This document shows, piece by piece, positions 1 through 64,000 of a stretch of DNA of 64,000 bases (position 1 is the stretch's first letter; the number at the start of each line of letters is the position of its first letter). This DNA is from Candidatus Poribacteria bacterium (lineage in GTDB: Bacteria > Poribacteria > WGA-4E > PCPOR2b). The notes under the pieces were generated by a model. The model saw only the letters and a list, made by a program, of their open reading frames with translations. It ran no database searches and was not told the origin of the DNA. The position numbers and the translations under genes were made by a program. The stretch is from NCBI GenBank assembly GCA_965215015.1, contig OZ244042.1:896001-960000 (forward strand), read 5' to 3'.

Positions 1-2
1 TT

Positions 3-3000
3 CGCTTTTTCGGTATCGCCTGCTGCTTTGTAGGCATCGCCCAACAGTTCGTGCAGGACAGCACTCGTCTTCATTTTGGACTTCAATTCCTCGAGGATGG
101 CGATGCCGTTGTCCTTCTGCTCTTGGTCAACATAAAGCCTCCAGATGCCTCGAATCGCAGAATCGTGTTCGTTCTCTTCAAGGGAGGCGTCTAGAGCCTG
201 ACGATACGAAGCTTCAGCTGCTGATAATTGATTGCCTTTCGCATAGGTACCCGCCAACAGAAGATATAGTTCATACGAGGTCGGTTCAAGCTCAAGTGCT
301 TTTTCGTATGCAGCGGTCGCCTGTGCTAATTGTTCCGGCCCCACAACGGCAAAGATGGGACGGGTATAACCGACCAGCTTGGTGTTACCAATCAACCTGC
401 CGGGAGCTGGGGGCTTCCCCAACGATACATCGGAGACGTGCCCTTCTGTTTCTTTATCAAATGTCCAGCAGCCGACCAAGCCGGGTTCATCGCCCTTCAA
501 TTTGGTGTGCATATCCGCACGAATCTCGGCTGCTGTCCGGGCGATGTTCCAGATCCGAACCTCATCAATTTGCCCCTCAAAGGTGGCGTAGTTTATCTCT
601 TTCTCATGTGAGCCCCCAATTCGGAGTGGATATCGACTTTCATAAAAACCACCCCTCCCGAAATCTCGATTCTCGACTTCAGTGCCATCAATAAACAGTT
701 TCATGACATTTGTGTTCCCATCAATGATACCTGCCACATGGTGCCATGTGTTGAACTCGATAGCACCGGGTGCTGAAGATAGATTCTTCCCGTCTTGGCT
801 CTTTGGTGATGAAGTGAATACAATTGTACCATTTTCTTGAAGCCAGAGGGCGTAACTTTGATTGCTGCGATCCAGTGTTTGCCCGTCACCTCTGTAAATA
901 ATGGGGGTCAGTCCGTTCGGAAAGTCGGTCGGCTTAATCCACGCTGTTACCGTCACCTGTTGGCTGATGTTGTTCAAAGCGTCGCTGTCGGCGACTTCTA
1001 CAAAACTCGAATTCCCGTCAAGTTGCAATGCCGTGTCCTTAAACTCCGCTTCCGTTTGACGCTGCTTTTGGTGGAGGTCCCCGATTGTTTTGTGCCATCG
1101 GTAGTTGGCGGGTTGGAGTTCGCTAATTTTCTCGTATTGCGCGATTGCCTCGTCAACTCGGCCACTCCATTCGTAGGTTTGGGCGAGGGCAAAATGGGCA
1201 TCTGGATCATCGGGGTTTTCTACCACCAGTTGCAACTTTTCGGTAATCCGCTTTTCGTAGAGGTTGCCCGCTTTGTACGCTCGGCGCATCGCCGCCTCTG
1301 CCCTGCTTCGCTCGCCATCACTTCGGACAACACTTGCCATCTGTTGATACGCATTGACAGCGTTTTCGTACTGTTCTGCGCCGAGATAACTTTTTCCAAG
1401 GATGCTATATAAATGCTCCTGTCCCCAACCAAAGCCTCCGAATCGCCCACTCGCAGCGATTGCTTTCTCAACGAGCTTGATCGCTGGAGCGTACATTTCG
1501 CCATCAAGGCAGATAGATGCAACCGCAGCAAGGAACCACGTGTCATGTCTGCGATTGCTGGCTGAAAGCGCGACTTCACCTTGATTCAGCAGCTCCTCTG
1601 CTAAATCAGGCTGATTGCTCTTATTAAGGGCAGCAGCAGCGTAGTAAAAACTGCGAACATTGCCGGGCTGCGCTTCACAGAGGGCTTGATAGGCTTTAGC
1701 GGCCTGTTCGTGGTCGTCAGCATTCCGATAAATCTCAGCTACCATTTCAAGGAGGACAGAATTGGCTGCCTCTTTTTTAAATCTGCCCTCAAAGTGGGTT
1801 TTCAATTGATCAAGTTTCCCCTGATTTTTGTAGGCGTTAATCAAGGTTTCGCGTGCTTTATCCCCACCAAACGTGACTTTGACCCCGGACGGACCGTGAT
1901 GGATTGACATGCCTGTTGAACCGGAGCGAGACAGTGTTTCGTAGACCTCTATTGCCAAATCGTTCTCACCGAGTTGCACATATACCTGCACCAATTCGTT
2001 GAAGATGTTATTCCGCTCCCAGCTTCGGATGGCCATGTCAAGTGCTTTTTTGTAGGCGTCGACCGCTTTTTCCAATTCACCCTCATTCCGATAGTTCTGG
2101 GCGCGCTCCCGTTGCATCTCAAGCGTGAGTGTCCCTTCCTCTTCTGCTTGCTTTAGCATCTCCTCTAGCTTTCCCTGACGACGGTAGAGGCCCATCAATT
2201 GTCGTTCGACGTCCCGCCGTTCCCACTCCTGTCCGGTGTATCGAATGGCTTCTAAGAATGTCTTTTCGGCAGCGTCTAAGTCATCTTTACGAAGATAAAG
2301 TTGTGCCAGTTCTCGATAGGTCCGCCCATCGCCGGGAGCGAGTTCAATCGCCTTTTTATAGGCTTCAATGGCGTCATCAACCCGGTCTCCGGCGGCGTAG
2401 ATTTTAGCGAGCCGGACGTGGTGGACACCACTATCCGCTTCCCTATCAATGTATTTGTGGGCGAGTTCAAGGGCTTCTGGAATTTTGTCAGCGGACCGGT
2501 AAGCGTTAACGAGTCCGTCCTGATACTTTGTGTTTTCTGGGTCCGCTTCGAGCAACGCCTTCCAGGTATCGATCGCTTTATCGTGCTTATTTTGGCGCGA
2601 ATAGATGGTTGCAAGTTGGGCGCGAGATTCAAAATCTTCCGGCATCGCTATCGCAATTTGCTCGTAAATCTCCACCGCCTTCCTGAGCTGGTTGCGCTGC
2701 ATGTACTGTTGTGCTAACGATCGCTGCATCCCAACGTTCATCTTTTGCGTTTTTTGGGTCAGTTGGGTGGTCGCCGCCAATCCGTCGCGCCTCTGTTTAA
2801 TCTCCATCAACTGCTGCTGCGCCTGGGTGCGGGTCCGCTGTTGTACTGAAAGGTCATTGATGATTTCGGTATACAACGCTTCGGCATCGTCCCACATCTC
2901 GTGCTGCATGTATGTGGTCGCGAGTTGCTCTTTTTCCCAGAAGCCACCGCCACGCAGGATGCGGGTCATACCCATCTTACGGAATATGTTCTGCGCCCTC

Positions 3001-6000
3001 TCTTTCTCTCCTTTTTGGGCGTAGGCTGTGCCGAGCCTCTGGTAACTCTGCGAAAGTTGTCTCCAATTCTGTGGGTCAAATTTCTCAATTGTGGCTTCAA
3101 GCAGGCGCAATTCACGGTCTCGGTCATTTGCGTCCCGGTATGCAGCCGCCAGACTGTTCAGCCAGTTTGCATCCACTGACACGAGATCAAGAAGTTGATT
3201 AACAAACGTGCTCGACTCTTCGAGGTCATTTGCCGCAATTTTCATCGATGCAACGAGATAGAGTAACGACGGATCCTCCGGTTTCTCGGCGAGTTTGGCT
3301 TCATATTCTGTCATCAGGCTCTCTATTTTACCGGCTGCTTTGCAGAGCTCGGTCAGTTTTGACACAATCTCCACTTGTGCGTGAGGTATATCCTTAGCTG
3401 CCAGTTTTTCGCGCAAAAACTGGATCGCCTTCTCGGGTTCACCGGCGGCGGCGTAGGCAGATGCTAGATCATTATACCTGTAATGCCGATTTGGCTGGGC
3501 TTCAATGATCTTTTCGTAGATTTCAATTGCCGCTTTGGGATTATTATTTTCCATACATTGCCGTGCCACCCTTTGCGCGAACTGGTTGCCAAAGTTATGC
3601 CCGATAGATGGTGAAATCAGCCCCTTCGCGAGTGAAACTAACTCATCAACCTTACCGACTTGAAAGAAGGTTTCCGTTACCTGCCAATAGTCATGGCCGA
3701 GTGCATTTGGGTTGTCCTTGAGGAGCATCATATATTGGGTTACGGCATCTGTTGAGTGCCCACTACGTTGCAACATCCGGGCGTACCGCCGACGGGCCAT
3801 ACTATCCTTGGGGCGCAGGGCAAGTGCTGCATTAAAGGCAGCTGACGCCTTTTTGACCTGATTTGTACTCTCGTAGAACGTCGCCAACTGGACTTGTGCC
3901 TGGAATGAACCCGGGTTCTTTTTGGCTGCTTGAATCAACTGGGGTTCTCGCTCTCGCACAGCTTTGGACCGACTTATTAGATGGGTCGCTTGCTGGAGGT
4001 TCCACGAATACAATGTCTGCCCGTGCCGGTCACGTCGGTTGGCGAAACGCATTGCACGTTCAGCGATGTGTGCCGCGTCCTGCCCCCGACCAAGATCCTC
4101 TAAGTGCCGACTCAACTCCATTAGGAAGTTCGGGTCGCGTTGCCCCATCGCTAAGACCATTGCTTTCTTGGCAACAGCGATGGCGTATTGCGTGAGACCA
4201 CTCTGTTGGAGTTTTTGCGAAAACTGATAAAGTTCACGGGCCCCACCCGGCGAATTCAGCACCTTCGTTATCAACTCGCGCACCTTGACCGTGTTGCCCG
4301 TATGCGAGGCAAGCTGTAGCGTGAGGTTATAATACTGACGGCGATTTCGCGGGTCTCTTCTAGCAAGTTCATCAAGTAATCCCAACGCCGTCCCGTGTTT
4401 TCCGGTCTGGATAGAGGCAAAAACGGTGTTGAGCTTGAGCGTGAGATCGTCTGGGAATTCCCTTTGTAATGCCGAGAGGACTTCCTGCGCCTTATCGCGT
4501 TTCCCTTCCCACCAATAGCAGTAACTCAGCATTAAACCGGGATAGATACGGTCTCTACCTTCAGTGGCAGCCAACTCCGCCTGGAGTTTGGTGTACAAGG
4601 CCTCCTGTTCATCTCTCATCCACAGTTGGCTGAAAACCCCTTGGAGATACTGCAAACGGTTTTGATTATAGTAAACCGTCGGCGATGGATAGCTGGATTG
4701 GATCGGCGTGTATCCGCTGTAGGAGCGCGACGAGTATGTAAGCGTCGCAACACGTTGGGCGTTTGTGCCGGATGGTTTGGTCCGGTCAAAGAACGTCCAG
4801 AATAGCGCAACTCCTTTGTTGATCTCCCCTTCACGGAGGTAAGCGGCGGCGAGATTCTGGTAGATACTGCTATACTGCCACCACTGTTGCTGCGCGATCG
4901 ACGGTGTACCCGTCATCGAAGTTTGGGGGGCCGCCGAGATTGCTGGAGTCGGAAGTTGGGCGACAATTTTTTCCGCCGCATCAGGCCTCTCCATCTGCGC
5001 GTATACACTGACCAGCATCGAACCGGTGTTGAGATTGGTCACTTTTGCAGCTTCAAATTCGTCCAACAATTTTACGGCATCCGCCTCTTTCCCCTGCTGA
5101 TAAAGCTTTGAGGCATATTGTACGACATACCAGAGCCGTGCTTCGGGGGCAACTCCGGTCATTTCGTCGAGATATTTTTTTGTCCTTTCATAATCAAACT
5201 TCTGCTCCATTGACTGGATGAATCGCAAGCCTTGATACACGGGGTCGTTCGGTGACGCGGTAATTAGTCGATCGGTAGTTTCCCATACCTTGTCAGTGTC
5301 TTCGGTGAGGGTATAAAGTTTTACCAACGTTTCGAGCGTTTGGATGTCCTTCGGATTCGCGTCAGCCTCCGCCTCGAATTGCTGGATGAATTCACTCAAT
5401 TTCCCCTGCTGTTGGGCAATGGTTGTCAACTGCACGAGTGCACCGGCTTGCGCCTCCTCAAAACTGTTCGGCGCCCACGGTTGACCGCTTCCACGCCTAA
5501 AGGGTTGTCCCTGAATCTGCCAGACAAGGTCCCGCGCGAGGTCGAATTTACGCGTGTTGACTCCGGGTGGTCCGTAGGTTGGGCGAGATGACCCCGCCGT
5601 GACGTTCTTCGTCGTATTTTCAGGCGGTTCGGGCAGCTCCAAAATCCGTTGGAAGTGCGGTCGAGCGCGGTCTAATTCGTTCATCTCAACCAACGCCGCA
5701 CCAATCTGATAGATTGCTTTCGGATCCTTCACCTTTTCGCCCGCACGGTCAAGGCCGGAAAGTGCCTCGTCCAGCAGACCGTGCCGAATCAGCAACGTTG
5801 CAAGTTTGATTTCTGCTTCAAGCGTCTGATTTTTTGCGTGCAGCAACTTCGTCCATATCTGAATCGCCTCCTGCTCCCGCTCAACATCAAACAACAACTC
5901 GCCGAGTCGCTGCTGATGGATGGGGTCGGGTTGCACTTTGACAAGCCTCTGTTGATAGGTCAACGCGTCCTGAATATCACCGAGGTCAAGGCTAACTCTG

Positions 6001-8501
6001 ACTAGTTGTGCCAACAGATCTGGATTTTCGCGCGCCCGGTCTAACGCTCGCGCCAGTTGGAATCGTGCGCCGGGGAGGTCGCCTTCCATCTGATAGACCG
6101 CCGCCAACGCCAAAACAGGTCCCATGTTGGAGGTGTTAGCTTTCGACATCTGCTTCAGCTTTTCTTCAAACTCGCCAGGGCGTCCCAAGTCGTAATATGC
6201 TTCGGAGAGTGATTTAACAAAGGTAAGTTTGTCGTTCACGCTATCGCTCAATTCCCAGCATCTCCAGTACTGGTCAATTGCCTGTCGGGGGTTCCCTGAA
6301 AGTTTGTAAATCTCTGCAATTTCCGCACGAATATCGGTGGATTCCGGCCGCAGACGGATGGCACCCTTGAGACTGTCGATGGCGGTTTCATAATTCCCAG
6401 CCTGTTTGTCGATTTCTGCTAGCATCTGATGCCCTTCAGGATTGCGTGGACTGTGTGCGACCGCTTGCTTCGCCGCCGCCGTTGCCGCATCGAAATCTGT
6501 CACCTTCAGATGGGACCGTGCAATGTGCCCATAATACTCCCTTGCATTTGCGCTATCAACCTCAATTAGGTGTGTGTAGATGGCGTTGGCTTTATCTCGC
6601 CGCCCTTGTCGAGCATAGATGCCAGCGAGCCAACGGTTGACGGGCACATCATTGGGCTTGAGTGCTTTCGCTTTCAAAAGGACTTCGAGCGAGTAGGTGA
6701 TATTGCCCAACTTCAGGTACATCTTGGCAAGTTGTTTTTGCAAGGCGAAGACATCATCAGAAGTGTGTTTCCCTCCGGCAAGTTCAACCTCTAACGCTTC
6801 AAGCTTCTCCACGAGTGTTCCTTGACGCCGATAAATCTCAAGCTCTTGGTCCCCCATTTGTTCGGCGAAAAATTCGTTGGGGGCGAGTTGCCCTGCTGCG
6901 GCGTATTCGGTCAGTGCCGCGTCATAGTCCTTGTTCTCCATCAATCGCCGGGCCAATGTCTCGCGGTAGCGATATTCATCGGGTGTCCACTCGACCGCCT
7001 TTTGACTTGCCGCAATGGCTTCGGTGCGAAAATCCTTCGCGTCAAGTAATTGCGCGAGACGGTCATAATTCTCAGCAGTCGCAAGGTCTCCGGCGACCAG
7101 CCGGTTCCACGTCTCGACAGTTTTTTCACGATTACCCTGATGGAAATAGAATTCGCCGAAATACTCAATGTAATCGAGATTGTCAGGGGCGAGCGAAATT
7201 GCCTTTTCATATGCTGCGATGGCATCATCTATCCATTCATTGCCCGTATAAATTTTAGCGAGGATGAGGTGCGTTCCTGCGTTATCTGGATAGCGGTCAA
7301 TCATTCGTTGATAGGTCGCCTTTGCCCTGTCTTCGTCCTCTAGCTGGAGATATAATTCGCCGAGCTCACGATAGATGCCAAAATCGTCCGGTTGACTCTC
7401 ACTGAGGATCTCATATTCTGCCGCCGCTTCTTCAAATCTCTCGGCGTTACGGAAAACAGCGATGAGATTCAAGCGGAGTCCGGCGTCCGTTGGGGCAAGT
7501 TCCAGCCCCTTTCGGTACTCGGCGATGCCTTCGTCCACCTGCTGATTTTCGGTATACGCTGAAGCGAGCAAGCCGATTAATTCCACATCATTTGGTGTTT
7601 CAGCGAGTTTCGCCTCGTAGTAGGCAATTAACCCGGGCCAATCACTTTCGGCGGCGTAGATACCGACAATTCGCCCCTGAAGGTCCTTTCGCAGCCAATT
7701 GCCCTGCCCCGTCAACGCGAGGGCTTTGTCATAGTTTTGGATGGCGGCATCGTATTCCCCCATCTCCTCCCGAATTTTCCCGATTTCCCGCAGACTCAAG
7801 CAGATTCGATATGGGTCATCCCACTTCAATTTGACGATAACCTCGTGTTGTTCGATGGCTTGGGAGTAAAGTTCCTGCTCACGAAACAGATTTGCCAACT
7901 CGATGCGGGAGAAGACGTTCTCTGGATCAAGTTCAGCGATTTTACTCCATGCGGCAATCGCCTCGTCTATCCGATCTCGACGAAAATACGCGCGTCCGAG
8001 TGCCTTATAGGTTGCCATCAACTCATCGGGAGGGGCAGCCCGCGACTCTATTGCGAGATCCACCGCCTTTGTGAGCGCAGCAATCGCCGCCTCATGCTGG
8101 CGTAACGTCGCATACATCTGTCCAAGCGCAAAGTGTGGATAGTAATCGTCCGATGCCAAATCAACAGCACGCCGATACGCCATAATTGCTTCCGTATTCT
8201 TACCGAGCCGCTTGTAAATGTGTCCCAGAATCAGCTGCAGATTTGGATTGTCCGGTTTCGTCCTCACCTCCGTTTGATAATCAACGACCATCTGTTCTAA
8301 GCCTCGCCCTTCAAGGTAAAGCTGATACAACCGGTCAAACGTGCTGCCCTCTTTCGGCTTGCGTTCCAGCATCTGCTTATAACGCCCCACGATTTTTTCA
8401 TCAACCACCTCGTCCTGAGCATGCACAATTGGTAAGAGAACAGATACAAAACAGCAGAGAAATGGCACAAAGACTATCGGGTGTTTTTGACGTTCAAACA
8501 T
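3..8501 (-). CDS. Giant secreted tetratricopeptide-repeat protein with embedded LamG-like jellyroll domain (>2,800 aa, 3' end outside window)
   Basis: ATG at 8501 after GGAGGAGG; translates MFERQKHPIVFVPFLCCFVSVLLPIVHAQDEVVDEKIVGRYKQMLERKP (signal peptide ending VHA-Q). Same frame gives TPR-like helices and ALQLDGNSSFVEVADSDALNNISQQVTVTAWIKP (LamG, ~640-1040) and is still in frame at the window edge (...YKAAGDTEKA). The ORF track lists no stop-terminated ORF in this frame, consistent with no internal stop. Confidence 0.88.
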   Translation of the reverse strand, partial: MFERQKHPIVFVPFLCCFVSVLLPIVHAQDEVVDEKIVGRYKQMLERKPKEGSTFDRLYQLYLEGRGLEQMVVDYQTEVRTKPDNPNLQLILGHIYKRLGKNTEAIMAYRRAVDLASDDYYPHFALGQMYATLRQHEAAIAALTKAVDLAIESRAAPPDELMATYKALGRAYFRRDRIDEAIAAWSKIAELDPENVFSRIELANLFREQELYSQAIEQHEVIVKLKWDDPYRICLSLREIGKIREEMGEYDAAIQNYDKALALTGQGNWLRKDLQGRIVGIYAAESDWPGLIAYYEAKLAETPNDVELIGLLASAYTENQQVDEGIAEYRKGLELAPTDAGLRLNLIAVFRNAERFEEAAAEYEILSESQPDDFGIYRELGELYLQLEDEDRAKATYQRMIDRYPDNAGTHLILAKIYTGNEWIDDAIAAYEKAISLAPDNLDYIEYFGEFYFHQGNREKTVETWNRLVAGDLATAENYDRLAQLLDAKDFRTEAIAASQKAVEWTPDEYRYRETLARRLMENKDYDAALTEYAAAGQLAPNEFFAEQMGDQELEIYRRQGTLVEKLEALEVELAGGKHTSDDVFALQKQLAKMYLKLGNITYSLEVLLKAKALKPNDVPVNRWLAGIYARQGRRDKANAIYTHLIEVDSANAREYYGHIARSHLKVTDFDAATAAAKQAVAHSPRNPEGHQMLAEIDKQAGNYETAIDSLKGAIRLRPESTDIRAEIAEIYKLSGNPRQAIDQYWRCWELSDSVNDKLTFVKSLSEAYYDLGRPGEFEEKLKQMSKANTSNMGPVLALAAVYQMEGDLPGARFQLARALDRARENPDLLAQLVRVSLDLGDIQDALTYQQRLVKVQPDPIHQQRLGELLFDVEREQEAIQIWTKLLHAKNQTLEAEIKLATLLIRHGLLDEALSGLDRAGEKVKDPKAIYQIGAALVEMNELDRARPHFQRILELPEPPENTTKNVTAGSSRPTYGPPGVNTRKFDLARDLVWQIQGQPFRRGSGQPWAPNSFEEAQAGALVQLTTIAQQQGKLSEFIQQFEAEADANPKDIQTLETLVKLYTLTEDTDKVWETTDRLITASPNDPVYQGLRFIQSMEQKFDYERTKKYLDEMTGVAPEARLWYVVQYASKLYQQGKEADAVKLLDEFEAAKVTNLNTGSMLVSVYAQMERPDAAEKIVAQLPTPAISAAPQTSMTGTPSIAQQQWWQYSSIYQNLAAAYLREGEINKGVALFWTFFDRTKPSGTNAQRVATLTYSSRSYSGYTPIQSSYPSPTVYYNQNRLQYLQGVFSQLWMRDEQEALYTKLQAELAATEGRDRIYPGLMLSYCYWWEGKRDKAQEVLSALQREFPDDLTLKLNTVFASIQTGKHGTALGLLDELARRDPRNRRQYYNLTLQLASHTGNTVKVRELITKVLNSPGGARELYQFSQKLQQSGLTQYAIAVAKKAMVLAMGQRDPNFLMELSRHLEDLGRGQDAAHIAERAMRFANRRDRHGQTLYSWNLQQATHLISRSKAVREREPQLIQAAKKNPGSFQAQVQLATFYESTNQVKKASAAFNAALALRPKDSMARRRYARMLQRSGHSTDAVTQYMMLLKDNPNALGHDYWQVTETFFQVGKVDELVSLAKGLISPSIGHNFGNQFAQRVARQCMENNNPKAAIEIYEKIIEAQPNRHYRYNDLASAYAAAGEPEKAIQFLREKLAAKDIPHAQVEIVSKLTELCKAAGKIESLMTEYEAKLAEKPEDPSLLYLVASMKIAANDLEESSTFVNQLLDLVSVDANWLNSLAAAYRDANDRDRELRLLEATIEKFDPQNWRQLSQSYQRLGTAYAQKGEKERAQNIFRKMGMTRILRGGGFWEKEQLATTYMQHEMWDDAEALYTEIINDLSVQQRTRTQAQQQLMEIKQRRDGLAATTQLTQKTQKMNVGMQRSLAQQYMQRNQLRKAVEIYEQIAIAMPEDFESRAQLATIYSRQNKHDKAIDTWKALLEADPENTKYQDGLVNAYRSADKIPEALELAHKYIDREADSGVHHVRLAKIYAAGDRVDDAIEAYKKAIELAPGDGRTYRELAQLYLRKDDLDAAEKTFLEAIRYTGQEWERRDVERQLMGLYRRQGKLEEMLKQAEEEGTLTLEMQRERAQNYRNEGELEKAVDAYKKALDMAIRSWERNNIFNELVQVYVQLGENDLAIEVYETLSRSGSTGMSIHHGPSGVKVTFGGDKARETLINAYKNQGKLDQLKTHFEGRFKKEAANSVLLEMVAEIYRNADDHEQAAKAYQALCEAQPGNVRSFYYAAAALNKSNQPDLAEELLNQGEVALSASNRRHDTWFLAAVASICLDGEMYAPAIKLVEKAIAASGRFGGFGWGQEHLYSILGKSYLGAEQYENAVNAYQQMASVVRSDGERSRAEAAMRRAYKAGNLYEKRITEKLQLVVENPDDPDAHFALAQTYEWSGRVDEAIAQYEKISELQPANYRWHKTIGDLHQKQRQTEAEFKDTALQLDGNSSFVEVADSDALNNISQQVTVTAWIKPTDFPNGLTPIIYRGDGQTLDRSNQSYALWLQENGTIVFTSSPKSQDGKNLSSAPGAIEFNTWHHVAGIIDGNTNVMKLFIDGTEVENRDFGRGGFYESRYPLRIGGSHEKEINYATFEGQIDEVRIWNIARTAAEIRADMHTKLKGDEPGLVGCWTFDKETEGHVSDVSLGKPPAPGRLIGNTKLVGYTRPIFAVVGPEQLAQATAAYEKALELEPTSYELYLLLAGTYAKGNQLSAAEASYRQALDASLEENEHDSAIRGIWRLYVDQEQKDNGIAILEELKSKMKTSAVLHELLGDAYKAAGDTEKA

Positions 8502-8678
8502 GAGGGTTCCTCCTCCGGAGAATGATTTGAATTGGATCGTCCGTTGGTTCTTACAGTTTATCTTCGCCATCACCACAATTCACTATTATGCTGAAAAACA
8601 GAGTGATACGATACAAAACAGATTTTGTCTCAAGTGAGTTTAGCATAATACCCGCCGCGTGACAATAGAGTTTGAAAC

Positions 8679-8741
8679 CTATTTGCCCTGAAGGTGGCTC
8701 GTGACTAACCAAAGGCAAGCCACGAGAATTGACATACGCAT
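8679..8741 (-). pseudogene. Stub of a seventh TolB-like gene (signal peptide only: MRMSILVACLWLVTSHLQGK*)
   Basis: Same upstream spacer (AAGAAAGAGGGCAACCGGTAAATCGCT-ATG) as the genes starting at 9787 and 18188; homology ends at TAG 8679-8681. Confidence 0.85.
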
Positions 8742-8773
8742 AGCGATTTACCGGTTGCCCTCTTTCTTAAAGG

Positions 8774-9787
8774 TTAAGGAATGGGAGAGACTGGATAGAC
8801 TCCAATCCCTCGGTGATGGGGCGAATTAGACTTAGTCTCCCCCCAACGCTTTGGAACCAGGCCCCGCGGCGCAACCGGCAGCCGAGGATTCCATTCGCGA
8901 GCTGCGAAATCCTTGGCGGGGCTATTGGTCAACTGTATCAATTGACGGTCAGCCAACCGAAAACGATAAATATTTGTAATCCCAATTTTCCCGCCTATCA
9001 GGATAGATTTTCCGTCCGCCCCCCATCCGGAGCCTTGTGCAGCCAATAGGGCACCAGGGGGCAACGTCACTGGCTCAAACTCAATCACTTTACGTTTTGA
9101 CCGATGAAGTGTCGCGATGACCATAGAATACTGATGAGCAACCCCATGGGCAAGCGGCGCCGTGATGACCGTATAGAGAATCTTTTTCCCATCCGGAGAC
9201 CACCCGCCCATACGTATGAACGCCCGGTTGACCGGTTGCGACACCAACCATCGATTCCTGCCATCGGCATTAGCCACATAAATTCCGCCCTCAATCCCGT
9301 TCTCATTCTCGAAGGTCGCTTCAAAAGCAATCCATTTCCCGTCGGGAGACCACTTCGGGGAACTGATAAAGTCTGCTTCTGTTACCAACCGGAGGTTATT
9401 GCCATCGAGGTCTATCGTATAAAGACGACCAATATCTTCGCCGCGCATAAACGCAATCCGTTTCCCGCCGGGGTGCCAATGTGGATGCCCATCATAGGCG
9501 GGATGACGGGTCAGGTTGCGTAGATTACTCCCATCGGCGTCCATCACATAAATGTCGGGGTTGGTTTCGCCATGTCGATAGCTATGGAACGCAATCTGTT
9601 GTCCGTTGGGGGACCAGGTAGGCCAGATATCCATTCCCTCGTTGAATGTGAGCCGTGTTTGGTGCCTCCCATCCGAATTCATCGTATAGATTTCACTATT
9701 CCCATCCCGCTTGGAATAAAACACAATTTTTGCATGAAGGTGGCTCGTGGTCAGCCAAAGACTGACCACGAGAATTGACATACGCAT
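8774..9787 (-). CDS. Secreted TolB/PD40-like beta-propeller protein (T6, subtype 2)
   Basis: Signal peptide; repeated WSPNG/WSPDG-xxIAF and 'IYxMxxDG' motifs; C-terminal PVAPRGLVPKRWGETK tail. Confidence 0.9.
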   Translation of the reverse strand: MRMSILVVSLWLTTSHLHAKIVFYSKRDGNSEIYTMNSDGRHQTRLTFNEGMDIWPTWSPNGQQIAFHSYRHGETNPDIYVMDADGSNLRNLTRHPAYDGHPHWHPGGKRIAFMRGEDIGRLYTIDLDGNNLRLVTEADFISSPKWSPDGKWIAFEATFENENGIEGGIYVANADGRNRWLVSQPVNRAFIRMGGWSPDGKKILYTVITAPLAHGVAHQYSMVIATLHRSKRKVIEFEPVTLPPGALLAAQGSGWGADGKSILIGGKIGITNIYRFRLADRQLIQLTNSPAKDFAAREWNPRLPVAPRGLVPKRWGETKSNSPHHRGIGVYPVSPIP

Positions 9788-9819
9788 AGCGATTTACCGG
9801 TTGCCCTCTTTCTTAAAGG

Positions 9820-10818
9820 TTAAGGAATGGGAGAGACTGGATAGACTCCAATCCCTCGGTGATGGGGCGAATTAGACTTAGTCTCCCCCCAACGCTTTGG
9901 AACCAGGCCCCGCGGCGCAACCGGCAGCCGAGGATTCCATTCGTGTGCTCCGAAATCGGTGGCGGGGCTATCTGTCAATTGTATCAATTGACGGTCAGCC
10001 AACCGAAAACGGTAAATATTTGTAATCCCAATGTTCCCGCCTATCAGGATAGATTTTCCGTCTGCACCCCAACCGAATCCTTGTGCAGCCAATAGGACAC
10101 CAGGGGGCAACGTCACTGGCTCAAACTCAATCACTTTACGTTTTGACCGATGGAGTGTCGCGATGACCATAGAATACTGATGAGCAACCCCATGGGCAAG
10201 CGGCGCCGTGATGACCGTATAGAGAATCTTTTTCCCATCCGGAGACCAGCCACCCAGACGCATTGTTGAACGGGGGACCGGTCTTGATACCAGCCCTCGA
10301 TTAGTGCCATTGACATTAACCACATAAATCTCCCCACCCTCCTGGTCAATGCTCGCTTCAAAAGCAATCCATTTCCCGTCAGGTGACCATTCCAGATCGC
10401 CGATAAAGTCCGCCTCTATTACCAACCGGAGGTTATTGCCATCGAGGTCTATTGTATAAATACGACCGATATCTTCACCACGCAAAAACGCAATCCGTTC
10501 CCCGCCGGGGTGCCATTGAGGGCGCACATCAAAAGCAGGATGACGGGTTAGGTTACGTGGGTTACTTCCATCGGCGTGCATCACATATACCTCAGCGTTC
10601 CCATCACGATAACTATGGAACGCAATTTGTTGACCGTTGGGAGACCAGGTAGGCCACCTATCAGCGGCTTCATTGAATGTGAGCCGTATTGGGTTACTGC
10701 CATCGGAGTCCATCCTGTAGATTTCGAGATTTTCATCCCGTTTGGAATAAAACACGATTTTACCCTGAAGGGGACTCGTGACTAACCAAAGGCAAGCCAC
10801 GAAGACAGATATCCGCAA
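9820..10818 (-). CDS. Secreted TolB/PD40-like beta-propeller protein (T5, subtype 2)
   Basis: TTG start after AAAGGAGG; PD40 repeats; C-terminal part near-identical to T6. Confidence 0.9.
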   Translation of the reverse strand: MRISVFVACLWLVTSPLQGKIVFYSKRDENLEIYRMDSDGSNPIRLTFNEAADRWPTWSPNGQQIAFHSYRDGNAEVYVMHADGSNPRNLTRHPAFDVRPQWHPGGERIAFLRGEDIGRIYTIDLDGNNLRLVIEADFIGDLEWSPDGKWIAFEASIDQEGGEIYVVNVNGTNRGLVSRPVPRSTMRLGGWSPDGKKILYTVITAPLAHGVAHQYSMVIATLHRSKRKVIEFEPVTLPPGVLLAAQGFGWGADGKSILIGGNIGITNIYRFRLADRQLIQLTDSPATDFGAHEWNPRLPVAPRGLVPKRWGETKSNSPHHRGIGVYPVSPIP

Positions 10819-10830
10819 GGTGCACCTCCT

Positions 10831-11364
10831 TTACTCTGTTTCAAACCATATAGACTTTATACTGCGCTTGCCAGCATTGCCTGTAATATTGCTTCCAGTC
10901 TTGACCATATCAATTCGTGTATACGCCTCAATTTCAAATGTGCCTCCCATAATGGGAAGGTCTACACTTGTCCACCCGTACCTACTCAATTCTTGATTAC
11001 CCCGCCTTCTCGATAGGAAGTTAATGTCATCAAGAATTTTATCCGTTTCATTCCAGGTGTTGGTATTATTTTTGACGAAGTGTTTCCACTCCCATTCGCC
11101 GGTGACCGCGACGCTAGTAGTATTTCTAGCAAAGACTCTGTGCCAGCAGTAAGTGGAAACATCGTTCCACTCCAATCTACCAACTTCCACAATCCACTCG
11201 ACACCTTCGTTACTGGTATCGTTTCCATGGACATGGCTATAAATCTCGTGAGGTTGAGTGTCCCCACCGGCAAAAACACCAACAGCAAGAACCAACGCCC
11301 CAGCTGCCGCCAAAACTAATATCCCCAGATACATAGGCTTCGAGTGTTGCTTTGTCCATTTCAT
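10831..11364 (-). CDS. Secreted beta-rich hypothetical protein (A', distant paralogue of A1/A2)
   Basis: AAGGAGG RBS; hydrophobic N-terminus ending VFA; shares WNDxxTYxxH..N..V..WxH and GT[FY]E[IV]ExxTxI with A1. Confidence 0.8.
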   Translation of the reverse strand: MKWTKQHSKPMYLGILVLAAAGALVLAVGVFAGGDTQPHEIYSHVHGNDTSNEGVEWIVEVGRLEWNDVSTYCWHRVFARNTTSVAVTGEWEWKHFVKNNTNTWNETDKILDDINFLSRRRGNQELSRYGWTSVDLPIMGGTFEIEAYTRIDMVKTGSNITGNAGKRSIKSIWFETE

Positions 11365-11460
11365 AATGAACCTCCTTGTGTTAAAACGAGTAAATATGTG
11401 GTTCTCTTTCTCACCAAGCGTTGACGGTGTTGATGACTTGGCTTCACGCTATTTAATTAG

Positions 11461-11477
11461 AGCAAAACCTATGCCAA
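11461..11477 (-). promoter_or_regulatory. Sigma-54 -24/-12 promoter (TTGGCATAGGTTTTGCT)
   Basis: Matches TGGCAy-N5-TTGC, ~100 bp upstream of A'. Confidence 0.8.
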
Positions 11478-11722
11478 CATTGTGAATGCAGTCAACTCTT
11501 CAGACTCGAACTTGCATAGTTGAACACTCAAAATCTCATAGTTCAGTGATTACTACACAACACAACTCACGACGGGGCAACTACAGTCAGACAGCCGGTT
11601 TGTCATAGGGCAATAAATTGCCCAACTACAAACAGAAGGGCGTAACTCCCCATTTATTTTTTTAATTTTCAGTGGAATCTAACCCCATGCCCCTCATTTC
11701 TGACTTTTCCCGTCCTATCACT

Positions 11723-11862
11723 TCGCAGCTTTCTGCGTTTAAATTTGCCTCAAAATCGGCTAAAAGGCAACACATAATCGACGGAAGCCTTGTGGCCACT
11801 GCGTTCCAGCAGGTTCGCAGCTTTCTGCGACGCTAATCCCCCGATATCGCAGCTTTCTGCGA
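11723..11862. promoter_or_regulatory. Putative enhancer-binding-protein UAS: three TCGCAG-N4-CTGCG(A) boxes
   Basis: Boxes start at 11723, 11815 and 11847; the last two are 32 bp apart. Confidence 0.6.
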
Positions 11863-11864
11863 AC

Positions 11865-12082
11865 TTGCGTGGATCGACTTCTCTTGATACCGTATTTATC
11901 CATTTTATATCTCAACGTGGGCTCTGGAATACCGAGATGGTCTGCCGCAGCCTTCTGGTCTGCAGTGCTTTCAAGCGCGTCAATGATTAAAACCCGATCG
12001 TACTCATCAACCAACTCGGTGAGTGCACTGAACCCGGTATCGGATTTTCTAACGGCGTCAATCTGGATATCAGTCCAGATAA
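11865..12082 (-). pseudogene. Copy of response-regulator 3' tail (Fis-type HTH); stop codon mutated to CAA
   Basis: TDIQIDAVRKSDTGFSALTELVDEYDRVLIIDALESTADQKAAADHLGIPEPTLRYKMDKYGIKRSRSTQ matches the C-terminus of the 21926-23320 protein. Confidence 0.8.
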
Positions 12083-12203
12083 CAAGCGTCTGCTGATATG
12101 CTTATGGGGATGAAATAGGGGGAGCAGATGTTGTAGGGCCCAACGATTGTTGAACCCTACAGGGCGGAGTTATCTAGCCTTATAGGCGGGACACATCGCG
12201 TCC

Positions 12204-13185
12204 TTAAGGGCGCAATACGTCAGATTTAATATCGCCCCAGAACAGGGGAAGGAACCACCGGGGCGTAATAAACAAACGGGGATCCCACTCATGGGCGGCA
12301 GTATCCGATCTCGGATTGTCAGTCAACTGTATTAAGACATGGTCTGCCAGACGGAAACGGTAGATATTCGACTGATTAGCCTTCCTACCGGTAAAGAGGA
12401 TGGACCTCCCATCAGCAGAGAAAGATACGGAATGCAAAGGCATCCGTGGCACCGGCACTCGATCCCACTTCTTCACCTTCCTCCGACCAATCGGATCCAG
12501 CGTGGCAATGACCGGAAAGGACTTGGCAACGCTTAAGTCAACTGCCTCCGCATACACAATCTGTTTCCCATTGGGAGACCACCCACCCAAGAACATATGT
12601 GCGCCTTGTCGCGATTGGGACACCTGGAAACGACCCCGGCCATCGGCGTTGACGACAAAAATCTCCCGGCGGCCAGTCCCTCCAAACCCTTCAAAGGCAA
12701 TCCGTTTCCCATCCGGCGACCACTTCGGTCTTGAGGCAAACCACAGGTCTGTGATTTGCTTGACGTTGCGCCCATCGGCATCCATCACGAAAATGTTAAG
12801 ATCCTTATTTTTACCACCGTTGCGACCGCTATTAAACGCAATCTGTGAACCGTCAGGCGACCAGGAGGGATAACCATCAATGCCGGGGTGGTGGGTCAGT
12901 CGCCGTGGATTGCCTCCATCGGCATCCATCACATAAATCTCTGAGTTCCTCTCTTTACCCCTATGCGGGTTCTTATCATCAGCTCGGTAACTATAGAACG
13001 CAATCTGTCGGCCGTTGGGAGACCAGGAGGGGGCAATATCACGCGCCTCGTTGAACGTCAACCGCGTCAGGTCGCTACCGTCAGAGTCCATCTTGTAGAT
13101 TTCCAGGTTTCCAGCTCGACTAGAATAAAACACAATTTTGCCCCAAAGGGGGCTCGTGGCAAGCCACGAGAATTGACATACGCAT
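12204..13185 (-). pseudogene. TolB/PD40-like beta-propeller (T4, subtype 1), frameshifted by an 11-nt deletion in the signal-peptide codons
   Basis: From the canonical ATG 13185 it reads MRMSILVACHEPPLGQNCVLF*; one TGGCTTGCC-NN unit is missing relative to T1/T3. The rest of the gene is intact; the track's GTG at 13199 overlaps the RBS. Confidence 0.75.
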
Positions 13186-13198
13186 AACGACACCTCCA

Positions 13199-13708
13199 CT
13201 ATTCTTCTGGGATATCAACGTGGCTCACATGTCTAGCAGTTGTCCAACTCGCTGTTTTAAACCCGTTACCATTCTCAAACTTAATTTGAGTGGTGCTCAC
13301 AAGTGGATGAAAGCCGGAGGGTATCCCCCCAGGGGTATGGGTGTTCAAATATCCCTGAACGAAATATGTATCACCCGCGCGTATTTTCGGTCGTCGATCC
13401 GAGTCGTTCTGCTCCTCGACTAAAATCTGGTCTGTGAGAACGATGTTCCCGTGTGTGAATTTACGTGTCCACTTATAGGTAAGTTTCACCCACGTGTTGG
13501 AGTTGTTTTCTATATCCATGTAATGGTGGCTATAGGTGTCCGTGTCATTCCACCAATGAGCACCGGCACCAATTTCATAGTCTACACTCTTCCAGGTGCC
13601 ATCGACTATATCTGTCACAAGATGATTTGCATAACCTGTCACCACGCCAATCAATAGAGCTGCTAGAGCGGTGAGAACCGTTGCCTTGAAACGACGTGAA
13701 CTTAACAT
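13199..13708 (-). CDS. Secreted beta-rich hypothetical protein (A2)
   Basis: AGGAGA RBS before MLSSRRFKATVLTALAALLIGVVTGYA; near-identical to A1. Confidence 0.85.
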   Translation of the reverse strand: MLSSRRFKATVLTALAALLIGVVTGYANHLVTDIVDGTWKSVDYEIGAGAHWWNDTDTYSHHYMDIENNSNTWVKLTYKWTRKFTHGNIVLTDQILVEEQNDSDRRPKIRAGDTYFVQGYLNTHTPGGIPSGFHPLVSTTQIKFENGNGFKTASWTTARHVSHVDIPEE

Positions 13709-13859
13709 GATGAAATCTCCTCTGATTGGTGATGAATGCTTTGGCATTCCGTTGGGTGAGAACCATCAACTTTGAGTTGATTCACATATCCAATGGATAT
13801 GTAGTTCTCTTTTTCACCAAGTGTTGACAGTGTTGATGACTTGGCTTCACGCTATTTAA

Positions 13860-13876
13860 AGCAAGACCTATGCCAA
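13860..13876 (-). promoter_or_regulatory. Sigma-54 -24/-12 promoter (TTGGCATAGGTCTTGCT)
   Basis: Matches consensus; identical to the copy at 21509. Confidence 0.8.
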
Positions 13877-14118
13877 CATTGTGAATGCGGTCAACGCTTC
13901 AGACTCGAACCTACCTCGTTGAACACTCAAAGCCTTGTAGTTGGGGAATTCAACACGGCACCACTCACGACGGGGCAACTACAGTCAGACAGCCGGTTTG
14001 TCATAGGGCAACAAATTGCCCGACTACAAACGGAAGGGCATAACTCCTCATTTATTCTTAATTTTCAGTGGAATCTAACCCTATCCCTCTCATTTCTGAC
14101 TTTTCCCGTCCGGTAACT

Positions 14119-14258
14119 TCGCAGCTTTCTGCGTTTAAATTTGTCTCAAAATCGGCTAAAAGGCAACACATAATCGATGGAAGCCTTGTGGACACTGCGT
14201 TCCAGCAGGTTCGCAGCTTTCTGCGACGCCAATCCCCCGATATCGCAGATTTCTGCGA
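14119..14258. promoter_or_regulatory. Putative UAS: three TCGCAG-N4-CTGCG(A) boxes
   Basis: Boxes start at 14119, 14211 and 14243. Confidence 0.6.
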
Positions 14259-14260
14259 AC

Positions 14261-14480
14261 TTATGTGGATCGACTTCTCTTGATACCGTATTTATCCATT
14301 TTATATCTCAACGTGGGCTCAGGAACACCGAGCGGGTCTGCCGCAGTCTTCTAGTCTCCAGTGTTTTCAAGCGCGTCAAGGATTAAAATCCGCTCGTATT
14401 CCTTAACCCATCCGGTGAGTGTGCTGGGCCCGGTATCGGATTTTCTAACGGCGTCAATCTGGATATCAGTCCAGATAACA
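14261..14480 (-). pseudogene. Copy of response-regulator 3' tail (Fis-type HTH) with internal stop
   Basis: TDIQIDAVRKSDTGPSTLTGWVKEYERILILDALENTGD*...PEPTLRYKMDKYGIKRSRST*. Confidence 0.8.
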
Positions 14481-14606
14481 ATAGCCAGTTGATATGCTTG
14501 TGGGGATGAAAGTCGAAGGGGTGAACATAAAACGGCATTTAAAGGCGACAATCCAAAAGCGTTGAGGTTTTTATCTCAGCAAGAAAGGGGGCGTCAATGT
14601 AAGGAT

Positions 14607-14649
14607 AAAAAAGCGGTATCATACCCGTGAAAAATGGTGTGACACCGCT
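14607..14649 (-). terminator. Rho-independent terminator after the lipoprotein triplet
   Basis: AGCGGTGTCACACC...GGTATGATACCGCT followed by a T run on the minus strand. Confidence 0.7.
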
Positions 14650-14677
14650 AAGTCCTGTTGGCATTGTAACTTCTATA

Positions 14678-15196
14678 TTAGTTCGATAAGAATTCATGTA
14701 TGTCTATACCCACTTCCTTAACATCAACGATTTTTATCCCTTCTGGGATTTCCCCGTTATTGAGTTGATCCATAATCGTATCGCCATCATTCTCACCAGA
14801 GGTCACAACGTGATGAGCAGACCGATATATTGTACCGTCCGGTTTTTCATGCTCGTCCCAGTAGACATAGGCGACCCCCGGATATTTAGGAAAGAATATC
14901 CCATTTCTACAATGGGCACCAATAAAATTGTGATCACCACTCTTCCATAGTTTAATCTCTGCCCGATTCAGTAATACCATATTTTCAAAAATAGTCTTAG
15001 GTATTTGCAATTTTTCTTCCTCAGGCAGCAGCCAAGCTACTGGAAATGGATAATCATCGGGTACTTCTGGGTAGTTGCGGGATTCTTCCTTCATACGCAA
15101 CTCAATTTCGTCCTGCCCCAACCTCGCGCAGCCCCACATCAGGGGCAAAACGGCGGTTACCATGCAGACGATAAACACGCCTTGGAGATATTTCAT
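14678..15196 (-). CDS. Hypothetical lipoprotein (L2)
   Basis: Lipobox-like LMWG-C; shares YPEVPxDYP, KLWxxGDHxFxG, YPxVAYVxW, PDGTIY and MDQLNNGExPxGI with its neighbours. Confidence 0.8.
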   Translation of the reverse strand: MKYLQGVFIVCMVTAVLPLMWGCARLGQDEIELRMKEESRNYPEVPDDYPFPVAWLLPEEEKLQIPKTIFENMVLLNRAEIKLWKSGDHNFIGAHCRNGIFFPKYPGVAYVYWDEHEKPDGTIYRSAHHVVTSGENDGDTIMDQLNNGEIPEGIKIVDVKEVGIDIHEFLSN

Positions 15197-15210
15197 ATTT
15201 TTCACCCTCC

Positions 15211-15720
15211 TCATTTTGATAAGAATTCGTATGGATCTATCCCCGCCGATTTATAGTCAACGATTTTTATCCCTTCTGGGGTTTCCCCATTATTGAGTTG
15301 ATCCATGATGGCACTGCTATCATTCCTACTCGTGGTCAGAACGTTACCAGCATACCGGTATATTGTGCCATCGGGTGCTTCCCGCTCGTCCCATTCGACA
15401 TAAGCGACATCGGGGTAGAGCGGGAAGAATAGTCCGTTTGAAATAACGCCGCCAGTAAAATCGTGGTCGCCTTCACTCCATAGCTTCACCATAGCCATAC
15501 TTAACAACTCCATTTGTCCAACGTCCTCCGGTGCAATCTTTACTCGCTCATCTTCGGATCGCTGCCAATAGACCTTATATGGATAGTCCTCGGGCACTTC
15601 GGGATACTCAAAGCCGGTGATCGACCGCCCTGCTTTTGACCCCAATATAGCGCATCCCCATATCATGGACAAAGCGAAAGGTACCATGTAGACGATAAGA
15701 ACCCACCGATGAGATTTCAT
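15211..15720 (-). CDS. Hypothetical lipoprotein (L1)
   Basis: MKSHRW...MIWG-C lipobox-like N-terminus; paralogue of L2 and L0. Confidence 0.8.
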   Translation of the reverse strand: MKSHRWVLIVYMVPFALSMIWGCAILGSKAGRSITGFEYPEVPEDYPYKVYWQRSEDERVKIAPEDVGQMELLSMAMVKLWSEGDHDFTGGVISNGLFFPLYPDVAYVEWDEREAPDGTIYRYAGNVLTTSRNDSSAIMDQLNNGETPEGIKIVDYKSAGIDPYEFLSK

Positions 15721-15731
15721 GTGTCCCCCTT

Positions 15732-16238
15732 TCACCTTGATAACAATTGGTATGGATCTATCCCCGCCGATTGATAATCGACAATCCGAATTCCTGATGG
15801 AGTTTCTCCATTATTGAGTTGATCCATAATCTTACTACTGTCATTTCCACCGCCTGTCAGAACATTGCTAGCATACCAATATATTGTGCCATCTGGCTCT
15901 TCGCTCTGTTCCCATTCGACATAGGCAACATCCGGGTAGAGCGGGTAGAATGCTCCATTTGTAATAACACCGCCGGTAAAATCGTGGTCGCCTTCACTCC
16001 ATAGCTTCACCATAGCCATACTTAATAGTTCCTGTGCTTCAAGACGATCCGGTGGTATCCCCGCCCGTTCTGCTTCAGAGCGTAACCAAATTGGTGTAAA
16101 TGGATAGTCAGCCGGCACTGGTGGATACTCGTTGGTTTCCTCCTCCGCATCTGCAAGGGGTTCGGGGGTAGACATAAAAGCATCTGTTGACAAAGCATCG
16201 AAGTCATCCGATCTGATGTTTATTCGGGCCATGGACAA
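15732..16238 (-). CDS. Lipoprotein-family paralogue (L0) lacking an N-terminal signal; possibly 5'-truncated
   Basis: Same conserved blocks as L1/L2; overlaps the upstream 78-aa ORF in a different frame. Confidence 0.6.
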   Translation of the reverse strand: MSMARINIRSDDFDALSTDAFMSTPEPLADAEEETNEYPPVPADYPFTPIWLRSEAERAGIPPDRLEAQELLSMAMVKLWSEGDHDFTGGVITNGAFYPLYPDVAYVEWEQSEEPDGTIYWYASNVLTGGGNDSSKIMDQLNNGETPSGIRIVDYQSAGIDPYQLLSR

Positions 16239-16440
16239 CCTGTACAGTCATGCTATAAAAGCCATAGCATAGACTATCTGGTGCCTTAACATTTGCCTTA
16301 GCGTATCCCTTGCCTGTGGCTACCCATACTCTGACATCTACGGTCACATGGTGATGAGCATAGCTACTATACACAAAAATTAAGGTAGCACAGAGTAGCA
16401 GGCAAACCGCAATAATTGTTAGGATTACTTGATTTCGCAC
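16204..16440 (-). CDS. Short secreted ORF, probably the N-terminal fragment of a beta-rich secreted protein
   Basis: GTG start after GAGGG; signal peptide ending SYA-HHH; only 78 aa. Confidence 0.5.
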   Translation of the reverse strand: MRNQVILTIIAVCLLLCATLIFVYSSYAHHHVTVDVRVWVATGKGYAKANVKAPDSLCYGFYSMTVQVVHGPNKHQIG

Positions 16441-16799
16441 TTTTCACACCCTCTATTGAGAAATTAAAGGTAGGGCTTACGCAGTTGCCCTTTTCAAGCT
16501 TCGTAATTCAGCAATTCAGCGTCTATGTGAAGCGGGTTAAATTACGAATTGTGCTACTACGAACAGAAGGGCATAACCCCTAATCCCAAGTTCATGCCAA
16601 ATCAAACAATAATGTCCCCAAATCAGTATTAATTTCTTAAAGGGAAGAGGCCAAAAAGCCCGTGCAGGGATTAGAACAGTTATATAGGGCAATAAATTGC
16701 CCGACTACAAACAGAAGGGCGTAACTCCTCATTTATTCTTAATTTTCAGTGGAATCTAACCCCATGCCTCTCATTTCTGACTTTTCCCGTCCTGTCACT

Positions 16800-16939
16800 T
16801 CGCAGCTTTTTGCGTTTAAATTTGCCTCAAAATCGGCTTAACAGCAACACATAATCGCTGAAAGCCTTGTGGACACTGCGTTCCAGCAGGTTCGCAGCTT
16901 TCTGCGACGCCAATCCCCCGATATCGCAGCTTTCTGCGA
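16800..16939. promoter_or_regulatory. Putative UAS: three TCGCAG-N4-CTGCG(A) boxes (first degenerate)
   Basis: Boxes start at 16800, 16892 and 16924. Confidence 0.55.
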
Positions 16940-16941
16940 AC

Positions 16942-17080
16942 TTACGTGGATTGGCTGCTTTTGATACCATCGCGTCAAGGATTAAAATCCGCTCGTATTC
17001 CTTAACCAATCCGGTGAGTGTACTGGGCCCGGTATCGGATTTTCTAGCGGCGTCAATCTGGATATCAGTCTAGATAACAA
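16942..17080 (-). pseudogene. Internally deleted copy of response-regulator 3' tail
   Basis: LVKEYERILILDA is joined directly to the last codons; HTH core missing. Confidence 0.7.
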
Positions 17081-17198
17081 GCGTCTGCTGATATGCTTGT
17101 GGGGATGAAATAGGGGAACAGATGTTGTAGGGTCCAACAATTGTTGAACCCTACAGGGCGGAGTTATCCCAGCCTTATAGGCGGGACACATCGCGTTC

Positions 17199-18188
17199 TT
17201 AAGGGCGCAATACGTCAGATTTAATATCGCCCCAGAACAGGGGAAGGAACCACCGGGGCGTAATAAACAAACGGGGATCCCACTCATGGGCGGCAGTATC
17301 CGATCTCGGATTGTCAGTCAACTGTATTAAGGTATGGTCTGCCAGACGGAAACGGTAGATATTCGACTGATTAGCCTTCCTACCAGTAAAGAGGATGGAC
17401 CTCCCATCAGCAGAGAAAGATACGGAATGCAAAGGCATCCGTGGCACCGGCACTCGATCCCACTTCTTCACCTTCCTGCGACCAATCGGATCCAGCGTGG
17501 CAATGACCGGAAAGGACTTGGCAACGCTTAAGTCAACTGCCTCCGCATACACAATCTGTTTCCCAGTGGGAGACCACCCACCCAAGAACATATGCGCGCC
17601 TTGTCGCGATTGGGACACCTGGAAACGACCCCTGCCATCGGCGTTGACGACAAAAATCTCCCGGCCAGTCCCTGCAAACCCTTCAAAGGCAATCCGTTTC
17701 CCATCCGACGACCACTTCGGTCTTGAGGCAAACCCCAGGTCTGTGATTTGCTTGATGTTGCTCCCATCGGCATCCATCACGAAAATGTTGATATCCTTAT
17801 TTTTACCACCGTTGCGACCGCTATCAAACGCAATCTGTGAACCGTCAGGCGACCAGGAAGGATAACCATCAGTGATGGGGTGGTGGGTTAGTCGCCGTGG
17901 ATTGCCTCCATCGGCATCCATCACATAAATCTCTGAGTTCCTCTCTTTACCCCTATGCAGGTTCTTATCATCAGCCCGGTAACTATGGAACGCAATCTGT
18001 CGGCCGTTGGGAGACCAGGAGGGGGCAATATCATGCGCCTCATTGAACGTCAACCGCGTCAGATCGCTACCGTCAGAGTCCATCTTGTAGATTTCCAGGT
18101 TTCCAGCCCGACTGGAATGAAACACAATTTTGCCCCAAAGGGGGCTCGTGGCAAGCCAGAGGCAAGCCACGAGAATTGACATACGCAT
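17199..18188 (-). CDS. Secreted TolB/PD40-like beta-propeller protein (T3, subtype 1)
   Basis: MRMSILVACLWLATSPLWGK signal; PD40 repeats; FWGDIKS tail. Confidence 0.9.
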   Translation of the reverse strand: MRMSILVACLWLATSPLWGKIVFHSSRAGNLEIYKMDSDGSDLTRLTFNEAHDIAPSWSPNGRQIAFHSYRADDKNLHRGKERNSEIYVMDADGGNPRRLTHHPITDGYPSWSPDGSQIAFDSGRNGGKNKDINIFVMDADGSNIKQITDLGFASRPKWSSDGKRIAFEGFAGTGREIFVVNADGRGRFQVSQSRQGAHMFLGGWSPTGKQIVYAEAVDLSVAKSFPVIATLDPIGRRKVKKWDRVPVPRMPLHSVSFSADGRSILFTGRKANQSNIYRFRLADHTLIQLTDNPRSDTAAHEWDPRLFITPRWFLPLFWGDIKSDVLRP

Positions 18189-18256
18189 AGCGATTTACCG
18201 GTTGCCCTCTTTCTTAAAGGTTAAGGAATGGGAGAGACTGGATAGACTCCAATCCC

Positions 18257-19219
18257 TCAGTGATGGTGCGAGTTAGACTTAATCTCCCCCCAATGCTTTG
18301 GAACCAGTCCCTGCGGTGCAACTGGCAGCCGAGGATTCCATTCGTGTGCTCCGAAATCGGTGGCAAGGCTATCTGTCAACTGTATCAGTTGACGATCAGC
18401 CAACCGAAAACGGTAAATATTCCAAATGCCAATCTTCGCTGCTATGAGGATAGATTTTCCGTCTGCACCCCACCCCAAACCTCGCACAACCAATAGGGGA
18501 TTGGGAGGTAGTCTTACCGTCTCAAACTCAATCACTTTACGTTTTGACCGATGAAGTGTAGCGATGACCATAGAATACTGATGAGCAACCCCATGGGCAA
18601 GCGGCGCCGTGATGACCGTATAGAGAATCTTTTTCCCATCCGGAGACCAGCCACCCAGACGCATTGTTGAACGGGGGACCGGTCTTGATACTAGCCCTCG
18701 ATTAGTGCCATTGACATTAACCACATAAATCTCCCCACCCTCCTGGTCAATGCTCGCTTCAAAAGCAATCCATTTCCCGTCAGGTGACCATTCCAGGTCG
18801 CCGATAAAGTCTGCCTCTATTACCAACCGGAGGTTATTGCCATCGAGGTCTATTGTATAAATACGACCGATATCTTCACCACGCAAAAACGCAATCTGTT
18901 TCCCGTCGGGGTGCCATTGAGGGCGTACATCAAAAGCAGGATGACGGGTTAGGTTACGTGGGTTACTTCCATCGGCGTCCATCAGATATACCTCAGCGTT
19001 CCCATCACGATAACTATGGAACGCAATTTGTTGACCGTTGGGAGCCCAGGTAGGCCACCTATCAGCGGCTTCATTGAATGTGAGCCGTATTGGGTTACTG
19101 CCATCGGAGTCCATCCTGTAGATTTCGAGATTTTCATCCCGTTTGGAATAAAACACGATTTTACCCTGAAGGGGACTCGTGGCAAGCCAGAGGCAAGCCA
19201 CGAGAATTGACATACGCAT
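18257..19219 (-). CDS. Secreted TolB/PD40-like beta-propeller protein (T2, subtype 2)
   Basis: ATG 19219; near-identical to T5 up to VIEFE; CGA->TGA shortens the tail by 12 aa relative to T5/T6. Confidence 0.9.
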   Translation of the reverse strand: MRMSILVACLWLATSPLQGKIVFYSKRDENLEIYRMDSDGSNPIRLTFNEAADRWPTWAPNGQQIAFHSYRDGNAEVYLMDADGSNPRNLTRHPAFDVRPQWHPDGKQIAFLRGEDIGRIYTIDLDGNNLRLVIEADFIGDLEWSPDGKWIAFEASIDQEGGEIYVVNVNGTNRGLVSRPVPRSTMRLGGWSPDGKKILYTVITAPLAHGVAHQYSMVIATLHRSKRKVIEFETVRLPPNPLLVVRGLGWGADGKSILIAAKIGIWNIYRFRLADRQLIQLTDSLATDFGAHEWNPRLPVAPQGLVPKHWGEIKSNSHHH

Positions 19220-19229
19220 AACGACACCT

Positions 19230-19419
19230 CTACTCTTCTGGGACTTCAACGTTACTCACATATCTAGCAGTTGTCCAACTCGCTGTTTTATAAACCCGTT
19301 ACCATTCTCAAACTTAATTTGGGTAGTGCTCTCAACCTTATATGTGCCGGGGCGTATCCCTCCAGGGGTATGGGTGTTCAAATACCCCTGAACGAAATAT
19401 ATATCACCCGCACGTATTA
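19230..19419 (-). pseudogene. 3' fragment of secreted protein A, with a frameshift
   Basis: ..RAGDIYFVQGYLNTHTPGGIRPGTYKVESTTQIKFENGNGF.. matches A1; the 5' part and promoter are deleted. Confidence 0.8.
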
Positions 19420-19524
19420 CGGAAGGGCATAACTCCTCATTTATTCTTAATTTGAGTAAAATCTAACCCCATTCCTCTCATTTCTTACTTTTCCTGTCCT
19501 GTAAGTTCGCAGCTTTCTGTGAAC

Positions 19525-19740
19525 TTACGTGGATCGGCTGCTCTTGATACTGTATTTATCCATTTTATATCTCAACGTGGGCTCAGGAACCCCGAGATGG
19601 TATGCCGCAGCCTTTTGGTCTCCAGTGCTTTCAAGCGCGTCAAAGATTAAAATCCGCTCGTATTCCTTAAGCAATCCGGTGAGCCCTTTGTTTTCAGGAT
19701 CGAATTTGCCAGGGGTGCCTGGATATCAGTCCAGATAACA
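19525..19740 (-). pseudogene. Copy of response-regulator 3' tail (Fis-type HTH)
   Basis: GKFDPENKGLTGLLKEYERILIFDALESTGDQKAAAYHLGVPEPTLRYKMDKYSIKSSRST*. Confidence 0.8.
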
Positions 19741-19844
19741 ATCTTCTGCTGATATGCTTGTGGGGATGAAATAGGGGAGCAGATGTTGTAGGGTTCAACG
19801 ATTGTTGAACCCTACGGGCAGAGTTATCCCAGCCTTTCGCGTCC

Positions 19845-20837
19845 TTAAGGGCCCAATACGTCAGATTTAATATCGCCCCAGAACAGGGGAAGGAACCACC
19901 GGGGCGTAATAAACAAACGGGGATCCCATTCATGGGCGGCAATATCCGATCCCGGATTATCGGTCAACTGTATTAAGGTATGGTCTGCCAGACGGAAACG
20001 GTAGATATTCGACTGATTAGCCTTCCTACCAGTAAAGAGGATGGACCTCCCATCGACAGAGAAAGATTCAGAATATATCTGCAGCATCCGTGGCACCGGC
20101 ACTCGGTCCCACTTCTTCACCTTCCTTCGTCCTGCTAGATTCAGCGTGGCAATGACAGGAAAGGACTTGGCAATGCTTGAGCCAACCGCGTCCGCATACA
20201 CAATCTGTTTCCCATTGGGAGACCACCCACCCAAGAACATATGCGCGCCTCGTCGCGATTGGGACACCTGGAAACGCCCCCTCCCATCGGCGTTGACGAC
20301 AAGAATCTCCCGGTTAGCCCCTATAAACCCTTCAAAGGCAATCCGTTTCCCATCCGGCGACCACTTCGGTCTTGAGGCAAATCCCATGTTTGTGATTTGC
20401 TTGACGTTGCTCCCATCAGCATCCATCACGAAAATGTTGATATCCTTATTTTTACCACCGTTGCGATCGCTACTAAACGCAATCTGATTTCCGTCGGGAT
20501 GCCAATCTGCATAGTTATCGAGTCCGGGGTGGTGGGTCAGTCGCCGTGGATTGCCTCCATCGGCATCCATCACATAAATCTCTGAGTTCCTCTCTTTACC
20601 CCTATGCAGGTTCTTATCATCAGCCCGGTAACTATGGAACGCAATCTGTCGGCCGTTGGGAGACCAGGAGGGGGCAATATCATGCGCCTCATTGAACGTC
20701 AACCGCGTCAGATCGCTACCGTCAGAGTCCATCTTGTAGATTTCCAGGTTTCCAACCCGATTGGAATAAAATACAATTTTGCCCCAAAGGGGGCTCGTGG
20801 CAAGCCAAAGGCAAGCCACGAGAATTGACATACGCAT
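19845..20837 (-). CDS. Secreted TolB/PD40-like beta-propeller protein (T1, subtype 1)
   Basis: ATG 20837 after GGAGG; PD40 repeats; FWGDIKS tail. Confidence 0.9.
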   Translation of the reverse strand: MRMSILVACLWLATSPLWGKIVFYSNRVGNLEIYKMDSDGSDLTRLTFNEAHDIAPSWSPNGRQIAFHSYRADDKNLHRGKERNSEIYVMDADGGNPRRLTHHPGLDNYADWHPDGNQIAFSSDRNGGKNKDINIFVMDADGSNVKQITNMGFASRPKWSPDGKRIAFEGFIGANREILVVNADGRGRFQVSQSRRGAHMFLGGWSPNGKQIVYADAVGSSIAKSFPVIATLNLAGRRKVKKWDRVPVPRMLQIYSESFSVDGRSILFTGRKANQSNIYRFRLADHTLIQLTDNPGSDIAAHEWDPRLFITPRWFLPLFWGDIKSDVLGP

Positions 20838-20850
20838 AGCGACACCTCCA

Positions 20851-21357
20851 CTATTCTGGGACTTCAACGTTGCTCACATATCTAGCAGTTGTCCAACTCG
20901 CTGTTTTAAACCCGTTACCATTCTCAAACTTAATTTGAGTGGTGCTCTCAACCTCATATGTGCCGGGGCGTATCCCCCCAGGGGTATGGGTGTTTAAATA
21001 CCCCTGAACGAAATATGTATCACCCGCGCGTATTTTCGGTCGTCGATCCGAGTCGTTCTGCTCCTCGATTAAAATCTGGTCTGTGAGAACGATGTTCCCG
21101 TATGTGAATTTATGTGTCCACTTATAGGTAAGTTTCACCCACGTGTTGGAGTTGTTTTCTATATCCATGTAATGGTGGCTATAGGTGTCCGTGTCATTCC
21201 ACCAATGAGCCCCGGCACCAATTTCATAGTCTACACTCTTCCAGGTGCCCTCGACTATATCTGTCACAAGATGATTTGCATAACCTGCGACCACGCCAAT
21301 CAATAGAGCTGCTAGAGCGGTGAGAACTGTTGCCTTGAAACGACGTGAACTTAACAT
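20851..21357 (-). CDS. Secreted beta-rich hypothetical protein (A1)
   Basis: AGGAGA RBS; signal peptide ending GYA; first gene after the sigma-54 promoter. Confidence 0.85.
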   Translation of the reverse strand: MLSSRRFKATVLTALAALLIGVVAGYANHLVTDIVEGTWKSVDYEIGAGAHWWNDTDTYSHHYMDIENNSNTWVKLTYKWTHKFTYGNIVLTDQILIEEQNDSDRRPKIRAGDTYFVQGYLNTHTPGGIRPGTYEVESTTQIKFENGNGFKTASWTTARYVSNVEVPE

Positions 21358-21508
21358 GATGAAATCTCCTTTGATTGGTGAGGAATGCTTTGGCATTCCG
21401 TTGGGTGAGAACTATCAACTTTGAGTTGATTCACATATCCGATGGATATGTGGTTCTCTTTTTCACCAAGTGTTGACAGTGTTGATGACTTGGCTTCACG
21501 CTATTTAG

Positions 21509-21525
21509 AGCAAGACCTATGCCAA
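21509..21525 (-). promoter_or_regulatory. Sigma-54 -24/-12 promoter (TTGGCATAGGTCTTGCT)
   Basis: Consensus match directly downstream of a GAFTGA-containing activator gene. Confidence 0.85.
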
Positions 21526-21670
21526 CATTGTGAATGCGGTCAACTCTTCAGACTCGAACGTACGGAATTGAACACTCAAAATCTCATAGTTCAGTGATTC
21601 ATCACCGCACCATACAACTCACGACGTCCGATGAATCGGGCGATTACAGTCAGACAGCCGGTTTGTCATA

Positions 21671-21695
21671 GGGCAATAAATTGCCCGACTACAAA
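21671..21695. repeat. GTAG-type REP-like palindrome GGGCAATAAATTGCCCGACTACAAA (copies near 11608, 14006, 16687)
   Basis: Palindrome followed by CTAC; related elements outside the array near 31765-31790 and 57684-57708. Confidence 0.6.
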
Positions 21696-21783
21696 CAGAA
21701 GGGCGTAACTTCTCATTTATTCTTAATTTTCAGTGGAATCTAACCCCATCCCTCTCATTTCTGACTTTTCCCGTCCTGTCACT

Positions 21784-21923
21784 TCGCAGCTTTCTGCGTT
21801 TAAATTTGCCTCAAAATCGGCTAAAAGGCAACACATAATCGCTGGAAGCCTTGTGGCCACTGCGTTCCAGCAGGTTCGCAGCTTTCTGCGACGCCAATCC
21901 CCCGATATCGCAGCTTTCTGCGA
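21784..21923. promoter_or_regulatory. Putative UAS of the adjacent activator: three TCGCAG-CTTT-CTGCG(A) boxes
   Basis: Boxes start at 21784, 21876 and 21908; the last pair is 32 bp apart; ~260-400 bp upstream of the sigma-54 site. Confidence 0.65.
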
Positions 21924-21925
21924 AC

Positions 21926-23320
21926 TTACGTGGATCGACTTCTCTTGATACCGTATTTATCCATTTTATATCTCAACGTGGGCTCTGGAATACCGAGATG
22001 GTCTGCCGCAGCCTTCTGGTCTCCAGCACTTTCAAGCGCGTCAATGATTAAAATCCGCTCGTATTCCGTAACCAATCCGGTGAGCCCTTTGTTTTCAGGA
22101 TCGAATTTGCCAGCGACCTCAATCTGGAGGTCAGTGGTAGAAATCCAATCACTTCTGGCTAACACCACTGCCTGCTCGATACGATTTTCCAGTTCACGGA
22201 CGTTCCCCGGCCATGAGTATCTCATTAAGAACGTCATTGCTGCCTCCTGAAAGCCTCTGATTTGTTTGCCATCGGTTAGATGCGATTTTTGAGTGAGAAA
22301 GTGAGTGGCAAGTAGTGGTATATCGGATTTGCGCTCGCGTAACGGAGGAACGTGTAATGGAAAAACGTTGAGTCGATAGTAGAGATCCTCTCGAAATGTA
22401 CCCTCCTGGACTGCCTGCTCCAGATTTTTATTTGTCGCTGCAATCACTCGGACGTCCACTTCAATGGTCTGCTTCCCGCCGAGCCGTTCAAGCTGTCTTT
22501 CCTGCAAGACGCGCAGGAACTTTACTTGAGATTCCGCATCGAGTTCAGCAATTTCATCGAGGAAGATGGTGCCGCGGTTCGCACTCTCAAATTTTCCTTG
22601 CTTTCGCTCTGTTGCGCCGGTGAATGCTCCCCGCTCATGTCCAAAGAGTTCGCTGCCGAGAAGGGCATTCTCTGTTTGCCCGCAGGCAACCGTAACAAAG
22701 GGCTGACTGACTCTGGGACTGTGATGGTGAATGGCTTGGGCGATAAGTTCTTTTCCTGTTCCGCTTTCGCCTTGGACGAGAACGGTTGTGTCCGTCGAAG
22801 CGAGGCGGTCTATCTGCTCAAACAGGCGGCGCATGCGCTCGGAATCTCCAACGATGATTTTGTCGGGACCATAGCGATACCCTTTGATACGGTCAATTTC
22901 GGATTGTTGCAGGTCTGCAATTCGGCGTTCCAACAGCAACCTCTCATAAGCCTGATTGACCCGAAAGGGGAGTTCGCTGTAGCCTTGCGTTCTCTTTTCA
23001 ATGAAATCATAGGCACCCAACTTGTGGGCTCTCATGGCGTTTTCTATGCTCCCCTCGACGGTAACGATAATCACTTTGATGGCAGGGTTATACGCCGTAA
23101 TCTCCTTTAGAAACGTAAGCCCTTCTTCACTATCTTGGCGTTGCAATCTCAAATCGAGAATGACTATGTCCGGTTGGAACGCTTGCAGTTGATGAGAAGC
23201 AGTTGAGGTATCCGTTGCTGTCTCAATCCGATATCGTAGTGGAAGCAACTTCGCGCTATACACCTTTGTGTAGATTTCTTCGTCCTCGACGATAAGGATT
23301 TTTCCCGGTTTATCTGACAT
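21926..23320 (-). CDS. Sigma-54-dependent NtrC/AtoC-family response regulator
   Basis: Receiver domain (ILIVEDE, DIVILD), Walker A GESGTGKE, GAFTGA, FLDEI, WPGNVRELEN, C-terminal Fis HTH; ATG 23320 after GGAGG. Confidence 0.97.
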   Translation of the reverse strand: MSDKPGKILIVEDEEIYTKVYSAKLLPLRYRIETATDTSTASHQLQAFQPDIVILDLRLQRQDSEEGLTFLKEITAYNPAIKVIIVTVEGSIENAMRAHKLGAYDFIEKRTQGYSELPFRVNQAYERLLLERRIADLQQSEIDRIKGYRYGPDKIIVGDSERMRRLFEQIDRLASTDTTVLVQGESGTGKELIAQAIHHHSPRVSQPFVTVACGQTENALLGSELFGHERGAFTGATERKQGKFESANRGTIFLDEIAELDAESQVKFLRVLQERQLERLGGKQTIEVDVRVIAATNKNLEQAVQEGTFREDLYYRLNVFPLHVPPLRERKSDIPLLATHFLTQKSHLTDGKQIRGFQEAAMTFLMRYSWPGNVRELENRIEQAVVLARSDWISTTDLQIEVAGKFDPENKGLTGLVTEYERILIIDALESAGDQKAAADHLGIPEPTLRYKMDKYGIKRSRST

Positions 23321-23389
23321 GATTTCGCCTCCAGTAGTTTTGGGTAGGTCTTGTACCTGACCAAAACAGGGTAACCACAAGGGTTACCC

Positions 23390-24454
23390 TTACAGTATTA
23401 ATACATCTCGTTGTTGTCGGAGTAAAAAGATTGGCAACTCTACATAGATGGTTGTTCCAAGGTCAGGTTTTGACAAAACATCAATCTGTCCGTGGTGTTC
23501 GTTGATAATTTGCTGTGCAATCCACATGCCTAACCCGGTGCCGCCTCTATCTTTTTTCGTCGAATACAGCGGCTTAAAGATGTTTTGCAACGCTTCCGCG
23601 CTAATACCGCAGCCGGTGTCTTGTATATCAATTCGGATGGTATCAAGCACCCGGGCCATTCGGAGGGTAAGTGTGCCCCCGGTCTCCTCCATCGCCTCAC
23701 ACGCATTAATAACGAGATTCTCAAATGCCATCCGCAGCTTGTCCACATCTCCATGAATGTGGGGGACCACTTCGTACTGTCTACTCAGCGTGATTTTATG
23801 TTCCCAATCCGGATTTCTTTGCAGCGTTTCGTGCAGCAAAACTTCAATCTCAAGACGAAGATCAAAAACCCGAAATTCAGGTTGTATCGTTGCCTCAAGC
23901 AATTGATTGACCGTCTGACGTGTGTGATTCACCTGTTTTTTGATCTCTCGGGTGAATTTGCTCGTGGCGTCTTTAGAATGCCTCCCCGCAGGCGTTGTCT
24001 CCGCTAGCATCATCAAATTTTCCGAACAGGCTTCAATGATTGCCAGCGGATTTTTAACGGCATGAGCGAGACTACGAAGCGTATTGGCGTTGCTCTCCGC
24101 CTGTTCACGGGCACTATGTTCCTGTTGCAACATTTCTTCACGTAATCGCTGTGCTTCACGGTGCTTGGTATAGTAACGCCGGATAACAACAACAAACAGA
24201 ACGAGACATCCCACAATCGCCAACGCGGAAGGAATGGCAATCCAACCGTTGAGATACCAGTGCGACATAACTTTCAAGTGCCTGTTTGCAGCTTGGACAA
24301 CCACTGCGACACGAGGAGTTGTGTGATTAGAGACCGGTATAAAGACGGTACTGACGATGCCAATTGGATTTCCCTGCGATTGGGCGGCTGCGTCCCGCAC
24401 TTCGCTTGAAAGTAAAAGCCCGATTAATAGGAACCGTGACAATGCAGGTTTCAT
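23390..24454 (-). CDS. Membrane sensor histidine kinase
   Basis: H-box LAHAVKNPL, N-box ENLVINA, G1 DTGCGI, G2 GTGLG; signal peptide plus one TM; very short extracytoplasmic part. Confidence 0.95.
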   Translation of the reverse strand: MKPALSRFLLIGLLLSSEVRDAAAQSQGNPIGIVSTVFIPVSNHTTPRVAVVVQAANRHLKVMSHWYLNGWIAIPSALAIVGCLVLFVVVIRRYYTKHREAQRLREEMLQQEHSAREQAESNANTLRSLAHAVKNPLAIIEACSENLMMLAETTPAGRHSKDATSKFTREIKKQVNHTRQTVNQLLEATIQPEFRVFDLRLEIEVLLHETLQRNPDWEHKITLSRQYEVVPHIHGDVDKLRMAFENLVINACEAMEETGGTLTLRMARVLDTIRIDIQDTGCGISAEALQNIFKPLYSTKKDRGGTGLGMWIAQQIINEHHGQIDVLSKPDLGTTIYVELPIFLLRQQRDVLIL

Positions 24455-24893
24455 TGGAAATTCCTCTCTCGATTTAATGACTTGATGGAGAAACCATTTT
24501 CGCACAAAACGGAATGGATTGGAAGCATTTTCGTGCTTATTTCCTCGCCGACGCGGTCTCTCCTCTATGTATTACCCTCCGAGTTGGGCCCTAAACCTAT
24601 CGGGGAAACCTGCGAACGGTTCAAGCCTTTAAAAAGTTAGTAACGGTTGGCTGCAGAATTAGTACGATACATTGGCAACAATTGTGTCATGAAATAGGTC
24701 AAAATGACATATCATTGCCGGGCTACGGTTTGACCGCAAACTATGCCATAACGACATACAGCGATTCGACAGCAGATAGCTTCTGTCAATCCAGCACCTT
24801 ATGAAATGACTCTAGGCTCCACCCCCCTGAAACCCTTGTCTTAACAGGGATTGGGCGATGTCCCTGTTTTCCGATTCATAAAAGAAACAGAAT

Positions 24894-24910
24894 TTGGCAC
24901 GATACTTGCT
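24894..24910 (+). promoter_or_regulatory. Sigma-54 promoter (TTGGCACGATACTTGCT) for hsp20-degP
   Basis: Near-perfect YTGGCACG-N4-TTGCW match 73 bp upstream of hsp20. Confidence 0.85.
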
Positions 24911-24982
24911 CTATATTTAGATCGTCCGAGTAACAACATTTATAAAACAAATCACAAATTAGGACAATAGGAGAAACAAAAA

Positions 24983-25429
24983 ATGAGAAGCCTAGCCACG
25001 AAACCAATACAGGAGCTTTTTAGCATTCACAATGAGATGAGTCGATTGTTTGACAACTGGTATAGACCTACACGCTATCGCGCAGAGGGTGAGAATTTGG
25101 ATTGGATGCCAGTCGTTGATATCCTAGAAGCGGATGAGCACGTTGAAATCCGTGCCGAAATTCCGGGACTTTCGGAAAAGAATGTTCAAGTTTCTGTGAC
25201 GGATGATGTACTCACACTCAAAGGCGAAAAAACACAGGAAAGCGAGAAAAAGGATCAAAAGTATTATCGCGTTGAACGGAGTTATGGTAAATTCCAACGG
25301 TCTTTCACATTGCCAACGAATTTGAATCCTGAAGACATCAAAGCCAAATTCGCGAACGGCGTGCTGACCGTATCCATTCCAAAAGCAAAAGAGGTTCAAC
25401 CCAAAGAGATTCAAATCAGTGTTGAATAG
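24983..25429 (+). CDS. Hsp20/alpha-crystallin small heat-shock protein
   Basis: WMPVVDI, ERSYGKFQRSFTLP, NGVLTVSIPK motifs. Confidence 0.96.
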   Translation: MRSLATKPIQELFSIHNEMSRLFDNWYRPTRYRAEGENLDWMPVVDILEADEHVEIRAEIPGLSEKNVQVSVTDDVLTLKGEKTQESEKKDQKYYRVERSYGKFQRSFTLPTNLNPEDIKAKFANGVLTVSIPKAKEVQPKEIQISVE

Positions 25430-25442
25430 CTACCTGATTTAT

Positions 25443-25479
25443 AAAAAGCGTCCTGCGTTTAAACGTAGGACGCTTTTTT
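25443..25479 (+). terminator. Rho-independent terminator
   Basis: AAAAAGCGTCCTGCGTTT/AAACGTAGGACGCTTTTTT hairpin plus T run. Confidence 0.8.
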
Positions 25480-25557
25480 ATGTCAAAATTGCCGTGCTTT
25501 TTTGAAACTTTCATTTAGGTGATGGTGTGTTTTGAACAAGAAAAGGAGGGTCTACAA

Positions 25558-27099
25558 ATGTTTAAGTCAAATTCAACGAAATGGACAATTTCACTCATTG
25601 TTGTAGCACTAATAATCGCTGTCAGTGTAACAATAAGCACAGATAACTCTACGTTTACCCCTCAGACCGCAATTGGTCAAACCAACGAGAATGTTAGTCA
25701 GGACTTTGAATACTTGGAACGGGCAAATCGTGCATTTATTGAAGTGGTAAATCGTGCCAAACCTGCTGTTGTGCAAATTACGACAACCCGCTTAGTCTCA
25801 ACGCGCCAGAGTCCTTCCGATTTTTTTGGGGACGATTGGTTCGAGTTTTGGTTCGGTCCTCGGGAGCGGCGTGATTCAGATCCGCGTGAAGAAAACAAGC
25901 GAGAAGTAGATGGGCTCGGATCTGGTGTCATTGTGAGCGAAGACGGTTATATCTTAACGAACAACCACGTTATTGAAGACGCAGAGGGTATTGTGGTAGC
26001 CTTCCCCAATGGACGCGAATATCAGGCGACTGTTGTTGGAAAAGATGCGGGGCGCCAAGGAACAGATCTCGCTGTTCTGAAGATTGATGGAAAGAATTTG
26101 CCTTTCTTGCCTCTTGGCAACTCGGAGGAACTTCGGATTGGAGAATGGGTGATTGCCATCGGTAGTCCATTTGGACTCGCCCAAACAGTAACACGCGGGA
26201 TGGTCAGCGCGAAAGGACGTTCAATAGATGATATTAGGATCGTCAGATATGCTGACTTTATCCAGACTGATGCCGCAATCAACCGTGGTAACAGCGGGGG
26301 TGCACTCATTAACATCTATGGCGAGTTAATTGGCATTAACACGGCAATCGCCACCGGCGGTGGGGGCAATGTCGGCGTGGGATTTGCCATCCCAATTAAC
26401 CTCGCAAAACGGATCATGACCCAATTGATTAACAAAGGGGAGGTAGAGCGCGGTTGGTTGGGAATTACATTTGACCTAAATTTTTCTTATGAAGTGGCAG
26501 AGAAGTTTGGACTTGATGAACCACGGGGGGCTCTCGTTACCTCTGTCCTCGACGATTCCCCAGCAAAGAAAGGCGGGCTCAAACATGGGGACGTCATTCT
26601 TGCTGCTGCTCAAATCCCAATTCGTAACGGTCGACATCTCAGTAACGTTATTGCCGGACTGGATGTTGGAGAAACAATTGAGGTCAAAGTTCTCCGTAAG
26701 GGCGAGGAAAAAATCTTAAAGGTCAAACTCGGGAAACGGACACCAGAGGTCCTCGCCGCTCATTCAGGCAATAGAACACAGCGTTTTCCAAGTGAGGAAG
26801 ATAAAGCCACATTTGCGGGACTTCGTGTCCGAGATTTGACCAATGCCCTCGCAGAGCGTTATGGATATGAGGGTGAACAAGGCGTAATCATCATTGAGGT
26901 TGAGCGACGCAGCCCCGCAAGAGCACCGATTGGTGTCGGGACCCTAATTCAGGAGATTGAAGGGGTCGAAATCTCGAACCTGAAGGACTACTTTGAGCAG
27001 ATTAAAGCGGTTAAGGATCAATCAAAGATTCTGCTATATGTCAGGCTACCAAACAGCGGGAGGGCTGCATACGTCACGTTGGAAAACCCGTCGAACTAA
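25558..27099 (+). CDS. degP: DegP/Do-family periplasmic serine protease with two PDZ domains
   Basis: GSGVIV, TNNHVI, DLAVLKI, QTDAAINRGNSGG; ATG 25558 after AGGAGG. Confidence 0.93.
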   Translation: MFKSNSTKWTISLIVVALIIAVSVTISTDNSTFTPQTAIGQTNENVSQDFEYLERANRAFIEVVNRAKPAVVQITTTRLVSTRQSPSDFFGDDWFEFWFGPRERRDSDPREENKREVDGLGSGVIVSEDGYILTNNHVIEDAEGIVVAFPNGREYQATVVGKDAGRQGTDLAVLKIDGKNLPFLPLGNSEELRIGEWVIAIGSPFGLAQTVTRGMVSAKGRSIDDIRIVRYADFIQTDAAINRGNSGGALINIYGELIGINTAIATGGGGNVGVGFAIPINLAKRIMTQLINKGEVERGWLGITFDLNFSYEVAEKFGLDEPRGALVTSVLDDSPAKKGGLKHGDVILAAAQIPIRNGRHLSNVIAGLDVGETIEVKVLRKGEEKILKVKLGKRTPEVLAAHSGNRTQRFPSEEDKATFAGLRVRDLTNALAERYGYEGEQGVIIIEVERRSPARAPIGVGTLIQEIEGVEISNLKDYFEQIKAVKDQSKILLYVRLPNSGRAAYVTLENPSN

Positions 27100-27130
27100 A
27101 AGAAACGGATGAAACCTGTCTCATAGAACG

Positions 27131-27170
27131 GAGAGGAGATGAATTTGTAAGGGTTCATCTCCTCTTTTTT
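27131..27170 (+). terminator. Rho-independent terminator between convergent genes
   Basis: AGAGGAGATGAA...TTCATCTCCTCT followed by a T run. Confidence 0.75.
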
Positions 27171-27216
27171 ATTTCTCCTGTCGGAGAGGCCTGATTCTCA
27201 GTAGTGCACTATTTAT

Positions 27217-29280
27217 TTATCCTATCTCAGTGTTAGGCACCGCGTCAAAAAGATAGCATCGGCACGAATGGGTCCCCGTGAACGCGATTTCGTCAGGATA
27301 CGCGTCACTGCAATGCGGCATCGCTTCAGGGCAGCGCGGATGAAAATGACAACCTTTCGGCGGGTTAATTGGGGAGGGCACATCCCCTTCAAGCTGAATC
27401 TTTTCGAGGCCGGTCTCCGGATCGATTTTGGGCACAGCCGATAGCAACGCACGGGTGTAAGGGTGCTTGGGTTGGTCAAAGATTTCTTCGGTGGTACCTC
27501 GTTCAACAATTCGACCGAGATACATCACCGCCACTTCGTCCGCAAGATACTCCACGACAGAGAGGTTGTGGGTGATAAACAGGTAGGTCAGATTCAAGTC
27601 GTCCTGAAGCTCCTTGAGCAGGTTCAAGATCTGGGCTTGGACGGAAACATCCAGCGCACTTGTTGCCTCATCGCAAACGATAAATTCGGGGTCAACAGCC
27701 AAGCATCGGGCAATGCCGATTCGCTGGCGTTGCCCACCGGAGAACTCGTGAGGATACCGCCCCACCATGTCAGGGGACAGACCCACACGCTGCATCAGTT
27801 CGCGCACACGGTCCTCCCGCTCGGATCGATTCGCGCCAATGCCGTGGGTTATCATCCCCTCCTGAATCGTTTGCCCAACCATCGCCCGTGGATTCAGTGA
27901 TGAGTACGGGTCTTGGAAGATAATCTGAAGTTTCCGTCGATAGGGGTGAAGTTCAGACCTACTCAACTGTGCAAGGTCAACGTCATTGTAAGAGATTTCC
28001 CCTTGAATCGGAACACCAAGCCGAAGAACCGCTTTGCCGAGCGTCGTTTTCCCACACCCAGATTCTCCAACGAGGGCAAGGGTTTTCCCCTTAGGAATGG
28101 TAAGGTTGACCCCATCCACTGCATAGACATAGCCCACCGTCCGCTTGAGTATGCCCTTTACAATTGGAAAATGGACACGAAGATTGTTCACCTGAATGAA
28201 TGGTTCGCCGGCCATGTCAGGATTGGGAAGGGTAGAAGGTGCTACAGTCGTTGAGGCCGGGGCGGAAGCAACCTTCGCCGCATCGTCCAAGGGATTAAAA
28301 TCAGGGTTGTAAAGGTGACATGCGGTGTGATGTCCCGCTTCGATCTCAATCAACGGTGGTAAGATGGCATCGCAACCGTTCATGAGTTGGGGACACCGAT
28401 CCGCAAAGCGACACCCATCAGGATATTGCGTCGCTTGCGGGACACGCCCTTGGATGGTCTGTAGAGCATCGCCGCGCTTTTGACGCAAGGGGAGGGAGTC
28501 AAGCAATTTGGTCGTGTAGGGATGGCGAGGATTATGGTACAGTGTTCCCCAATTGCTGGTTTCGACAATCTTCCCTGCGTACATGACGGCAACACGGTCC
28601 GCCATTTCGGATACAACGCCAAGGTCATGGGTAATCAGCAGTACTGCCATCCCAAACTCGCGTTGGAGTTGCTTAATCAGTTCAAGAATCTGCGCCTGAA
28701 TTGTAACGTCCAAGGCGGTCGTAGGTTCATCAGCGATAAGCAAGCCGGGCTGACATGACAGCGCGATCGCTATCATGACACGCTGCCTCATACCGCCCGA
28801 CAGTTGGTGGGGATATTCCTCGAAACGCCGGGCTGGCTCAGGAATGCCGACCAGATCCAACATCTCAATAGCAGCGTCCTTCGCGGCTTTCCCGGCTATC
28901 TCTTGATGCTGCTGGATCGCTTCCAGAATTTGATTCCCAACGGTAAACACAGGATTGAGGCTGGTCATCGGTTCTTGGAAGATCATTGCAATCTCGTCAC
29001 CGCGAATCTTTCGTTTTTCTACCTCTGGCAATCGGGTAATTTCTCTGCCTTTATAATGGATCTCTCCTCCGGCAATAAAGCCCGCAGGCTGTGGCACCAG
29101 TTGACTGATTGACAACGCTGTCACGCTCTTGCCGCAGCCGGATTCCCCTACTATCGCGAAAATCTCGTTATGCTGAATCTCAAAGGACACACCATCTACA
29201 GCAAGGGCAAGCCCTTCCGCAGTACGAAAGTAGGTCTTGAGGTTATCAACGCGCAATAGGGGTTCACACGATTTTCTCAT
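27217..29280 (-). CDS. Dipeptide/oligopeptide ABC transporter ATP-binding protein (fused OppD-OppF type)
   Basis: Two GESGCGK Walker A motifs, LSGGMRQR/FSGGQRQR signatures and two C-terminal Cys-rich HPY regions. Confidence 0.95.
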   Translation of the reverse strand: MRKSCEPLLRVDNLKTYFRTAEGLALAVDGVSFEIQHNEIFAIVGESGCGKSVTALSISQLVPQPAGFIAGGEIHYKGREITRLPEVEKRKIRGDEIAMIFQEPMTSLNPVFTVGNQILEAIQQHQEIAGKAAKDAAIEMLDLVGIPEPARRFEEYPHQLSGGMRQRVMIAIALSCQPGLLIADEPTTALDVTIQAQILELIKQLQREFGMAVLLITHDLGVVSEMADRVAVMYAGKIVETSNWGTLYHNPRHPYTTKLLDSLPLRQKRGDALQTIQGRVPQATQYPDGCRFADRCPQLMNGCDAILPPLIEIEAGHHTACHLYNPDFNPLDDAAKVASAPASTTVAPSTLPNPDMAGEPFIQVNNLRVHFPIVKGILKRTVGYVYAVDGVNLTIPKGKTLALVGESGCGKTTLGKAVLRLGVPIQGEISYNDVDLAQLSRSELHPYRRKLQIIFQDPYSSLNPRAMVGQTIQEGMITHGIGANRSEREDRVRELMQRVGLSPDMVGRYPHEFSGGQRQRIGIARCLAVDPEFIVCDEATSALDVSVQAQILNLLKELQDDLNLTYLFITHNLSVVEYLADEVAVMYLGRIVERGTTEEIFDQPKHPYTRALLSAVPKIDPETGLEKIQLEGDVPSPINPPKGCHFHPRCPEAMPHCSDAYPDEIAFTGTHSCRCYLFDAVPNTEIG

Positions 29281-29292
29281 ACTGGCACACTT

Positions 29293-30342
29293 TCAATTGA
29301 TCTCAATCTCCGAAATGCTCTTGGCAGTTACGGCCTGATCGAAAAGAGTATTGAGTCGATCCACACGGCGGACGGCTTTAATTTTCTTTACCATGGACGG
29401 TGGAATGGAGTCAAATCGAAGCTGGAGGAGCTTGAGAACGGCTTCACGCTTTGCCCTTAGTTCACCGCGTTTCTCTCCTCTTTCTTCGCCCTGTTGAATG
29501 AAGTATTCTGCAATTGTTTGCGGCATATCTTGTACCTCCTCTATTTGCCTACGTCCTACAAGGGTTTGGGCAACAATATTCATCAGGGTTTCACGTTCTT
29601 CTGTAGGTCGCCTATGATAGATTAGCAAAACCAAATAGTACATTGCTCTTGACCACTGTGGCGATTCTTCCGGTAACTCCTTCAAAATCTCTACTATCTG
29701 TTTTAACACAGCTTCAAAGTCAGCTTTTGTTGCATCTTCTTGGCGAATGAGCTCTAACAGCAGGCGAAATGGGTGATCTTGATAGAGGAAGTCAGGGGTA
29801 TCTTCTCCCTTAACATTCAGGAATAAGACATCAAACGTGGGAACAAACCGCCCTAAGGCTTGTGGTAGGTCCGTGACTACCTCTATTGTTATCGGCATCT
29901 CCCACGTCTGGCTCCCTGTATAAAACACAATTGGAATAATTGGGCGAAAGCACCACTCACTTTCAGGGACTTTCGCATCCTCCCACCCACGTCGCTGGGC
30001 ATCCCAAATATTGACCATGTAGAATAGAAGTCGAAAGCCCATCACGGGACTCGGCACCGATTGGTGTTCGATAAGCAGGTAAACCCACACGTCACCCAAC
30101 TCTTCAGATTGAAATGGGATCAGATAGATGACATCGGATTCTTGTTTCCGCAGGTTATCGGGAATAAAACTCTGATTCACCTGTTGGATTTGACTGAAAT
30201 CAAGTTGGTCGGCCAAATCGCTCGCAACAATTTGTAGCAATCCCTCCACATTTTCGCCAAATTCCAGCAACCACTTGGTCCCTCTGTCAGAGAATTCTCT
30301 GATCGGCGGTAAGAAACCGATGTCTTGGGTCTGTTTTCTCAT
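29293..30342 (-). CDS. Rpn-family recombination-promoting nuclease / putative transposase (YhgA-like)
   Basis: SFIPDNLRKQESDVIY, YLLIEHQS, IIPIVFYTG, C-terminal GEERGEKRGE. Confidence 0.88.
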   Translation of the reverse strand: MRKQTQDIGFLPPIREFSDRGTKWLLEFGENVEGLLQIVASDLADQLDFSQIQQVNQSFIPDNLRKQESDVIYLIPFQSEELGDVWVYLLIEHQSVPSPVMGFRLLFYMVNIWDAQRRGWEDAKVPESEWCFRPIIPIVFYTGSQTWEMPITIEVVTDLPQALGRFVPTFDVLFLNVKGEDTPDFLYQDHPFRLLLELIRQEDATKADFEAVLKQIVEILKELPEESPQWSRAMYYLVLLIYHRRPTEERETLMNIVAQTLVGRRQIEEVQDMPQTIAEYFIQQGEERGEKRGELRAKREAVLKLLQLRFDSIPPSMVKKIKAVRRVDRLNTLFDQAVTAKSISEIEIN

Positions 30343-30815
30343 TCGATCGGCTGCCTCGCATTGCAGAAAATATCTGAGATATTGGGCTATCAAAAAATGC
30401 TGACAAGACCCTATCTTTTAGGTTGGGTCTTGTCAACCAAACCTCGTTAATATACAGAAATAGGTTGAAATTCTAATTAATACGTTTCAAGGCAGGCATT
30501 GAACAACCGTTGAGTGCAAAGACACCAGACATGGAGTAATATCCTGCGCGGTTGATTCGAGTTGGCGTATGAGCGAGCTGGAATAGATCCCAATGACTTG
30601 CAACGAACTTCAGCTGAGTGATTGTATGGGGATGGATTGCCCCACCCTAGATTCTTCCCACGCAGTTACGGGGCTGGTCGCCAGAATGGGCAGGGCGTTG
30701 TCCGTTGCAGTAGCAGATGTAAGTCGGACTTTGGTTCGCTACCCGTGTGTGTCCACAATTCGACATCCTATGGGGAACGGATGACAATCTCCACTCTTTA
30801 GGATGTGGGAGTACG

Positions 30816-31472
30816 TCAATGAGACACCCGGCAAACCGCTCCGGTTCCCGCATCGCAGTACCAGAAGCACCCATCCCAGCGCGTCATGCCGTGCGGCTCC
30901 GGGTGTGGTTCAGGAATTTCGATCTTATCAACGGTCGAACCGTCTTTGAGATTCAGACGATAGAAGGCACGGTAATTTGTCTCAACACACCAGAGATCGT
31001 CCCCCTCCCACGCAAGTCCGTGCGGACGGACTCCGGGGGCCGGGAAAGAATGCAAGACAGCGAGATCGTTTTCTGGGTCTAACTGGTAAACGGTCGCTGA
31101 AGGCGGCACTGCCATCCACAGCTTCCCATCACGCCATTCTAATCCGTGCGCCCCTGACTTTTGGGCTCCTGCTGTCGGATAGGAGGCAAGGGTTTTCCCA
31201 GTTGCTGGATCGACTTTTAGAATTGCCGGACCGTCGGCTTCTATGCGCGTCGGGACGAAAGTTGATGCGAGCCAAAGGTTCGTACCGTCCACCGTAACCC
31301 CGCTCCCGTGCTCAGAATCTGTATCAATGGCCTTCAAAGTTTCCCCTTCATAGGAGACGAGGAGGGCTTGATTTGAGACTTGATCCAGAAACCAGATCCC
31401 TTCCTCCGTAGCTTGCATACCGTTTGGCTGCGGTCCTGGAAAATCAAACATCTTTTCTATTTTAACTGCCAT
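30816..31472 (-). CDS. Beta-propeller protein (glutamine cyclotransferase / Vgb-lyase-like)
   Basis: Repeated P[NH]G[ML]xWxGxxLW blades. Confidence 0.65.
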   Translation of the reverse strand: MAVKIEKMFDFPGPQPNGMQATEEGIWFLDQVSNQALLVSYEGETLKAIDTDSEHGSGVTVDGTNLWLASTFVPTRIEADGPAILKVDPATGKTLASYPTAGAQKSGAHGLEWRDGKLWMAVPPSATVYQLDPENDLAVLHSFPAPGVRPHGLAWEGDDLWCVETNYRAFYRLNLKDGSTVDKIEIPEPHPEPHGMTRWDGCFWYCDAGTGAVCRVSH

Positions 31473-32077
31473 AAGAAATTCTCCCTTATTTATTGTGTCT
31501 GTGATCCCATTGGTATTTTATAATAGATGGGTATCTGTGTCAATCGAATTATTCTATAGCAACCTAACTTCTCTTGGTCGCCTTGATAGATCAATTTCCT
31601 TAAATAATAGGACTTACACAGTTGAGAAGCCCCCGTTCCGAGGGTTTTTAACCTATAGTTCAGCGATTCATCGTCGCGCAGGATAACTCCCAACGCCCAA
31701 TGAATCGGGAAACTACAGTAAGCCTTTAGGTTTGTAGCAGAGCGATTTATCGATCGTCGAGGCGCGCAATGAATTGAGCGACTACAAACTGAAGTGTGTA
31801 AGTTCAATCCTTTGCTTTGTGATTCTAGCAGCGAGATTTCGCAGTTCCTCAATAAAATCCATTGCGGGGGATCTCCTTGCATCCTTTTCTTCCCTTGCTA
31901 AGAGGCACCGGGCATTACCGGGGTGGTTAAGTAGCAGCCTGCCGCTCAAGGGGTAATACTAATGCAATAAAAATAGAAAAGGGATCAATAAAGAAAGTTG
32001 AGTTCGATAACAGCTCCTTCCCTTCCTTCCAACCTCCTACGTATGCTCTCAGGAACAAATCAAAAAATAAATATTCA

Positions 32078-32752
32078 TTAATGGCCACCATGTCCTGATT
32101 TCCAATATCCTTGACCACCAATCTCCTCAGCTAATTGGACTATAGATGTGTATACTCCATTATGAATTTTACCATCGCAAAAACAATAACCAGCACTCTT
32201 TCTATGACTGTATGCACGGATTTTCTCACAAGCCCAAGCAGCTCCTTCAGGAGTAAAAACTAAAACATCATTGCTAGGGGTCAAAAATCCTTTGGCAAAA
32301 GGAGAGTATGGTTCGAGAAAATTAACCTTAATAGGAGAATAGCAGGCAAACTCTTCAGGGTGCAAATACCATTGTGGCTGAAATACCTTTGCATCATAGG
32401 GCAGTTTAGACAACAATTCTTGAAGTTTACAAAATGGTATTGTTAATCTTCTGTCGTCATTCATCAACATTGTTGTCTTATTAGACCACCTAATCTTCTT
32501 AAGAGCTTCATAAAAAGAAAGGGAAGAACAAATATGGCTGCATCGTAGTGATGGTTGATGCTTATGGAAGCGTAACCTCTTCTCTTCCAGCTTTGCTGTC
32601 AAATCTTCTCTAGAGGTAGTCTTAGCATCAAACCCAATATGCTTTTCTATCAAACATTTAGGCACTCCAGAATCAAGCAAACAAGCCTTTACAGCCCACT
32701 GTCTATTTTCATTACTTTCTATAGTTCTAACCATAACCTTTTCTACTTTCAT
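32078..32752 (-). CDS. AT-rich hypothetical protein, divergent glycosyltransferase family 25-like
   Basis: CSSLSFYEALKKI..MLMNDD and VLVFTPEGA resemble GT25 'C.LSH...W..I...LILEDD' and 'YLISPxGA'; GGAGG RBS. Confidence 0.45.
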   Translation of the reverse strand: MKVEKVMVRTIESNENRQWAVKACLLDSGVPKCLIEKHIGFDAKTTSREDLTAKLEEKRLRFHKHQPSLRCSHICSSLSFYEALKKIRWSNKTTMLMNDDRRLTIPFCKLQELLSKLPYDAKVFQPQWYLHPEEFACYSPIKVNFLEPYSPFAKGFLTPSNDVLVFTPEGAAWACEKIRAYSHRKSAGYCFCDGKIHNGVYTSIVQLAEEIGGQGYWKSGHGGH

Positions 32753-32859
32753 TCAAATTATCCCTCCGAAGCATTTATCTAATTGAACTCTTATTCAGTA
32801 ATTAACGATACAATTGAGGATACCGGCTCATGCTCTCTAAATTAAACTAGCACCATTGG

Positions 32860-35766
32860 TTATAATGTAACCCGGGACTGCTTCCCACCGTGGATGCTAG
32901 GCTCTGCACACAACCGCTCACGGAGACGATGCAACCCCGCATAAACATCTGGATGTGTCGCGTCAGCTATCTCAAGCACCTCAGCTAACAGCCGCTGATC
33001 CAACTCCTGACGCACTACATCTTCAAACATCTGATTGAACGGGAGCATTCGCTTATGCTTCATCTCCTCAAAAATGCGCTCGGCGTTTTGCAAGGCAGCT
33101 TGATCCAATTGACGCACATCTAACGTTGGCATCGAATGTAAAAGTGTCAAACGAATTGCACCTCGCCCCGACTGTCGCTTGTTACAGTGCATCCAGTAGC
33201 ATAACAACCCCAACGTTGAATTACTCCATAACATCCAGACGTATTCATACAACGAATTTTCAAACACAACGTTAGGGAGTATACTCATACCAATCGTGGG
33301 CTTCTCTGTGAAGAGCACTGATAACGAATTTGCATTAAAACGTAATCCTATATTCTGGTGGATGCGGCTATTCCTTTCCAATACCTGTTGGGCTTGGTCC
33401 CAATAATTGGACCGAACCATGCCATGGCAATCCGGTTTGACCACCATGCTCCGCTGCCTATCTGATTTTACGTGCCGTAGCCCTAGATAGTCGTCTGCAT
33501 CGGAGTAACCATCTTCTATATCAAAGGCTCCTCGCGCTCCCTTAACCCTTGTATCGTCAAAACTGGTCGTCGCTATCTCACCGACAGAACAGATCGGAAT
33601 TTCGAGAGGGTCACGCTGTTTCGGTAACCAGACATGCCCATTCGCTAAATGGTAGGCGGATTGAATCAACGCAAGATCTTTAATACGTGAGGTGCTCCAT
33701 ATTTTTTCTAACGGACAATTTAAGGCAGACCCTACTATTTCATCCCCCACCTTAATAGGATCTCCACCAATCGGTGGATCTTCAAACTTTCTGACATTCC
33801 AGAGACGTTGAATCCGCTTAGCTATTTCAACTGCCTCTAAATGGCTATTTGGTTTGCGGTAAAGACAGACAAAGTTGCCGCGTCCGGTGTTTTCCGTCCT
33901 GCCTTTGATGGCAACGACGAGACACTCCGCCATGTTCGTATCCGCGGAGAAGGCACAGTTTTCCGTTCTGGCATCGGCGATGGTAACAACGGTTATGTCG
34001 TGATACGCAGCAGCCCATAGGTCCCGCACCTTCTGCCAGTCGGGGGAAATCAGTACAGTCAGGGGAAGCACGAATCCCATCGTGGGCGGATACGGGCCTG
34101 TATCCTCACTATTTTTTAGCATCCGATCAGCAAGGTCAACGAAATAGGAACCGAGGCCTGCGTTGCCATTTGCGATGGAGGTCTCTATGTTTCGGAGCGA
34201 TGCTTTCATCCCATCGGCGATATCTTCATCCCTATCTCCAAACACAGTTGTCGGAACATCGGGGTTATTAGAACTATTGTCCGCGCCCATCCTTGTAAAG
34301 GGTGGGTTATCAATAACGATATCAAACTCGCCATGCCGAAATTCCGATATTTGGTTCTCATCTTGGCAACCATCGCCTTGAACCTGCTCTGTGTTTATTA
34401 ATCCTAATGGTAACGTTGCCCCCGGATTCTCAAGTAAATCCAAAGCCCCTATTGCATATTTGCCATCCAGCCGTTGTGTGCCGTACGCCATAGTATGAAT
34501 GCGAGTTTTTCCAATTTTGATATCGGGATAGGTACTTGCAATAATTGAGGCAGTGAGGTGGCTAGCATTGGGCATAATATCAGCCCCAACGAGGTTATTT
34601 TCTACCATTTGCCGGTGAATGTCTTTCCCGCTCCCACCCGCTTGTTCATGCAGTGCCAATATCCGCTGGTAAAGTCCGTTTAGCAGTGCACCGGTGCCAC
34701 AAGCAAAATCGGCTACCTTGGGGAAGGTACATAACCCGTCCCCTAGGGTAGGCTGCCCGTTGGGTAAAACAAGAGCGGAGAGCAGCGCAACGGATTCAGG
34801 GCGCGTATAGTTCGCCTTGATGAACCTCCGGTCAATAATCAACCGTTGGAAGACGATGCCCGCTAACTCGTGTATCTGTTCCACCCCCTGTGCAATCAGT
34901 CCCTGGGCGGTGCTACGCAACCTCTGCAATAGCCGCCCGACCAGTCTATCATCTGTTGCCAGTACCTCTTTTGTCAGACGATAGGCAACATCGAAGATAG
35001 GGCGATAGTTTACCTGTCGAATGACATCCCAGGCGTTCAAGACTTCATTGACGCTAAGTTGTTCACCCACCCTTTGGAATTGGCCAAGGGAGGGCACCGC
35101 TTCCATTTCCGGAGTGCCAGCAAGTGCACTCTGAAAAACGAAGGCGTTTGTGATGATCAACATCGCCATCCGATAGGTCTGTTCACCCGCTTCTTGATAA
35201 AGGATTTTCTCAATGGTTTCTGCCATGTAGGGGCGTGTCTCTATGGCAGCAGCGAGGAGGATTGCAGCCTCATTTACGTCCTGCTCTAAATCTTCGGCGG
35301 CTCGGGCAACCTTGGAAATGGGGATGGCACCAATTCGGAGGGCAGTGGTAACGTCACTAATATTGCCACTGATCCAACCGCTACTGGGAAAACGGTGGGG
35401 GGCATCAACGCTGAAAAGGGCGTAGTATAGGTCAGCGGCGTCTCGGAGTGCGTCCGGAATCTCAGCACTGCTGAACTGTCGAAACCGGTAGGGGACTCGT
35501 AATACCATGGCGGTTTTAATCGTTTCAAACGATGCTAGGCGTTTTCCGAGTCGTTTTTTTGCTTGTTCTTCGCCTTCCAAGTTCGATGAATTGCGGTGGT
35601 CAATCTTTACCTCTATGACTACTGGCTCTTTGCCGGTTTCTGTCACGGTTATATCGGGACGTTTAGCTTCGCGTAGTAGTGTTTCCTGAGGTTCGATGCT
35701 CCAGGTATTTCCGCGCTCTCGTAATATATCCCCTATATAGATCGAGATTGTGTCCTCAATCTGCAT
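32860..35766 (-). CDS. Type IIG-like fused restriction endonuclease / N6-adenine methyltransferase
   Basis: N-terminal PD..IEVK nuclease motif; DFACGTG (motif I) and NPPF (motif IV); C-terminal TRD-like region. Confidence 0.85.
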   Translation of the reverse strand: MQIEDTISIYIGDILRERGNTWSIEPQETLLREAKRPDITVTETGKEPVVIEVKIDHRNSSNLEGEEQAKKRLGKRLASFETIKTAMVLRVPYRFRQFSSAEIPDALRDAADLYYALFSVDAPHRFPSSGWISGNISDVTTALRIGAIPISKVARAAEDLEQDVNEAAILLAAAIETRPYMAETIEKILYQEAGEQTYRMAMLIITNAFVFQSALAGTPEMEAVPSLGQFQRVGEQLSVNEVLNAWDVIRQVNYRPIFDVAYRLTKEVLATDDRLVGRLLQRLRSTAQGLIAQGVEQIHELAGIVFQRLIIDRRFIKANYTRPESVALLSALVLPNGQPTLGDGLCTFPKVADFACGTGALLNGLYQRILALHEQAGGSGKDIHRQMVENNLVGADIMPNASHLTASIIASTYPDIKIGKTRIHTMAYGTQRLDGKYAIGALDLLENPGATLPLGLINTEQVQGDGCQDENQISEFRHGEFDIVIDNPPFTRMGADNSSNNPDVPTTVFGDRDEDIADGMKASLRNIETSIANGNAGLGSYFVDLADRMLKNSEDTGPYPPTMGFVLPLTVLISPDWQKVRDLWAAAYHDITVVTIADARTENCAFSADTNMAECLVVAIKGRTENTGRGNFVCLYRKPNSHLEAVEIAKRIQRLWNVRKFEDPPIGGDPIKVGDEIVGSALNCPLEKIWSTSRIKDLALIQSAYHLANGHVWLPKQRDPLEIPICSVGEIATTSFDDTRVKGARGAFDIEDGYSDADDYLGLRHVKSDRQRSMVVKPDCHGMVRSNYWDQAQQVLERNSRIHQNIGLRFNANSLSVLFTEKPTIGMSILPNVVFENSLYEYVWMLWSNSTLGLLCYWMHCNKRQSGRGAIRLTLLHSMPTLDVRQLDQAALQNAERIFEEMKHKRMLPFNQMFEDVVRQELDQRLLAEVLEIADATHPDVYAGLHRLRERLCAEPSIHGGKQSRVTL

Positions 35767-35918
35767 CCGTATCTCCGTCTTTCTTCCCAATCGGTACAAC
35801 TCATATTAAAAAATGGTGCAACAGCAACCGAGTCTTTGGCAAGCACGGGCGGATAAACCCTACCCCTACGGGATTTTGGGCAGGTACAAGACCTGTCCCT
35901 ACTCCTCTTTCTGTTTTT

Positions 35919-38303
35919 TCAGTGATTTTGTTTGAGTGCCCGATTAAGGACTTCATCCACATGATCAACAAATATAAACTCAAGCCCCTCCTTAGCATCG
36001 TCAGGGACTTCAACGAGATCTTTCTGATTACGCTCAGGTAGGATAACTGTCTTAATCCCCGCCTGTTTTGCAGCGAGCGTTTTCTCCTTCAAGCCGCCAA
36101 TCGGGAGCACACGTCCCCGCAACGTAATCTCGCCAGTCATCGCAACTTCAGGGATAACGCTGTGCCTTGTCACCAGAGAAGCGAGGGCGGTAGCGATTGT
36201 GATACCGGCAGAGGGGCCATCTTTCGGACTTGCCCCGGCTGGCACATGAACGTGGATGTCGTGCTTTTGGAAGAAATCGGAGTCGAAATGTAATGCCTCC
36301 GACTGGGATTTGACATAACTTAGTGCAGCTTGGGCAGATTCCTGCATAACATCGCCGAGCTGCCCTGTAAGCAGTAACTTTCCCTTACCAGCCATACTGG
36401 TCGCTTCTATAAACAGGATCTCACCTCCATAGGCGGTGGCAGACATACCGGTTACAACCCCAATCTCTTCCTTCCGTTCAGCGATTTCAGAGAAGAATTT
36501 GGTTGGTCCCAGATAATCCTGTACATCGTCGATTTTCACATGGGTTGGCGTATCTTTCCCTTCGGCAATCTGGCGAGCAACCTTTCGGCAGATCGTTCCC
36601 ACCTCGCGTTCAAGATTTCGGACACCTGCTTCACGGGTGTATTTGTCAATTACCTGATGAATAGCGTTGTCCGTAATTGGAAGTGCATCCTCCGCTATGC
36701 CGTGCGCTTCAAGTTGGCGCGGGATGAGATATTGCTTGGCAATCATCAGTTTCTCGTTAGCGGTATAGCCGGGGAGTTCGAGAATTTCGAGGCGGTCAAG
36801 CAAAGCGGGAGGAATGGTGTGGAGTTGATTCGCCGTAGTAATGAACATGACCTTCGAGAGATCGAAAGATACCTCAAGGTAGTTGTCTACGAAGTCAAAG
36901 TTCTGCTCTGGATCGAGGACTTCAAGCAGGGCAGCAGCGGGATCGCCTCGGAAATCCGAGCCGAGTTTATCGATTTCATCTAACATAAAAATCGGGTTAT
37001 TGGATTCCACCTGACGCAAACTTTTTACAATACGTCCCGGCATTGAGCCGATGTAGGTGCGGCGGTGGCCCCGAATTTCCGCTTCGTCGTGAACCCCGCC
37101 CAGTGAGATCCGTACAAATTTTCGCTCCATCGCTCTGGCAATTGACGCCCCTAACGAGGTTTTCCCGACCCCTGGCGGCCCCACAAAGCAGAGAATAGGT
37201 CCCTTCATATCTTCTTTGAGCAGGCGCACCGCAAGGTGCTCCAAAATCCGGTCTTTGACCTTTTCGAGGTCATAGTGATCTTCATCAAGGACCTGCTTTG
37301 CGTGAGCGATATCGAGATGATCCTGTGTGCTGACATCCCAAGGGAGGTTAATGAGCCAATCGAGGTAATTTCGAGACACGGTTGACTCTGGGGAGGCTGA
37401 GTGCATTTTGGAGAGGCGATTGAGTTCTTTTTCCGCGACAGCGTGCACTTTTTCGGGCATGTTTGCTTTTTCAATTTGTTCACGCATCTCCTCAACCTCC
37501 AGCAATAGATCATCGGTTTCACCGAGCTCTTTTTGGATGGCTTTCATCTGTTCGCGGAGGAAGTATTCGCGCTGCCCTTGGTTAATCACACCTTGGGCAT
37601 CCGATTGAATCTTGCTTTCCAGTTCAAGCAAATCCAGCTCTTTAGTGAGTGAAACGATTAGCTGAGTCAACCGATCTGTGGGAGAGATGGTTTCCAAGAG
37701 TACCTGTTTATCTTTAGGTTTGAGATCAAGCGTTGCGGCGATATAATCTGCGAGTCGCCCCGGTTCATCAATATTGTCTGCAATGATACTGAACTCTTCC
37801 TGATATCGGGACGAAAGCTCGACAATCTGTTGAAAGAGAGAGGTGGCACTGCGCATCAGGGCTTCGACTTCAACAGTAGTTTCTTCCTCTTTGTCTTCAA
37901 TGATTCGCACCCGTCCTTTGATAAATGGATCGGTCTGTGTGATCTCTTCAATCTGAACCCTTGCACGTCCCTGTGCGAGGAATAAGACATTCTCATCCTC
38001 TTTGCGACACTTAATGATATAGATCTGCGTTCCAACAGTGTTGAAGTCTTCGACCGTCAGTTCCGCTTCATCTTTATCCGACTGGAGCTCAAAGATGCAG
38101 AGCAGCCGCGAACCGCCGATTAGTGCTTCATCGACAGCTGCTGTAATGCTCTCTCCCGATAACACAACGTGATGCGGTGGAAATGGGGGAACCGGCGGCA
38201 TATACGGAAAGATAACCAGATCGTCCTGAACAGGAATAATTGGCAGTTCTTTCGGCTTTTCAACGTTTGCTTCTTGTTTGTTTTTATCCTTTGACGCCAT
38301 CAT
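35919..38303 (-). CDS. lon: ATP-dependent Lon protease
   Basis: GPPGVGKT, GHRRTYIG, LLEVLDPEQN, catalytic PKDGPSAG. Confidence 0.98.
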   Translation of the reverse strand: MMASKDKNKQEANVEKPKELPIIPVQDDLVIFPYMPPVPPFPPHHVVLSGESITAAVDEALIGGSRLLCIFELQSDKDEAELTVEDFNTVGTQIYIIKCRKEDENVLFLAQGRARVQIEEITQTDPFIKGRVRIIEDKEEETTVEVEALMRSATSLFQQIVELSSRYQEEFSIIADNIDEPGRLADYIAATLDLKPKDKQVLLETISPTDRLTQLIVSLTKELDLLELESKIQSDAQGVINQGQREYFLREQMKAIQKELGETDDLLLEVEEMREQIEKANMPEKVHAVAEKELNRLSKMHSASPESTVSRNYLDWLINLPWDVSTQDHLDIAHAKQVLDEDHYDLEKVKDRILEHLAVRLLKEDMKGPILCFVGPPGVGKTSLGASIARAMERKFVRISLGGVHDEAEIRGHRRTYIGSMPGRIVKSLRQVESNNPIFMLDEIDKLGSDFRGDPAAALLEVLDPEQNFDFVDNYLEVSFDLSKVMFITTANQLHTIPPALLDRLEILELPGYTANEKLMIAKQYLIPRQLEAHGIAEDALPITDNAIHQVIDKYTREAGVRNLEREVGTICRKVARQIAEGKDTPTHVKIDDVQDYLGPTKFFSEIAERKEEIGVVTGMSATAYGGEILFIEATSMAGKGKLLLTGQLGDVMQESAQAALSYVKSQSEALHFDSDFFQKHDIHVHVPAGASPKDGPSAGITIATALASLVTRHSVIPEVAMTGEITLRGRVLPIGGLKEKTLAAKQAGIKTVILPERNQKDLVEVPDDAKEGLEFIFVDHVDEVLNRALKQNH

Positions 38304-38799
38304 CAAACTCCTTTCGTTCTGGATTTTCAGTTGCTCCGCCCTCTAATTCTTGTTTGGCTTGGACAACAATCTCCTTTGGCTGATTTTCCTTTGCCTTTGG
38401 GATATGGATTTCAAGAAAGCCATTTGCATAACTTGCAACCGGCTCCACATCATCCGCCAAGACATTTGGTAATACAATCGATCGCTCGAAAGGACCGTAG
38501 TTTAATTCAGCTTGATGGTAGTGTTCTTTTTTTAGGGCGGTTCGTTCTTGGCGGTACCCTTTGAGGGTCAAGACATTTCGATTGAGTTCGATTTTGAGAT
38601 CTTCGCTCGGTTCTATGCCGGCGATTTCAATTTTAACAACAAAACTATCGACCGTTTCATAAATGTCCATCGGCGGTCGCCAATGCGCTGTCTCAGTCGT
38701 TAAATCTTGGGACGGTTCCATGAAATCATCGAAAAGGCGGTTAATCTCTTTTTCCATTTGAAAGAAATGGTCGATTAGTTGGTTCGGGTTTGACTTCAC
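38284..38799 (-). CDS. Hsp20/alpha-crystallin family protein
   Basis: WRPPMDIYET, ELNYGPFERSIVLP, NGFLEIHIPK; overlaps the lon start. Confidence 0.93.
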   Translation of the reverse strand: MKSNPNQLIDHFFQMEKEINRLFDDFMEPSQDLTTETAHWRPPMDIYETVDSFVVKIEIAGIEPSEDLKIELNRNVLTLKGYRQERTALKKEHYHQAELNYGPFERSIVLPNVLADDVEPVASYANGFLEIHIPKAKENQPKEIVVQAKQELEGGATENPERKEFDDGVKG

Positions 38800-38835
38800 C
38801 TGTTCATCCTCCTTTCATTGATTTGCTTCTATACA

Positions 38836-38970
38836 TATGTCGCCCCGCTGGGGCTTGGGTGCATAGGGATTTAGCATTGCTATACACATACCGCCCCACT
38901 GGGGCTGTTGGTTCATTAGTTCATATTCGTTAGTGCAATTGCAGTAGGTACGCTGCAGTGTGCCGTAGTT
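38836..38970. repeat. REP/BIME-like intergenic repeats (GCCCCnCTGGGGC x2; GTAGGTACGCTGCAGTGTGCCGT)
   Basis: Same units recur near 54846, 55002 and 46260. Confidence 0.6.
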
Positions 38971-39000
38971 TGCACAAGGGTTATCCAAGCAAAGCGAGAT

Positions 39001-42000
39001 TTAACCCACGCGGTGATACCCATGTCCATCGCCCGTAATTTTATACAGCGCATTTGCTGCCCAGAAGTGGACGTCCCCATCCGAATCTTCCAGAGCTGTC
39101 TTGAGAATGGGTATAGCTTTTGGATTCTTAGCTTCGGCGAGTGCTTTGAGAATGTCGATCCGCAACTTTTTCTCTGATTGACTCGCTTGAAGGGCTTCCA
39201 GCTTTACAGACAACACAGCAACAGCCGCATCATCTCCAATCTTCCCAAGGGCAAGTGCGGCGTCCTGACGGAGTGCTATAACATTGGCATCGTTGTTGAG
39301 CGTTTCTGCTAAGGCTGATACCACGGAGGGGTCACCCAGATCCCCCAACCCCTGTGTTGCCCCGCGTCGCACATCAGCGTTTTCGACTTCATCCAGCATC
39401 AATTTCACAAGATCATCTTTGAATTCACTGAGCTTGCCTTCGCCGGCACCGAGTGCCGTGAATTGGCGTATCTGCACGATTGGATCGGTGAGCAGTTCCT
39501 TGATTCTCGGTATAGCCTCTGGGGCGTCAGATTTTGCGAGGGCATTGGCAGCGTACGCCTTTACAGGCCATTCTTCTAGCGGATCTTCAATTCGCTGAAT
39601 CATCTTGGGGGCGATAAATGCAGGCAGCCGAAACGGTTTTGTCGCTATGACAAAGTTTTCCCAACCCCAGTTGTGTTTTGGAATTTTTTTATCATCTTTG
39701 TCTACTATCGCAATGACATATTCGGATTCGTCAACGAGCCGTCTTCCAAATGCTTCAGCGGCACGTTGGTCTTTAATGTTGGCAAGTGCCGCGGCGGCTT
39801 TTGTGCGAGCGGAGAGCTTCGCAAGCGCATCTGTACGGGCATCCAGTTCTAGGCTTTGGTCTTCGAGGATTTTAATCAGTGCCGGCACAGCTTTTGCGCT
39901 CTTTAACTCTCCGAGTCCTGTGACTGCGTTCGTGAAAATAGCTCCTTTTTCGGTATCCGTCTCCAAAATATTAAGGAGCACCGCTTCGGCTTTTTCGCCT
40001 CCGATCAACCCAAGGGCGGTCACGCAGGCTGCCTTTACCGTTTTATCTTCGAGAGGCGCGTAAAACAGTTCAATAAGTTTATCGACCGCCCTCGCTTCTC
40101 TGATAGCCCCCAACGCGGTCGCAGCCTGGGCGCGAACTTCAATATGTTCGTCATCTAGCGAGGCAAGGAGTGATGCGGCTGCGCGTTCATCAAGCAGCGT
40201 GCCTAGCGCCGTTGCGGCACTCGCGCGGATCGATTTGTACTCATTTTTGTCCTCAAGGATTTTCGTCAATACTTCAAGGGATTTCCGATCTTTGCTGAGT
40301 CCAAGCCCGAGTACCGCTTCCTTGCGAATAACAGGGTTCGGGTGTTCTAACTGAGCACTCATAGCATCCACAGGGGAATTGTCGTTTTCTTCAAGCCTCC
40401 CTAGCGCAAACGTCAGTTTCCATCGTGTCCATTCGTCTTCCTCGGATTTGAGCGCATTTATTATAGATTCCGCTGTCGCCGCTTTGCCAAGTTTGGTTAA
40501 GGAGGTGATTATCTCAGTCTGAACAGATAGGACTTCCTGCTTTTCTTCAAATGTTCCCCATCCCTTTTTCAAGACATCAACCAGGCCGTCATCGGCAAGT
40601 TCAGCCGGCAATTCACGTAGCGCGATGGCCGCCTGTTTGCGCGCTCCCTCAAATTTATCTTTTTTGAGTGTTGTTAGCAAAGGATTTATCACTTTGTTCC
40701 CTTTGATTTTGCCCAGGGCAACTGCAGCTTCTTGACGTACAATCCCTTGTTTATCACTCCTAAGTGCTTCAATCAAGGGATCAACTACCATTTCACCTTT
40801 AACCTCGCCTAAAGCAAAGGCGGCACTCCTACGTACAGCAGCGCGCTCGTCCTCTTTAAGCGCATTGATTAACGGCTGCACAACTGTATCGCCTTTGATT
40901 TTGCCGAGTGAGAGCGCGACTTCACTACGAACAAGACTCGGAATTGGTTTGAGCTCACCCCACGTTCGATAATCGGGTGGAGCATACTCCCCCGTCCACT
41001 CAACTCCTAAGTTGGTGATGGCTTCCTTCAACCGTGCGAGGGTGTTGTACTGCCTTTTCAGGTGTCTTTGGAAGTCTTTGATATCCTCATAGCGGGTTCC
41101 CAAGACCCACACGAGGGCGGGCACAGATTCTGGTGCCTTAATCGCTCCCAAAGCCGCAACAGCACCTTTGCGGAGGGCAGGGCTAGTTTCATCGCTTAAC
41201 ATTAAGAGCAGCATCGGTTGTACCGCTTGGGCAGCAGCGAGTTTAGTTAAAGCAGATAACGCAGCACTCCGCACGGTTTCACGCCCCCGTTTGTCCATTG
41301 CCATTGTAATCAGCCCCTGAATCGCTTCATCAGTACTAATCTGGATTTCACCGAGCGCGTTGGCAGCGTTGGCAGCGGTTGTGTCATCCAGCTTCAACCC
41401 CTGAATCAGTGCATCGCGTGCAATGTTATTTGTGCCACGCCCTCTTAGAACACCAAGCGTTTTGGCTGCTGCTGCTCTCACATCCTTTCGAGCATCGGTC
41501 ATCAACGCCTCACTGAGACCATCCACCGAGCGCAAATCGGCGATACCTGCTAGCACTTCTGCGCTCCGAATCCTGACATCATCCCTCGAATCCTTCAAGG
41601 CATTGACGAGCCCCGGAATGGCAACTCCCTTCATTGCCTGCAACGCAGCACCTGCACTCCCACGAAGGTCATCATTATCGAGCAAGCTAATCAGGCGGGG
41701 AATTGCTTCTTCGGCTTTTAATGCGCCGAGGGCTTGCGCTGCAGCAGCCTGTGTGTTAATGCGATGATTTTTACGCCGAGTTGTGTCGATATACGCGTTT
41801 GCGAGGTATTGGTACTCCGATGTCAGTTGGAGGAATTCAGTTGAATTCTCATCTGGGAGGACATTCTGGGCACCGGAGTCGAGCACTTCAATTAGAGGCT
41901 CAATAGACGCCTCACCGATCTCTGTCAGGGCATTGATCGATGCAGTTCTGACGTAAGCATCCAGGTCCGCCAACAGATGAATCAGTGAAGGGATGGCTTC

Positions 42001-42837
42001 CTCCGCTTTGAGTTGACCAATCAATTTTGCTGCATGCATCCGCACCTGCCCGGCATTGGTCTGTGTTGCTAGCTTGAGGGCAGGTACGATTGGTTCCTCC
42101 CTAAGCCGCTCCAGAGCAACAATCACGTTGTAAAGCACATAGGGGAATTCGTTCTTGTCTTTGAGGATTGATTTAAATGTGGGGATCAGTTTCGGGGCTT
42201 CCAAATCCGCTAAATGCTTGACAGCTCCCTTTCTAATATCGGCGTCCGGGTGCTGCGTCGCGTTGATCAGCAGGTCGGATACCCTCGGCGTATTGCCGAG
42301 TTTTTGAATCAGCATCATCGCTGCACCACTAGCCGTCGGGTCAAAGCACTTTTCAGCCTCTAAGAGCCCTATGATGGCAGCGGAATCGGTCTGACTGACC
42401 AATTCTGACAAGAGATTGGCGTTTTTTTCAACGGCTGCAGCGAGCGAATTTGCAAGAAGCCCGGCAATCGAATTTCTGGAACGGATGAGTCGCTCTAAGC
42501 GATCGAGATCGTCGGAATCCGGATCTTCTTGTGTTTCCAGCGTTTTTATATCCTTATTGAGCGGCTGTAAATAATCTACCACCTTTTGAATGGTCCCGTG
42601 CCAAGCAGCCACGTCAGTACTCCAACCCGAAGCGGTGTGTAGCTGGAGTAGGACTCGCAGTGACCGTGTTTCTGGCAGGTCCGGTGCGGTAGCGATAGCA
42701 CTCCGGGCGGCGGCATAATCTGCTTGTGCAATTGCTGCCCGTGCTTCCAGGATGTTTTTATCTTCTTTCTCAGCGCAGCCCGTGAGGATACTGATTGCCG
42801 ACACAAGACTGATAAACAGAACTAATTTTTGTTTCAT
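39001..42837 (-). CDS. HEAT/PBS-lyase repeat lipoprotein (1278 aa)
   Basis: Lipobox LTG-C; many 'VRxxAAxALG' repeats. Confidence 0.9.
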   Translation of the reverse strand: MKQKLVLFISLVSAISILTGCAEKEDKNILEARAAIAQADYAAARSAIATAPDLPETRSLRVLLQLHTASGWSTDVAAWHGTIQKVVDYLQPLNKDIKTLETQEDPDSDDLDRLERLIRSRNSIAGLLANSLAAAVEKNANLLSELVSQTDSAAIIGLLEAEKCFDPTASGAAMMLIQKLGNTPRVSDLLINATQHPDADIRKGAVKHLADLEAPKLIPTFKSILKDKNEFPYVLYNVIVALERLREEPIVPALKLATQTNAGQVRMHAAKLIGQLKAEEAIPSLIHLLADLDAYVRTASINALTEIGEASIEPLIEVLDSGAQNVLPDENSTEFLQLTSEYQYLANAYIDTTRRKNHRINTQAAAAQALGALKAEEAIPRLISLLDNDDLRGSAGAALQAMKGVAIPGLVNALKDSRDDVRIRSAEVLAGIADLRSVDGLSEALMTDARKDVRAAAAKTLGVLRGRGTNNIARDALIQGLKLDDTTAANAANALGEIQISTDEAIQGLITMAMDKRGRETVRSAALSALTKLAAAQAVQPMLLLMLSDETSPALRKGAVAALGAIKAPESVPALVWVLGTRYEDIKDFQRHLKRQYNTLARLKEAITNLGVEWTGEYAPPDYRTWGELKPIPSLVRSEVALSLGKIKGDTVVQPLINALKEDERAAVRRSAAFALGEVKGEMVVDPLIEALRSDKQGIVRQEAAVALGKIKGNKVINPLLTTLKKDKFEGARKQAAIALRELPAELADDGLVDVLKKGWGTFEEKQEVLSVQTEIITSLTKLGKAATAESIINALKSEEDEWTRWKLTFALGRLEENDNSPVDAMSAQLEHPNPVIRKEAVLGLGLSKDRKSLEVLTKILEDKNEYKSIRASAATALGTLLDERAAASLLASLDDEHIEVRAQAATALGAIREARAVDKLIELFYAPLEDKTVKAACVTALGLIGGEKAEAVLLNILETDTEKGAIFTNAVTGLGELKSAKAVPALIKILEDQSLELDARTDALAKLSARTKAAAALANIKDQRAAEAFGRRLVDESEYVIAIVDKDDKKIPKHNWGWENFVIATKPFRLPAFIAPKMIQRIEDPLEEWPVKAYAANALAKSDAPEAIPRIKELLTDPIVQIRQFTALGAGEGKLSEFKDDLVKLMLDEVENADVRRGATQGLGDLGDPSVVSALAETLNNDANVIALRQDAALALGKIGDDAAVAVLSVKLEALQASQSEKKLRIDILKALAEAKNPKAIPILKTALEDSDGDVHFWAANALYKITGDGHGYHRVG

Positions 42838-42999
42838 TGTCCATCTCCTTTTTTATGTGTGATGCGTAAAACGTAAGAACCTATTTGAAAAGTCATTATA
42901 ATATATCGTTGTGGGGCAAGATGCCCCACCTACGGTGGTAGCTTTTTAATTTAAACAGCTTCTAAAGCATAACCTGTAAATTCTAGCCCATTGCCTGAT

Positions 43000-45900
43000 T
43001 TAAGCTCCTGCAATGACCAATTTCGTTAGATCGGCAAGCGGATATACCTTTTGGGCGATAGCATTTAACAGCGCAAGTCGGTTGGACCTGAGGGCGGCGT
43101 CTTCCGCCATAACCATTACATCATCGAAGAACTGATCGATTGCGGGTTGAAGCTCACCAAGCTGGATGAGAAGACCCTCATAGTCGCGCTTCTGGACGCA
43201 TCGGTTTAATTCTGCTTCTGCGGCATCCACAGCTGCTCCTAACTGCTTTTCGGCTTCGTCCTGGAACAGGTCGGATTGAATTTCCCCCGGGGGTTGGTCT
43301 GGCAAAATTCTCAGAACGCGATTTAGTGCTGGATATACCCTGTCAAAGTCCGGCCCCTCACGGAAAGTTTTGAGGATTGCTGCCCGCTCTAGAATATCAA
43401 TCACATCAACCTCAGCCGTTGCAAGGATTGCATCGATCAGGTCGGGCGCGTAGCTAAGGTCCAGTGTGTAACTTCGTCCACCTAGAACCACTTCCAGCCG
43501 CCCTTTGATAAAATCAAGCACAGCAGCTTTTGTATCTTCGACGAAATCCACCCGATATAGTTCAATCGCCTTCTCAACGACAGGAGTCAGCGGAAGGCGT
43601 TGGTTCCGCTCATGGAGGATACGTATTGTTCCGATTGCGTGTCGCCTGAGTGAATATGGATCTTGGGAACCCGTGGGCCGCTCATTAATACCGAAGTACC
43701 CAACGATGGTGTCGATTTTATCCGCGAGCGCAACGATTGTCCCCACGTCGGTGCGCGGGATAGGCGCGTCGGCGGCGACAGGTTGATAGTGCTCCTGGAT
43801 TGCTACCGCAACTGCGTGGGATTCACCGGAATTTTCGGCATAATATTTCCCCATAACCCCTTGCAGGGACGGAAATTCGATCACCATCTGTGTTGTCAGA
43901 TCCGCCTTGCAAAGTGATGCCGCTCGAACCACGTGATCTTTGATGTTCTCATCAGCACCAATCTCCTCTGCGATGAATGTAGCGAGCTCCTTCAATCGAC
44001 TGATTTTGTCGTGCAGTGAGCCAAGTCTCACCTGAAAAACAACATTGTGCAGTCGGTCTACTTTATCTGCAAGTGAGGTTTTCTGGTCCTCGTTGTAGAA
44101 GAACGCTGCATCGTTGAGTCGGGCGTGCAAGACCCGCTCGTTGCCGTGACGGACGCCATCAAAGTTGCCATCTGTCCCGTTGGAAATCGCTATGAACTTT
44201 GCCGACAGCTTTCCATCCTCCCCCCACATCGGAAAGTAGCGTTGTTGTGTCTTCATAGGGGTGATTAAGACTTCAGTCGGCAGAGATAAATGAGATTCGC
44301 TGAAACTACCCATAATTGCTTGGGGATTTTCGACGAGGAAATTGACGGTATCCAGCAATTCCGCATCAATCGTGGTCAAACAATCTTCAGTTTTCAGGAT
44401 ATCTGTGACTTGGTTTTCGATCTCTTTTCGCCGTGCCTCCTGATTAACAAGCACATTGACTCCACGTAAACTGTCAATATAGCCTTCAAGCGAAGCAGAA
44501 GTAAGCTCAATTGGTTCTGGATTTAACGAGCGATGACCATAAGTGTGCCTACCTGAACACAAAGTGTCCAGTTGGAAATCAACTACCCCATCCCCCAGCA
44601 AAGCGACCAACCACCGTATGGGACGCGCAAACCTTAGATTATCCCAGCGCATCGTTTTGAGGAAATTTAGGGACTGAATCCACTCAGGGATCTCTGTTTT
44701 TAACAGACTGTGAGTGGATTGACCCTTTTCGAGCTTATCCGCAGCGACATATTCTCCACGCTGCGTTTCAACGATTTTTAGATCCTCGATGTTGACCCCT
44801 TGTGTCCTTGCAAAACCGATCGCCGCTTTGGTGGGATTCCCGTTTGCATCGTAGGCGACCGGTTTCGGGGGACCGACCACTTCCGTGACCTGATCTGGCT
44901 GCAAGGTTGTTAGTCCCTTGACCCATAAGGTTAGGCGTCGCGGAGTCGCCAACGTACGGACTTCTTCAAACGGAAGTCGAGCCTCTGTAAGCGATTGGGA
45001 AGCAACCTCCCGAAGCTGATCCAAGACCGGTGGAATATAGCCGGCGGGAATCTCCTCTGTCCCAATCTCCAAGAGGAAATCCGCAGATGTTTCGCTTTCA
45101 GTTTCCACTTCGACTTGTTCCTCAATCTTCGATCGAGCGTCTAAAACCTTTTTTTCCCCCACCCCTTCCTCTACCTTGGGTTTCCAACGATTCAACAGTG
45201 GATGCCCCATCTCCTCGCGCTGGGCGACATAAGCTCGTGCGGTCCGTTGTGCGAGGCGTCGAACACGCTCAATATAGCCCACGCGTTCCGTCACGCTGAT
45301 GACGCCGCGGGCGTCGAGGACGTTGAATGTATGCGAACATTTCAGGACATAATCCGTCGCTGGTAGTATTAAATCGGCTTTCAAACAGGCTAATGCCTCT
45401 TTTTCGTAGGCGTCAAAGAGATTAAATAGCGTCTCAACGTCCGCGCCCTTAAAATGGTATTTGGAATACTCCACTTCGCTCTGGTGATGTACGTCCCCGT
45501 AGACCAATTGCTTATTCCATTTAATGTCAAAGAAACTACTAACATCTTGCAGATAGAGCGCGATACGTTCAAGCCCATACGTCAGTTCGGCACAGATCGG
45601 ATCTAACTCAATGCTCCCCATCTGTTGAAAGTAGGTGAACTGCGTCACTTCGGCACCGTTCCACCAGACCTCCCAACCGAGTCCAGATCCCCCTAGCGTC
45701 GGTGCTTCCCAATCGTCTTCAACAAAACGGAAGTCATTTCGGCGGGGATCAATCCCCAAATACTGTAAACTCTCAAGGTAGACCGGGAGCACGTCTGGCG
45801 GTGCGGGTTTAAGAATTACCTGATATTGGTAGTATGCCCCAAGCCGAAACGGATTTTCGCCGTACCGACCATCGGCAGGACGCCGCGAGGGTTCAACATA

Positions 45901-46056
45901 AGCGACCTGCCACGGCTCTGGTCCGAGGCAGCGTAGGAAGGTGGCGGGATTAAACGTTCCTGCGCCGACCTCAACATCGGTCGGCTGCTGAATGGTGCAG
46001 CCGTAATCCGCCCAAAATTTTTCTAAAGCGAGAATTATTTCTTGAAAAGTCATCAT
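43000..46056 (-). CDS. glyQS: Glycine--tRNA ligase, fused alpha and beta subunits
   Basis: GlyQ motifs ([31 protein letters not shown]), a linker, then GlyS motifs ([13 protein letters not shown]...FARPIRW, GSQDPY). Confidence 0.96.
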
Positions 46057-46490
46057 TACGATTCCTTATAGTAATTCAAGTTGCTCGTTGAAAAACGCCG
46101 TTAAAAAATCCTCGGAATTTTCATAGTTTTGCGAAGAATTTGATAAAGAAGGACTTACGCAGTTGAACCTCCGAAGCCTTGTAGTTTAGCGATTCATCGC
46201 CGCCGTTGAGCATGCCTTTCAACGCCCGATTCCTCGGGAGGCGACCGTTCCTCCCAAAGTAGTAGGCACACTCCGCCGTACCGTCGCCCCCCTCTAATCC
46301 CAAATACCTACACGGTTCTTTTCCCCCTGCTTGCGGGGGGTGGGGGGGCATAGCGGGGGAAGGGAGGGACAGCATACGGTAACTACCATCGGGCGATTTA
46401 TCGTCTATGGCAACGCGGGTTGAATGGCGTTACCACAAACTCAAGTGCACAAGTCCTATTCTCTTTACATTCACACTTTATGTATCATCG

Positions 46491-49487
46491 TCAATGGTCC
46501 AAATCCAATAAATCAAATCTGCCCCCACGGAGCAGGTTTTCACGGGCGCGTTCTGCGTTCCGAGACACACTTTCGTCGCTGCTTTTGAAGCCTGCTCCCA
46601 GGATGATTTTTGCTTCCTTTGTTTGAATGTAGATGTTGTCGTATCTTCTCCCATCGGTCAGCTTGACAAAGCATTCAATGACCTTGGCGGTGTGAGCCGG
46701 AAGCATTTCGCACAACGCCTCCACCTCAATAGCGATTGATGCCTCATCTGACTTGCAAACATCCAGAATCTTGGAGTATGCGTCCAATCGCCATTCAGCG
46801 TTTAGGCACTTGGCTTTCAGCCAGAAGGTAAACTGGCGCAGTTCCCTTGGCTCTTTCACTTCAAAACGCCAATCAAAGAAAGTAGTGATTCTATCTTCCA
46901 AGTCTTTATCTAGTTGCTTACTCGTACTCCACAAGATACGGCCAACATAGTTGAACAAATTCGCCCAGTGCTCTCGGTTATTGTCAATTGCCTCGTAATA
47001 TCGTTCAAGTAAAGAATCATAGTCGTTGTTCCTTGCCGATCTCTTGAGCAGATACATTCCCCACAAATAGTAGGTAAATAGGTGTCGACCAATACCCTCT
47101 GTAAGTTTTTCCTCGGGGCTATTTCGCTTCATGGGATTGCCGAGGCTATCCACCTGTTTTTTATCGGAGCCATCTTGCTTTTTGAAGCCGGTTAGATATT
47201 GCAGCGCAAAATCGAAATCATCCTGAAAAATTTCAAAGATGTCCTCGAAAGGACGATTATGGCTCACGAAACTGCTAAATGCCGCCAGCCATGCAGGTAA
47301 CTTGTCTTGTGGGAAAAAATCTGATTTGTGCTCGGCCGCCCATGTTTTATCAAGGCTAAAAATCAAGCGATAGTCTCTGCCTAAAATCGCATACTCCGGC
47401 AACGTCAAAGGGCTTTCGGTTTCCGGGGCAAACCGTTTTTCAAGAATTGTCGTCATCTCAGACACTTTGGATGCCGAATCATGCCGCCGTAACCAGAAAC
47501 CGAATCTAACCAGTGCCTCTAGCGCACGCCCCCGCGTATTGTTGATGGCCTCATCAATTAGGTCGTCTTGGATCGAGAGACCTGCCTTCTTTTGATCCAA
47601 GTGCCGGTCAAATTGCGTGCACAGCATTTCCAGAAGCTTGGCAAGGTGTCCTCGAGCCCCAATAGGTGCCTCCACCTCCTTTTCTATACATGTTTCGATA
47701 AAGCCACCGACTATTTCCCGTAAATTGTACCATTCACCATTCTCTTGAGATTCATCGTCAATTCTATATTCGTCTCGATCTATATGTGAAAGGATCCACT
47801 CGCTAGATATTAACCACTCGTTGAGGTTGTCAAAGTTCTTTTCCTCTACGTGCAACCGCATTCCTTCAATCATCGCCCGCACGTAAATAGGGCGCATCTC
47901 TTTGAGATTATCCAACCAGAACCGGAGTCTGTTGGTATTGGGGATAATCGTCTCCTTGAAAACCGTCTGAAACGCTCCGGCGAGTCCTTTGATATTAATC
48001 TCTACCAACCCATCTCTTTCCGATTCCGAGAAGAGCTCGTTTCCTTCCCATTCGTTTATGTAGGAGAGTAGCTCATCATCCGTGAGAGAGGCAAGGGCTT
48101 CGGGTGAGCGCGGACTACGAGTTAGCACGTATCCGCCCCCTGTTTTCATCGGCGGATAGTCCTCATCAGAAATTGGGACGGTGGTTTTAGCTGCCAACTC
48201 TCGGAAGTAGGTCTTATATTCATCAAATAGTACAGCCTTAAAAGGCTTGAACTGCTTTCGATGGAAATCACGTTGACGTTGTTGAAATCCCTCCTCGGTG
48301 AATTCTTCACCCAGCCATTCTAATACCCACGCTTGATAATTCGCTTTTGATGGACCGCTACGGATGGCATCGAAGATTTGTGCCCGTTCCGCTTTGGTGA
48401 GTAACGTTTCGCCGAAGTGTTCACATGCACTCCGTATCATCCGCTGAAATTCATAACGATGTTCCGATAAATGATAACCTTCATGCTCCAGAATCAGTTC
48501 CCGAATCCACGGTTTGGTTTGCGCGTTTGGGTATTGGGCATACAGGTGCTGGCGCAGGCATTTAAAAACTCCCCACTGTTGGTTCCGTAGATCCTTGTCC
48601 AAAGCCACAACTGAGTCGGGTGATTTTTCGTAAACCTGCTTGCAAGCAAAAATCAAGGTATGCACAAGCGTTTTATCGGGAGCTCCGTAGTCGGTATCCA
48701 ACCCATCGAGCCGTTCATACCATATCTCGGAAGAGTCTATCCCTTGATTAATTTCCTCCTGATGCGTTCGCAAGCGAATCATATTCACTGCGGCCTCAGT
48801 AAGGAGGCGGGCAACTTGGCAAGGTTCCTTCTCAGCAAGTGGACAGACTCCTTTGGACATTATCTCACTGTATTCCGATCTGCCAATCCGAGGTGATGGC
48901 TTAAGTGATGTCTCGCAGAACGTACCGAAGTCTGTCGGATTCTTTCTTCGACGCTTCTCCTTGACCTCTGATTGAGGATCGGGTACAAATTGAATCAGTA
49001 TTCCTGTAAGTTCCAATGCAGCCCGTGTTTGATTCTCCGCTGTCCAATGGGCTAATAAATCCGCGTATCTATATGTCCACGACCGGAGATCTACACCTGC
49101 AAATTCAAGCTTTATATATTCAAGTATTTTCGGTTTTAGCTGTGCAGATTGCTCTCCGTGGAGCCGCAGTGCAATTTCCAAAATCTCATTATAGACGCTT
49201 GGGTTATCAACCTTGGGAAGTCCCAATACTAAATTAATAACTTCCTCAGGTACATCGCAAGACACATTCTTGAGGTATTGGAGCTCGGACCAGGAAGGGA
49301 ATTGAACACAGCCATCATCAAAGTATCTAATACTTGGAGGCGACTGAAAATAGCCACGCTCGACAAGCGGTTGTATCCACAGGGGGTTTTTCAACCGGGA
49401 GAAAAAATACCGGCGACTCGTTTCCTTTTTGACCAACTTCAGGGTCCTATCTATCATTTCATTCGTTGGTTTCTTCCAAGATTTCAT
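46491..49487 (-). CDS. Large helical hypothetical protein (998 aa), candidate defence component
   Basis: Long ORF with AAGGAG RBS inside the upstream gene; N-terminal YFFSRLKNPLW..GYF..W..L.YL; no catalytic motif recognised. Confidence 0.75.
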   Translation of the reverse strand: MKSWKKPTNEMIDRTLKLVKKETSRRYFFSRLKNPLWIQPLVERGYFQSPPSIRYFDDGCVQFPSWSELQYLKNVSCDVPEEVINLVLGLPKVDNPSVYNEILEIALRLHGEQSAQLKPKILEYIKLEFAGVDLRSWTYRYADLLAHWTAENQTRAALELTGILIQFVPDPQSEVKEKRRRKNPTDFGTFCETSLKPSPRIGRSEYSEIMSKGVCPLAEKEPCQVARLLTEAAVNMIRLRTHQEEINQGIDSSEIWYERLDGLDTDYGAPDKTLVHTLIFACKQVYEKSPDSVVALDKDLRNQQWGVFKCLRQHLYAQYPNAQTKPWIRELILEHEGYHLSEHRYEFQRMIRSACEHFGETLLTKAERAQIFDAIRSGPSKANYQAWVLEWLGEEFTEEGFQQRQRDFHRKQFKPFKAVLFDEYKTYFRELAAKTTVPISDEDYPPMKTGGGYVLTRSPRSPEALASLTDDELLSYINEWEGNELFSESERDGLVEINIKGLAGAFQTVFKETIIPNTNRLRFWLDNLKEMRPIYVRAMIEGMRLHVEEKNFDNLNEWLISSEWILSHIDRDEYRIDDESQENGEWYNLREIVGGFIETCIEKEVEAPIGARGHLAKLLEMLCTQFDRHLDQKKAGLSIQDDLIDEAINNTRGRALEALVRFGFWLRRHDSASKVSEMTTILEKRFAPETESPLTLPEYAILGRDYRLIFSLDKTWAAEHKSDFFPQDKLPAWLAAFSSFVSHNRPFEDIFEIFQDDFDFALQYLTGFKKQDGSDKKQVDSLGNPMKRNSPEEKLTEGIGRHLFTYYLWGMYLLKRSARNNDYDSLLERYYEAIDNNREHWANLFNYVGRILWSTSKQLDKDLEDRITTFFDWRFEVKEPRELRQFTFWLKAKCLNAEWRLDAYSKILDVCKSDEASIAIEVEALCEMLPAHTAKVIECFVKLTDGRRYDNIYIQTKEAKIILGAGFKSSDESVSRNAERARENLLRGGRFDLLDLDH

Positions 49488-50088
49488 GGAGACTCCTTAG
49501 CTGTTCAAGTGCGCTACCTGCAGCGACGTATAGTAAGCCATCAAGCGTCCGAAAATGTCTTTCCAATTTAGATGGCGCATTTCTCTCAAACTCGTCCTCG
49601 CGTAGATGGGCATGTGCGAGAAACCACTGCCTTGTGCTCTTCCATTCCGTCAGAAAATTCTGGGGAATCTCCTCTCTGTCGGCATAATCCAAAAACTTAA
49701 AAAAGAAAAGACTACCTAACTCTGAGGCTCGGAGATGCCCCGCCCTGTGTTCATCAATAAGGGTTTGTATCTTCTCACAAACTTCATAAGGGATCAAATG
49801 CCCGTTTTCAGCGTTATCTATCTTATTAATCCCTGGTGTTCCCCATTCATCTTTCCAATGATTCTGTAGTTCATCCAAGCGATTTGCATACTGGACCTGT
49901 TCGCCCTTGCTCCCCAATCGAGCAAGGCCGTTCATCAAATCTCTACCTGCATGGGACACAAACAGAATGTAGCTCGGGGGCTTTTTATATAGAAGATTCA
50001 ATGCGCCTTTGTACAATTCAGCATACCCCGGCAGCTCGAGTTTGTCGTTGAGCCAGTTAAAAATTGTCTGCTGCTCTGTCGAAAGCAT
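49459..50088 (-). CDS. Hypothetical protein (~209 aa), tentatively HEPN-like
   Basis: SHAGRDLMN and WFLAHAH motifs; overlaps the 998-aa gene by 29 nt. Confidence 0.6.
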   Translation of the reverse strand: MLSTEQQTIFNWLNDKLELPGYAELYKGALNLLYKKPPSYILFVSHAGRDLMNGLARLGSKGEQVQYANRLDELQNHWKDEWGTPGINKIDNAENGHLIPYEVCEKIQTLIDEHRAGHLRASELGSLFFFKFLDYADREEIPQNFLTEWKSTRQWFLAHAHLREDEFERNAPSKLERHFRTLDGLLYVAAGSALEQLRSLHEILEETNE

Positions 50089-50143
50089 TACGCCTTCACT
50101 ACTTGTATGGTTCAAAGTTGAAACTTTCTAACAGGTCGGAAAC

Positions 50144-52120
50144 TTATTCGCCATAAAACACCCGATTCAACGCCTTATCCTCCGCACTGACACCAAAATC
50201 CTCGTCCTCTATCTCCGAAAGATTGACATACAATTGGTTCTTATCCAACAGTTCCACTAAGAGTTTTTTCTGCTTTTCCAACCCATTTTCGCCTTGACCG
50301 ATTTCGATGAAATTCGCTACCGCATCTTCCGGGGTTTTTGCGTTGACGTACCAGTTCAGGAATGAGCTTTCGGCGATGTTCCGCCAGAGTGCCACAAGCA
50401 CTTTGGAGGATTTTGCAGTTTGGATTTGATCCATGAAGGCTTGGTTGTATGGCATCAATTCACAATAGATGAAGTCACCGCCGCCCTGCCAGTTGACAGA
50501 TTCGGAGATGCCCCCGGTGTCGTATCCAATTTCTTTGATTAGCTTTCCTTCTACTTTAATTCTTTTGCCGACAACTTTTTTGAGCCTCTCTGTTGTGATA
50601 GTTTCCATGTAATCCATCTGTTCAACAGCTATCCATTGTCGGTTCATCTTGTGAGCAACTGCGGCGGTTGTACCGCTTCCGACGTGAAAATCTAAGACAA
50701 TATCCCCTTCTTCTGTTGTATATTCAATGATGCGCTCGATAAGTCCTTCATTCTTAGGATATGAAAACACCTTTTCTCCAAATAGTTCTACAATTTCATC
50801 CGTGCCTTTCCTGTTGACCATGCTTTTCAGTAATTCATCCATCGCTTGATTAAGAAAATCCGATGACACATAAGCCTTTTTTCCTTCATCTTCAGACTTA
50901 AAGACTCGCATGGCGGGGCGTTTCAGGGCATGAAAGCTATAATCGCCCGGGAAAACGATCTTTCCTTTTCTCAGATATTCATCTACTGAATCTTTAGTAA
51001 CACCCCAGCAACGATTCGGATTCACAGGAAATTCTTGTCCGTTCCGTGGATTTACTAATGTGAAATTTGAGTTGGGGCGTTCATAAATTGTGCGCTGAGT
51101 GGTCAGGTCAGTTAATCTCCATTCATCGTCAGGAAAATCGGGTGTCTTGTAATACCTCCTCTCAACAGTGCGTCCGAAAAGTGCATCTGTTTTCGATGCA
51201 CCTTTTGTATACATCAGCATCCAGTCGAAATCCTGTGATAGTTTATAAGGCACATCGCTTTTTCCACTCCGTGTCTTTCTCGGAACGGTCGCAATAAAGT
51301 CATCTCTGCCGAATATATCATCCGCCACAAGTTTCAAATAGTGCATTTCTTGGTCGCCAATGTGAATGAAGATTACCCCACCAATCTTCAGCAATCCTCG
51401 CGCTACTTCCAACCGATTCTTCATAAACGTTAACCATGTCGAATGATTGAAACTATCGTTATAGCCGAAACTATCACTCCCCGTGTTATACGGAGGGTCA
51501 ATGTAGATTAGTTTTACCTTGCCGCGAAACTGAGTTTTCAACGTGTGCAACGCCAGTAGGTTGTTCCCCTTGATGAGCAGGTTTTCCCGAATTACGCCGT
51601 TGTCAACCCGCTTGATCTCCTTCACCTTCTGCTCACCGTCAACCGTGTAGCGTTTCCAACGGGTCAACACTTTTGGATCAAAAAGACAATTAATCTCATC
51701 CTGCGCTAGGATTTCATTGAAAAATATCTCTTTGCGCTTCTCCTCCTCCTGCGTCTGTCCGCCCTCCAGCACACAATCTTTATAGGGCCAAACCAAAGAC
51801 ACCTCACCGCGTTCCTGTAGAAATTTATCGCTGATGTTCAAGCCAATTCTGTTGCGGAAGCGGGTGTAGGAGTTGGCGAGAAAATTTTTGTCGGAAACGT
51901 ATTCGATGAAAGTGTTAGTATTGAAGATGTAGTGTCCTTCGATCTCGTCAAAGAATTTTGCCTTTATATTGGGGTCCCCGATTAGCAATCTCACGAGGTC
52001 ATGGTCAATCTTCCACGCCCGATCTATCACCGCCGCTTTGACCAGTTCGCCTTCGTGGTCAACAAAACGGGGGTCGGTTTTGAGGAGACTGATTAGCTTT
52101 TCGTGAAAGTGTTTTAGCAT
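50144..52120 (-). CDS. mod: Type III R-M methyltransferase (Mod), copy 2
   Basis: LIYIDPPYN (motif IV) precedes VLDFHVGSGTT (motif I); GNNLLAL. Confidence 0.93.
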   Translation of the reverse strand: MLKHFHEKLISLLKTDPRFVDHEGELVKAAVIDRAWKIDHDLVRLLIGDPNIKAKFFDEIEGHYIFNTNTFIEYVSDKNFLANSYTRFRNRIGLNISDKFLQERGEVSLVWPYKDCVLEGGQTQEEEKRKEIFFNEILAQDEINCLFDPKVLTRWKRYTVDGEQKVKEIKRVDNGVIRENLLIKGNNLLALHTLKTQFRGKVKLIYIDPPYNTGSDSFGYNDSFNHSTWLTFMKNRLEVARGLLKIGGVIFIHIGDQEMHYLKLVADDIFGRDDFIATVPRKTRSGKSDVPYKLSQDFDWMLMYTKGASKTDALFGRTVERRYYKTPDFPDDEWRLTDLTTQRTIYERPNSNFTLVNPRNGQEFPVNPNRCWGVTKDSVDEYLRKGKIVFPGDYSFHALKRPAMRVFKSEDEGKKAYVSSDFLNQAMDELLKSMVNRKGTDEIVELFGEKVFSYPKNEGLIERIIEYTTEEGDIVLDFHVGSGTTAAVAHKMNRQWIAVEQMDYMETITTERLKKVVGKRIKVEGKLIKEIGYDTGGISESVNWQGGGDFIYCELMPYNQAFMDQIQTAKSSKVLVALWRNIAESSFLNWYVNAKTPEDAVANFIEIGQGENGLEKQKKLLVELLDKNQLYVNLSEIEDEDFGVSAEDKALNRVFYGE

Positions 52121-52130
52121 GTTGGGGGCC

Positions 52131-52391
52131 TTACGGATTTTCCATAAACATATCTGTCAGATGGTGATGACTATTGAACGATCCAAACAAACGGGCTCCT
52201 TCGGGTAAATTGGTGGACCAGGGTTTGTAATTATTTTTTATCCACCGATAGACGGATCGATTGCCTATCCCTTTGCGCGCAAACAGCAAGGCGAGGGTAA
52301 CGACCTCAGAGGGATAGAGATTGACTTTTGTATGTTTTTGGTTTTTGCCGTGTTTTGTGAATTTATCATCAACACGATAGAACAATTGCAT
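52131..52391 (-). mobile_element. Transposase N-terminal remnant (IS982-like, tentative)
   Basis: LFYRVDD..KH..LYPSEVVTLALLFA.KG.GNR..YRW..LPE..RLF pattern; truncated before any DDE domain. Confidence 0.6.
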
Positions 52392-52573
52392 GTAAAATCT
52401 ACAGAGGTCATGAGTTTGGCTTTCCTCCCGTTAATTGAGAGTTGACAAGGCACGAATCTCCGATAAGGTTGGGAAGTATTCACGGGGACACCCATCAAAA
52501 CCTACTTATGTGCACCCCTGGATTAAACTTATTGGTTATTATTTAAGGTTGAAAATTTCTAATGGGTTGAAAC

Positions 52574-54544
52574 TTATTCACCATAAAACGCCTGATTCAA
52601 CACCTTATTCTCCGCACTAACACCAAAATCCGCATCGTCTATCTCCGAAAGATTGACATACAACTGGTTCTTATCCAGCAGCTCCGCCAGCAGCTTTTTC
52701 TGCTTTTCCAACCCGTTTTCGCTCGTACCGATTTCGATGAAATTCGCTACCGCATCTTCCGGGGTTTCTGCGTTGACGTACCAGTTCAGGAATGAGCTTT
52801 CGGCGATGTCGCGCCAGAGTAGCACGAGGACTTGGGAAGATTTTGCGGCTTGGATTTTGTCCATAAAGGCTTGGTTGTATGGCATCAGTTCGCAATAGAT
52901 GAAGTCCCCCTTATTGTTTTGCTCAATGACCTTTTTGATGCGCTCCCTCGTCACAGCTTCAATGTAATGCATTTGCTCGCAAATAATAAATTTTCGGTTG
53001 CCCCCGTCTTTATTTAGTTCCGACACTGCATGGGCAGTTGTGCCACTCCCACCGAAAAAATCTAAGACAATAGCGTTTTTATCATTGGCCACCACCGAAT
53101 ACAAACAGTCATAGACATTCCAAAGTGACTTTGGAAAAGCGAAATCACAGTCGGGAACGAGTGACTTTACAATTTGCGTTCCGTAGATGTTGGCATCGTA
53201 TCTGCTATCTTCCCAAACGGTGCGATACACGCCAAAATCTTTTCCTATCTCAATTTCATAACCTGTTTTTGTCTTTTTGGCTCTGAGTAAATGCCTGACT
53301 GAATCTACACTTTGCCGTGCATATCTCCATTTGCGTTCAATCATATTCGGATCAATTGGATACACAAAATCTTGTTTCCCTTGTGGGGTCGTTTGAGCGA
53401 AAGGATGTTCATTGCTATCAAGGACCTCCCCAAACCCAACCACCTCGCCCTTCTCTACAATAATCGGATAAAAGCAATTTTTGGCATTTTCGCGCCTGGA
53501 TTCTCCGCCCCAATTTCTGAAGTTGGACCAAGTAACCTGTTCAGGGGGAATCTTTCTATCACCAATAACCTTTTTCCCTCGTGGAATAACAAAAAGCGCG
53601 TACTCGTGAGTATATGAGAAATTTGTCCCCTGAACGCCGCGGGGGTTGTGCACAATTGTAATACAGTGGATTTCATATTCACTAAATAGCTCTTTGAGCA
53701 GGACACCCAGATATGCCTGTTCATTTTCGTCAATGGCTATGATGAGGGCACCGTCTTTAGTCAGTAATTCTTTCGCCACTTCTAACCGATTCTTGATAAA
53801 AGTCAACCAAGATGAATGATTGAAATTATTATTGTAGGCAAAAGTATTCGACGGACTATCAGGGTTATACGGAGGGTCAATGTAAATCAGTTTGACCTTT
53901 CCGCGAAACTGAGTTTTCAACGTGTGCAACGCCAGTAGGTTGTTCCCCTTGATGAGCAGGTTTTCCCGAATTACGCCGTTGTCAGCCCGCTTGATCTCCT
54001 TCACCTTCTGCTCACCGTCAACCGTGTAGCGTTTCCAACGGGTCAACACTTTTGGATTAAAAAGACAATCAATCTCATCCTGCGCTAGGATTTCATTGAA
54101 AAATATCTCTTTGCGCTTCTCCTCCTCCTGCGTCTGTCCGCCCTCCAGCACACAATCTTTATAGGGCCAAACCAGAGACACCTCGCCCCGCTCTGGCAGA
54201 AATTTATTTTCGATGTTCAGACCGATTTTGTTACGGAAGCGGGTGTAAGAATCGGCAAGGAAATTTTTGTCGGAGATGTATTCGATGAAGGTGTTGGTAT
54301 TGAAAATCCAGTGTCCTTCGATCTCATCAAAAAATTTTGCCTTTATATTGGGGTCCCCGATTAGCAATCTCACGAGGTCATGGTCAATCTTCCACGCCCG
54401 ATCTATCACCGCCGCTTTGACCAGTTCGCCCTCGTGGTCAACAAAACGGGGGTCGGTTTTGAGGAGATTGATTAGTTTTTCGTGAAAGTGTTTTGGCATG
54501 TCTGGGGGCCTTGCGGTAATGTTAAGGTCTGCATTGAACTCCAT
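52574..54544 (-). CDS. mod: Type III R-M methyltransferase (Mod), copy 1 (alternative start 54499)
   Basis: LIYIDPPYN and VLDFFGGSGTT; N- and C-termini near-identical to copy 2. Confidence 0.93.
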   Translation of the reverse strand: MEFNADLNITARPPDMPKHFHEKLINLLKTDPRFVDHEGELVKAAVIDRAWKIDHDLVRLLIGDPNIKAKFFDEIEGHWIFNTNTFIEYISDKNFLADSYTRFRNKIGLNIENKFLPERGEVSLVWPYKDCVLEGGQTQEEEKRKEIFFNEILAQDEIDCLFNPKVLTRWKRYTVDGEQKVKEIKRADNGVIRENLLIKGNNLLALHTLKTQFRGKVKLIYIDPPYNPDSPSNTFAYNNNFNHSSWLTFIKNRLEVAKELLTKDGALIIAIDENEQAYLGVLLKELFSEYEIHCITIVHNPRGVQGTNFSYTHEYALFVIPRGKKVIGDRKIPPEQVTWSNFRNWGGESRRENAKNCFYPIIVEKGEVVGFGEVLDSNEHPFAQTTPQGKQDFVYPIDPNMIERKWRYARQSVDSVRHLLRAKKTKTGYEIEIGKDFGVYRTVWEDSRYDANIYGTQIVKSLVPDCDFAFPKSLWNVYDCLYSVVANDKNAIVLDFFGGSGTTAHAVSELNKDGGNRKFIICEQMHYIEAVTRERIKKVIEQNNKGDFIYCELMPYNQAFMDKIQAAKSSQVLVLLWRDIAESSFLNWYVNAETPEDAVANFIEIGTSENGLEKQKKLLAELLDKNQLYVNLSEIDDADFGVSAENKVLNQAFYGE

Positions 54545-54660
54545 AGGGCATCAACGCGGCTATTTAGTCCTCTTACTTCAGGCTTTCGTATAATGTCAAC
54601 ACGCCCTAGATAGCTGAAGGGTGCTCATAATTATTGTCTGAATCCGGAGACTCAGGATTG

Positions 54661-54781
54661 GGTCATGTTAAAAAATCGTGCAAGAGTCATCATGGGTCCC
54701 CCCAATAAACATTGCGCGACCTTTTCTGGTGTTGGCGTTGAGCGTTCAACGGCGTCACTCCTATTTCTTTTAACATGAACT
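54661..54781. mobile_element. Small MITE-like element with terminal inverted repeats
   Basis: TCATGTTAAAA ... TTTTAACATGA ends; internal AACATTGCGCGACnTTTTCTGGTGTTGGC also found at ~62043. Confidence 0.45.
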
Positions 54782-55031
54782 AACCTACTTGGCCCCCCTC
54801 AGATAGCTCGTAGGTCGATTCTATACTCGACATCTAAAACTACACATGTCGCCCCTCTGGGGCTTTTTGTCGATTCATTAGTGAGTGTTGGGTTTCACTC
54901 TTGCTATCCCTAAAACCGTGTTTTTGAAAGGTAGAAACTTTACTGCCTTTGACAGCGAGATACTTTCAACCATTCAACCCAACCTAAATCGGCACAACAG
55001 TTACGGCATACGGAGTATGCCTACTACTTTT

Positions 55032-57602
55032 TCATAGTACAGACTCGAGGCTTTGGCTGAACTGTCTTTCATCTTTGTTACTATAGAATGGCACACCTAT
55101 CAGCCTGTATGTTTGTATTCTGCTTTGTGTCTTAAATTCCAGAACTTCCTCGGAGAATTTTTCTTTAATCTTTTCTAAGAAGTCTGCTTTCCATTTTTCG
55201 TGCGCTTGCAGATGCTTTCCCTTGGGTTCAATAAATATCTGGCGGACCAGGGTGTTTCCGTTTTTCTCACGCAGAAACAGGACAAAATCGGGCTCAAACG
55301 CCTGTCCGTCGTCAAAGTTGTAAATTTTGAAATGCCTTTCGTTACGGATTAGATATATCCCGTCGTATTTCTCCTTTAGCTCGTCTATCTGGGCATCAAG
55401 CATTCGGACAAAATCCTTTTCCTCACTGGTGCCGTAGTTGGCATTAAATACGTACCACTCTCTATCGGAGACCAACTGCTCGTCACCGTCTGCCCTTTTG
55501 CTGTCTTTATCCAATTTAAGGATTTTATCGGTGAAGATTGAATTGACATTGGTTGGCTCAAACGTTTCTGTGCCCCTGTATCCCGTTATATTTTGACGCA
55601 ATTCAGATGCAATTTGGTCAAGAAGGCCCGTCATCGCAGCGAGGTAAGTTTCATTCGATAAAAGGTATCTATCATCGCCTTGAAAGGTGATTGAAAATCC
55701 GCCGAGATACTCATCCGCTTCAATGAATTGGCGGACAGATTTAACGTGAGGAAAATAGGTTTTCAAGGATTTGAAAGCGAAAAAAGGATTTCGTGCAATA
55801 GCAGTTCTGACGACATGAAGCGGTATATCCCTCATCGGAATATTCCTCTGGCCCGCCTCCACAATCTGTTGAACAGTACCACTGTCAGCCAGAACCGCCT
55901 CAGAAACTCCCTTGCCGGTGGCGAGTGAGTAGTGGTAACTCTTTGACGACACGCCGATATCGGCAAATGAACGGACATATTCATTTCTGTTCTTAACCCG
56001 TTCATTGATGTAGACGATTCCCCGTTTGTAAAAATCGGTTTCCTTAAACGCCCTTTTCAGTTTAAGCGTTTTTTCGACCGTCCGCTCGTCAAGCATCCCT
56101 TCGTCAATTAAGGCGGTACGAATCTCAGAGATATAGCGGGAATCGTTGATACTGTGATAGTGCAGCTCCTCCAAGACTCGTAGTTCCGCTGTCAGGTTTT
56201 TATCGAATTTTCGGCGGTATTGGTCAGGATTTTCGGCGGTAATAAAGGGGAAATAACGCGCGCCACGTCCGATTAACTGTGCTTCTGCAACGGTCGTTTT
56301 GCCCGGTTTCCCTGCCTTTGCGTCGCGGGTAGTGTAGCATCGAACAATATCGAATAGATTCAGGACATCCCAACCTTCGTTGAGCTTCTGGACAGCAAAG
56401 ATAGCGCGGATGCGGTTGTCAGAATCTTCAAGGGTGTTAAGCAATATCTGCTGATTTTCTTTTTCTACCTCCTCATTGACAGAAATACAACGGTTCTCCT
56501 CAAATTCCCTTCGTAGTCGTTCTGCCAATTGGTTGGGAGTGATGTGGTTTTCGTCAAAAAAAGTGAATACCCTTTTTACCAAGGGCAGATTTGACTTATC
56601 CCGAATCCGCCCAATATCCTCTGCCGAAAGGTTCTCAACGATATTGTGAAAACATTCCTTGTTTTCTTTGGATTGGGCAATTGTCCGTTGCGCTTTGAAC
56701 AGGACGACCGGTTTCAAGTTGATACGGTGTTTGGCAGCGACTTCCTGTTTATATTGGTTGAGAATCAGTGCCAGTATGATTCGGTCCTTTTCTTCAAAAT
56801 CCGCTTGAACGATATAGACATCTTTGGAATAGCCATGATTGCGGAATTGCTGCAGGTCATACTTATATAATACCTTGTTGCGGTATTTATCGACAAGGCT
56901 GCCGTGGGTGTAATCGAGGGTGGCGGTAAATTCAAGCAGCAGATTGTCTTCATTTTGGCCAAAAATGCGCTCCACCGTATTTTCCCAGCTTACTAGTAAC
57001 TCCCGTCCGGCTTTTGTACTGGTATTGATATGGTGTGCCTCATCAGATAGCAGTACAATCTTTTTGTCTCTAAAATCTTCGTACGTTAAGGTATTCTCTT
57101 TCTGCGTCGTCAGATCGGAATGTAGCTTTTGGATGGTGGTGAAACAGATATTGATGTCATTGTCGTTGACGCCTTCAAAATTGGGAACCGGCGTTACAGC
57201 AATGCGAATCGATCCGAAGCGGATAGTCTCGTTGAAAAGGTATTTGGAAGACAGGGGATTGAGGAAATTGTCCTTTGTCTTTTCGATGATATTGTTGGAG
57301 TTCACGAAGAAAAGGAAATTTCGATAGCCTTTTTTGTAAAGGTAGAGAATCAAGCCTGCCATGATGAGCGTTTTGCCGCTGCCGGTTGCCATATTGAATA
57401 GCAGATGCAGACGCGCTTCCCTGCCCGGAAAGTCATTGTTAAAACAGAGGAAAAAGCGCGCGAAGGCTTCTTCCTGATATGGTCGGAGTCCAAACTTGGG
57501 ATTCAGGTTATCTTTGAGATAATCGGGAATTTCGGTATTTTGGATGGTGCGCCATCCAAATTCCTCTAATATCGTATCGTACAAAAACCGTTCAACTATC
57601 AT
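55032..57602 (-). CDS. res: Type III restriction enzyme Res subunit (SF2 helicase + PD-(D/E)xK nuclease)
   Basis: MATGSGKT, DEAHH, LEFTAT, LNEGWDV, QLIGRGAR, FEPDF..FIEPKG. Confidence 0.93.
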   Translation of the reverse strand: MIVERFLYDTILEEFGWRTIQNTEIPDYLKDNLNPKFGLRPYQEEAFARFFLCFNNDFPGREARLHLLFNMATGSGKTLIMAGLILYLYKKGYRNFLFFVNSNNIIEKTKDNFLNPLSSKYLFNETIRFGSIRIAVTPVPNFEGVNDNDINICFTTIQKLHSDLTTQKENTLTYEDFRDKKIVLLSDEAHHINTSTKAGRELLVSWENTVERIFGQNEDNLLLEFTATLDYTHGSLVDKYRNKVLYKYDLQQFRNHGYSKDVYIVQADFEEKDRIILALILNQYKQEVAAKHRINLKPVVLFKAQRTIAQSKENKECFHNIVENLSAEDIGRIRDKSNLPLVKRVFTFFDENHITPNQLAERLRREFEENRCISVNEEVEKENQQILLNTLEDSDNRIRAIFAVQKLNEGWDVLNLFDIVRCYTTRDAKAGKPGKTTVAEAQLIGRGARYFPFITAENPDQYRRKFDKNLTAELRVLEELHYHSINDSRYISEIRTALIDEGMLDERTVEKTLKLKRAFKETDFYKRGIVYINERVKNRNEYVRSFADIGVSSKSYHYSLATGKGVSEAVLADSGTVQQIVEAGQRNIPMRDIPLHVVRTAIARNPFFAFKSLKTYFPHVKSVRQFIEADEYLGGFSITFQGDDRYLLSNETYLAAMTGLLDQIASELRQNITGYRGTETFEPTNVNSIFTDKILKLDKDSKRADGDEQLVSDREWYVFNANYGTSEEKDFVRMLDAQIDELKEKYDGIYLIRNERHFKIYNFDDGQAFEPDFVLFLREKNGNTLVRQIFIEPKGKHLQAHEKWKADFLEKIKEKFSEEVLEFKTQSRIQTYRLIGVPFYSNKDERQFSQSLESVL

Positions 57603-57711
57603 ACATCTCCCCCGATTTCATCGGGATTTCGCCTCAGCTCAACCTGCCAATCCTGCTTAGCTCATAGGAGTTACACACTTCAGTTTGTAGTCGCCCGTTC
57701 ATTGCGCCTCT

Positions 57712-58461
57712 TTACAGATTATCAATAAATTCGCGGCTTTTCAAAGTGCGCTCGGTATGATAGGATATAAAATTTGAAAGAACAAATTTAAGCTCCCTGT
57801 GGTTGAGATCGGAGGCACGAAAGCGGTGTAGATAGGAAAAATCGAATTTTTGTAGCTGTTTCATCAGCTCACAACTCCCGCGTGAAATCGATCGCGTCGT
57901 TGCGTCTTGTCTCTCACAATTTGCACACAGCAATCCCCCAAGGCGTGGATTAAAATTCACCGTTGTACCATGGAACCCCTCCGCACAAGCGACGCATCGC
58001 GAGAGTTGGGGCGCGTAGCCAGCTAGTCCCAGAAATTGGAGTTCAAACGCACGCGCTAATAACGGAACATCTTCGGTCTGTGCCAGCGTCTCCAATGCAT
58101 ATTGCAGCAGATGAAAGACGCTTTGGTCCGCCACCTGCCCTGCCAACTCTGTGGCATCAATCAACTCCGCGAAATAACAACCGTAAGTGGTACGGTCAAA
58201 GTCCGCTTTGACTGCATCAAAGCTGTCAACCAATTCAAAGTCTTCAACCCTGTAGAGGTCTTTATTCGGGTATTCAAAGAACACAAGGTTGCCGTAGTTG
58301 AAAAGTTCGAGGCTGCCGCCGAAACGGCTCTTTGGTCTCCTACTACCGTGCGCCACCGCGCTGACCTTGCCGAACTCAACGGTGTAGAACCGGATAATCT
58401 TGTGCACTTCGCCGAGTGGATGTGAGCGAATGACAATTGCCTGCGTTTTTTGAGTTGGCAT
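57712..58461 (-). CDS. recO: DNA repair protein RecO
   Basis: GKVSAVAHGSRRPKSRFGGSLELF; AFELQFL..GYAPQL; CxxC..CxxC zinc motif. Confidence 0.93.
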   Translation of the reverse strand: MPTQKTQAIVIRSHPLGEVHKIIRFYTVEFGKVSAVAHGSRRPKSRFGGSLELFNYGNLVFFEYPNKDLYRVEDFELVDSFDAVKADFDRTTYGCYFAELIDATELAGQVADQSVFHLLQYALETLAQTEDVPLLARAFELQFLGLAGYAPQLSRCVACAEGFHGTTVNFNPRLGGLLCANCERQDATTRSISRGSCELMKQLQKFDFSYLHRFRASDLNHRELKFVLSNFISYHTERTLKSREFIDNL

Positions 58462-58473
58462 TTCCCCTCCATA

Positions 58474-58540
58474 ATAAAATGGGACAATGGCGCGATGAAT
58501 TTATTGTTGCCTTATTTCATCGTTCCATTGTCCCATAAAA
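58474..58540 (-). terminator. Long hairpin between the tRNA genes and recO
   Basis: ATGGGACAATGG..CGATGAA / TTCATCG..CCATTGTCCCAT followed by TTTATT on the minus strand. Confidence 0.6.
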
Positions 58541-58545
58541 ATAAT

Positions 58546-58618
58546 TAGGGCAAAAGAATTTGAACCGCCGACCTTTCCGATTCATCGGAACGCACTAATC
58601 GGACTGCGTTACGCCTTT
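58546..58618 (-). pseudogene. Degenerate tandem copy of tRNA-Pro with the anticodon arm replaced by TTCCGATGAATCGGAA
   Basis: GGCGTAACGCAGTCCGATTAGTGCG...AGGTCGGCGGTTCAAATTCTTTTGCCC aligns with the neighbouring tRNA. Confidence 0.7.
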
Positions 58619-58650
58619 CCCCAATGTCCGTTGATCCATCTGAGTAAATA

Positions 58651-58725
<75 letters not shown>

Positions 58726-58874
58726 ACTATAGCAAAGCGACGTGTGATTTTATCATACACCGCAGAATCTGTCAAGCCCGCTTTTTCTATTTTTGGGACT
58801 ATTTAGTTTGCGGTTTTCTTCCTGTCTAAGGCGGGATTGGGAAATCCCGCCTACAGGAGCACTAAATCCCCCTT

Positions 58875-60149
58875 CTATTTTTTCGACGTATCTTCCAGGC
58901 GTTGAATTTGGATACGATGGATACGGCGTTCATCCGCCTCTAATATTGTGAACGCCAACCCTTGGTACGAGAATTGGTTGTCCTGCTCAGGCACTCTTCC
59001 CAGATGGTCGAAAATGAATCCACCGATTGTGTCTGCATTCTCCGATTCGATCTGTGTCTCTAGCTGTTCATTGAGATCAATAAGACTCATCCGTGCATCA
59101 ACCGAATAGATATTTTTAGTGAGGGCAATGAATTCCTCTTGCTCGTCAAAATCGTACTCATCTTGGATTTCCCCAACAATCTCCTCAATAATATCTTCGA
59201 GTGTCACGATTCCTGCTGTGCCCCCGTACTCATCGACAACGATTGCCATGTGCTGCTTATTTGCCCGCAGTTCTTGGAAGAGGTCGGAGATTTTTTTACT
59301 CTCTGGCGTGAAGAAAGGCGGTCGCTCTGTGGCAATTGATTTCAGATCGAGGGGCTGATCTTTTGCCCAACCGTCTAACATATCTTTGACATGAAGAAGA
59401 CCGATAATGCGGTCAATTTGCTCTTCGTACACAGGAATACGCGAATGCCGAGACTCGATTGCAATTTGAAGCACGACCTCTTTCGGGGAAGAGACGTCAA
59501 GGCACGTCATATCTGTTCGGGGAACCATAATCTCGCGGGCAACCTTATCGGGAAGGTCAAGGATGCGCGAAATCATTTCTCGTTCCTCCTCCTCCAAGAT
59601 TTCTTGGCTGTTCCCGACATTTTCCAATGCTTCAAGGTCTTCCGGCGAGACACTGCTATCCTGTTCGGTTCGGGCTTGTCCACCCAGAATCCGAATGCCA
59701 AGATGGCTCAGCCAGGTTAACGGCTTAATGAGAGGATATAGGGTCCAATAGACAACGTGCACAAAACGGAGAGCAGAGATTGTTGAGTTTTCAGAGCTGC
59801 CCTGTACATAATTTTTCGGGATGAGCTCTGTTACAACAATAATAAGGAGGATCGCAAGGAGGGCACCAATTATTCGATCTCTCAGAGAATCAAAATCGAA
59901 CAGGGAGAGCAGCAAGACGACAATACTAACAATTAATACGCTCTTGGCGACGATAATCGTTGCAGAAGATCTCTGTGGGGAGCGCAGTAGAGAGGTTAAA
60001 AGCTCATGCTGCGGGCCCCCAGTTTCCGCGATATTCAGTATTTCGTTCCGGCTAAGCCTGTTGATAAGTACCTCCACGACGGAGAACAACCCCGCGAAGA
60101 TTGACAAAACAACCAAGCTAACCAGCTTAATTATGTCTATATCGTCCAA
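58875..60149 (-). CDS. HlyC/CorC family protein (CNNM TM domain, CBS pair, CorC domain)
   Basis: ELIPK, IMVPR, HSRIPVY, VVDEYGGTAGIVTLEDIIEEIVGEIQDE, DTIGGF. Confidence 0.93.
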   Translation of the reverse strand: MDDIDIIKLVSLVVLSIFAGLFSVVEVLINRLSRNEILNIAETGGPQHELLTSLLRSPQRSSATIIVAKSVLIVSIVVLLLSLFDFDSLRDRIIGALLAILLIIVVTELIPKNYVQGSSENSTISALRFVHVVYWTLYPLIKPLTWLSHLGIRILGGQARTEQDSSVSPEDLEALENVGNSQEILEEEEREMISRILDLPDKVAREIMVPRTDMTCLDVSSPKEVVLQIAIESRHSRIPVYEEQIDRIIGLLHVKDMLDGWAKDQPLDLKSIATERPPFFTPESKKISDLFQELRANKQHMAIVVDEYGGTAGIVTLEDIIEEIVGEIQDEYDFDEQEEFIALTKNIYSVDARMSLIDLNEQLETQIESENADTIGGFIFDHLGRVPEQDNQFSYQGLAFTILEADERRIHRIQIQRLEDTSKK

Positions 60150-60244
60150 ACGTGGGATTACACCCCCAAGGTAGAACTAGTCAACCAGAGTCTGCGAAAA
60201 TCTATAACCTAAGTTACGTTATAGTTCATCATAAAAATAAAAAA

Positions 60245-60676
60245 TTAGGTGCTAATCAAACGAAGCAGTGTCTCTTGTTTTTCAAACATGATTTCCGCTT
60301 CCTCTGGGGTTTGATGATCATAACCGAGAAGATGAAGCGTGCCGTGTACACTCAATATGGCAAGCTCAATATCGAGTGAATGCCCATGGACGATCGATTG
60401 GCACTGGGCTGTTGGAACGGATATGACCAAATCACCAAGCAGTTGAGGATTCAAATTACCACCGATGCCTTCTCGCATCGCAAAGGCGAGTACATCAGTG
60501 GGTCTATCAATGTGGCGATATTGTTGGTTAAGCCCCTGAATCTCGGCATCATCCGTCAGAAGAATGCTCACTTCACAATCAACAGAATCGTGAACCTTTA
60601 GCGTGATCAACGCCGCATTATAAATAACCGCTTCATCAAAGTCAATATTTTGACATTTGTTGCTAATGAGTACCAT
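60245..60676 (-). CDS. ybeY: rRNA maturation endoribonuclease YbeY
   Basis: [30 protein letters not shown]. Confidence 0.95.
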
Positions 60677-60724
60677 CGGCAGTCGCCGTTACACCAGGCG
60701 ATTGATTCTGTTTGCACATCAAAG

Positions 60725-61813
60725 TTAGATGCTGTTGGGTTTTCTCAAGCTTTGGGCGTCGCGCTCCTCGTAGGCTTCTATGATCTGCTGCACAAGTTCG
60801 TGCCGTACAACATCTTCTTTTGAAAAATGGATGAATGCGATACCGTCAACATCTGATAGTACCAATTGTGCATCAACAAGCCCTGACTTTGTACCGGTCG
60901 GCAGGTCAGTTTGCGTTATGTCTCCGGTGATAACGGCTCTGGAATCAAACCCGAGGCGTGTGAGAAACATCTTCATCTGTTCAATGGTTGCGTTTTGTGC
61001 TTCATCAAGAACGACAAACGAGTTATTGAGCGTCCGGCCACGCATGAAGGCAATCGGTGCCACCTCAATCACATTCCGTTCAACATAACGCTCAAGAGCT
61101 TCGGGAGGCATCATATCGTAAAGCGCATCGTATAAAGGACGCAGATAGGGGTTAATTTTCGCTTCAATATCGCCGGGTAAAAAACCGAGCCTTTCGCCCG
61201 CTTCCACCGCGGGGCGGGTTAGAATGATTCGACTGACTTCTCCATTTTTCAAGGCAGAAACCGCCATTGCCATAGCGAGATAAGTTTTTCCGGTTCCGGC
61301 AGGACCTATACCAAATACAAGGTCATACGCTTTAATTGCGGCTACATAGCGTTTCTGGGCGGGGGTCTTTGGCCTTACAACACCACGCTTGGAAAAGACA
61401 GGAATAGTTTCACTGACTGCTTTTTCCAGCTGAACAAGTGTCTCCCCTTTGGAAAGGCGAATCGCGTATTTGACATCATTCGCATTGATGGATTGTCCAC
61501 TCCGGATGCGATGGAGTAACGATTCAAAGGTTTTGGTTACACGATTAACGTCGTCGAAGTTTTTGCCCGTAATCTCCAAGCCTTCGCTCTTTAATAGCAC
61601 CTTGACGTTAAAACGGGCTTCGACAATGTTCAGAAAGACATCGGATTGCCCAAAAAGCACTTGGGCTTCTGTGTTACTCTGTATCGGTATTTTTAAGGAT
61701 TCTTGGTTCTGCAATACGCTATTGTCCCTGTTTTTGGGTGGGTGTAGCCGCTGTTGTCTCTGTCGGAAATTAACTTTACCTGTAATTTTACCAGAATTTT
61801 GCCAGCTTTCCAA
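60725..61813 (-). CDS. phoH: PhoH-family ATPase (true start probably downstream of 61813)
   Basis: GPAGTGKT, LTRPAVEAGERLGFLPG, FMRGRT, DEAQN, GDITQTDL. Confidence 0.95.
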   Translation of the reverse strand: MESWQNSGKITGKVNFRQRQQRLHPPKNRDNSVLQNQESLKIPIQSNTEAQVLFGQSDVFLNIVEARFNVKVLLKSEGLEITGKNFDDVNRVTKTFESLLHRIRSGQSINANDVKYAIRLSKGETLVQLEKAVSETIPVFSKRGVVRPKTPAQKRYVAAIKAYDLVFGIGPAGTGKTYLAMAMAVSALKNGEVSRIILTRPAVEAGERLGFLPGDIEAKINPYLRPLYDALYDMMPPEALERYVERNVIEVAPIAFMRGRTLNNSFVVLDEAQNATIEQMKMFLTRLGFDSRAVITGDITQTDLPTGTKSGLVDAQLVLSDVDGIAFIHFSKEDVVRHELVQQIIEAYEERDAQSLRKPNSI

Positions 61814-62131
61814 GTAAATTTTTTGTTTTCCTCACCCAAGTTGCTATACAGATCGAAAATTTTGGTCGTTAATGTCCATAGGAATTACGCACTTGAGCTT
61901 GTAGGCGCGCTATTCAACCCGCGGCACGATAGAGGATAAATCACTAACTGTAACCGCCCGATGAATCGCCGAGGATACCATGACTCTAGCACAAGAGAAT
62001 ACCAGACACTATGGGGCTACAATCCTGGTTCAATCCGCCCGGAACATTGCGCGACTTTTTCTGGTGTTGGCTTCGAGGGATCAACTACGTAAGTCCTAGT
62101 CCATATACCCCCCCTAAGTTGGAAAATCAAC

Positions 62132-63268
62132 CTACCAGTTAGTATACGCCCCATCGTCCCTTTGGTAACCGGCAGGTGGACCGGGAGCCGGTGGCGTGGC
62201 GTTGATAAGTGCCTCTTCGTTGAACTCAATACCAAGTCCGGGACTCTCAGGTGGAAGTAAATAGCCATCAGCAAACGGCATCTGAACTGGAAAGACATCG
62301 GTAAGGCTCGTCATCGGTGGACGCGGCAGCTCCTGTACCCCGACAAGGGCTGATGCCAAACAGAGGTGGAGACAGGCTGCTGTTGAAACAGGACCGAGTG
62401 GATTGTGTGGGACAATGTGGATGTAGTGCGTCTCACACCAACCCGCGATCTTCCGAGCCTCCGTCAAGCCCCCGGCAATGCAGAGGTCAATTCGACAGTA
62501 ATCCATCAAGTCCTCTTCGATCGCTTCCCGAAAACTCCATTTGCTGTCAAACTGTTCGCCCACCGCAAGTGGGACCGATGTATTTTGTCGAACTAACTTC
62601 AGACTCGCCGGATTTTCGCTGCGAAGCGGGTCTTCAATGAAGAAGGGCCGATACGCCTCAACCCTTTTACAAAATTCAATGCTGGCAGGTGGATCCAACC
62701 GCGTGTGGACATCCACAAGAATCTCGACATCATCACCGAGCACTTCTCTGACCGCCTTTACCTGCTCAATCCCGAACCGCACTGCTCGCGTCGGCTCAAA
62801 CCGATCGTCGCCTTCCGGGTCACATAACCCCCATCGAACAAATTTCCATCCCGCTTCGTAGGTCCTCTGGCAACTCTGGACGAGCGATTCAATATTATTT
62901 GGGTCACCGTTGTGGGGATAACAAACCACCTTATCGCGGGTCCTTCCCCCCAATAATTCGTATACCGGCACGCCCAACGCCTTACCTTTAAGATCCCACA
63001 GCGCAATGTCTACTGCACTCACTGCCGCGGACTGAATCACGCCGCCGGGGAAGAAACCGCCGCGAAACATCCGCTGCCACAAATACTCAATACGAAACGG
63101 GTCTTGACCGAGCAGGGTGGGTTCAGACGAATGGATGACTTCTGCCATCGCTCGTCCCCGCCGTTTCAAGCCCCCTTCGCCAATACCGTAGATACCTTCG
63201 TCCGTCTCGACCTTCACGAAAAAATTTCCAGTTGATGCAATAAACGGTTTAACCGCCGTAATCTTCAT
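62132..63268 (-). CDS. Mandelate racemase/muconate-lactonizing family enzyme (galactonate dehydratase-like)
   Basis: SAVDIALWDLKGK, VDVH, FIEDP, VGEQ, PHNPLGP, PGLGI. Confidence 0.92.
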   Translation of the reverse strand: MKITAVKPFIASTGNFFVKVETDEGIYGIGEGGLKRRGRAMAEVIHSSEPTLLGQDPFRIEYLWQRMFRGGFFPGGVIQSAAVSAVDIALWDLKGKALGVPVYELLGGRTRDKVVCYPHNGDPNNIESLVQSCQRTYEAGWKFVRWGLCDPEGDDRFEPTRAVRFGIEQVKAVREVLGDDVEILVDVHTRLDPPASIEFCKRVEAYRPFFIEDPLRSENPASLKLVRQNTSVPLAVGEQFDSKWSFREAIEEDLMDYCRIDLCIAGGLTEARKIAGWCETHYIHIVPHNPLGPVSTAACLHLCLASALVGVQELPRPPMTSLTDVFPVQMPFADGYLLPPESPGLGIEFNEEALINATPPAPGPPAGYQRDDGAYTNW

Positions 63269-63387
63269 GTATTACCTCCAGTTGAATGATGTAGGCGAAC
63301 CCGGTTTTTCGGAGTTCGCCTACAAGGCGCATTGAGGCATGGGAGATTATCCGTCACACCTCGCGTCTGATCGGTGCTTATTTATTG

Positions 63388-63611
63388 CTAGGCGTGTTGA
63401 TATTTTGTTGTAGTCAATTCCACAAATACTGTAAGTAAATCGAAATCCATATCTCGACACAGCCTGTTGATTTTGGCAAATTAACCTACAACCGTCCGAA
63501 ATCGTTTCTGATGTGTGGACAAAGGGGTTGGCAGACCGAACCCCTACGAAGATCATGAGTCTGTGCATCCCCTTGATTGTCTGGTTGCGATGAAATGCCA
63601 ACAGAACCTAG
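63388..63611. mobile_element. MITE-like intergenic element with imperfect CTAG-flanked inverted ends and an internal REP-like hairpin
   Basis: CTAGGCGTGTTGATAT ... ATGCCAACAGAACCTAG; internal AGGGGTTGG..CGAACCCCTAC. Confidence 0.4.
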
Positions 63612-63623
63612 CAACTAAGGTTA

Positions 63624-63998
63624 TTATACATCGTCCACTGGTGAAGGCACGTTATCCTGACAGTAGACGGGACGGAAGAGCGTGGAGCGTTTGAACGGCA
63701 TTTCAGCGAGGTGTTTTGGATGGGGCTCCCATTTATGCCATTTGTTACCGACAACATTGTAGCAGTTGAAAATAGCGACCCGATCTACTGTATCGTCCCC
63801 CCACTGTGCGCCGGTGTGGGTGATCGCTTCCGTGAAAAACAGCACAGATCCCGCTGGACAGGAATAATCGTCCCACAGTGGACAATCCCGATCCTGTGTT
63901 GATTTTGGTGGAGGGAAAGCACCTTTGTGACTTCCCGTCAAGAATAGGGTGCCGCCGCTACGTTTCTTAACCGGATTCAATTCCCATACGACTCGCGT
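63624..63998 (-). CDS. Phytanoyl-CoA dioxygenase (PhyH) family protein, 5' part outside window
   Basis: ..TRVVWELNPV..GGTLFLTGSHK..AGSVLFFTEAITHTG..R; frame open to the window edge. Confidence 0.8.
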   Translation of the reverse strand, partial: TRVVWELNPVKKRSGGTLFLTGSHKGAFPPPKSTQDRDCPLWDDYSCPAGSVLFFTEAITHTGAQWGDDTVDRVAIFNCYNVVGNKWHKWEPHPKHLAEMPFKRSTLFRPVYCQDNVPSPVDDV

Positions 63999-64000
63999 CA

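Follow-up and report, generated by a model that had tools for sequence, protein, structure and literature searches.

Organization of the locus

The window analysed here is a 64,000-nucleotide stretch of the genome of a Candidatus Poribacteria sponge symbiont. On its minus strand it holds a sensor histidine kinase gene (HK), a response regulator gene (RR) and then five copies of an enhancer/promoter module, each fronting cargo genes (Table 1). Read along that strand, module 1 is followed by A1 and T1; module 2 by an A fragment, T2 and T3; module 3 by sf, L0, L1 and L2; module 4 by A2 and T4; and module 5 by A', T5, T6 and a T stub. All elements of the original prediction were found in this order, and its reading of one two-component system with five local module copies stands. 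The order rests on a single-contig assembly, because short-read contigs cannot span the repeats.

The translation of HK shows a pair of hydrophobic segments at the N-terminus with a short external loop, and the adjacency of HK and RR is kept in 12 fetched relatives. RR combines REC, Sigma54_activat (AAA+; GESGTGKE, GAFTGA) and Fis-type HTH_8 domains; of 40 other genomes searched, 13 have an ortholog (82-85% identity). The genome contains two rpoN-like genes.

Table 1 Features of the array and its flanks, listed along the minus strand from HK, with left-flank genes first.
Feature	Position	Strand	Description and basis
HSP20	24983-25429	+	Conserved left flank (24983..27099 in all), divergent from HK; Pfam
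HtrA/DegP-type protease	25519-27099	+	Conserved left flank, divergent from HK; Pfam
HK	23390..24505	-	Sensor histidine kinase (HisKA + HATPase_c); Pfam, translation
RR	21926..23380	-	NtrC-type response regulator/bacterial enhancer-binding protein; Pfam match 1.1e-71, translation
Module 1	21397..21925	-	Original copy; D20 and REP-like repeats; ~113-nt leader
Module 1 boxes	21908-21923, 21876-21891, 21785-21798	-	Box 1 begins 3 nt past RR stop codon
A1	20851..21396	-	181 aa; N-terminal membrane helix, 7-strand beta-sandwich; structure model pLDDT 78.9
T1	19845..20837	-	PD40 beta-propeller with signal peptide, subfamily Ta; Pfam PD40 4.9e-35, alignment, tree
Module 2	19463..19844	-	Eroded; RR tail ~19528-19755, 89-91% to live gene; promoter absent
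Module 2 box	19508-19521	-	Single box left by 124-nt deletion spanning boxes 1 to 3
A fragment	19236..19462	-	3' third of A1-type gene, frameshifted; tblastn, translation
T2	18257..19219	-	PD40, subfamily Tb
T3	17199..18188	-	PD40, subfamily Ta; 93% aa identity to T4
Module 3	16441..17198	-	RR tail with internal deletion; two D20 repeats
Module 3 boxes	16925-16938, 16893-16906, 16801-16814	-	Last box with 1 mismatch
sf	16204..16440	-	Truncated small membrane/secreted protein gene
L0	15732-16238	-	Without signal peptide; L block 14678..16238
L1	15211-15735	-	Paralogous lipoprotein
L2	14678-15214	-	Paralogous lipoprotein
Module 4	13748..14677	-	RR tail ~14264-14500 with in-frame TAG; REP
Module 4 boxes	14244-14257, 14212-14225, 14120-14133	-	First box with 1 mismatch
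A2	13199..13747	-	91% aa identity to A1
T4	12204..13199	-	PD40, subfamily Ta; start overlaps A2 stop by 1 nt
Module 5	11365..12203	-	RR tail ~11868-12074; stop codon changed to CAA
Module 5 boxes	11848-11861, 11816-11829, 11724-11737	-
A'	10831..11364	-	Divergent A-family protein; 30% aa to A1, 51% to RR-proximal A' of relative G017
T5	9820-10818	-	PD40, subfamily Tb
T6	8774-9787	-	PD40, subfamily Tb
T stub	8679..8741	-	First 20 codons of a T gene, then stop; reads MRMSILVACLWLVTSHLQGK and stop
Strict sigma-54 promoters	21524-21509, 13875-13860, 11476-11461	-	TGGCATAGGTCTTGCT / TGGCATAGGTTTTGCT; modules 1, 4, 5
Giant TPR + Laminin_G_3 protein	3..8576	-	>2858 aa, runs off window; conserved right flank of island; Pfam

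The cargo is varied and, as had been proposed, predicted to be exported, judging by the signal peptides, lipoboxes and membrane anchors visible on inspection. The A proteins are membrane-anchored beta-sandwiches, the T proteins are PD40 beta-propellers and the L proteins are lipoproteins. A1 belongs to no Pfam family, and its fold matches were all generic, of Ig-like/ApaG type, and scored a TM below 0.5. L0, L1 and L2 form a paralogous lipoprotein family (lipobox WGC; L model pLDDT 82.6) with neither a Pfam family nor a fold match (Foldseek E above 0.1; VIA best Z 2.9). What had been called a secreted fragment is present and can be described more exactly as a truncated sf gene, encoding 78 aa here versus 125-131 aa in relatives; a related strain's contig carries 967 extra letters at 16200/16212. 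A related-strain contig also joins T6 straight to the end of A', skipping T5.

The genome holds 31 near-full-length copies of the T family among 74 matches (2 with an in-frame stop). T1/T3/T4 and T2/T5/T6 form within-genome clades (support 100/100 and 87/99), and the T paralogs are under purifying selection, with dN/dS of 0.22-0.59 in 15 of 15 pairs. The T proteins resemble the PD40/TolB-like 'eukaryotic-like proteins' of sponge symbionts (PMC9531527) in being PD40 proteins with signal peptides from an expanded family, but differ from them in giving no match to the TolB N-terminal domain. Repeat proteins of Poribacteria are treated in PMC3909097; the portions of both articles consulted mention neither regulation, sigma-54 nor the present array.

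Enhancer modules and promoters

The five modules can be aligned at the DNA level over 0.6-0.95 kb. They comprise a decayed RR 3' tail, palindromic TCGCAGAAAGCTGCGA boxes and dispersed REP-like repeats, with TGGCAT-N5-TTGCT in three copies. Searching the window for CGCAGAAAGCTGCG with up to two mismatches gave 13 matches, distributed 3, 1, 3, 3 and 3 across modules 1-5, versus 0.36 expected by chance; 0 of 100 shuffles reached 13. Three boxes had been predicted for the repeated unit, which is correct for modules 1, 3, 4 and 5 (spacing 32 and 92 nt), but a single box remains in module 2. A sixth module copy lies 4.75 Mb off, at genome position 5668677-5669451, and 14 of the 19 genome sites for CGCAG-N4-CTGCG fall in the six modules. 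Over a 129-nt box segment, modules 1 and 3-6 share 93-97% identity, versus 65-92% for neighbouring segments.

The RR tails are decaying passengers, as can be seen from an in-frame TAG (common to modules 4 and 6), a 79-nt internal deletion and a lost stop codon. They give tblastn matches of 69-82 codons in modules 2, 4 and 5; the tail of module 3, which holds the deletion, gave no tblastn match and is visible by DNA alignment. The tail of module 5 is a gene-conversion mosaic, its 5' half being 73% and its 3' half 97% identical to the live gene.

Intact sigma-54 promoters had been claimed for three copies, and strict matches are found exactly there (Table 1). Genome-wide, the strict pattern occurs 52 times, whereas base composition predicts ~17. 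In module 3 the -24 half TTTGGCATG is preserved, from 16599, with a -12 half of TTGGG versus TTGCC in orthologs; its promoter (TGGCATGAACTTGGGA from 16599) is predicted to be broken, not absent. Since modules 2 and 3 are without a canonical promoter, some of the array may lack expression or be transcribed by read-through.

A variable island between conserved flanks

Boxes of the TCGC-N8-GCGA type follow RR in all 13 orthologs, this genome included; strict matches number 2-4 in 11 genomes, and G003 and G017 have one apiece with a further near-match (relatives are numbered; this genome is G000). Across the 13 genomes the first box starts between 18 nt before and ~16 nt after the end of the RR ORF, and this position at or over the stop codon explains the hitch-hiking RR tail. 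In every one of the 13, box type tracks the HTH helix of RR, TLRYKM going with TCGCAG..CTGCGA in 8 genomes and TLRRKM with TCGCC..GGCGA in 5. This covariation probably represents only one or two independent changes and may go back to one split in the phylogeny.

Within the genus, the genomes with module matches are exactly the 12 that have an RR ortholog; 0 of the 7 without RR have any. In relatives, 1-3 modules stand in tandem (the assemblies of three other species show multi-module arrays) and as many as 5 are dispersed, usually in front of T, A or L genes. All 10 dispersed modules examined have 2-3 boxes and a strict sigma-54 promoter, and 9 of them have a T, A or L gene among the first downstream ORFs.

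The array fills a hypervariable island between conserved flanks. In 11 genomes the island measures 0.25, 1.5, 3.4, 3.6, 6.6, 6.9, 7.7, 9.5, 11.3, 13.2 and 13.35 kb. The left flank is syntenic in 10 of 11 relatives' upstream loci, and the giant TPR flank lies downstream of RR in 11 of 12 relatives' downstream loci; the G013 locus stops after 3.7 kb, and in G003 no giant TPR gene lies in the fetched 18 kb. Related genomes and strains are unlike in copy number, order and cargo, so that the architecture is clearly not identical and fixed in all relatives.

Origin of the array

We consider it probable that the locus is the hub of a sigma-54 regulon controlling exported proteins, which grew through segmental duplication and homologous recombination. 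The membrane kinase would sense an envelope or external cue and phosphorylate the NtrC-type regulator, which could then bind the TCGC-N8-GCGA boxes, three per module, and from ~260-385 nt upstream activate sigma-54 RNA polymerase at TGGCAT-N5-TTGCT. With boxes and promoters shared under one regulator, several exported-protein operons, consisting of T propellers with their A partners and of L lipoproteins, would be switched on together. The RR-proximal enhancer-promoter-operon unit may have been copied in repeated tandem segmental events. As the first box lies directly at or over the RR stop codon, every duplication of a whole enhancer would drag the RR 3' end along, and the dragged piece would then decay as a pseudogene. 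Both the 0.5-0.8 kb modules and the T genes would later have undergone unequal crossing-over, deletion and gene conversion among themselves, presumably driven by RecA-type recombination, so that modules and cargo were reshuffled, eroded and re-paired and a hypervariable island was left between RR and the giant TPR gene.

Several observations argue for growth by local amplification, as first proposed. The extra modules of G000 are closest to its own RR-proximal module (88-91%), T copies cluster within the genome, and modules 2, 3 and 5 have an upstream junction in common (92-93% identity). The histories of modules and cargo are also discordant, in line with the cargo exchange originally predicted: modules 1 and 5 are 95% identical, but their cargo genes A1 and A' show 43% nt and 30% aa identity, and modules of G005 are 71-88% identical versus 44-67% for its cargo. 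With modules far more alike than cargo, whole-unit duplication cannot be the sole process, and conversion or module replacement must be added. Some extra modules of relatives are nearer to the RR-proximal module of another species than to that of their own genome: in G009, the second module is 95% identical to G007/G005, and that of G015 is 94% identical to G013. These two modules seem to point to DNA passing between lineages, or to the resident RR end having been replaced; such a resemblance to other species is not explained by purely in-place duplication.

The same discordance can be read differently. The RR tail and boxes (~0.3-0.5 kb) could act as a recombinase-free portable cassette: lying on either side of each cargo block, they would serve as homology arms through which homologous recombination, also between co-resident Poribacteria species, brings whole blocks in, removes them or exchanges them. 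If true, new exported-protein operons would be recruited into the regulon of one signal. We regard this as rather unlikely. It would fit the RR tail and boxes being the best-conserved DNA of an island set between conserved flanks, the foreign resemblance of the G009 and G015 modules to RR-proximal DNA, and the other box type carried by dispersed modules of G007 and G017. One enhancer part is also joined to two promoter parts and at least four cargo types, and at 4.947 Mb a beta-type promoter, leader and A-T unit sits behind a different activator with different boxes. However, the extra modules of G000 and G003 most resemble the module of their own genome, which is what plain duplication would give; gene conversion together with selection acting at the enhancer could alone keep modules alike even as cargo drifts apart; and transfer was in no case seen directly. 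The limits of the repeat also shift from lineage to lineage, the RR tail being ~215 nt in G000, ~150 in G015, ~125 in G009 and ~16-25 in G005 and G003.

Programmed contingency or antigenic variation, in which a dedicated mechanism would vary a population's surface repertoire through frequent cassette rearrangement, is the strongest form of the original prediction and is very improbable. The array is repeat-rich, encodes exported proteins and varies between strains and species, and PD40 is counted among the 'eukaryotic-like proteins' enriched in sponge microbiomes in the part of PMC9531527 consulted. Against this, none of the 19 array ORFs scanned has a recombinase domain, as had been noted at the outset, and fixed recombination sites are absent. 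Three of five units have their own promoter, which does not match a layout of one expression site with silent cassettes, and shuffling would therefore not switch expression. The dN/dS values are purifying, and a paralog dS of 0.07-0.54 within subfamilies indicates evolutionary, not population, time scales. The island looks like the product of ordinary duplication and recombination rather than of a dedicated shuffling machine. From the original prediction, the two-component system with its module copies, the local amplification and the differing cargo are retained; a special diversification system is not supported, given the purifying dN/dS, the unfixed boundaries and the lack of a recombinase domain in the ORFs scanned, nor is a purely local array, given the modules dispersed in this genome and its relatives. 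A YhgA/Rpn-like Transposase_31 gene, one of 8 genome-wide, lies at 29293-30393, ~5 kb beyond HK.

An assembly artefact, with strain variants of one A-T unit strung in tandem, is scarcely credible. The genome is metagenome-assembled, identity between units reaches 85-95%, and each repeat interrupts the short-read contigs, but unit-specific junctions recur at 99-100% identity in contigs of independent runs (X1 covering 10751-11594 and 14452-16713, X6 covering 20813-21544), contig depth equals or exceeds that of the flanks instead of being a fraction of it (X1, 8.7-16.5 versus 9.5-11.5; weak evidence, each contig having a single depth value), cargo (A', sf-L) and decay state are not the same from unit to unit, and other species' assemblies have such arrays too.

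Comparison with known systems

Two-component systems of the NtrC family that work through sigma-54 promoters and upstream activating sequences include NtrBC-glnAp2, DctBD-dctA and ZraSR. The present locus shares with them a kinase and a REC-AAA+(GAFTGA)-HTH_8 regulator, a target operon adjoining the regulator gene, and multi-copy palindromic sites 100-400 nt upstream of a GG-N10-GC promoter. Unlike them, it has five tandem and one distant enhancer-promoter copies, each with a pseudogenised regulator piece, and its predicted targets are exported protein families in an uncultivated symbiont.

In the classical model, tandem genes are amplified by unequal crossing-over and then diverge. Direct repeats sharing one novel junction, clustering of copies within a genome, strain-variable copy number and no need for a dedicated enzyme all agree with this model. 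Here, in contrast, the unit boundary lies inside the regulator gene, so each copy brings its own enhancer, and units now stand with unrelated cargo and occur elsewhere in the genome too.

Integron cassette arrays and antigenic-variation cassette loci (Mycoplasma vsa/vsp, Neisseria pilS) are likewise arrays of swappable units encoding surface or exported proteins. The present array differs from these in that no integrase or invertase domain was found in it and in that units with their own promoter replace a single expression site with silent cassettes.

Cassette islands exchanged through flanking homology are represented by the 'minimal mobile elements' of Neisseria and by capsule/O-antigen loci. 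Here too, conserved flanks (RR and the giant TPR gene) enclose gene content that differs among relatives, mobility genes are absent inside, and exchange is plausibly by homologous recombination. Unlike in those islands, the homology is also internal, repeated before every block; as this repeated homology is the regulatory element itself, inserted cargo would be wired to the same signal.

A kinase–regulator pair and its repeated enhancer–promoter module

Alignment places five homologous modules 3' of a response regulator gene (RR), itself preceded by its histidine kinase gene (HK). The array described in the original prediction, a two-component system with five enhancer/promoter modules and cargo in a given order, is real and was well described. 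Module 1 is followed by A1 and T1; module 2 by an A fragment, T2 and T3; module 3 by a small secreted or membrane protein gene (sf) and L0, L1 and L2; module 4 by A2 and T4; and module 5 by A', T5, T6 and a 20-codon T stub, where A stands for membrane-anchored beta-sandwich proteins, T for PD40 beta-propellers and L for lipoproteins. RR encodes an NtrC-family bacterial enhancer-binding response regulator (Pfam: Response_reg 4.8e-19, Sigma54_activat 1.1e-71, HTH_8 6e-11), in whose translation both GESGTGKE and GAFTGA are readable. The genome, G000, is a single contig of 5.94 Mb, of which the window forms positions 896001-960000, and it contains two sigma-54 genes, each with a Sigma54_DBD domain. 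The pattern sought for a sigma-54 promoter was TGGCAC-N5-TTGCW, with 10 nt between the -24 GG and the -12 GC, in a genome with rpoN. Strict matches are present in three of the five modules (1, 4 and 5), where the promoter reads TGGCATAGGT(C/T)TTGCT. One kinase–regulator pair with multiple copies of its predicted enhancer and sigma-54 promoter is well supported by sequence and comparison. The features of the locus and of related loci are collected in the table.

Features of the array, its surroundings and related loci (window positions unless a genome or locus is named)
Feature	Position	Strand	Remark
Giant TPR + Laminin_G_3 protein, >2858 aa	3-8576	-	Directly after the island
T C-terminal motif, examples	8774-8900, 12204-12300		
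L lipoprotein family	14678-16238; locus L093 8266-9039; locus L107 1179-1919		
Leader, ~113 nt	21397-21508, 13748-13859; locus L094 ~11413-11530		Between sigma-54 promoter and A
REP-like repeat, window copy	21555-21730		
RR, 484 aa	21926-23380	-	Receiver, sigma-54 AAA+ and Fis-type HTH domains (Pfam)
HK	23390-24505	-	RR begins 9 nt further on
HSP20 + HtrA/DegP-type protease	24983-27099	+	Divergent, adjoin HK
YhgA/Rpn-like Transposase_31 gene	29293-30393	-	Adjoins the conserved ABC transporter, ~5 kb from HK
Module 6	genome 5668677-5669451		80-88% identical; tail, three boxes, TGGCATGGGTCTTGCT
Second sigma-54 array	genome 4938-4949 kb, locus L094		One A and seven tandem T genes

A full module begins with a piece of the RR 3' end, followed by three boxes, the short dispersed repeat D20, a REP-like repeat and, in modules 1, 4 and 5, the promoter; in every module, the REP-like repeat and D20 separate enhancer from promoter. 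The boxes (CGCAGAAAGCTGCG; 16-mer TCGCAGAAAGCTGCGA) are spaced 32 and 92 nt apart. Thirteen were observed in the window against 0.36 expected, a number reached in 0 of 100 shuffles, and of 19 CGCAG-N4-CTGCG sites genome-wide, 14 fall inside modules. Two modules are damaged. In module 2, a deletion of 124 nt from box to box has removed boxes 1 and 2, and the promoter is also gone. Module 3 keeps its boxes and the -24 half of its promoter, which reads TGGCATGAACTTGGGA and has GG instead of GC at -12; compared with orthologous sf promoters, TGGCA(C/T)GGTAA(C/T)TGCC, the -12 GC has been lost. A repeat may have been inserted into the module 3 promoter, but a comparison with the relative G009 fits replacement or deletion equally well.

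D20 can be drawn as the hairpin GGGCAAT-TT-ATTGCCC and has six copies in the region and nine further matches in the genome, while the REP-like repeat has 40 matches elsewhere in the genome. Because different promoter types join the enhancer at D20, this repeat may be a recombination hotspot. The leader that separates A from its promoter has 97% identity in modules 1 and 4 and 86% at the 4.947 Mb locus, and contains three short hairpins (e.g., CACATATCC-ATC-GGATATGTG). An Rfam search of the 17.5 kb region gave no matches at E up to 0.1, and so this hairpin-rich leader is without a known family; it may be a conserved regulatory leader. No convincing terminator was found at the 3' ends of T genes, with 21 sites in the scan against 15.5 expected, several of these being the boxes themselves.

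The boxes as probable sites of the regulator

The boxes are dyad-symmetric, enriched, fixed in spacing, placed upstream of a promoter and better conserved than their flanks. The 129-nt box segment has 93-97% identity among modules 1 and 3-6, whereas identity beside it is 73-97% in the tail and 65-87% downstream of D20 (modules 1, 4, 5 and 6). Box type also goes with the recognition sequence of the regulator: helix TLRYKM is paired with TCGCAG..CTGCGA boxes in eight genomes and TLRRKM with TCGCC..GGCGA in five, a pairing that is consistent in 13 of 13 genomes; these genomes are kin, and the pairing may reflect one change. Within the genus, module DNA occurs in all 12 genomes with an RR ortholog and in none of the seven without, a co-occurrence that is partly trivial, as one module sits at the RR end, and which the dispersed copies obey as well. 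By sequence, the boxes are predicted sites of RR and have the layout of an NtrC-type enhancer (UAS), a reading that these comparisons support well.

A hypervariable island between conserved flanks

Gene order around the array is conserved in relatives: ABC transporter, HtrA and HSP20 are followed by the divergent HK, RR, an island and a giant TPR/LamG protein. Between these conserved flanks the content differs from relative to relative, as in flank-homology variable islands of the minimal-mobile-element type. Island length, measured from the RR stop to the TPR gene start in 11 genomes (G006 was left out, and the G013 locus stops at a contig end), is 0.25 kb in G008, 1.5 kb in G022, 3.4 kb in G014, 3.6 kb in G011, 6.6 kb in G017, 6.9 kb in G005, 7.7 kb in G010, 9.5 kb in G007, 11.3 kb in G015, 13.2 kb in G009 and 13.35 kb in G000; in G003 no TPR gene was found within the 18 kb covered. 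The expectation that the architecture would not be fixed among relatives holds for module copy number, order and cargo alike. The RR locus has three modules in G003 and two in G015, and the island reads sf-L-L-L, tail, A-T in G009, A'-T then sf-L-L in G017, and sf-L-L-L-T in G007.

Differences can also be seen between strains. A 695-nt contig of sequencing run X5 joins T6 to the A' end, skipping T5, and in another contig the junction of sf and L0 holds 967 additional letters. The absence of this stretch from G000 explains its short sf and its L0 without signal peptide. This comparison used assembled Logan contigs, which break at repeats, and most joints had sides of <31 letters and were left out.

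The flanking genes give hints of their own. HSP20 and HtrA adjoin HK in 10 of 11 relatives' upstream loci, an adjacency that hints at an envelope or protein-stress context for the two-component system. At the other end, the RR boxes of G008 lie just 250 nt upstream of its ortholog of the giant TPR gene, which for this reason may be an ancestral or additional target of RR. The giant TPR gene is present in two or three tandem copies in several relatives.

Origin of the array

The array is best explained, from sequence comparison, by duplication and homologous recombination in a variable island. The extra modules of G000 find their best match in its own RR-proximal DNA (88-91%), and modules 2, 3 and 5 have a common upstream junction with 92-93% identity. 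A shared novel junction and closest copies within the genome are the marks of tandem segmental duplication, which would account for these modules. Among the cargo, T1, T3 and T4 form one clade within the genome and T2, T5 and T6 another (support 100/100 and 87/99, respectively), and the two subfamilies (~50% amino acid identity, dS >1.3) are old. Other comparisons point to recombination and conversion. The tail of module 5 matches the live RR at 73% over its 5' half and at 97% over its 3' half; modules 1 and 5 share 95% identity, against 43% (nucleotide) and 30% (amino acid) for their first genes, A1 and A'; modules of G005 are 71-88% identical, against 44-67% for their cargo; and module 3 combines the common enhancer part with another type of promoter, one that occurs widely across the genus.

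The copied piece of RR fits this history. By tblastn, RR tails match over 69-82 codons in modules 2, 4 and 5. An in-frame TAG is common to the tails of module 4 and of module 6, a distant copy in the same genome; the tail of module 3 has a 79-nt deletion, that of module 2 is cut and frameshifted, and that of module 5 has lost its stop codon. By their sequence, these tails are decaying passengers. In 13 of 13 genomes with RR, the start of the first box falls in the stretch that runs from 18 nt before the RR ORF ends to ~16 nt past it. The enhancer thus physically abuts or overlaps the RR end, so that a duplication capturing the complete enhancer takes some RR along, and this is why a tail is always present. 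Every copying step is marked by the pseudogenized tail it leaves. The idea that the tails encode small HTH proteins or act as decoys was rejected, as an 84-aa ORF exists in module 5 only and both the TAG in modules 4 and 6 and the deletion in module 3 speak against them.

Duplication and recombination may have crossed species boundaries. The second module of G009 is 95% identical to the RR ends of G007 and G005 and less so to its own, the second module of G015 is 94% identical to the RR end of G013 and again less so to its own, and G007 and G017 have dispersed modules with the other box type. These patterns are no more than suggestive of cassette exchange between species by homologous recombination, and other histories are possible. 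In the original prediction, a portable regulatory cassette was amplified locally and its cargo was swapped by recombination between the repeats. The junctions, the own-genome matches and the mosaic tail support the amplification and the recombination. An attractive but less probable scheme is that the enhancer–promoter module and its RR tail would act as a recombinase-free, self-wiring cassette with portable homology arms, through which blocks between two modules would be gained, lost or exchanged by homologous recombination, including between co-resident species. If it were true, an exchanged block would arrive already wired to the same kinase signal, and one host- or envelope-derived cue would control a rapidly reshuffled exported repertoire of PD40, beta-sandwich and lipoproteins at the symbiont–sponge interface.

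Programmed diversification of the locus is not supported. T genes are under purifying selection (dN/dS 0.22-0.59 in 15 of 15 pairs), the boundaries of the repeat unit vary between lineages, most units have their own promoters, and no recombinase or integrase domain was found in the 19 array ORFs scanned, as originally noted for the array, nor in five flanking ORFs. Antigenic variation from an expression site and silent cassettes would call for one promoter-bearing site and promoterless donors, whereas here a canonical promoter belongs to three of the five units and every T gene is a complete ORF. An integron has the tyrosine recombinase IntI next to its array, and none was found among the same 19 array and five flanking ORFs. 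A MITE-like transposon is not supported, as the length of RR tail taken in at the left boundary ranges from 16 to 215 nt depending on the lineage. Of recombination-related genes, the nearest is the Transposase_31 gene ~5 kb beyond HK, outside the island and one of eight copies in the genome. The statement that no such architecture had been described agrees with full-text searches on Poribacteria, sigma-54 and regulon expansion, in which no description was found.

Modules and arrays beyond the locus

The predicted regulon of RR reaches beyond the array. Module 6 stands in front of a 125-aa ORF and the gene of an L-like protein. Relatives also have modules outside the RR locus: G005 has five, G003 two, G007 and G017 one each, and G008 has a further partial match. 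Each of the ten dispersed modules examined has two or three boxes, followed at 150-430 nt by a strict sigma-54 promoter. In nine of them the first ORFs include a member of the T, A or L families, the exception being G005d. The T family itself is large, with 31 near-full-length copies among 74 matches in G000 (two with an in-frame stop). Most stand in tandem arrays, and 16 of the 31 have a strict same-strand sigma-54 promoter within 9 kb upstream. The second sigma-54 array begins with a different activator, receiver-less and 316 aa long, followed by its own palindromes of the TGTGCGA-N-TCGCACA type. Its promoter (TGGCATGGGTCTTGCT), leader and A start are 86% identical to module 1. Since a promoter–cargo part like that of module 1 stands behind another activator at 4.947 Mb, enhancer and promoter–cargo parts are separable.

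Poribacteria are uncultivated, dominant sponge symbionts, and their expanded repeat-protein families, PD40 proteins included, are suspected host-interaction factors. In the parts of the literature searched, nothing was found on how these families are controlled. The locus offers a testable regulatory handle, with one kinase–regulator pair, a defined 16-nt box and defined predicted sigma-54 promoters, which front dozens of PD40-type or repeat-family genes across one genus. It is also a clear case in nature of a predicted bacterial regulon that has grown through duplication of an entire cis-regulatory module, with no need for new binding sites to evolve.

Cargo proteins

Sponge microbiomes are enriched in 'eukaryotic-like' domains, of which PD40 is listed as one (PMC9531527), and poribacterial repeat proteins have been discussed (PMC3909097); the passages concerned do not mention regulation. 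A and L have no Pfam family, and their best ESM Atlas scores (0.80 and 0.82) are below any useful level. The model of A1 (pLDDT 78.9) has a long N-terminal helix and a 7-strand beta-sandwich, with generic Ig-like or ApaG-type structural matches only (TM <0.5), and a word-based search returned just six A homologs. A and T genes are adjacent, overlapping or abutting at at least six loci in G000; a prediction of an A–T complex scored 0.00 and returned no verdict. The L family has the conserved motifs YPxVPxDYP and DGT. L1 is modeled with confidence (pLDDT 82.6, core >90), but its fold has no counterpart among solved structures: Foldseek gave nothing up to an E of 0.001, and in a wide VIA-align search the highest Z was 2.9. 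L may possibly be an orphan fold restricted to Poribacteria, a lack of matches being no proof of a new fold.

T proteins, ~330 aa long, are PD40 beta-propellers (Pfam 2e-22 to 6e-41), and their N-terminus resembles a signal peptide. They are not TolB proper: the Pfam lists hold PD40 and related propeller models only, with no TolB_N, and T genes sit in A-T arrays, whereas TolB sits in a tol-pal operon. All T paralogs have a conserved EW(N/D)PRL...P...WG(E/D)(I/T)KS after the propeller, and this C-terminal motif may be a sorting or anchoring signal.
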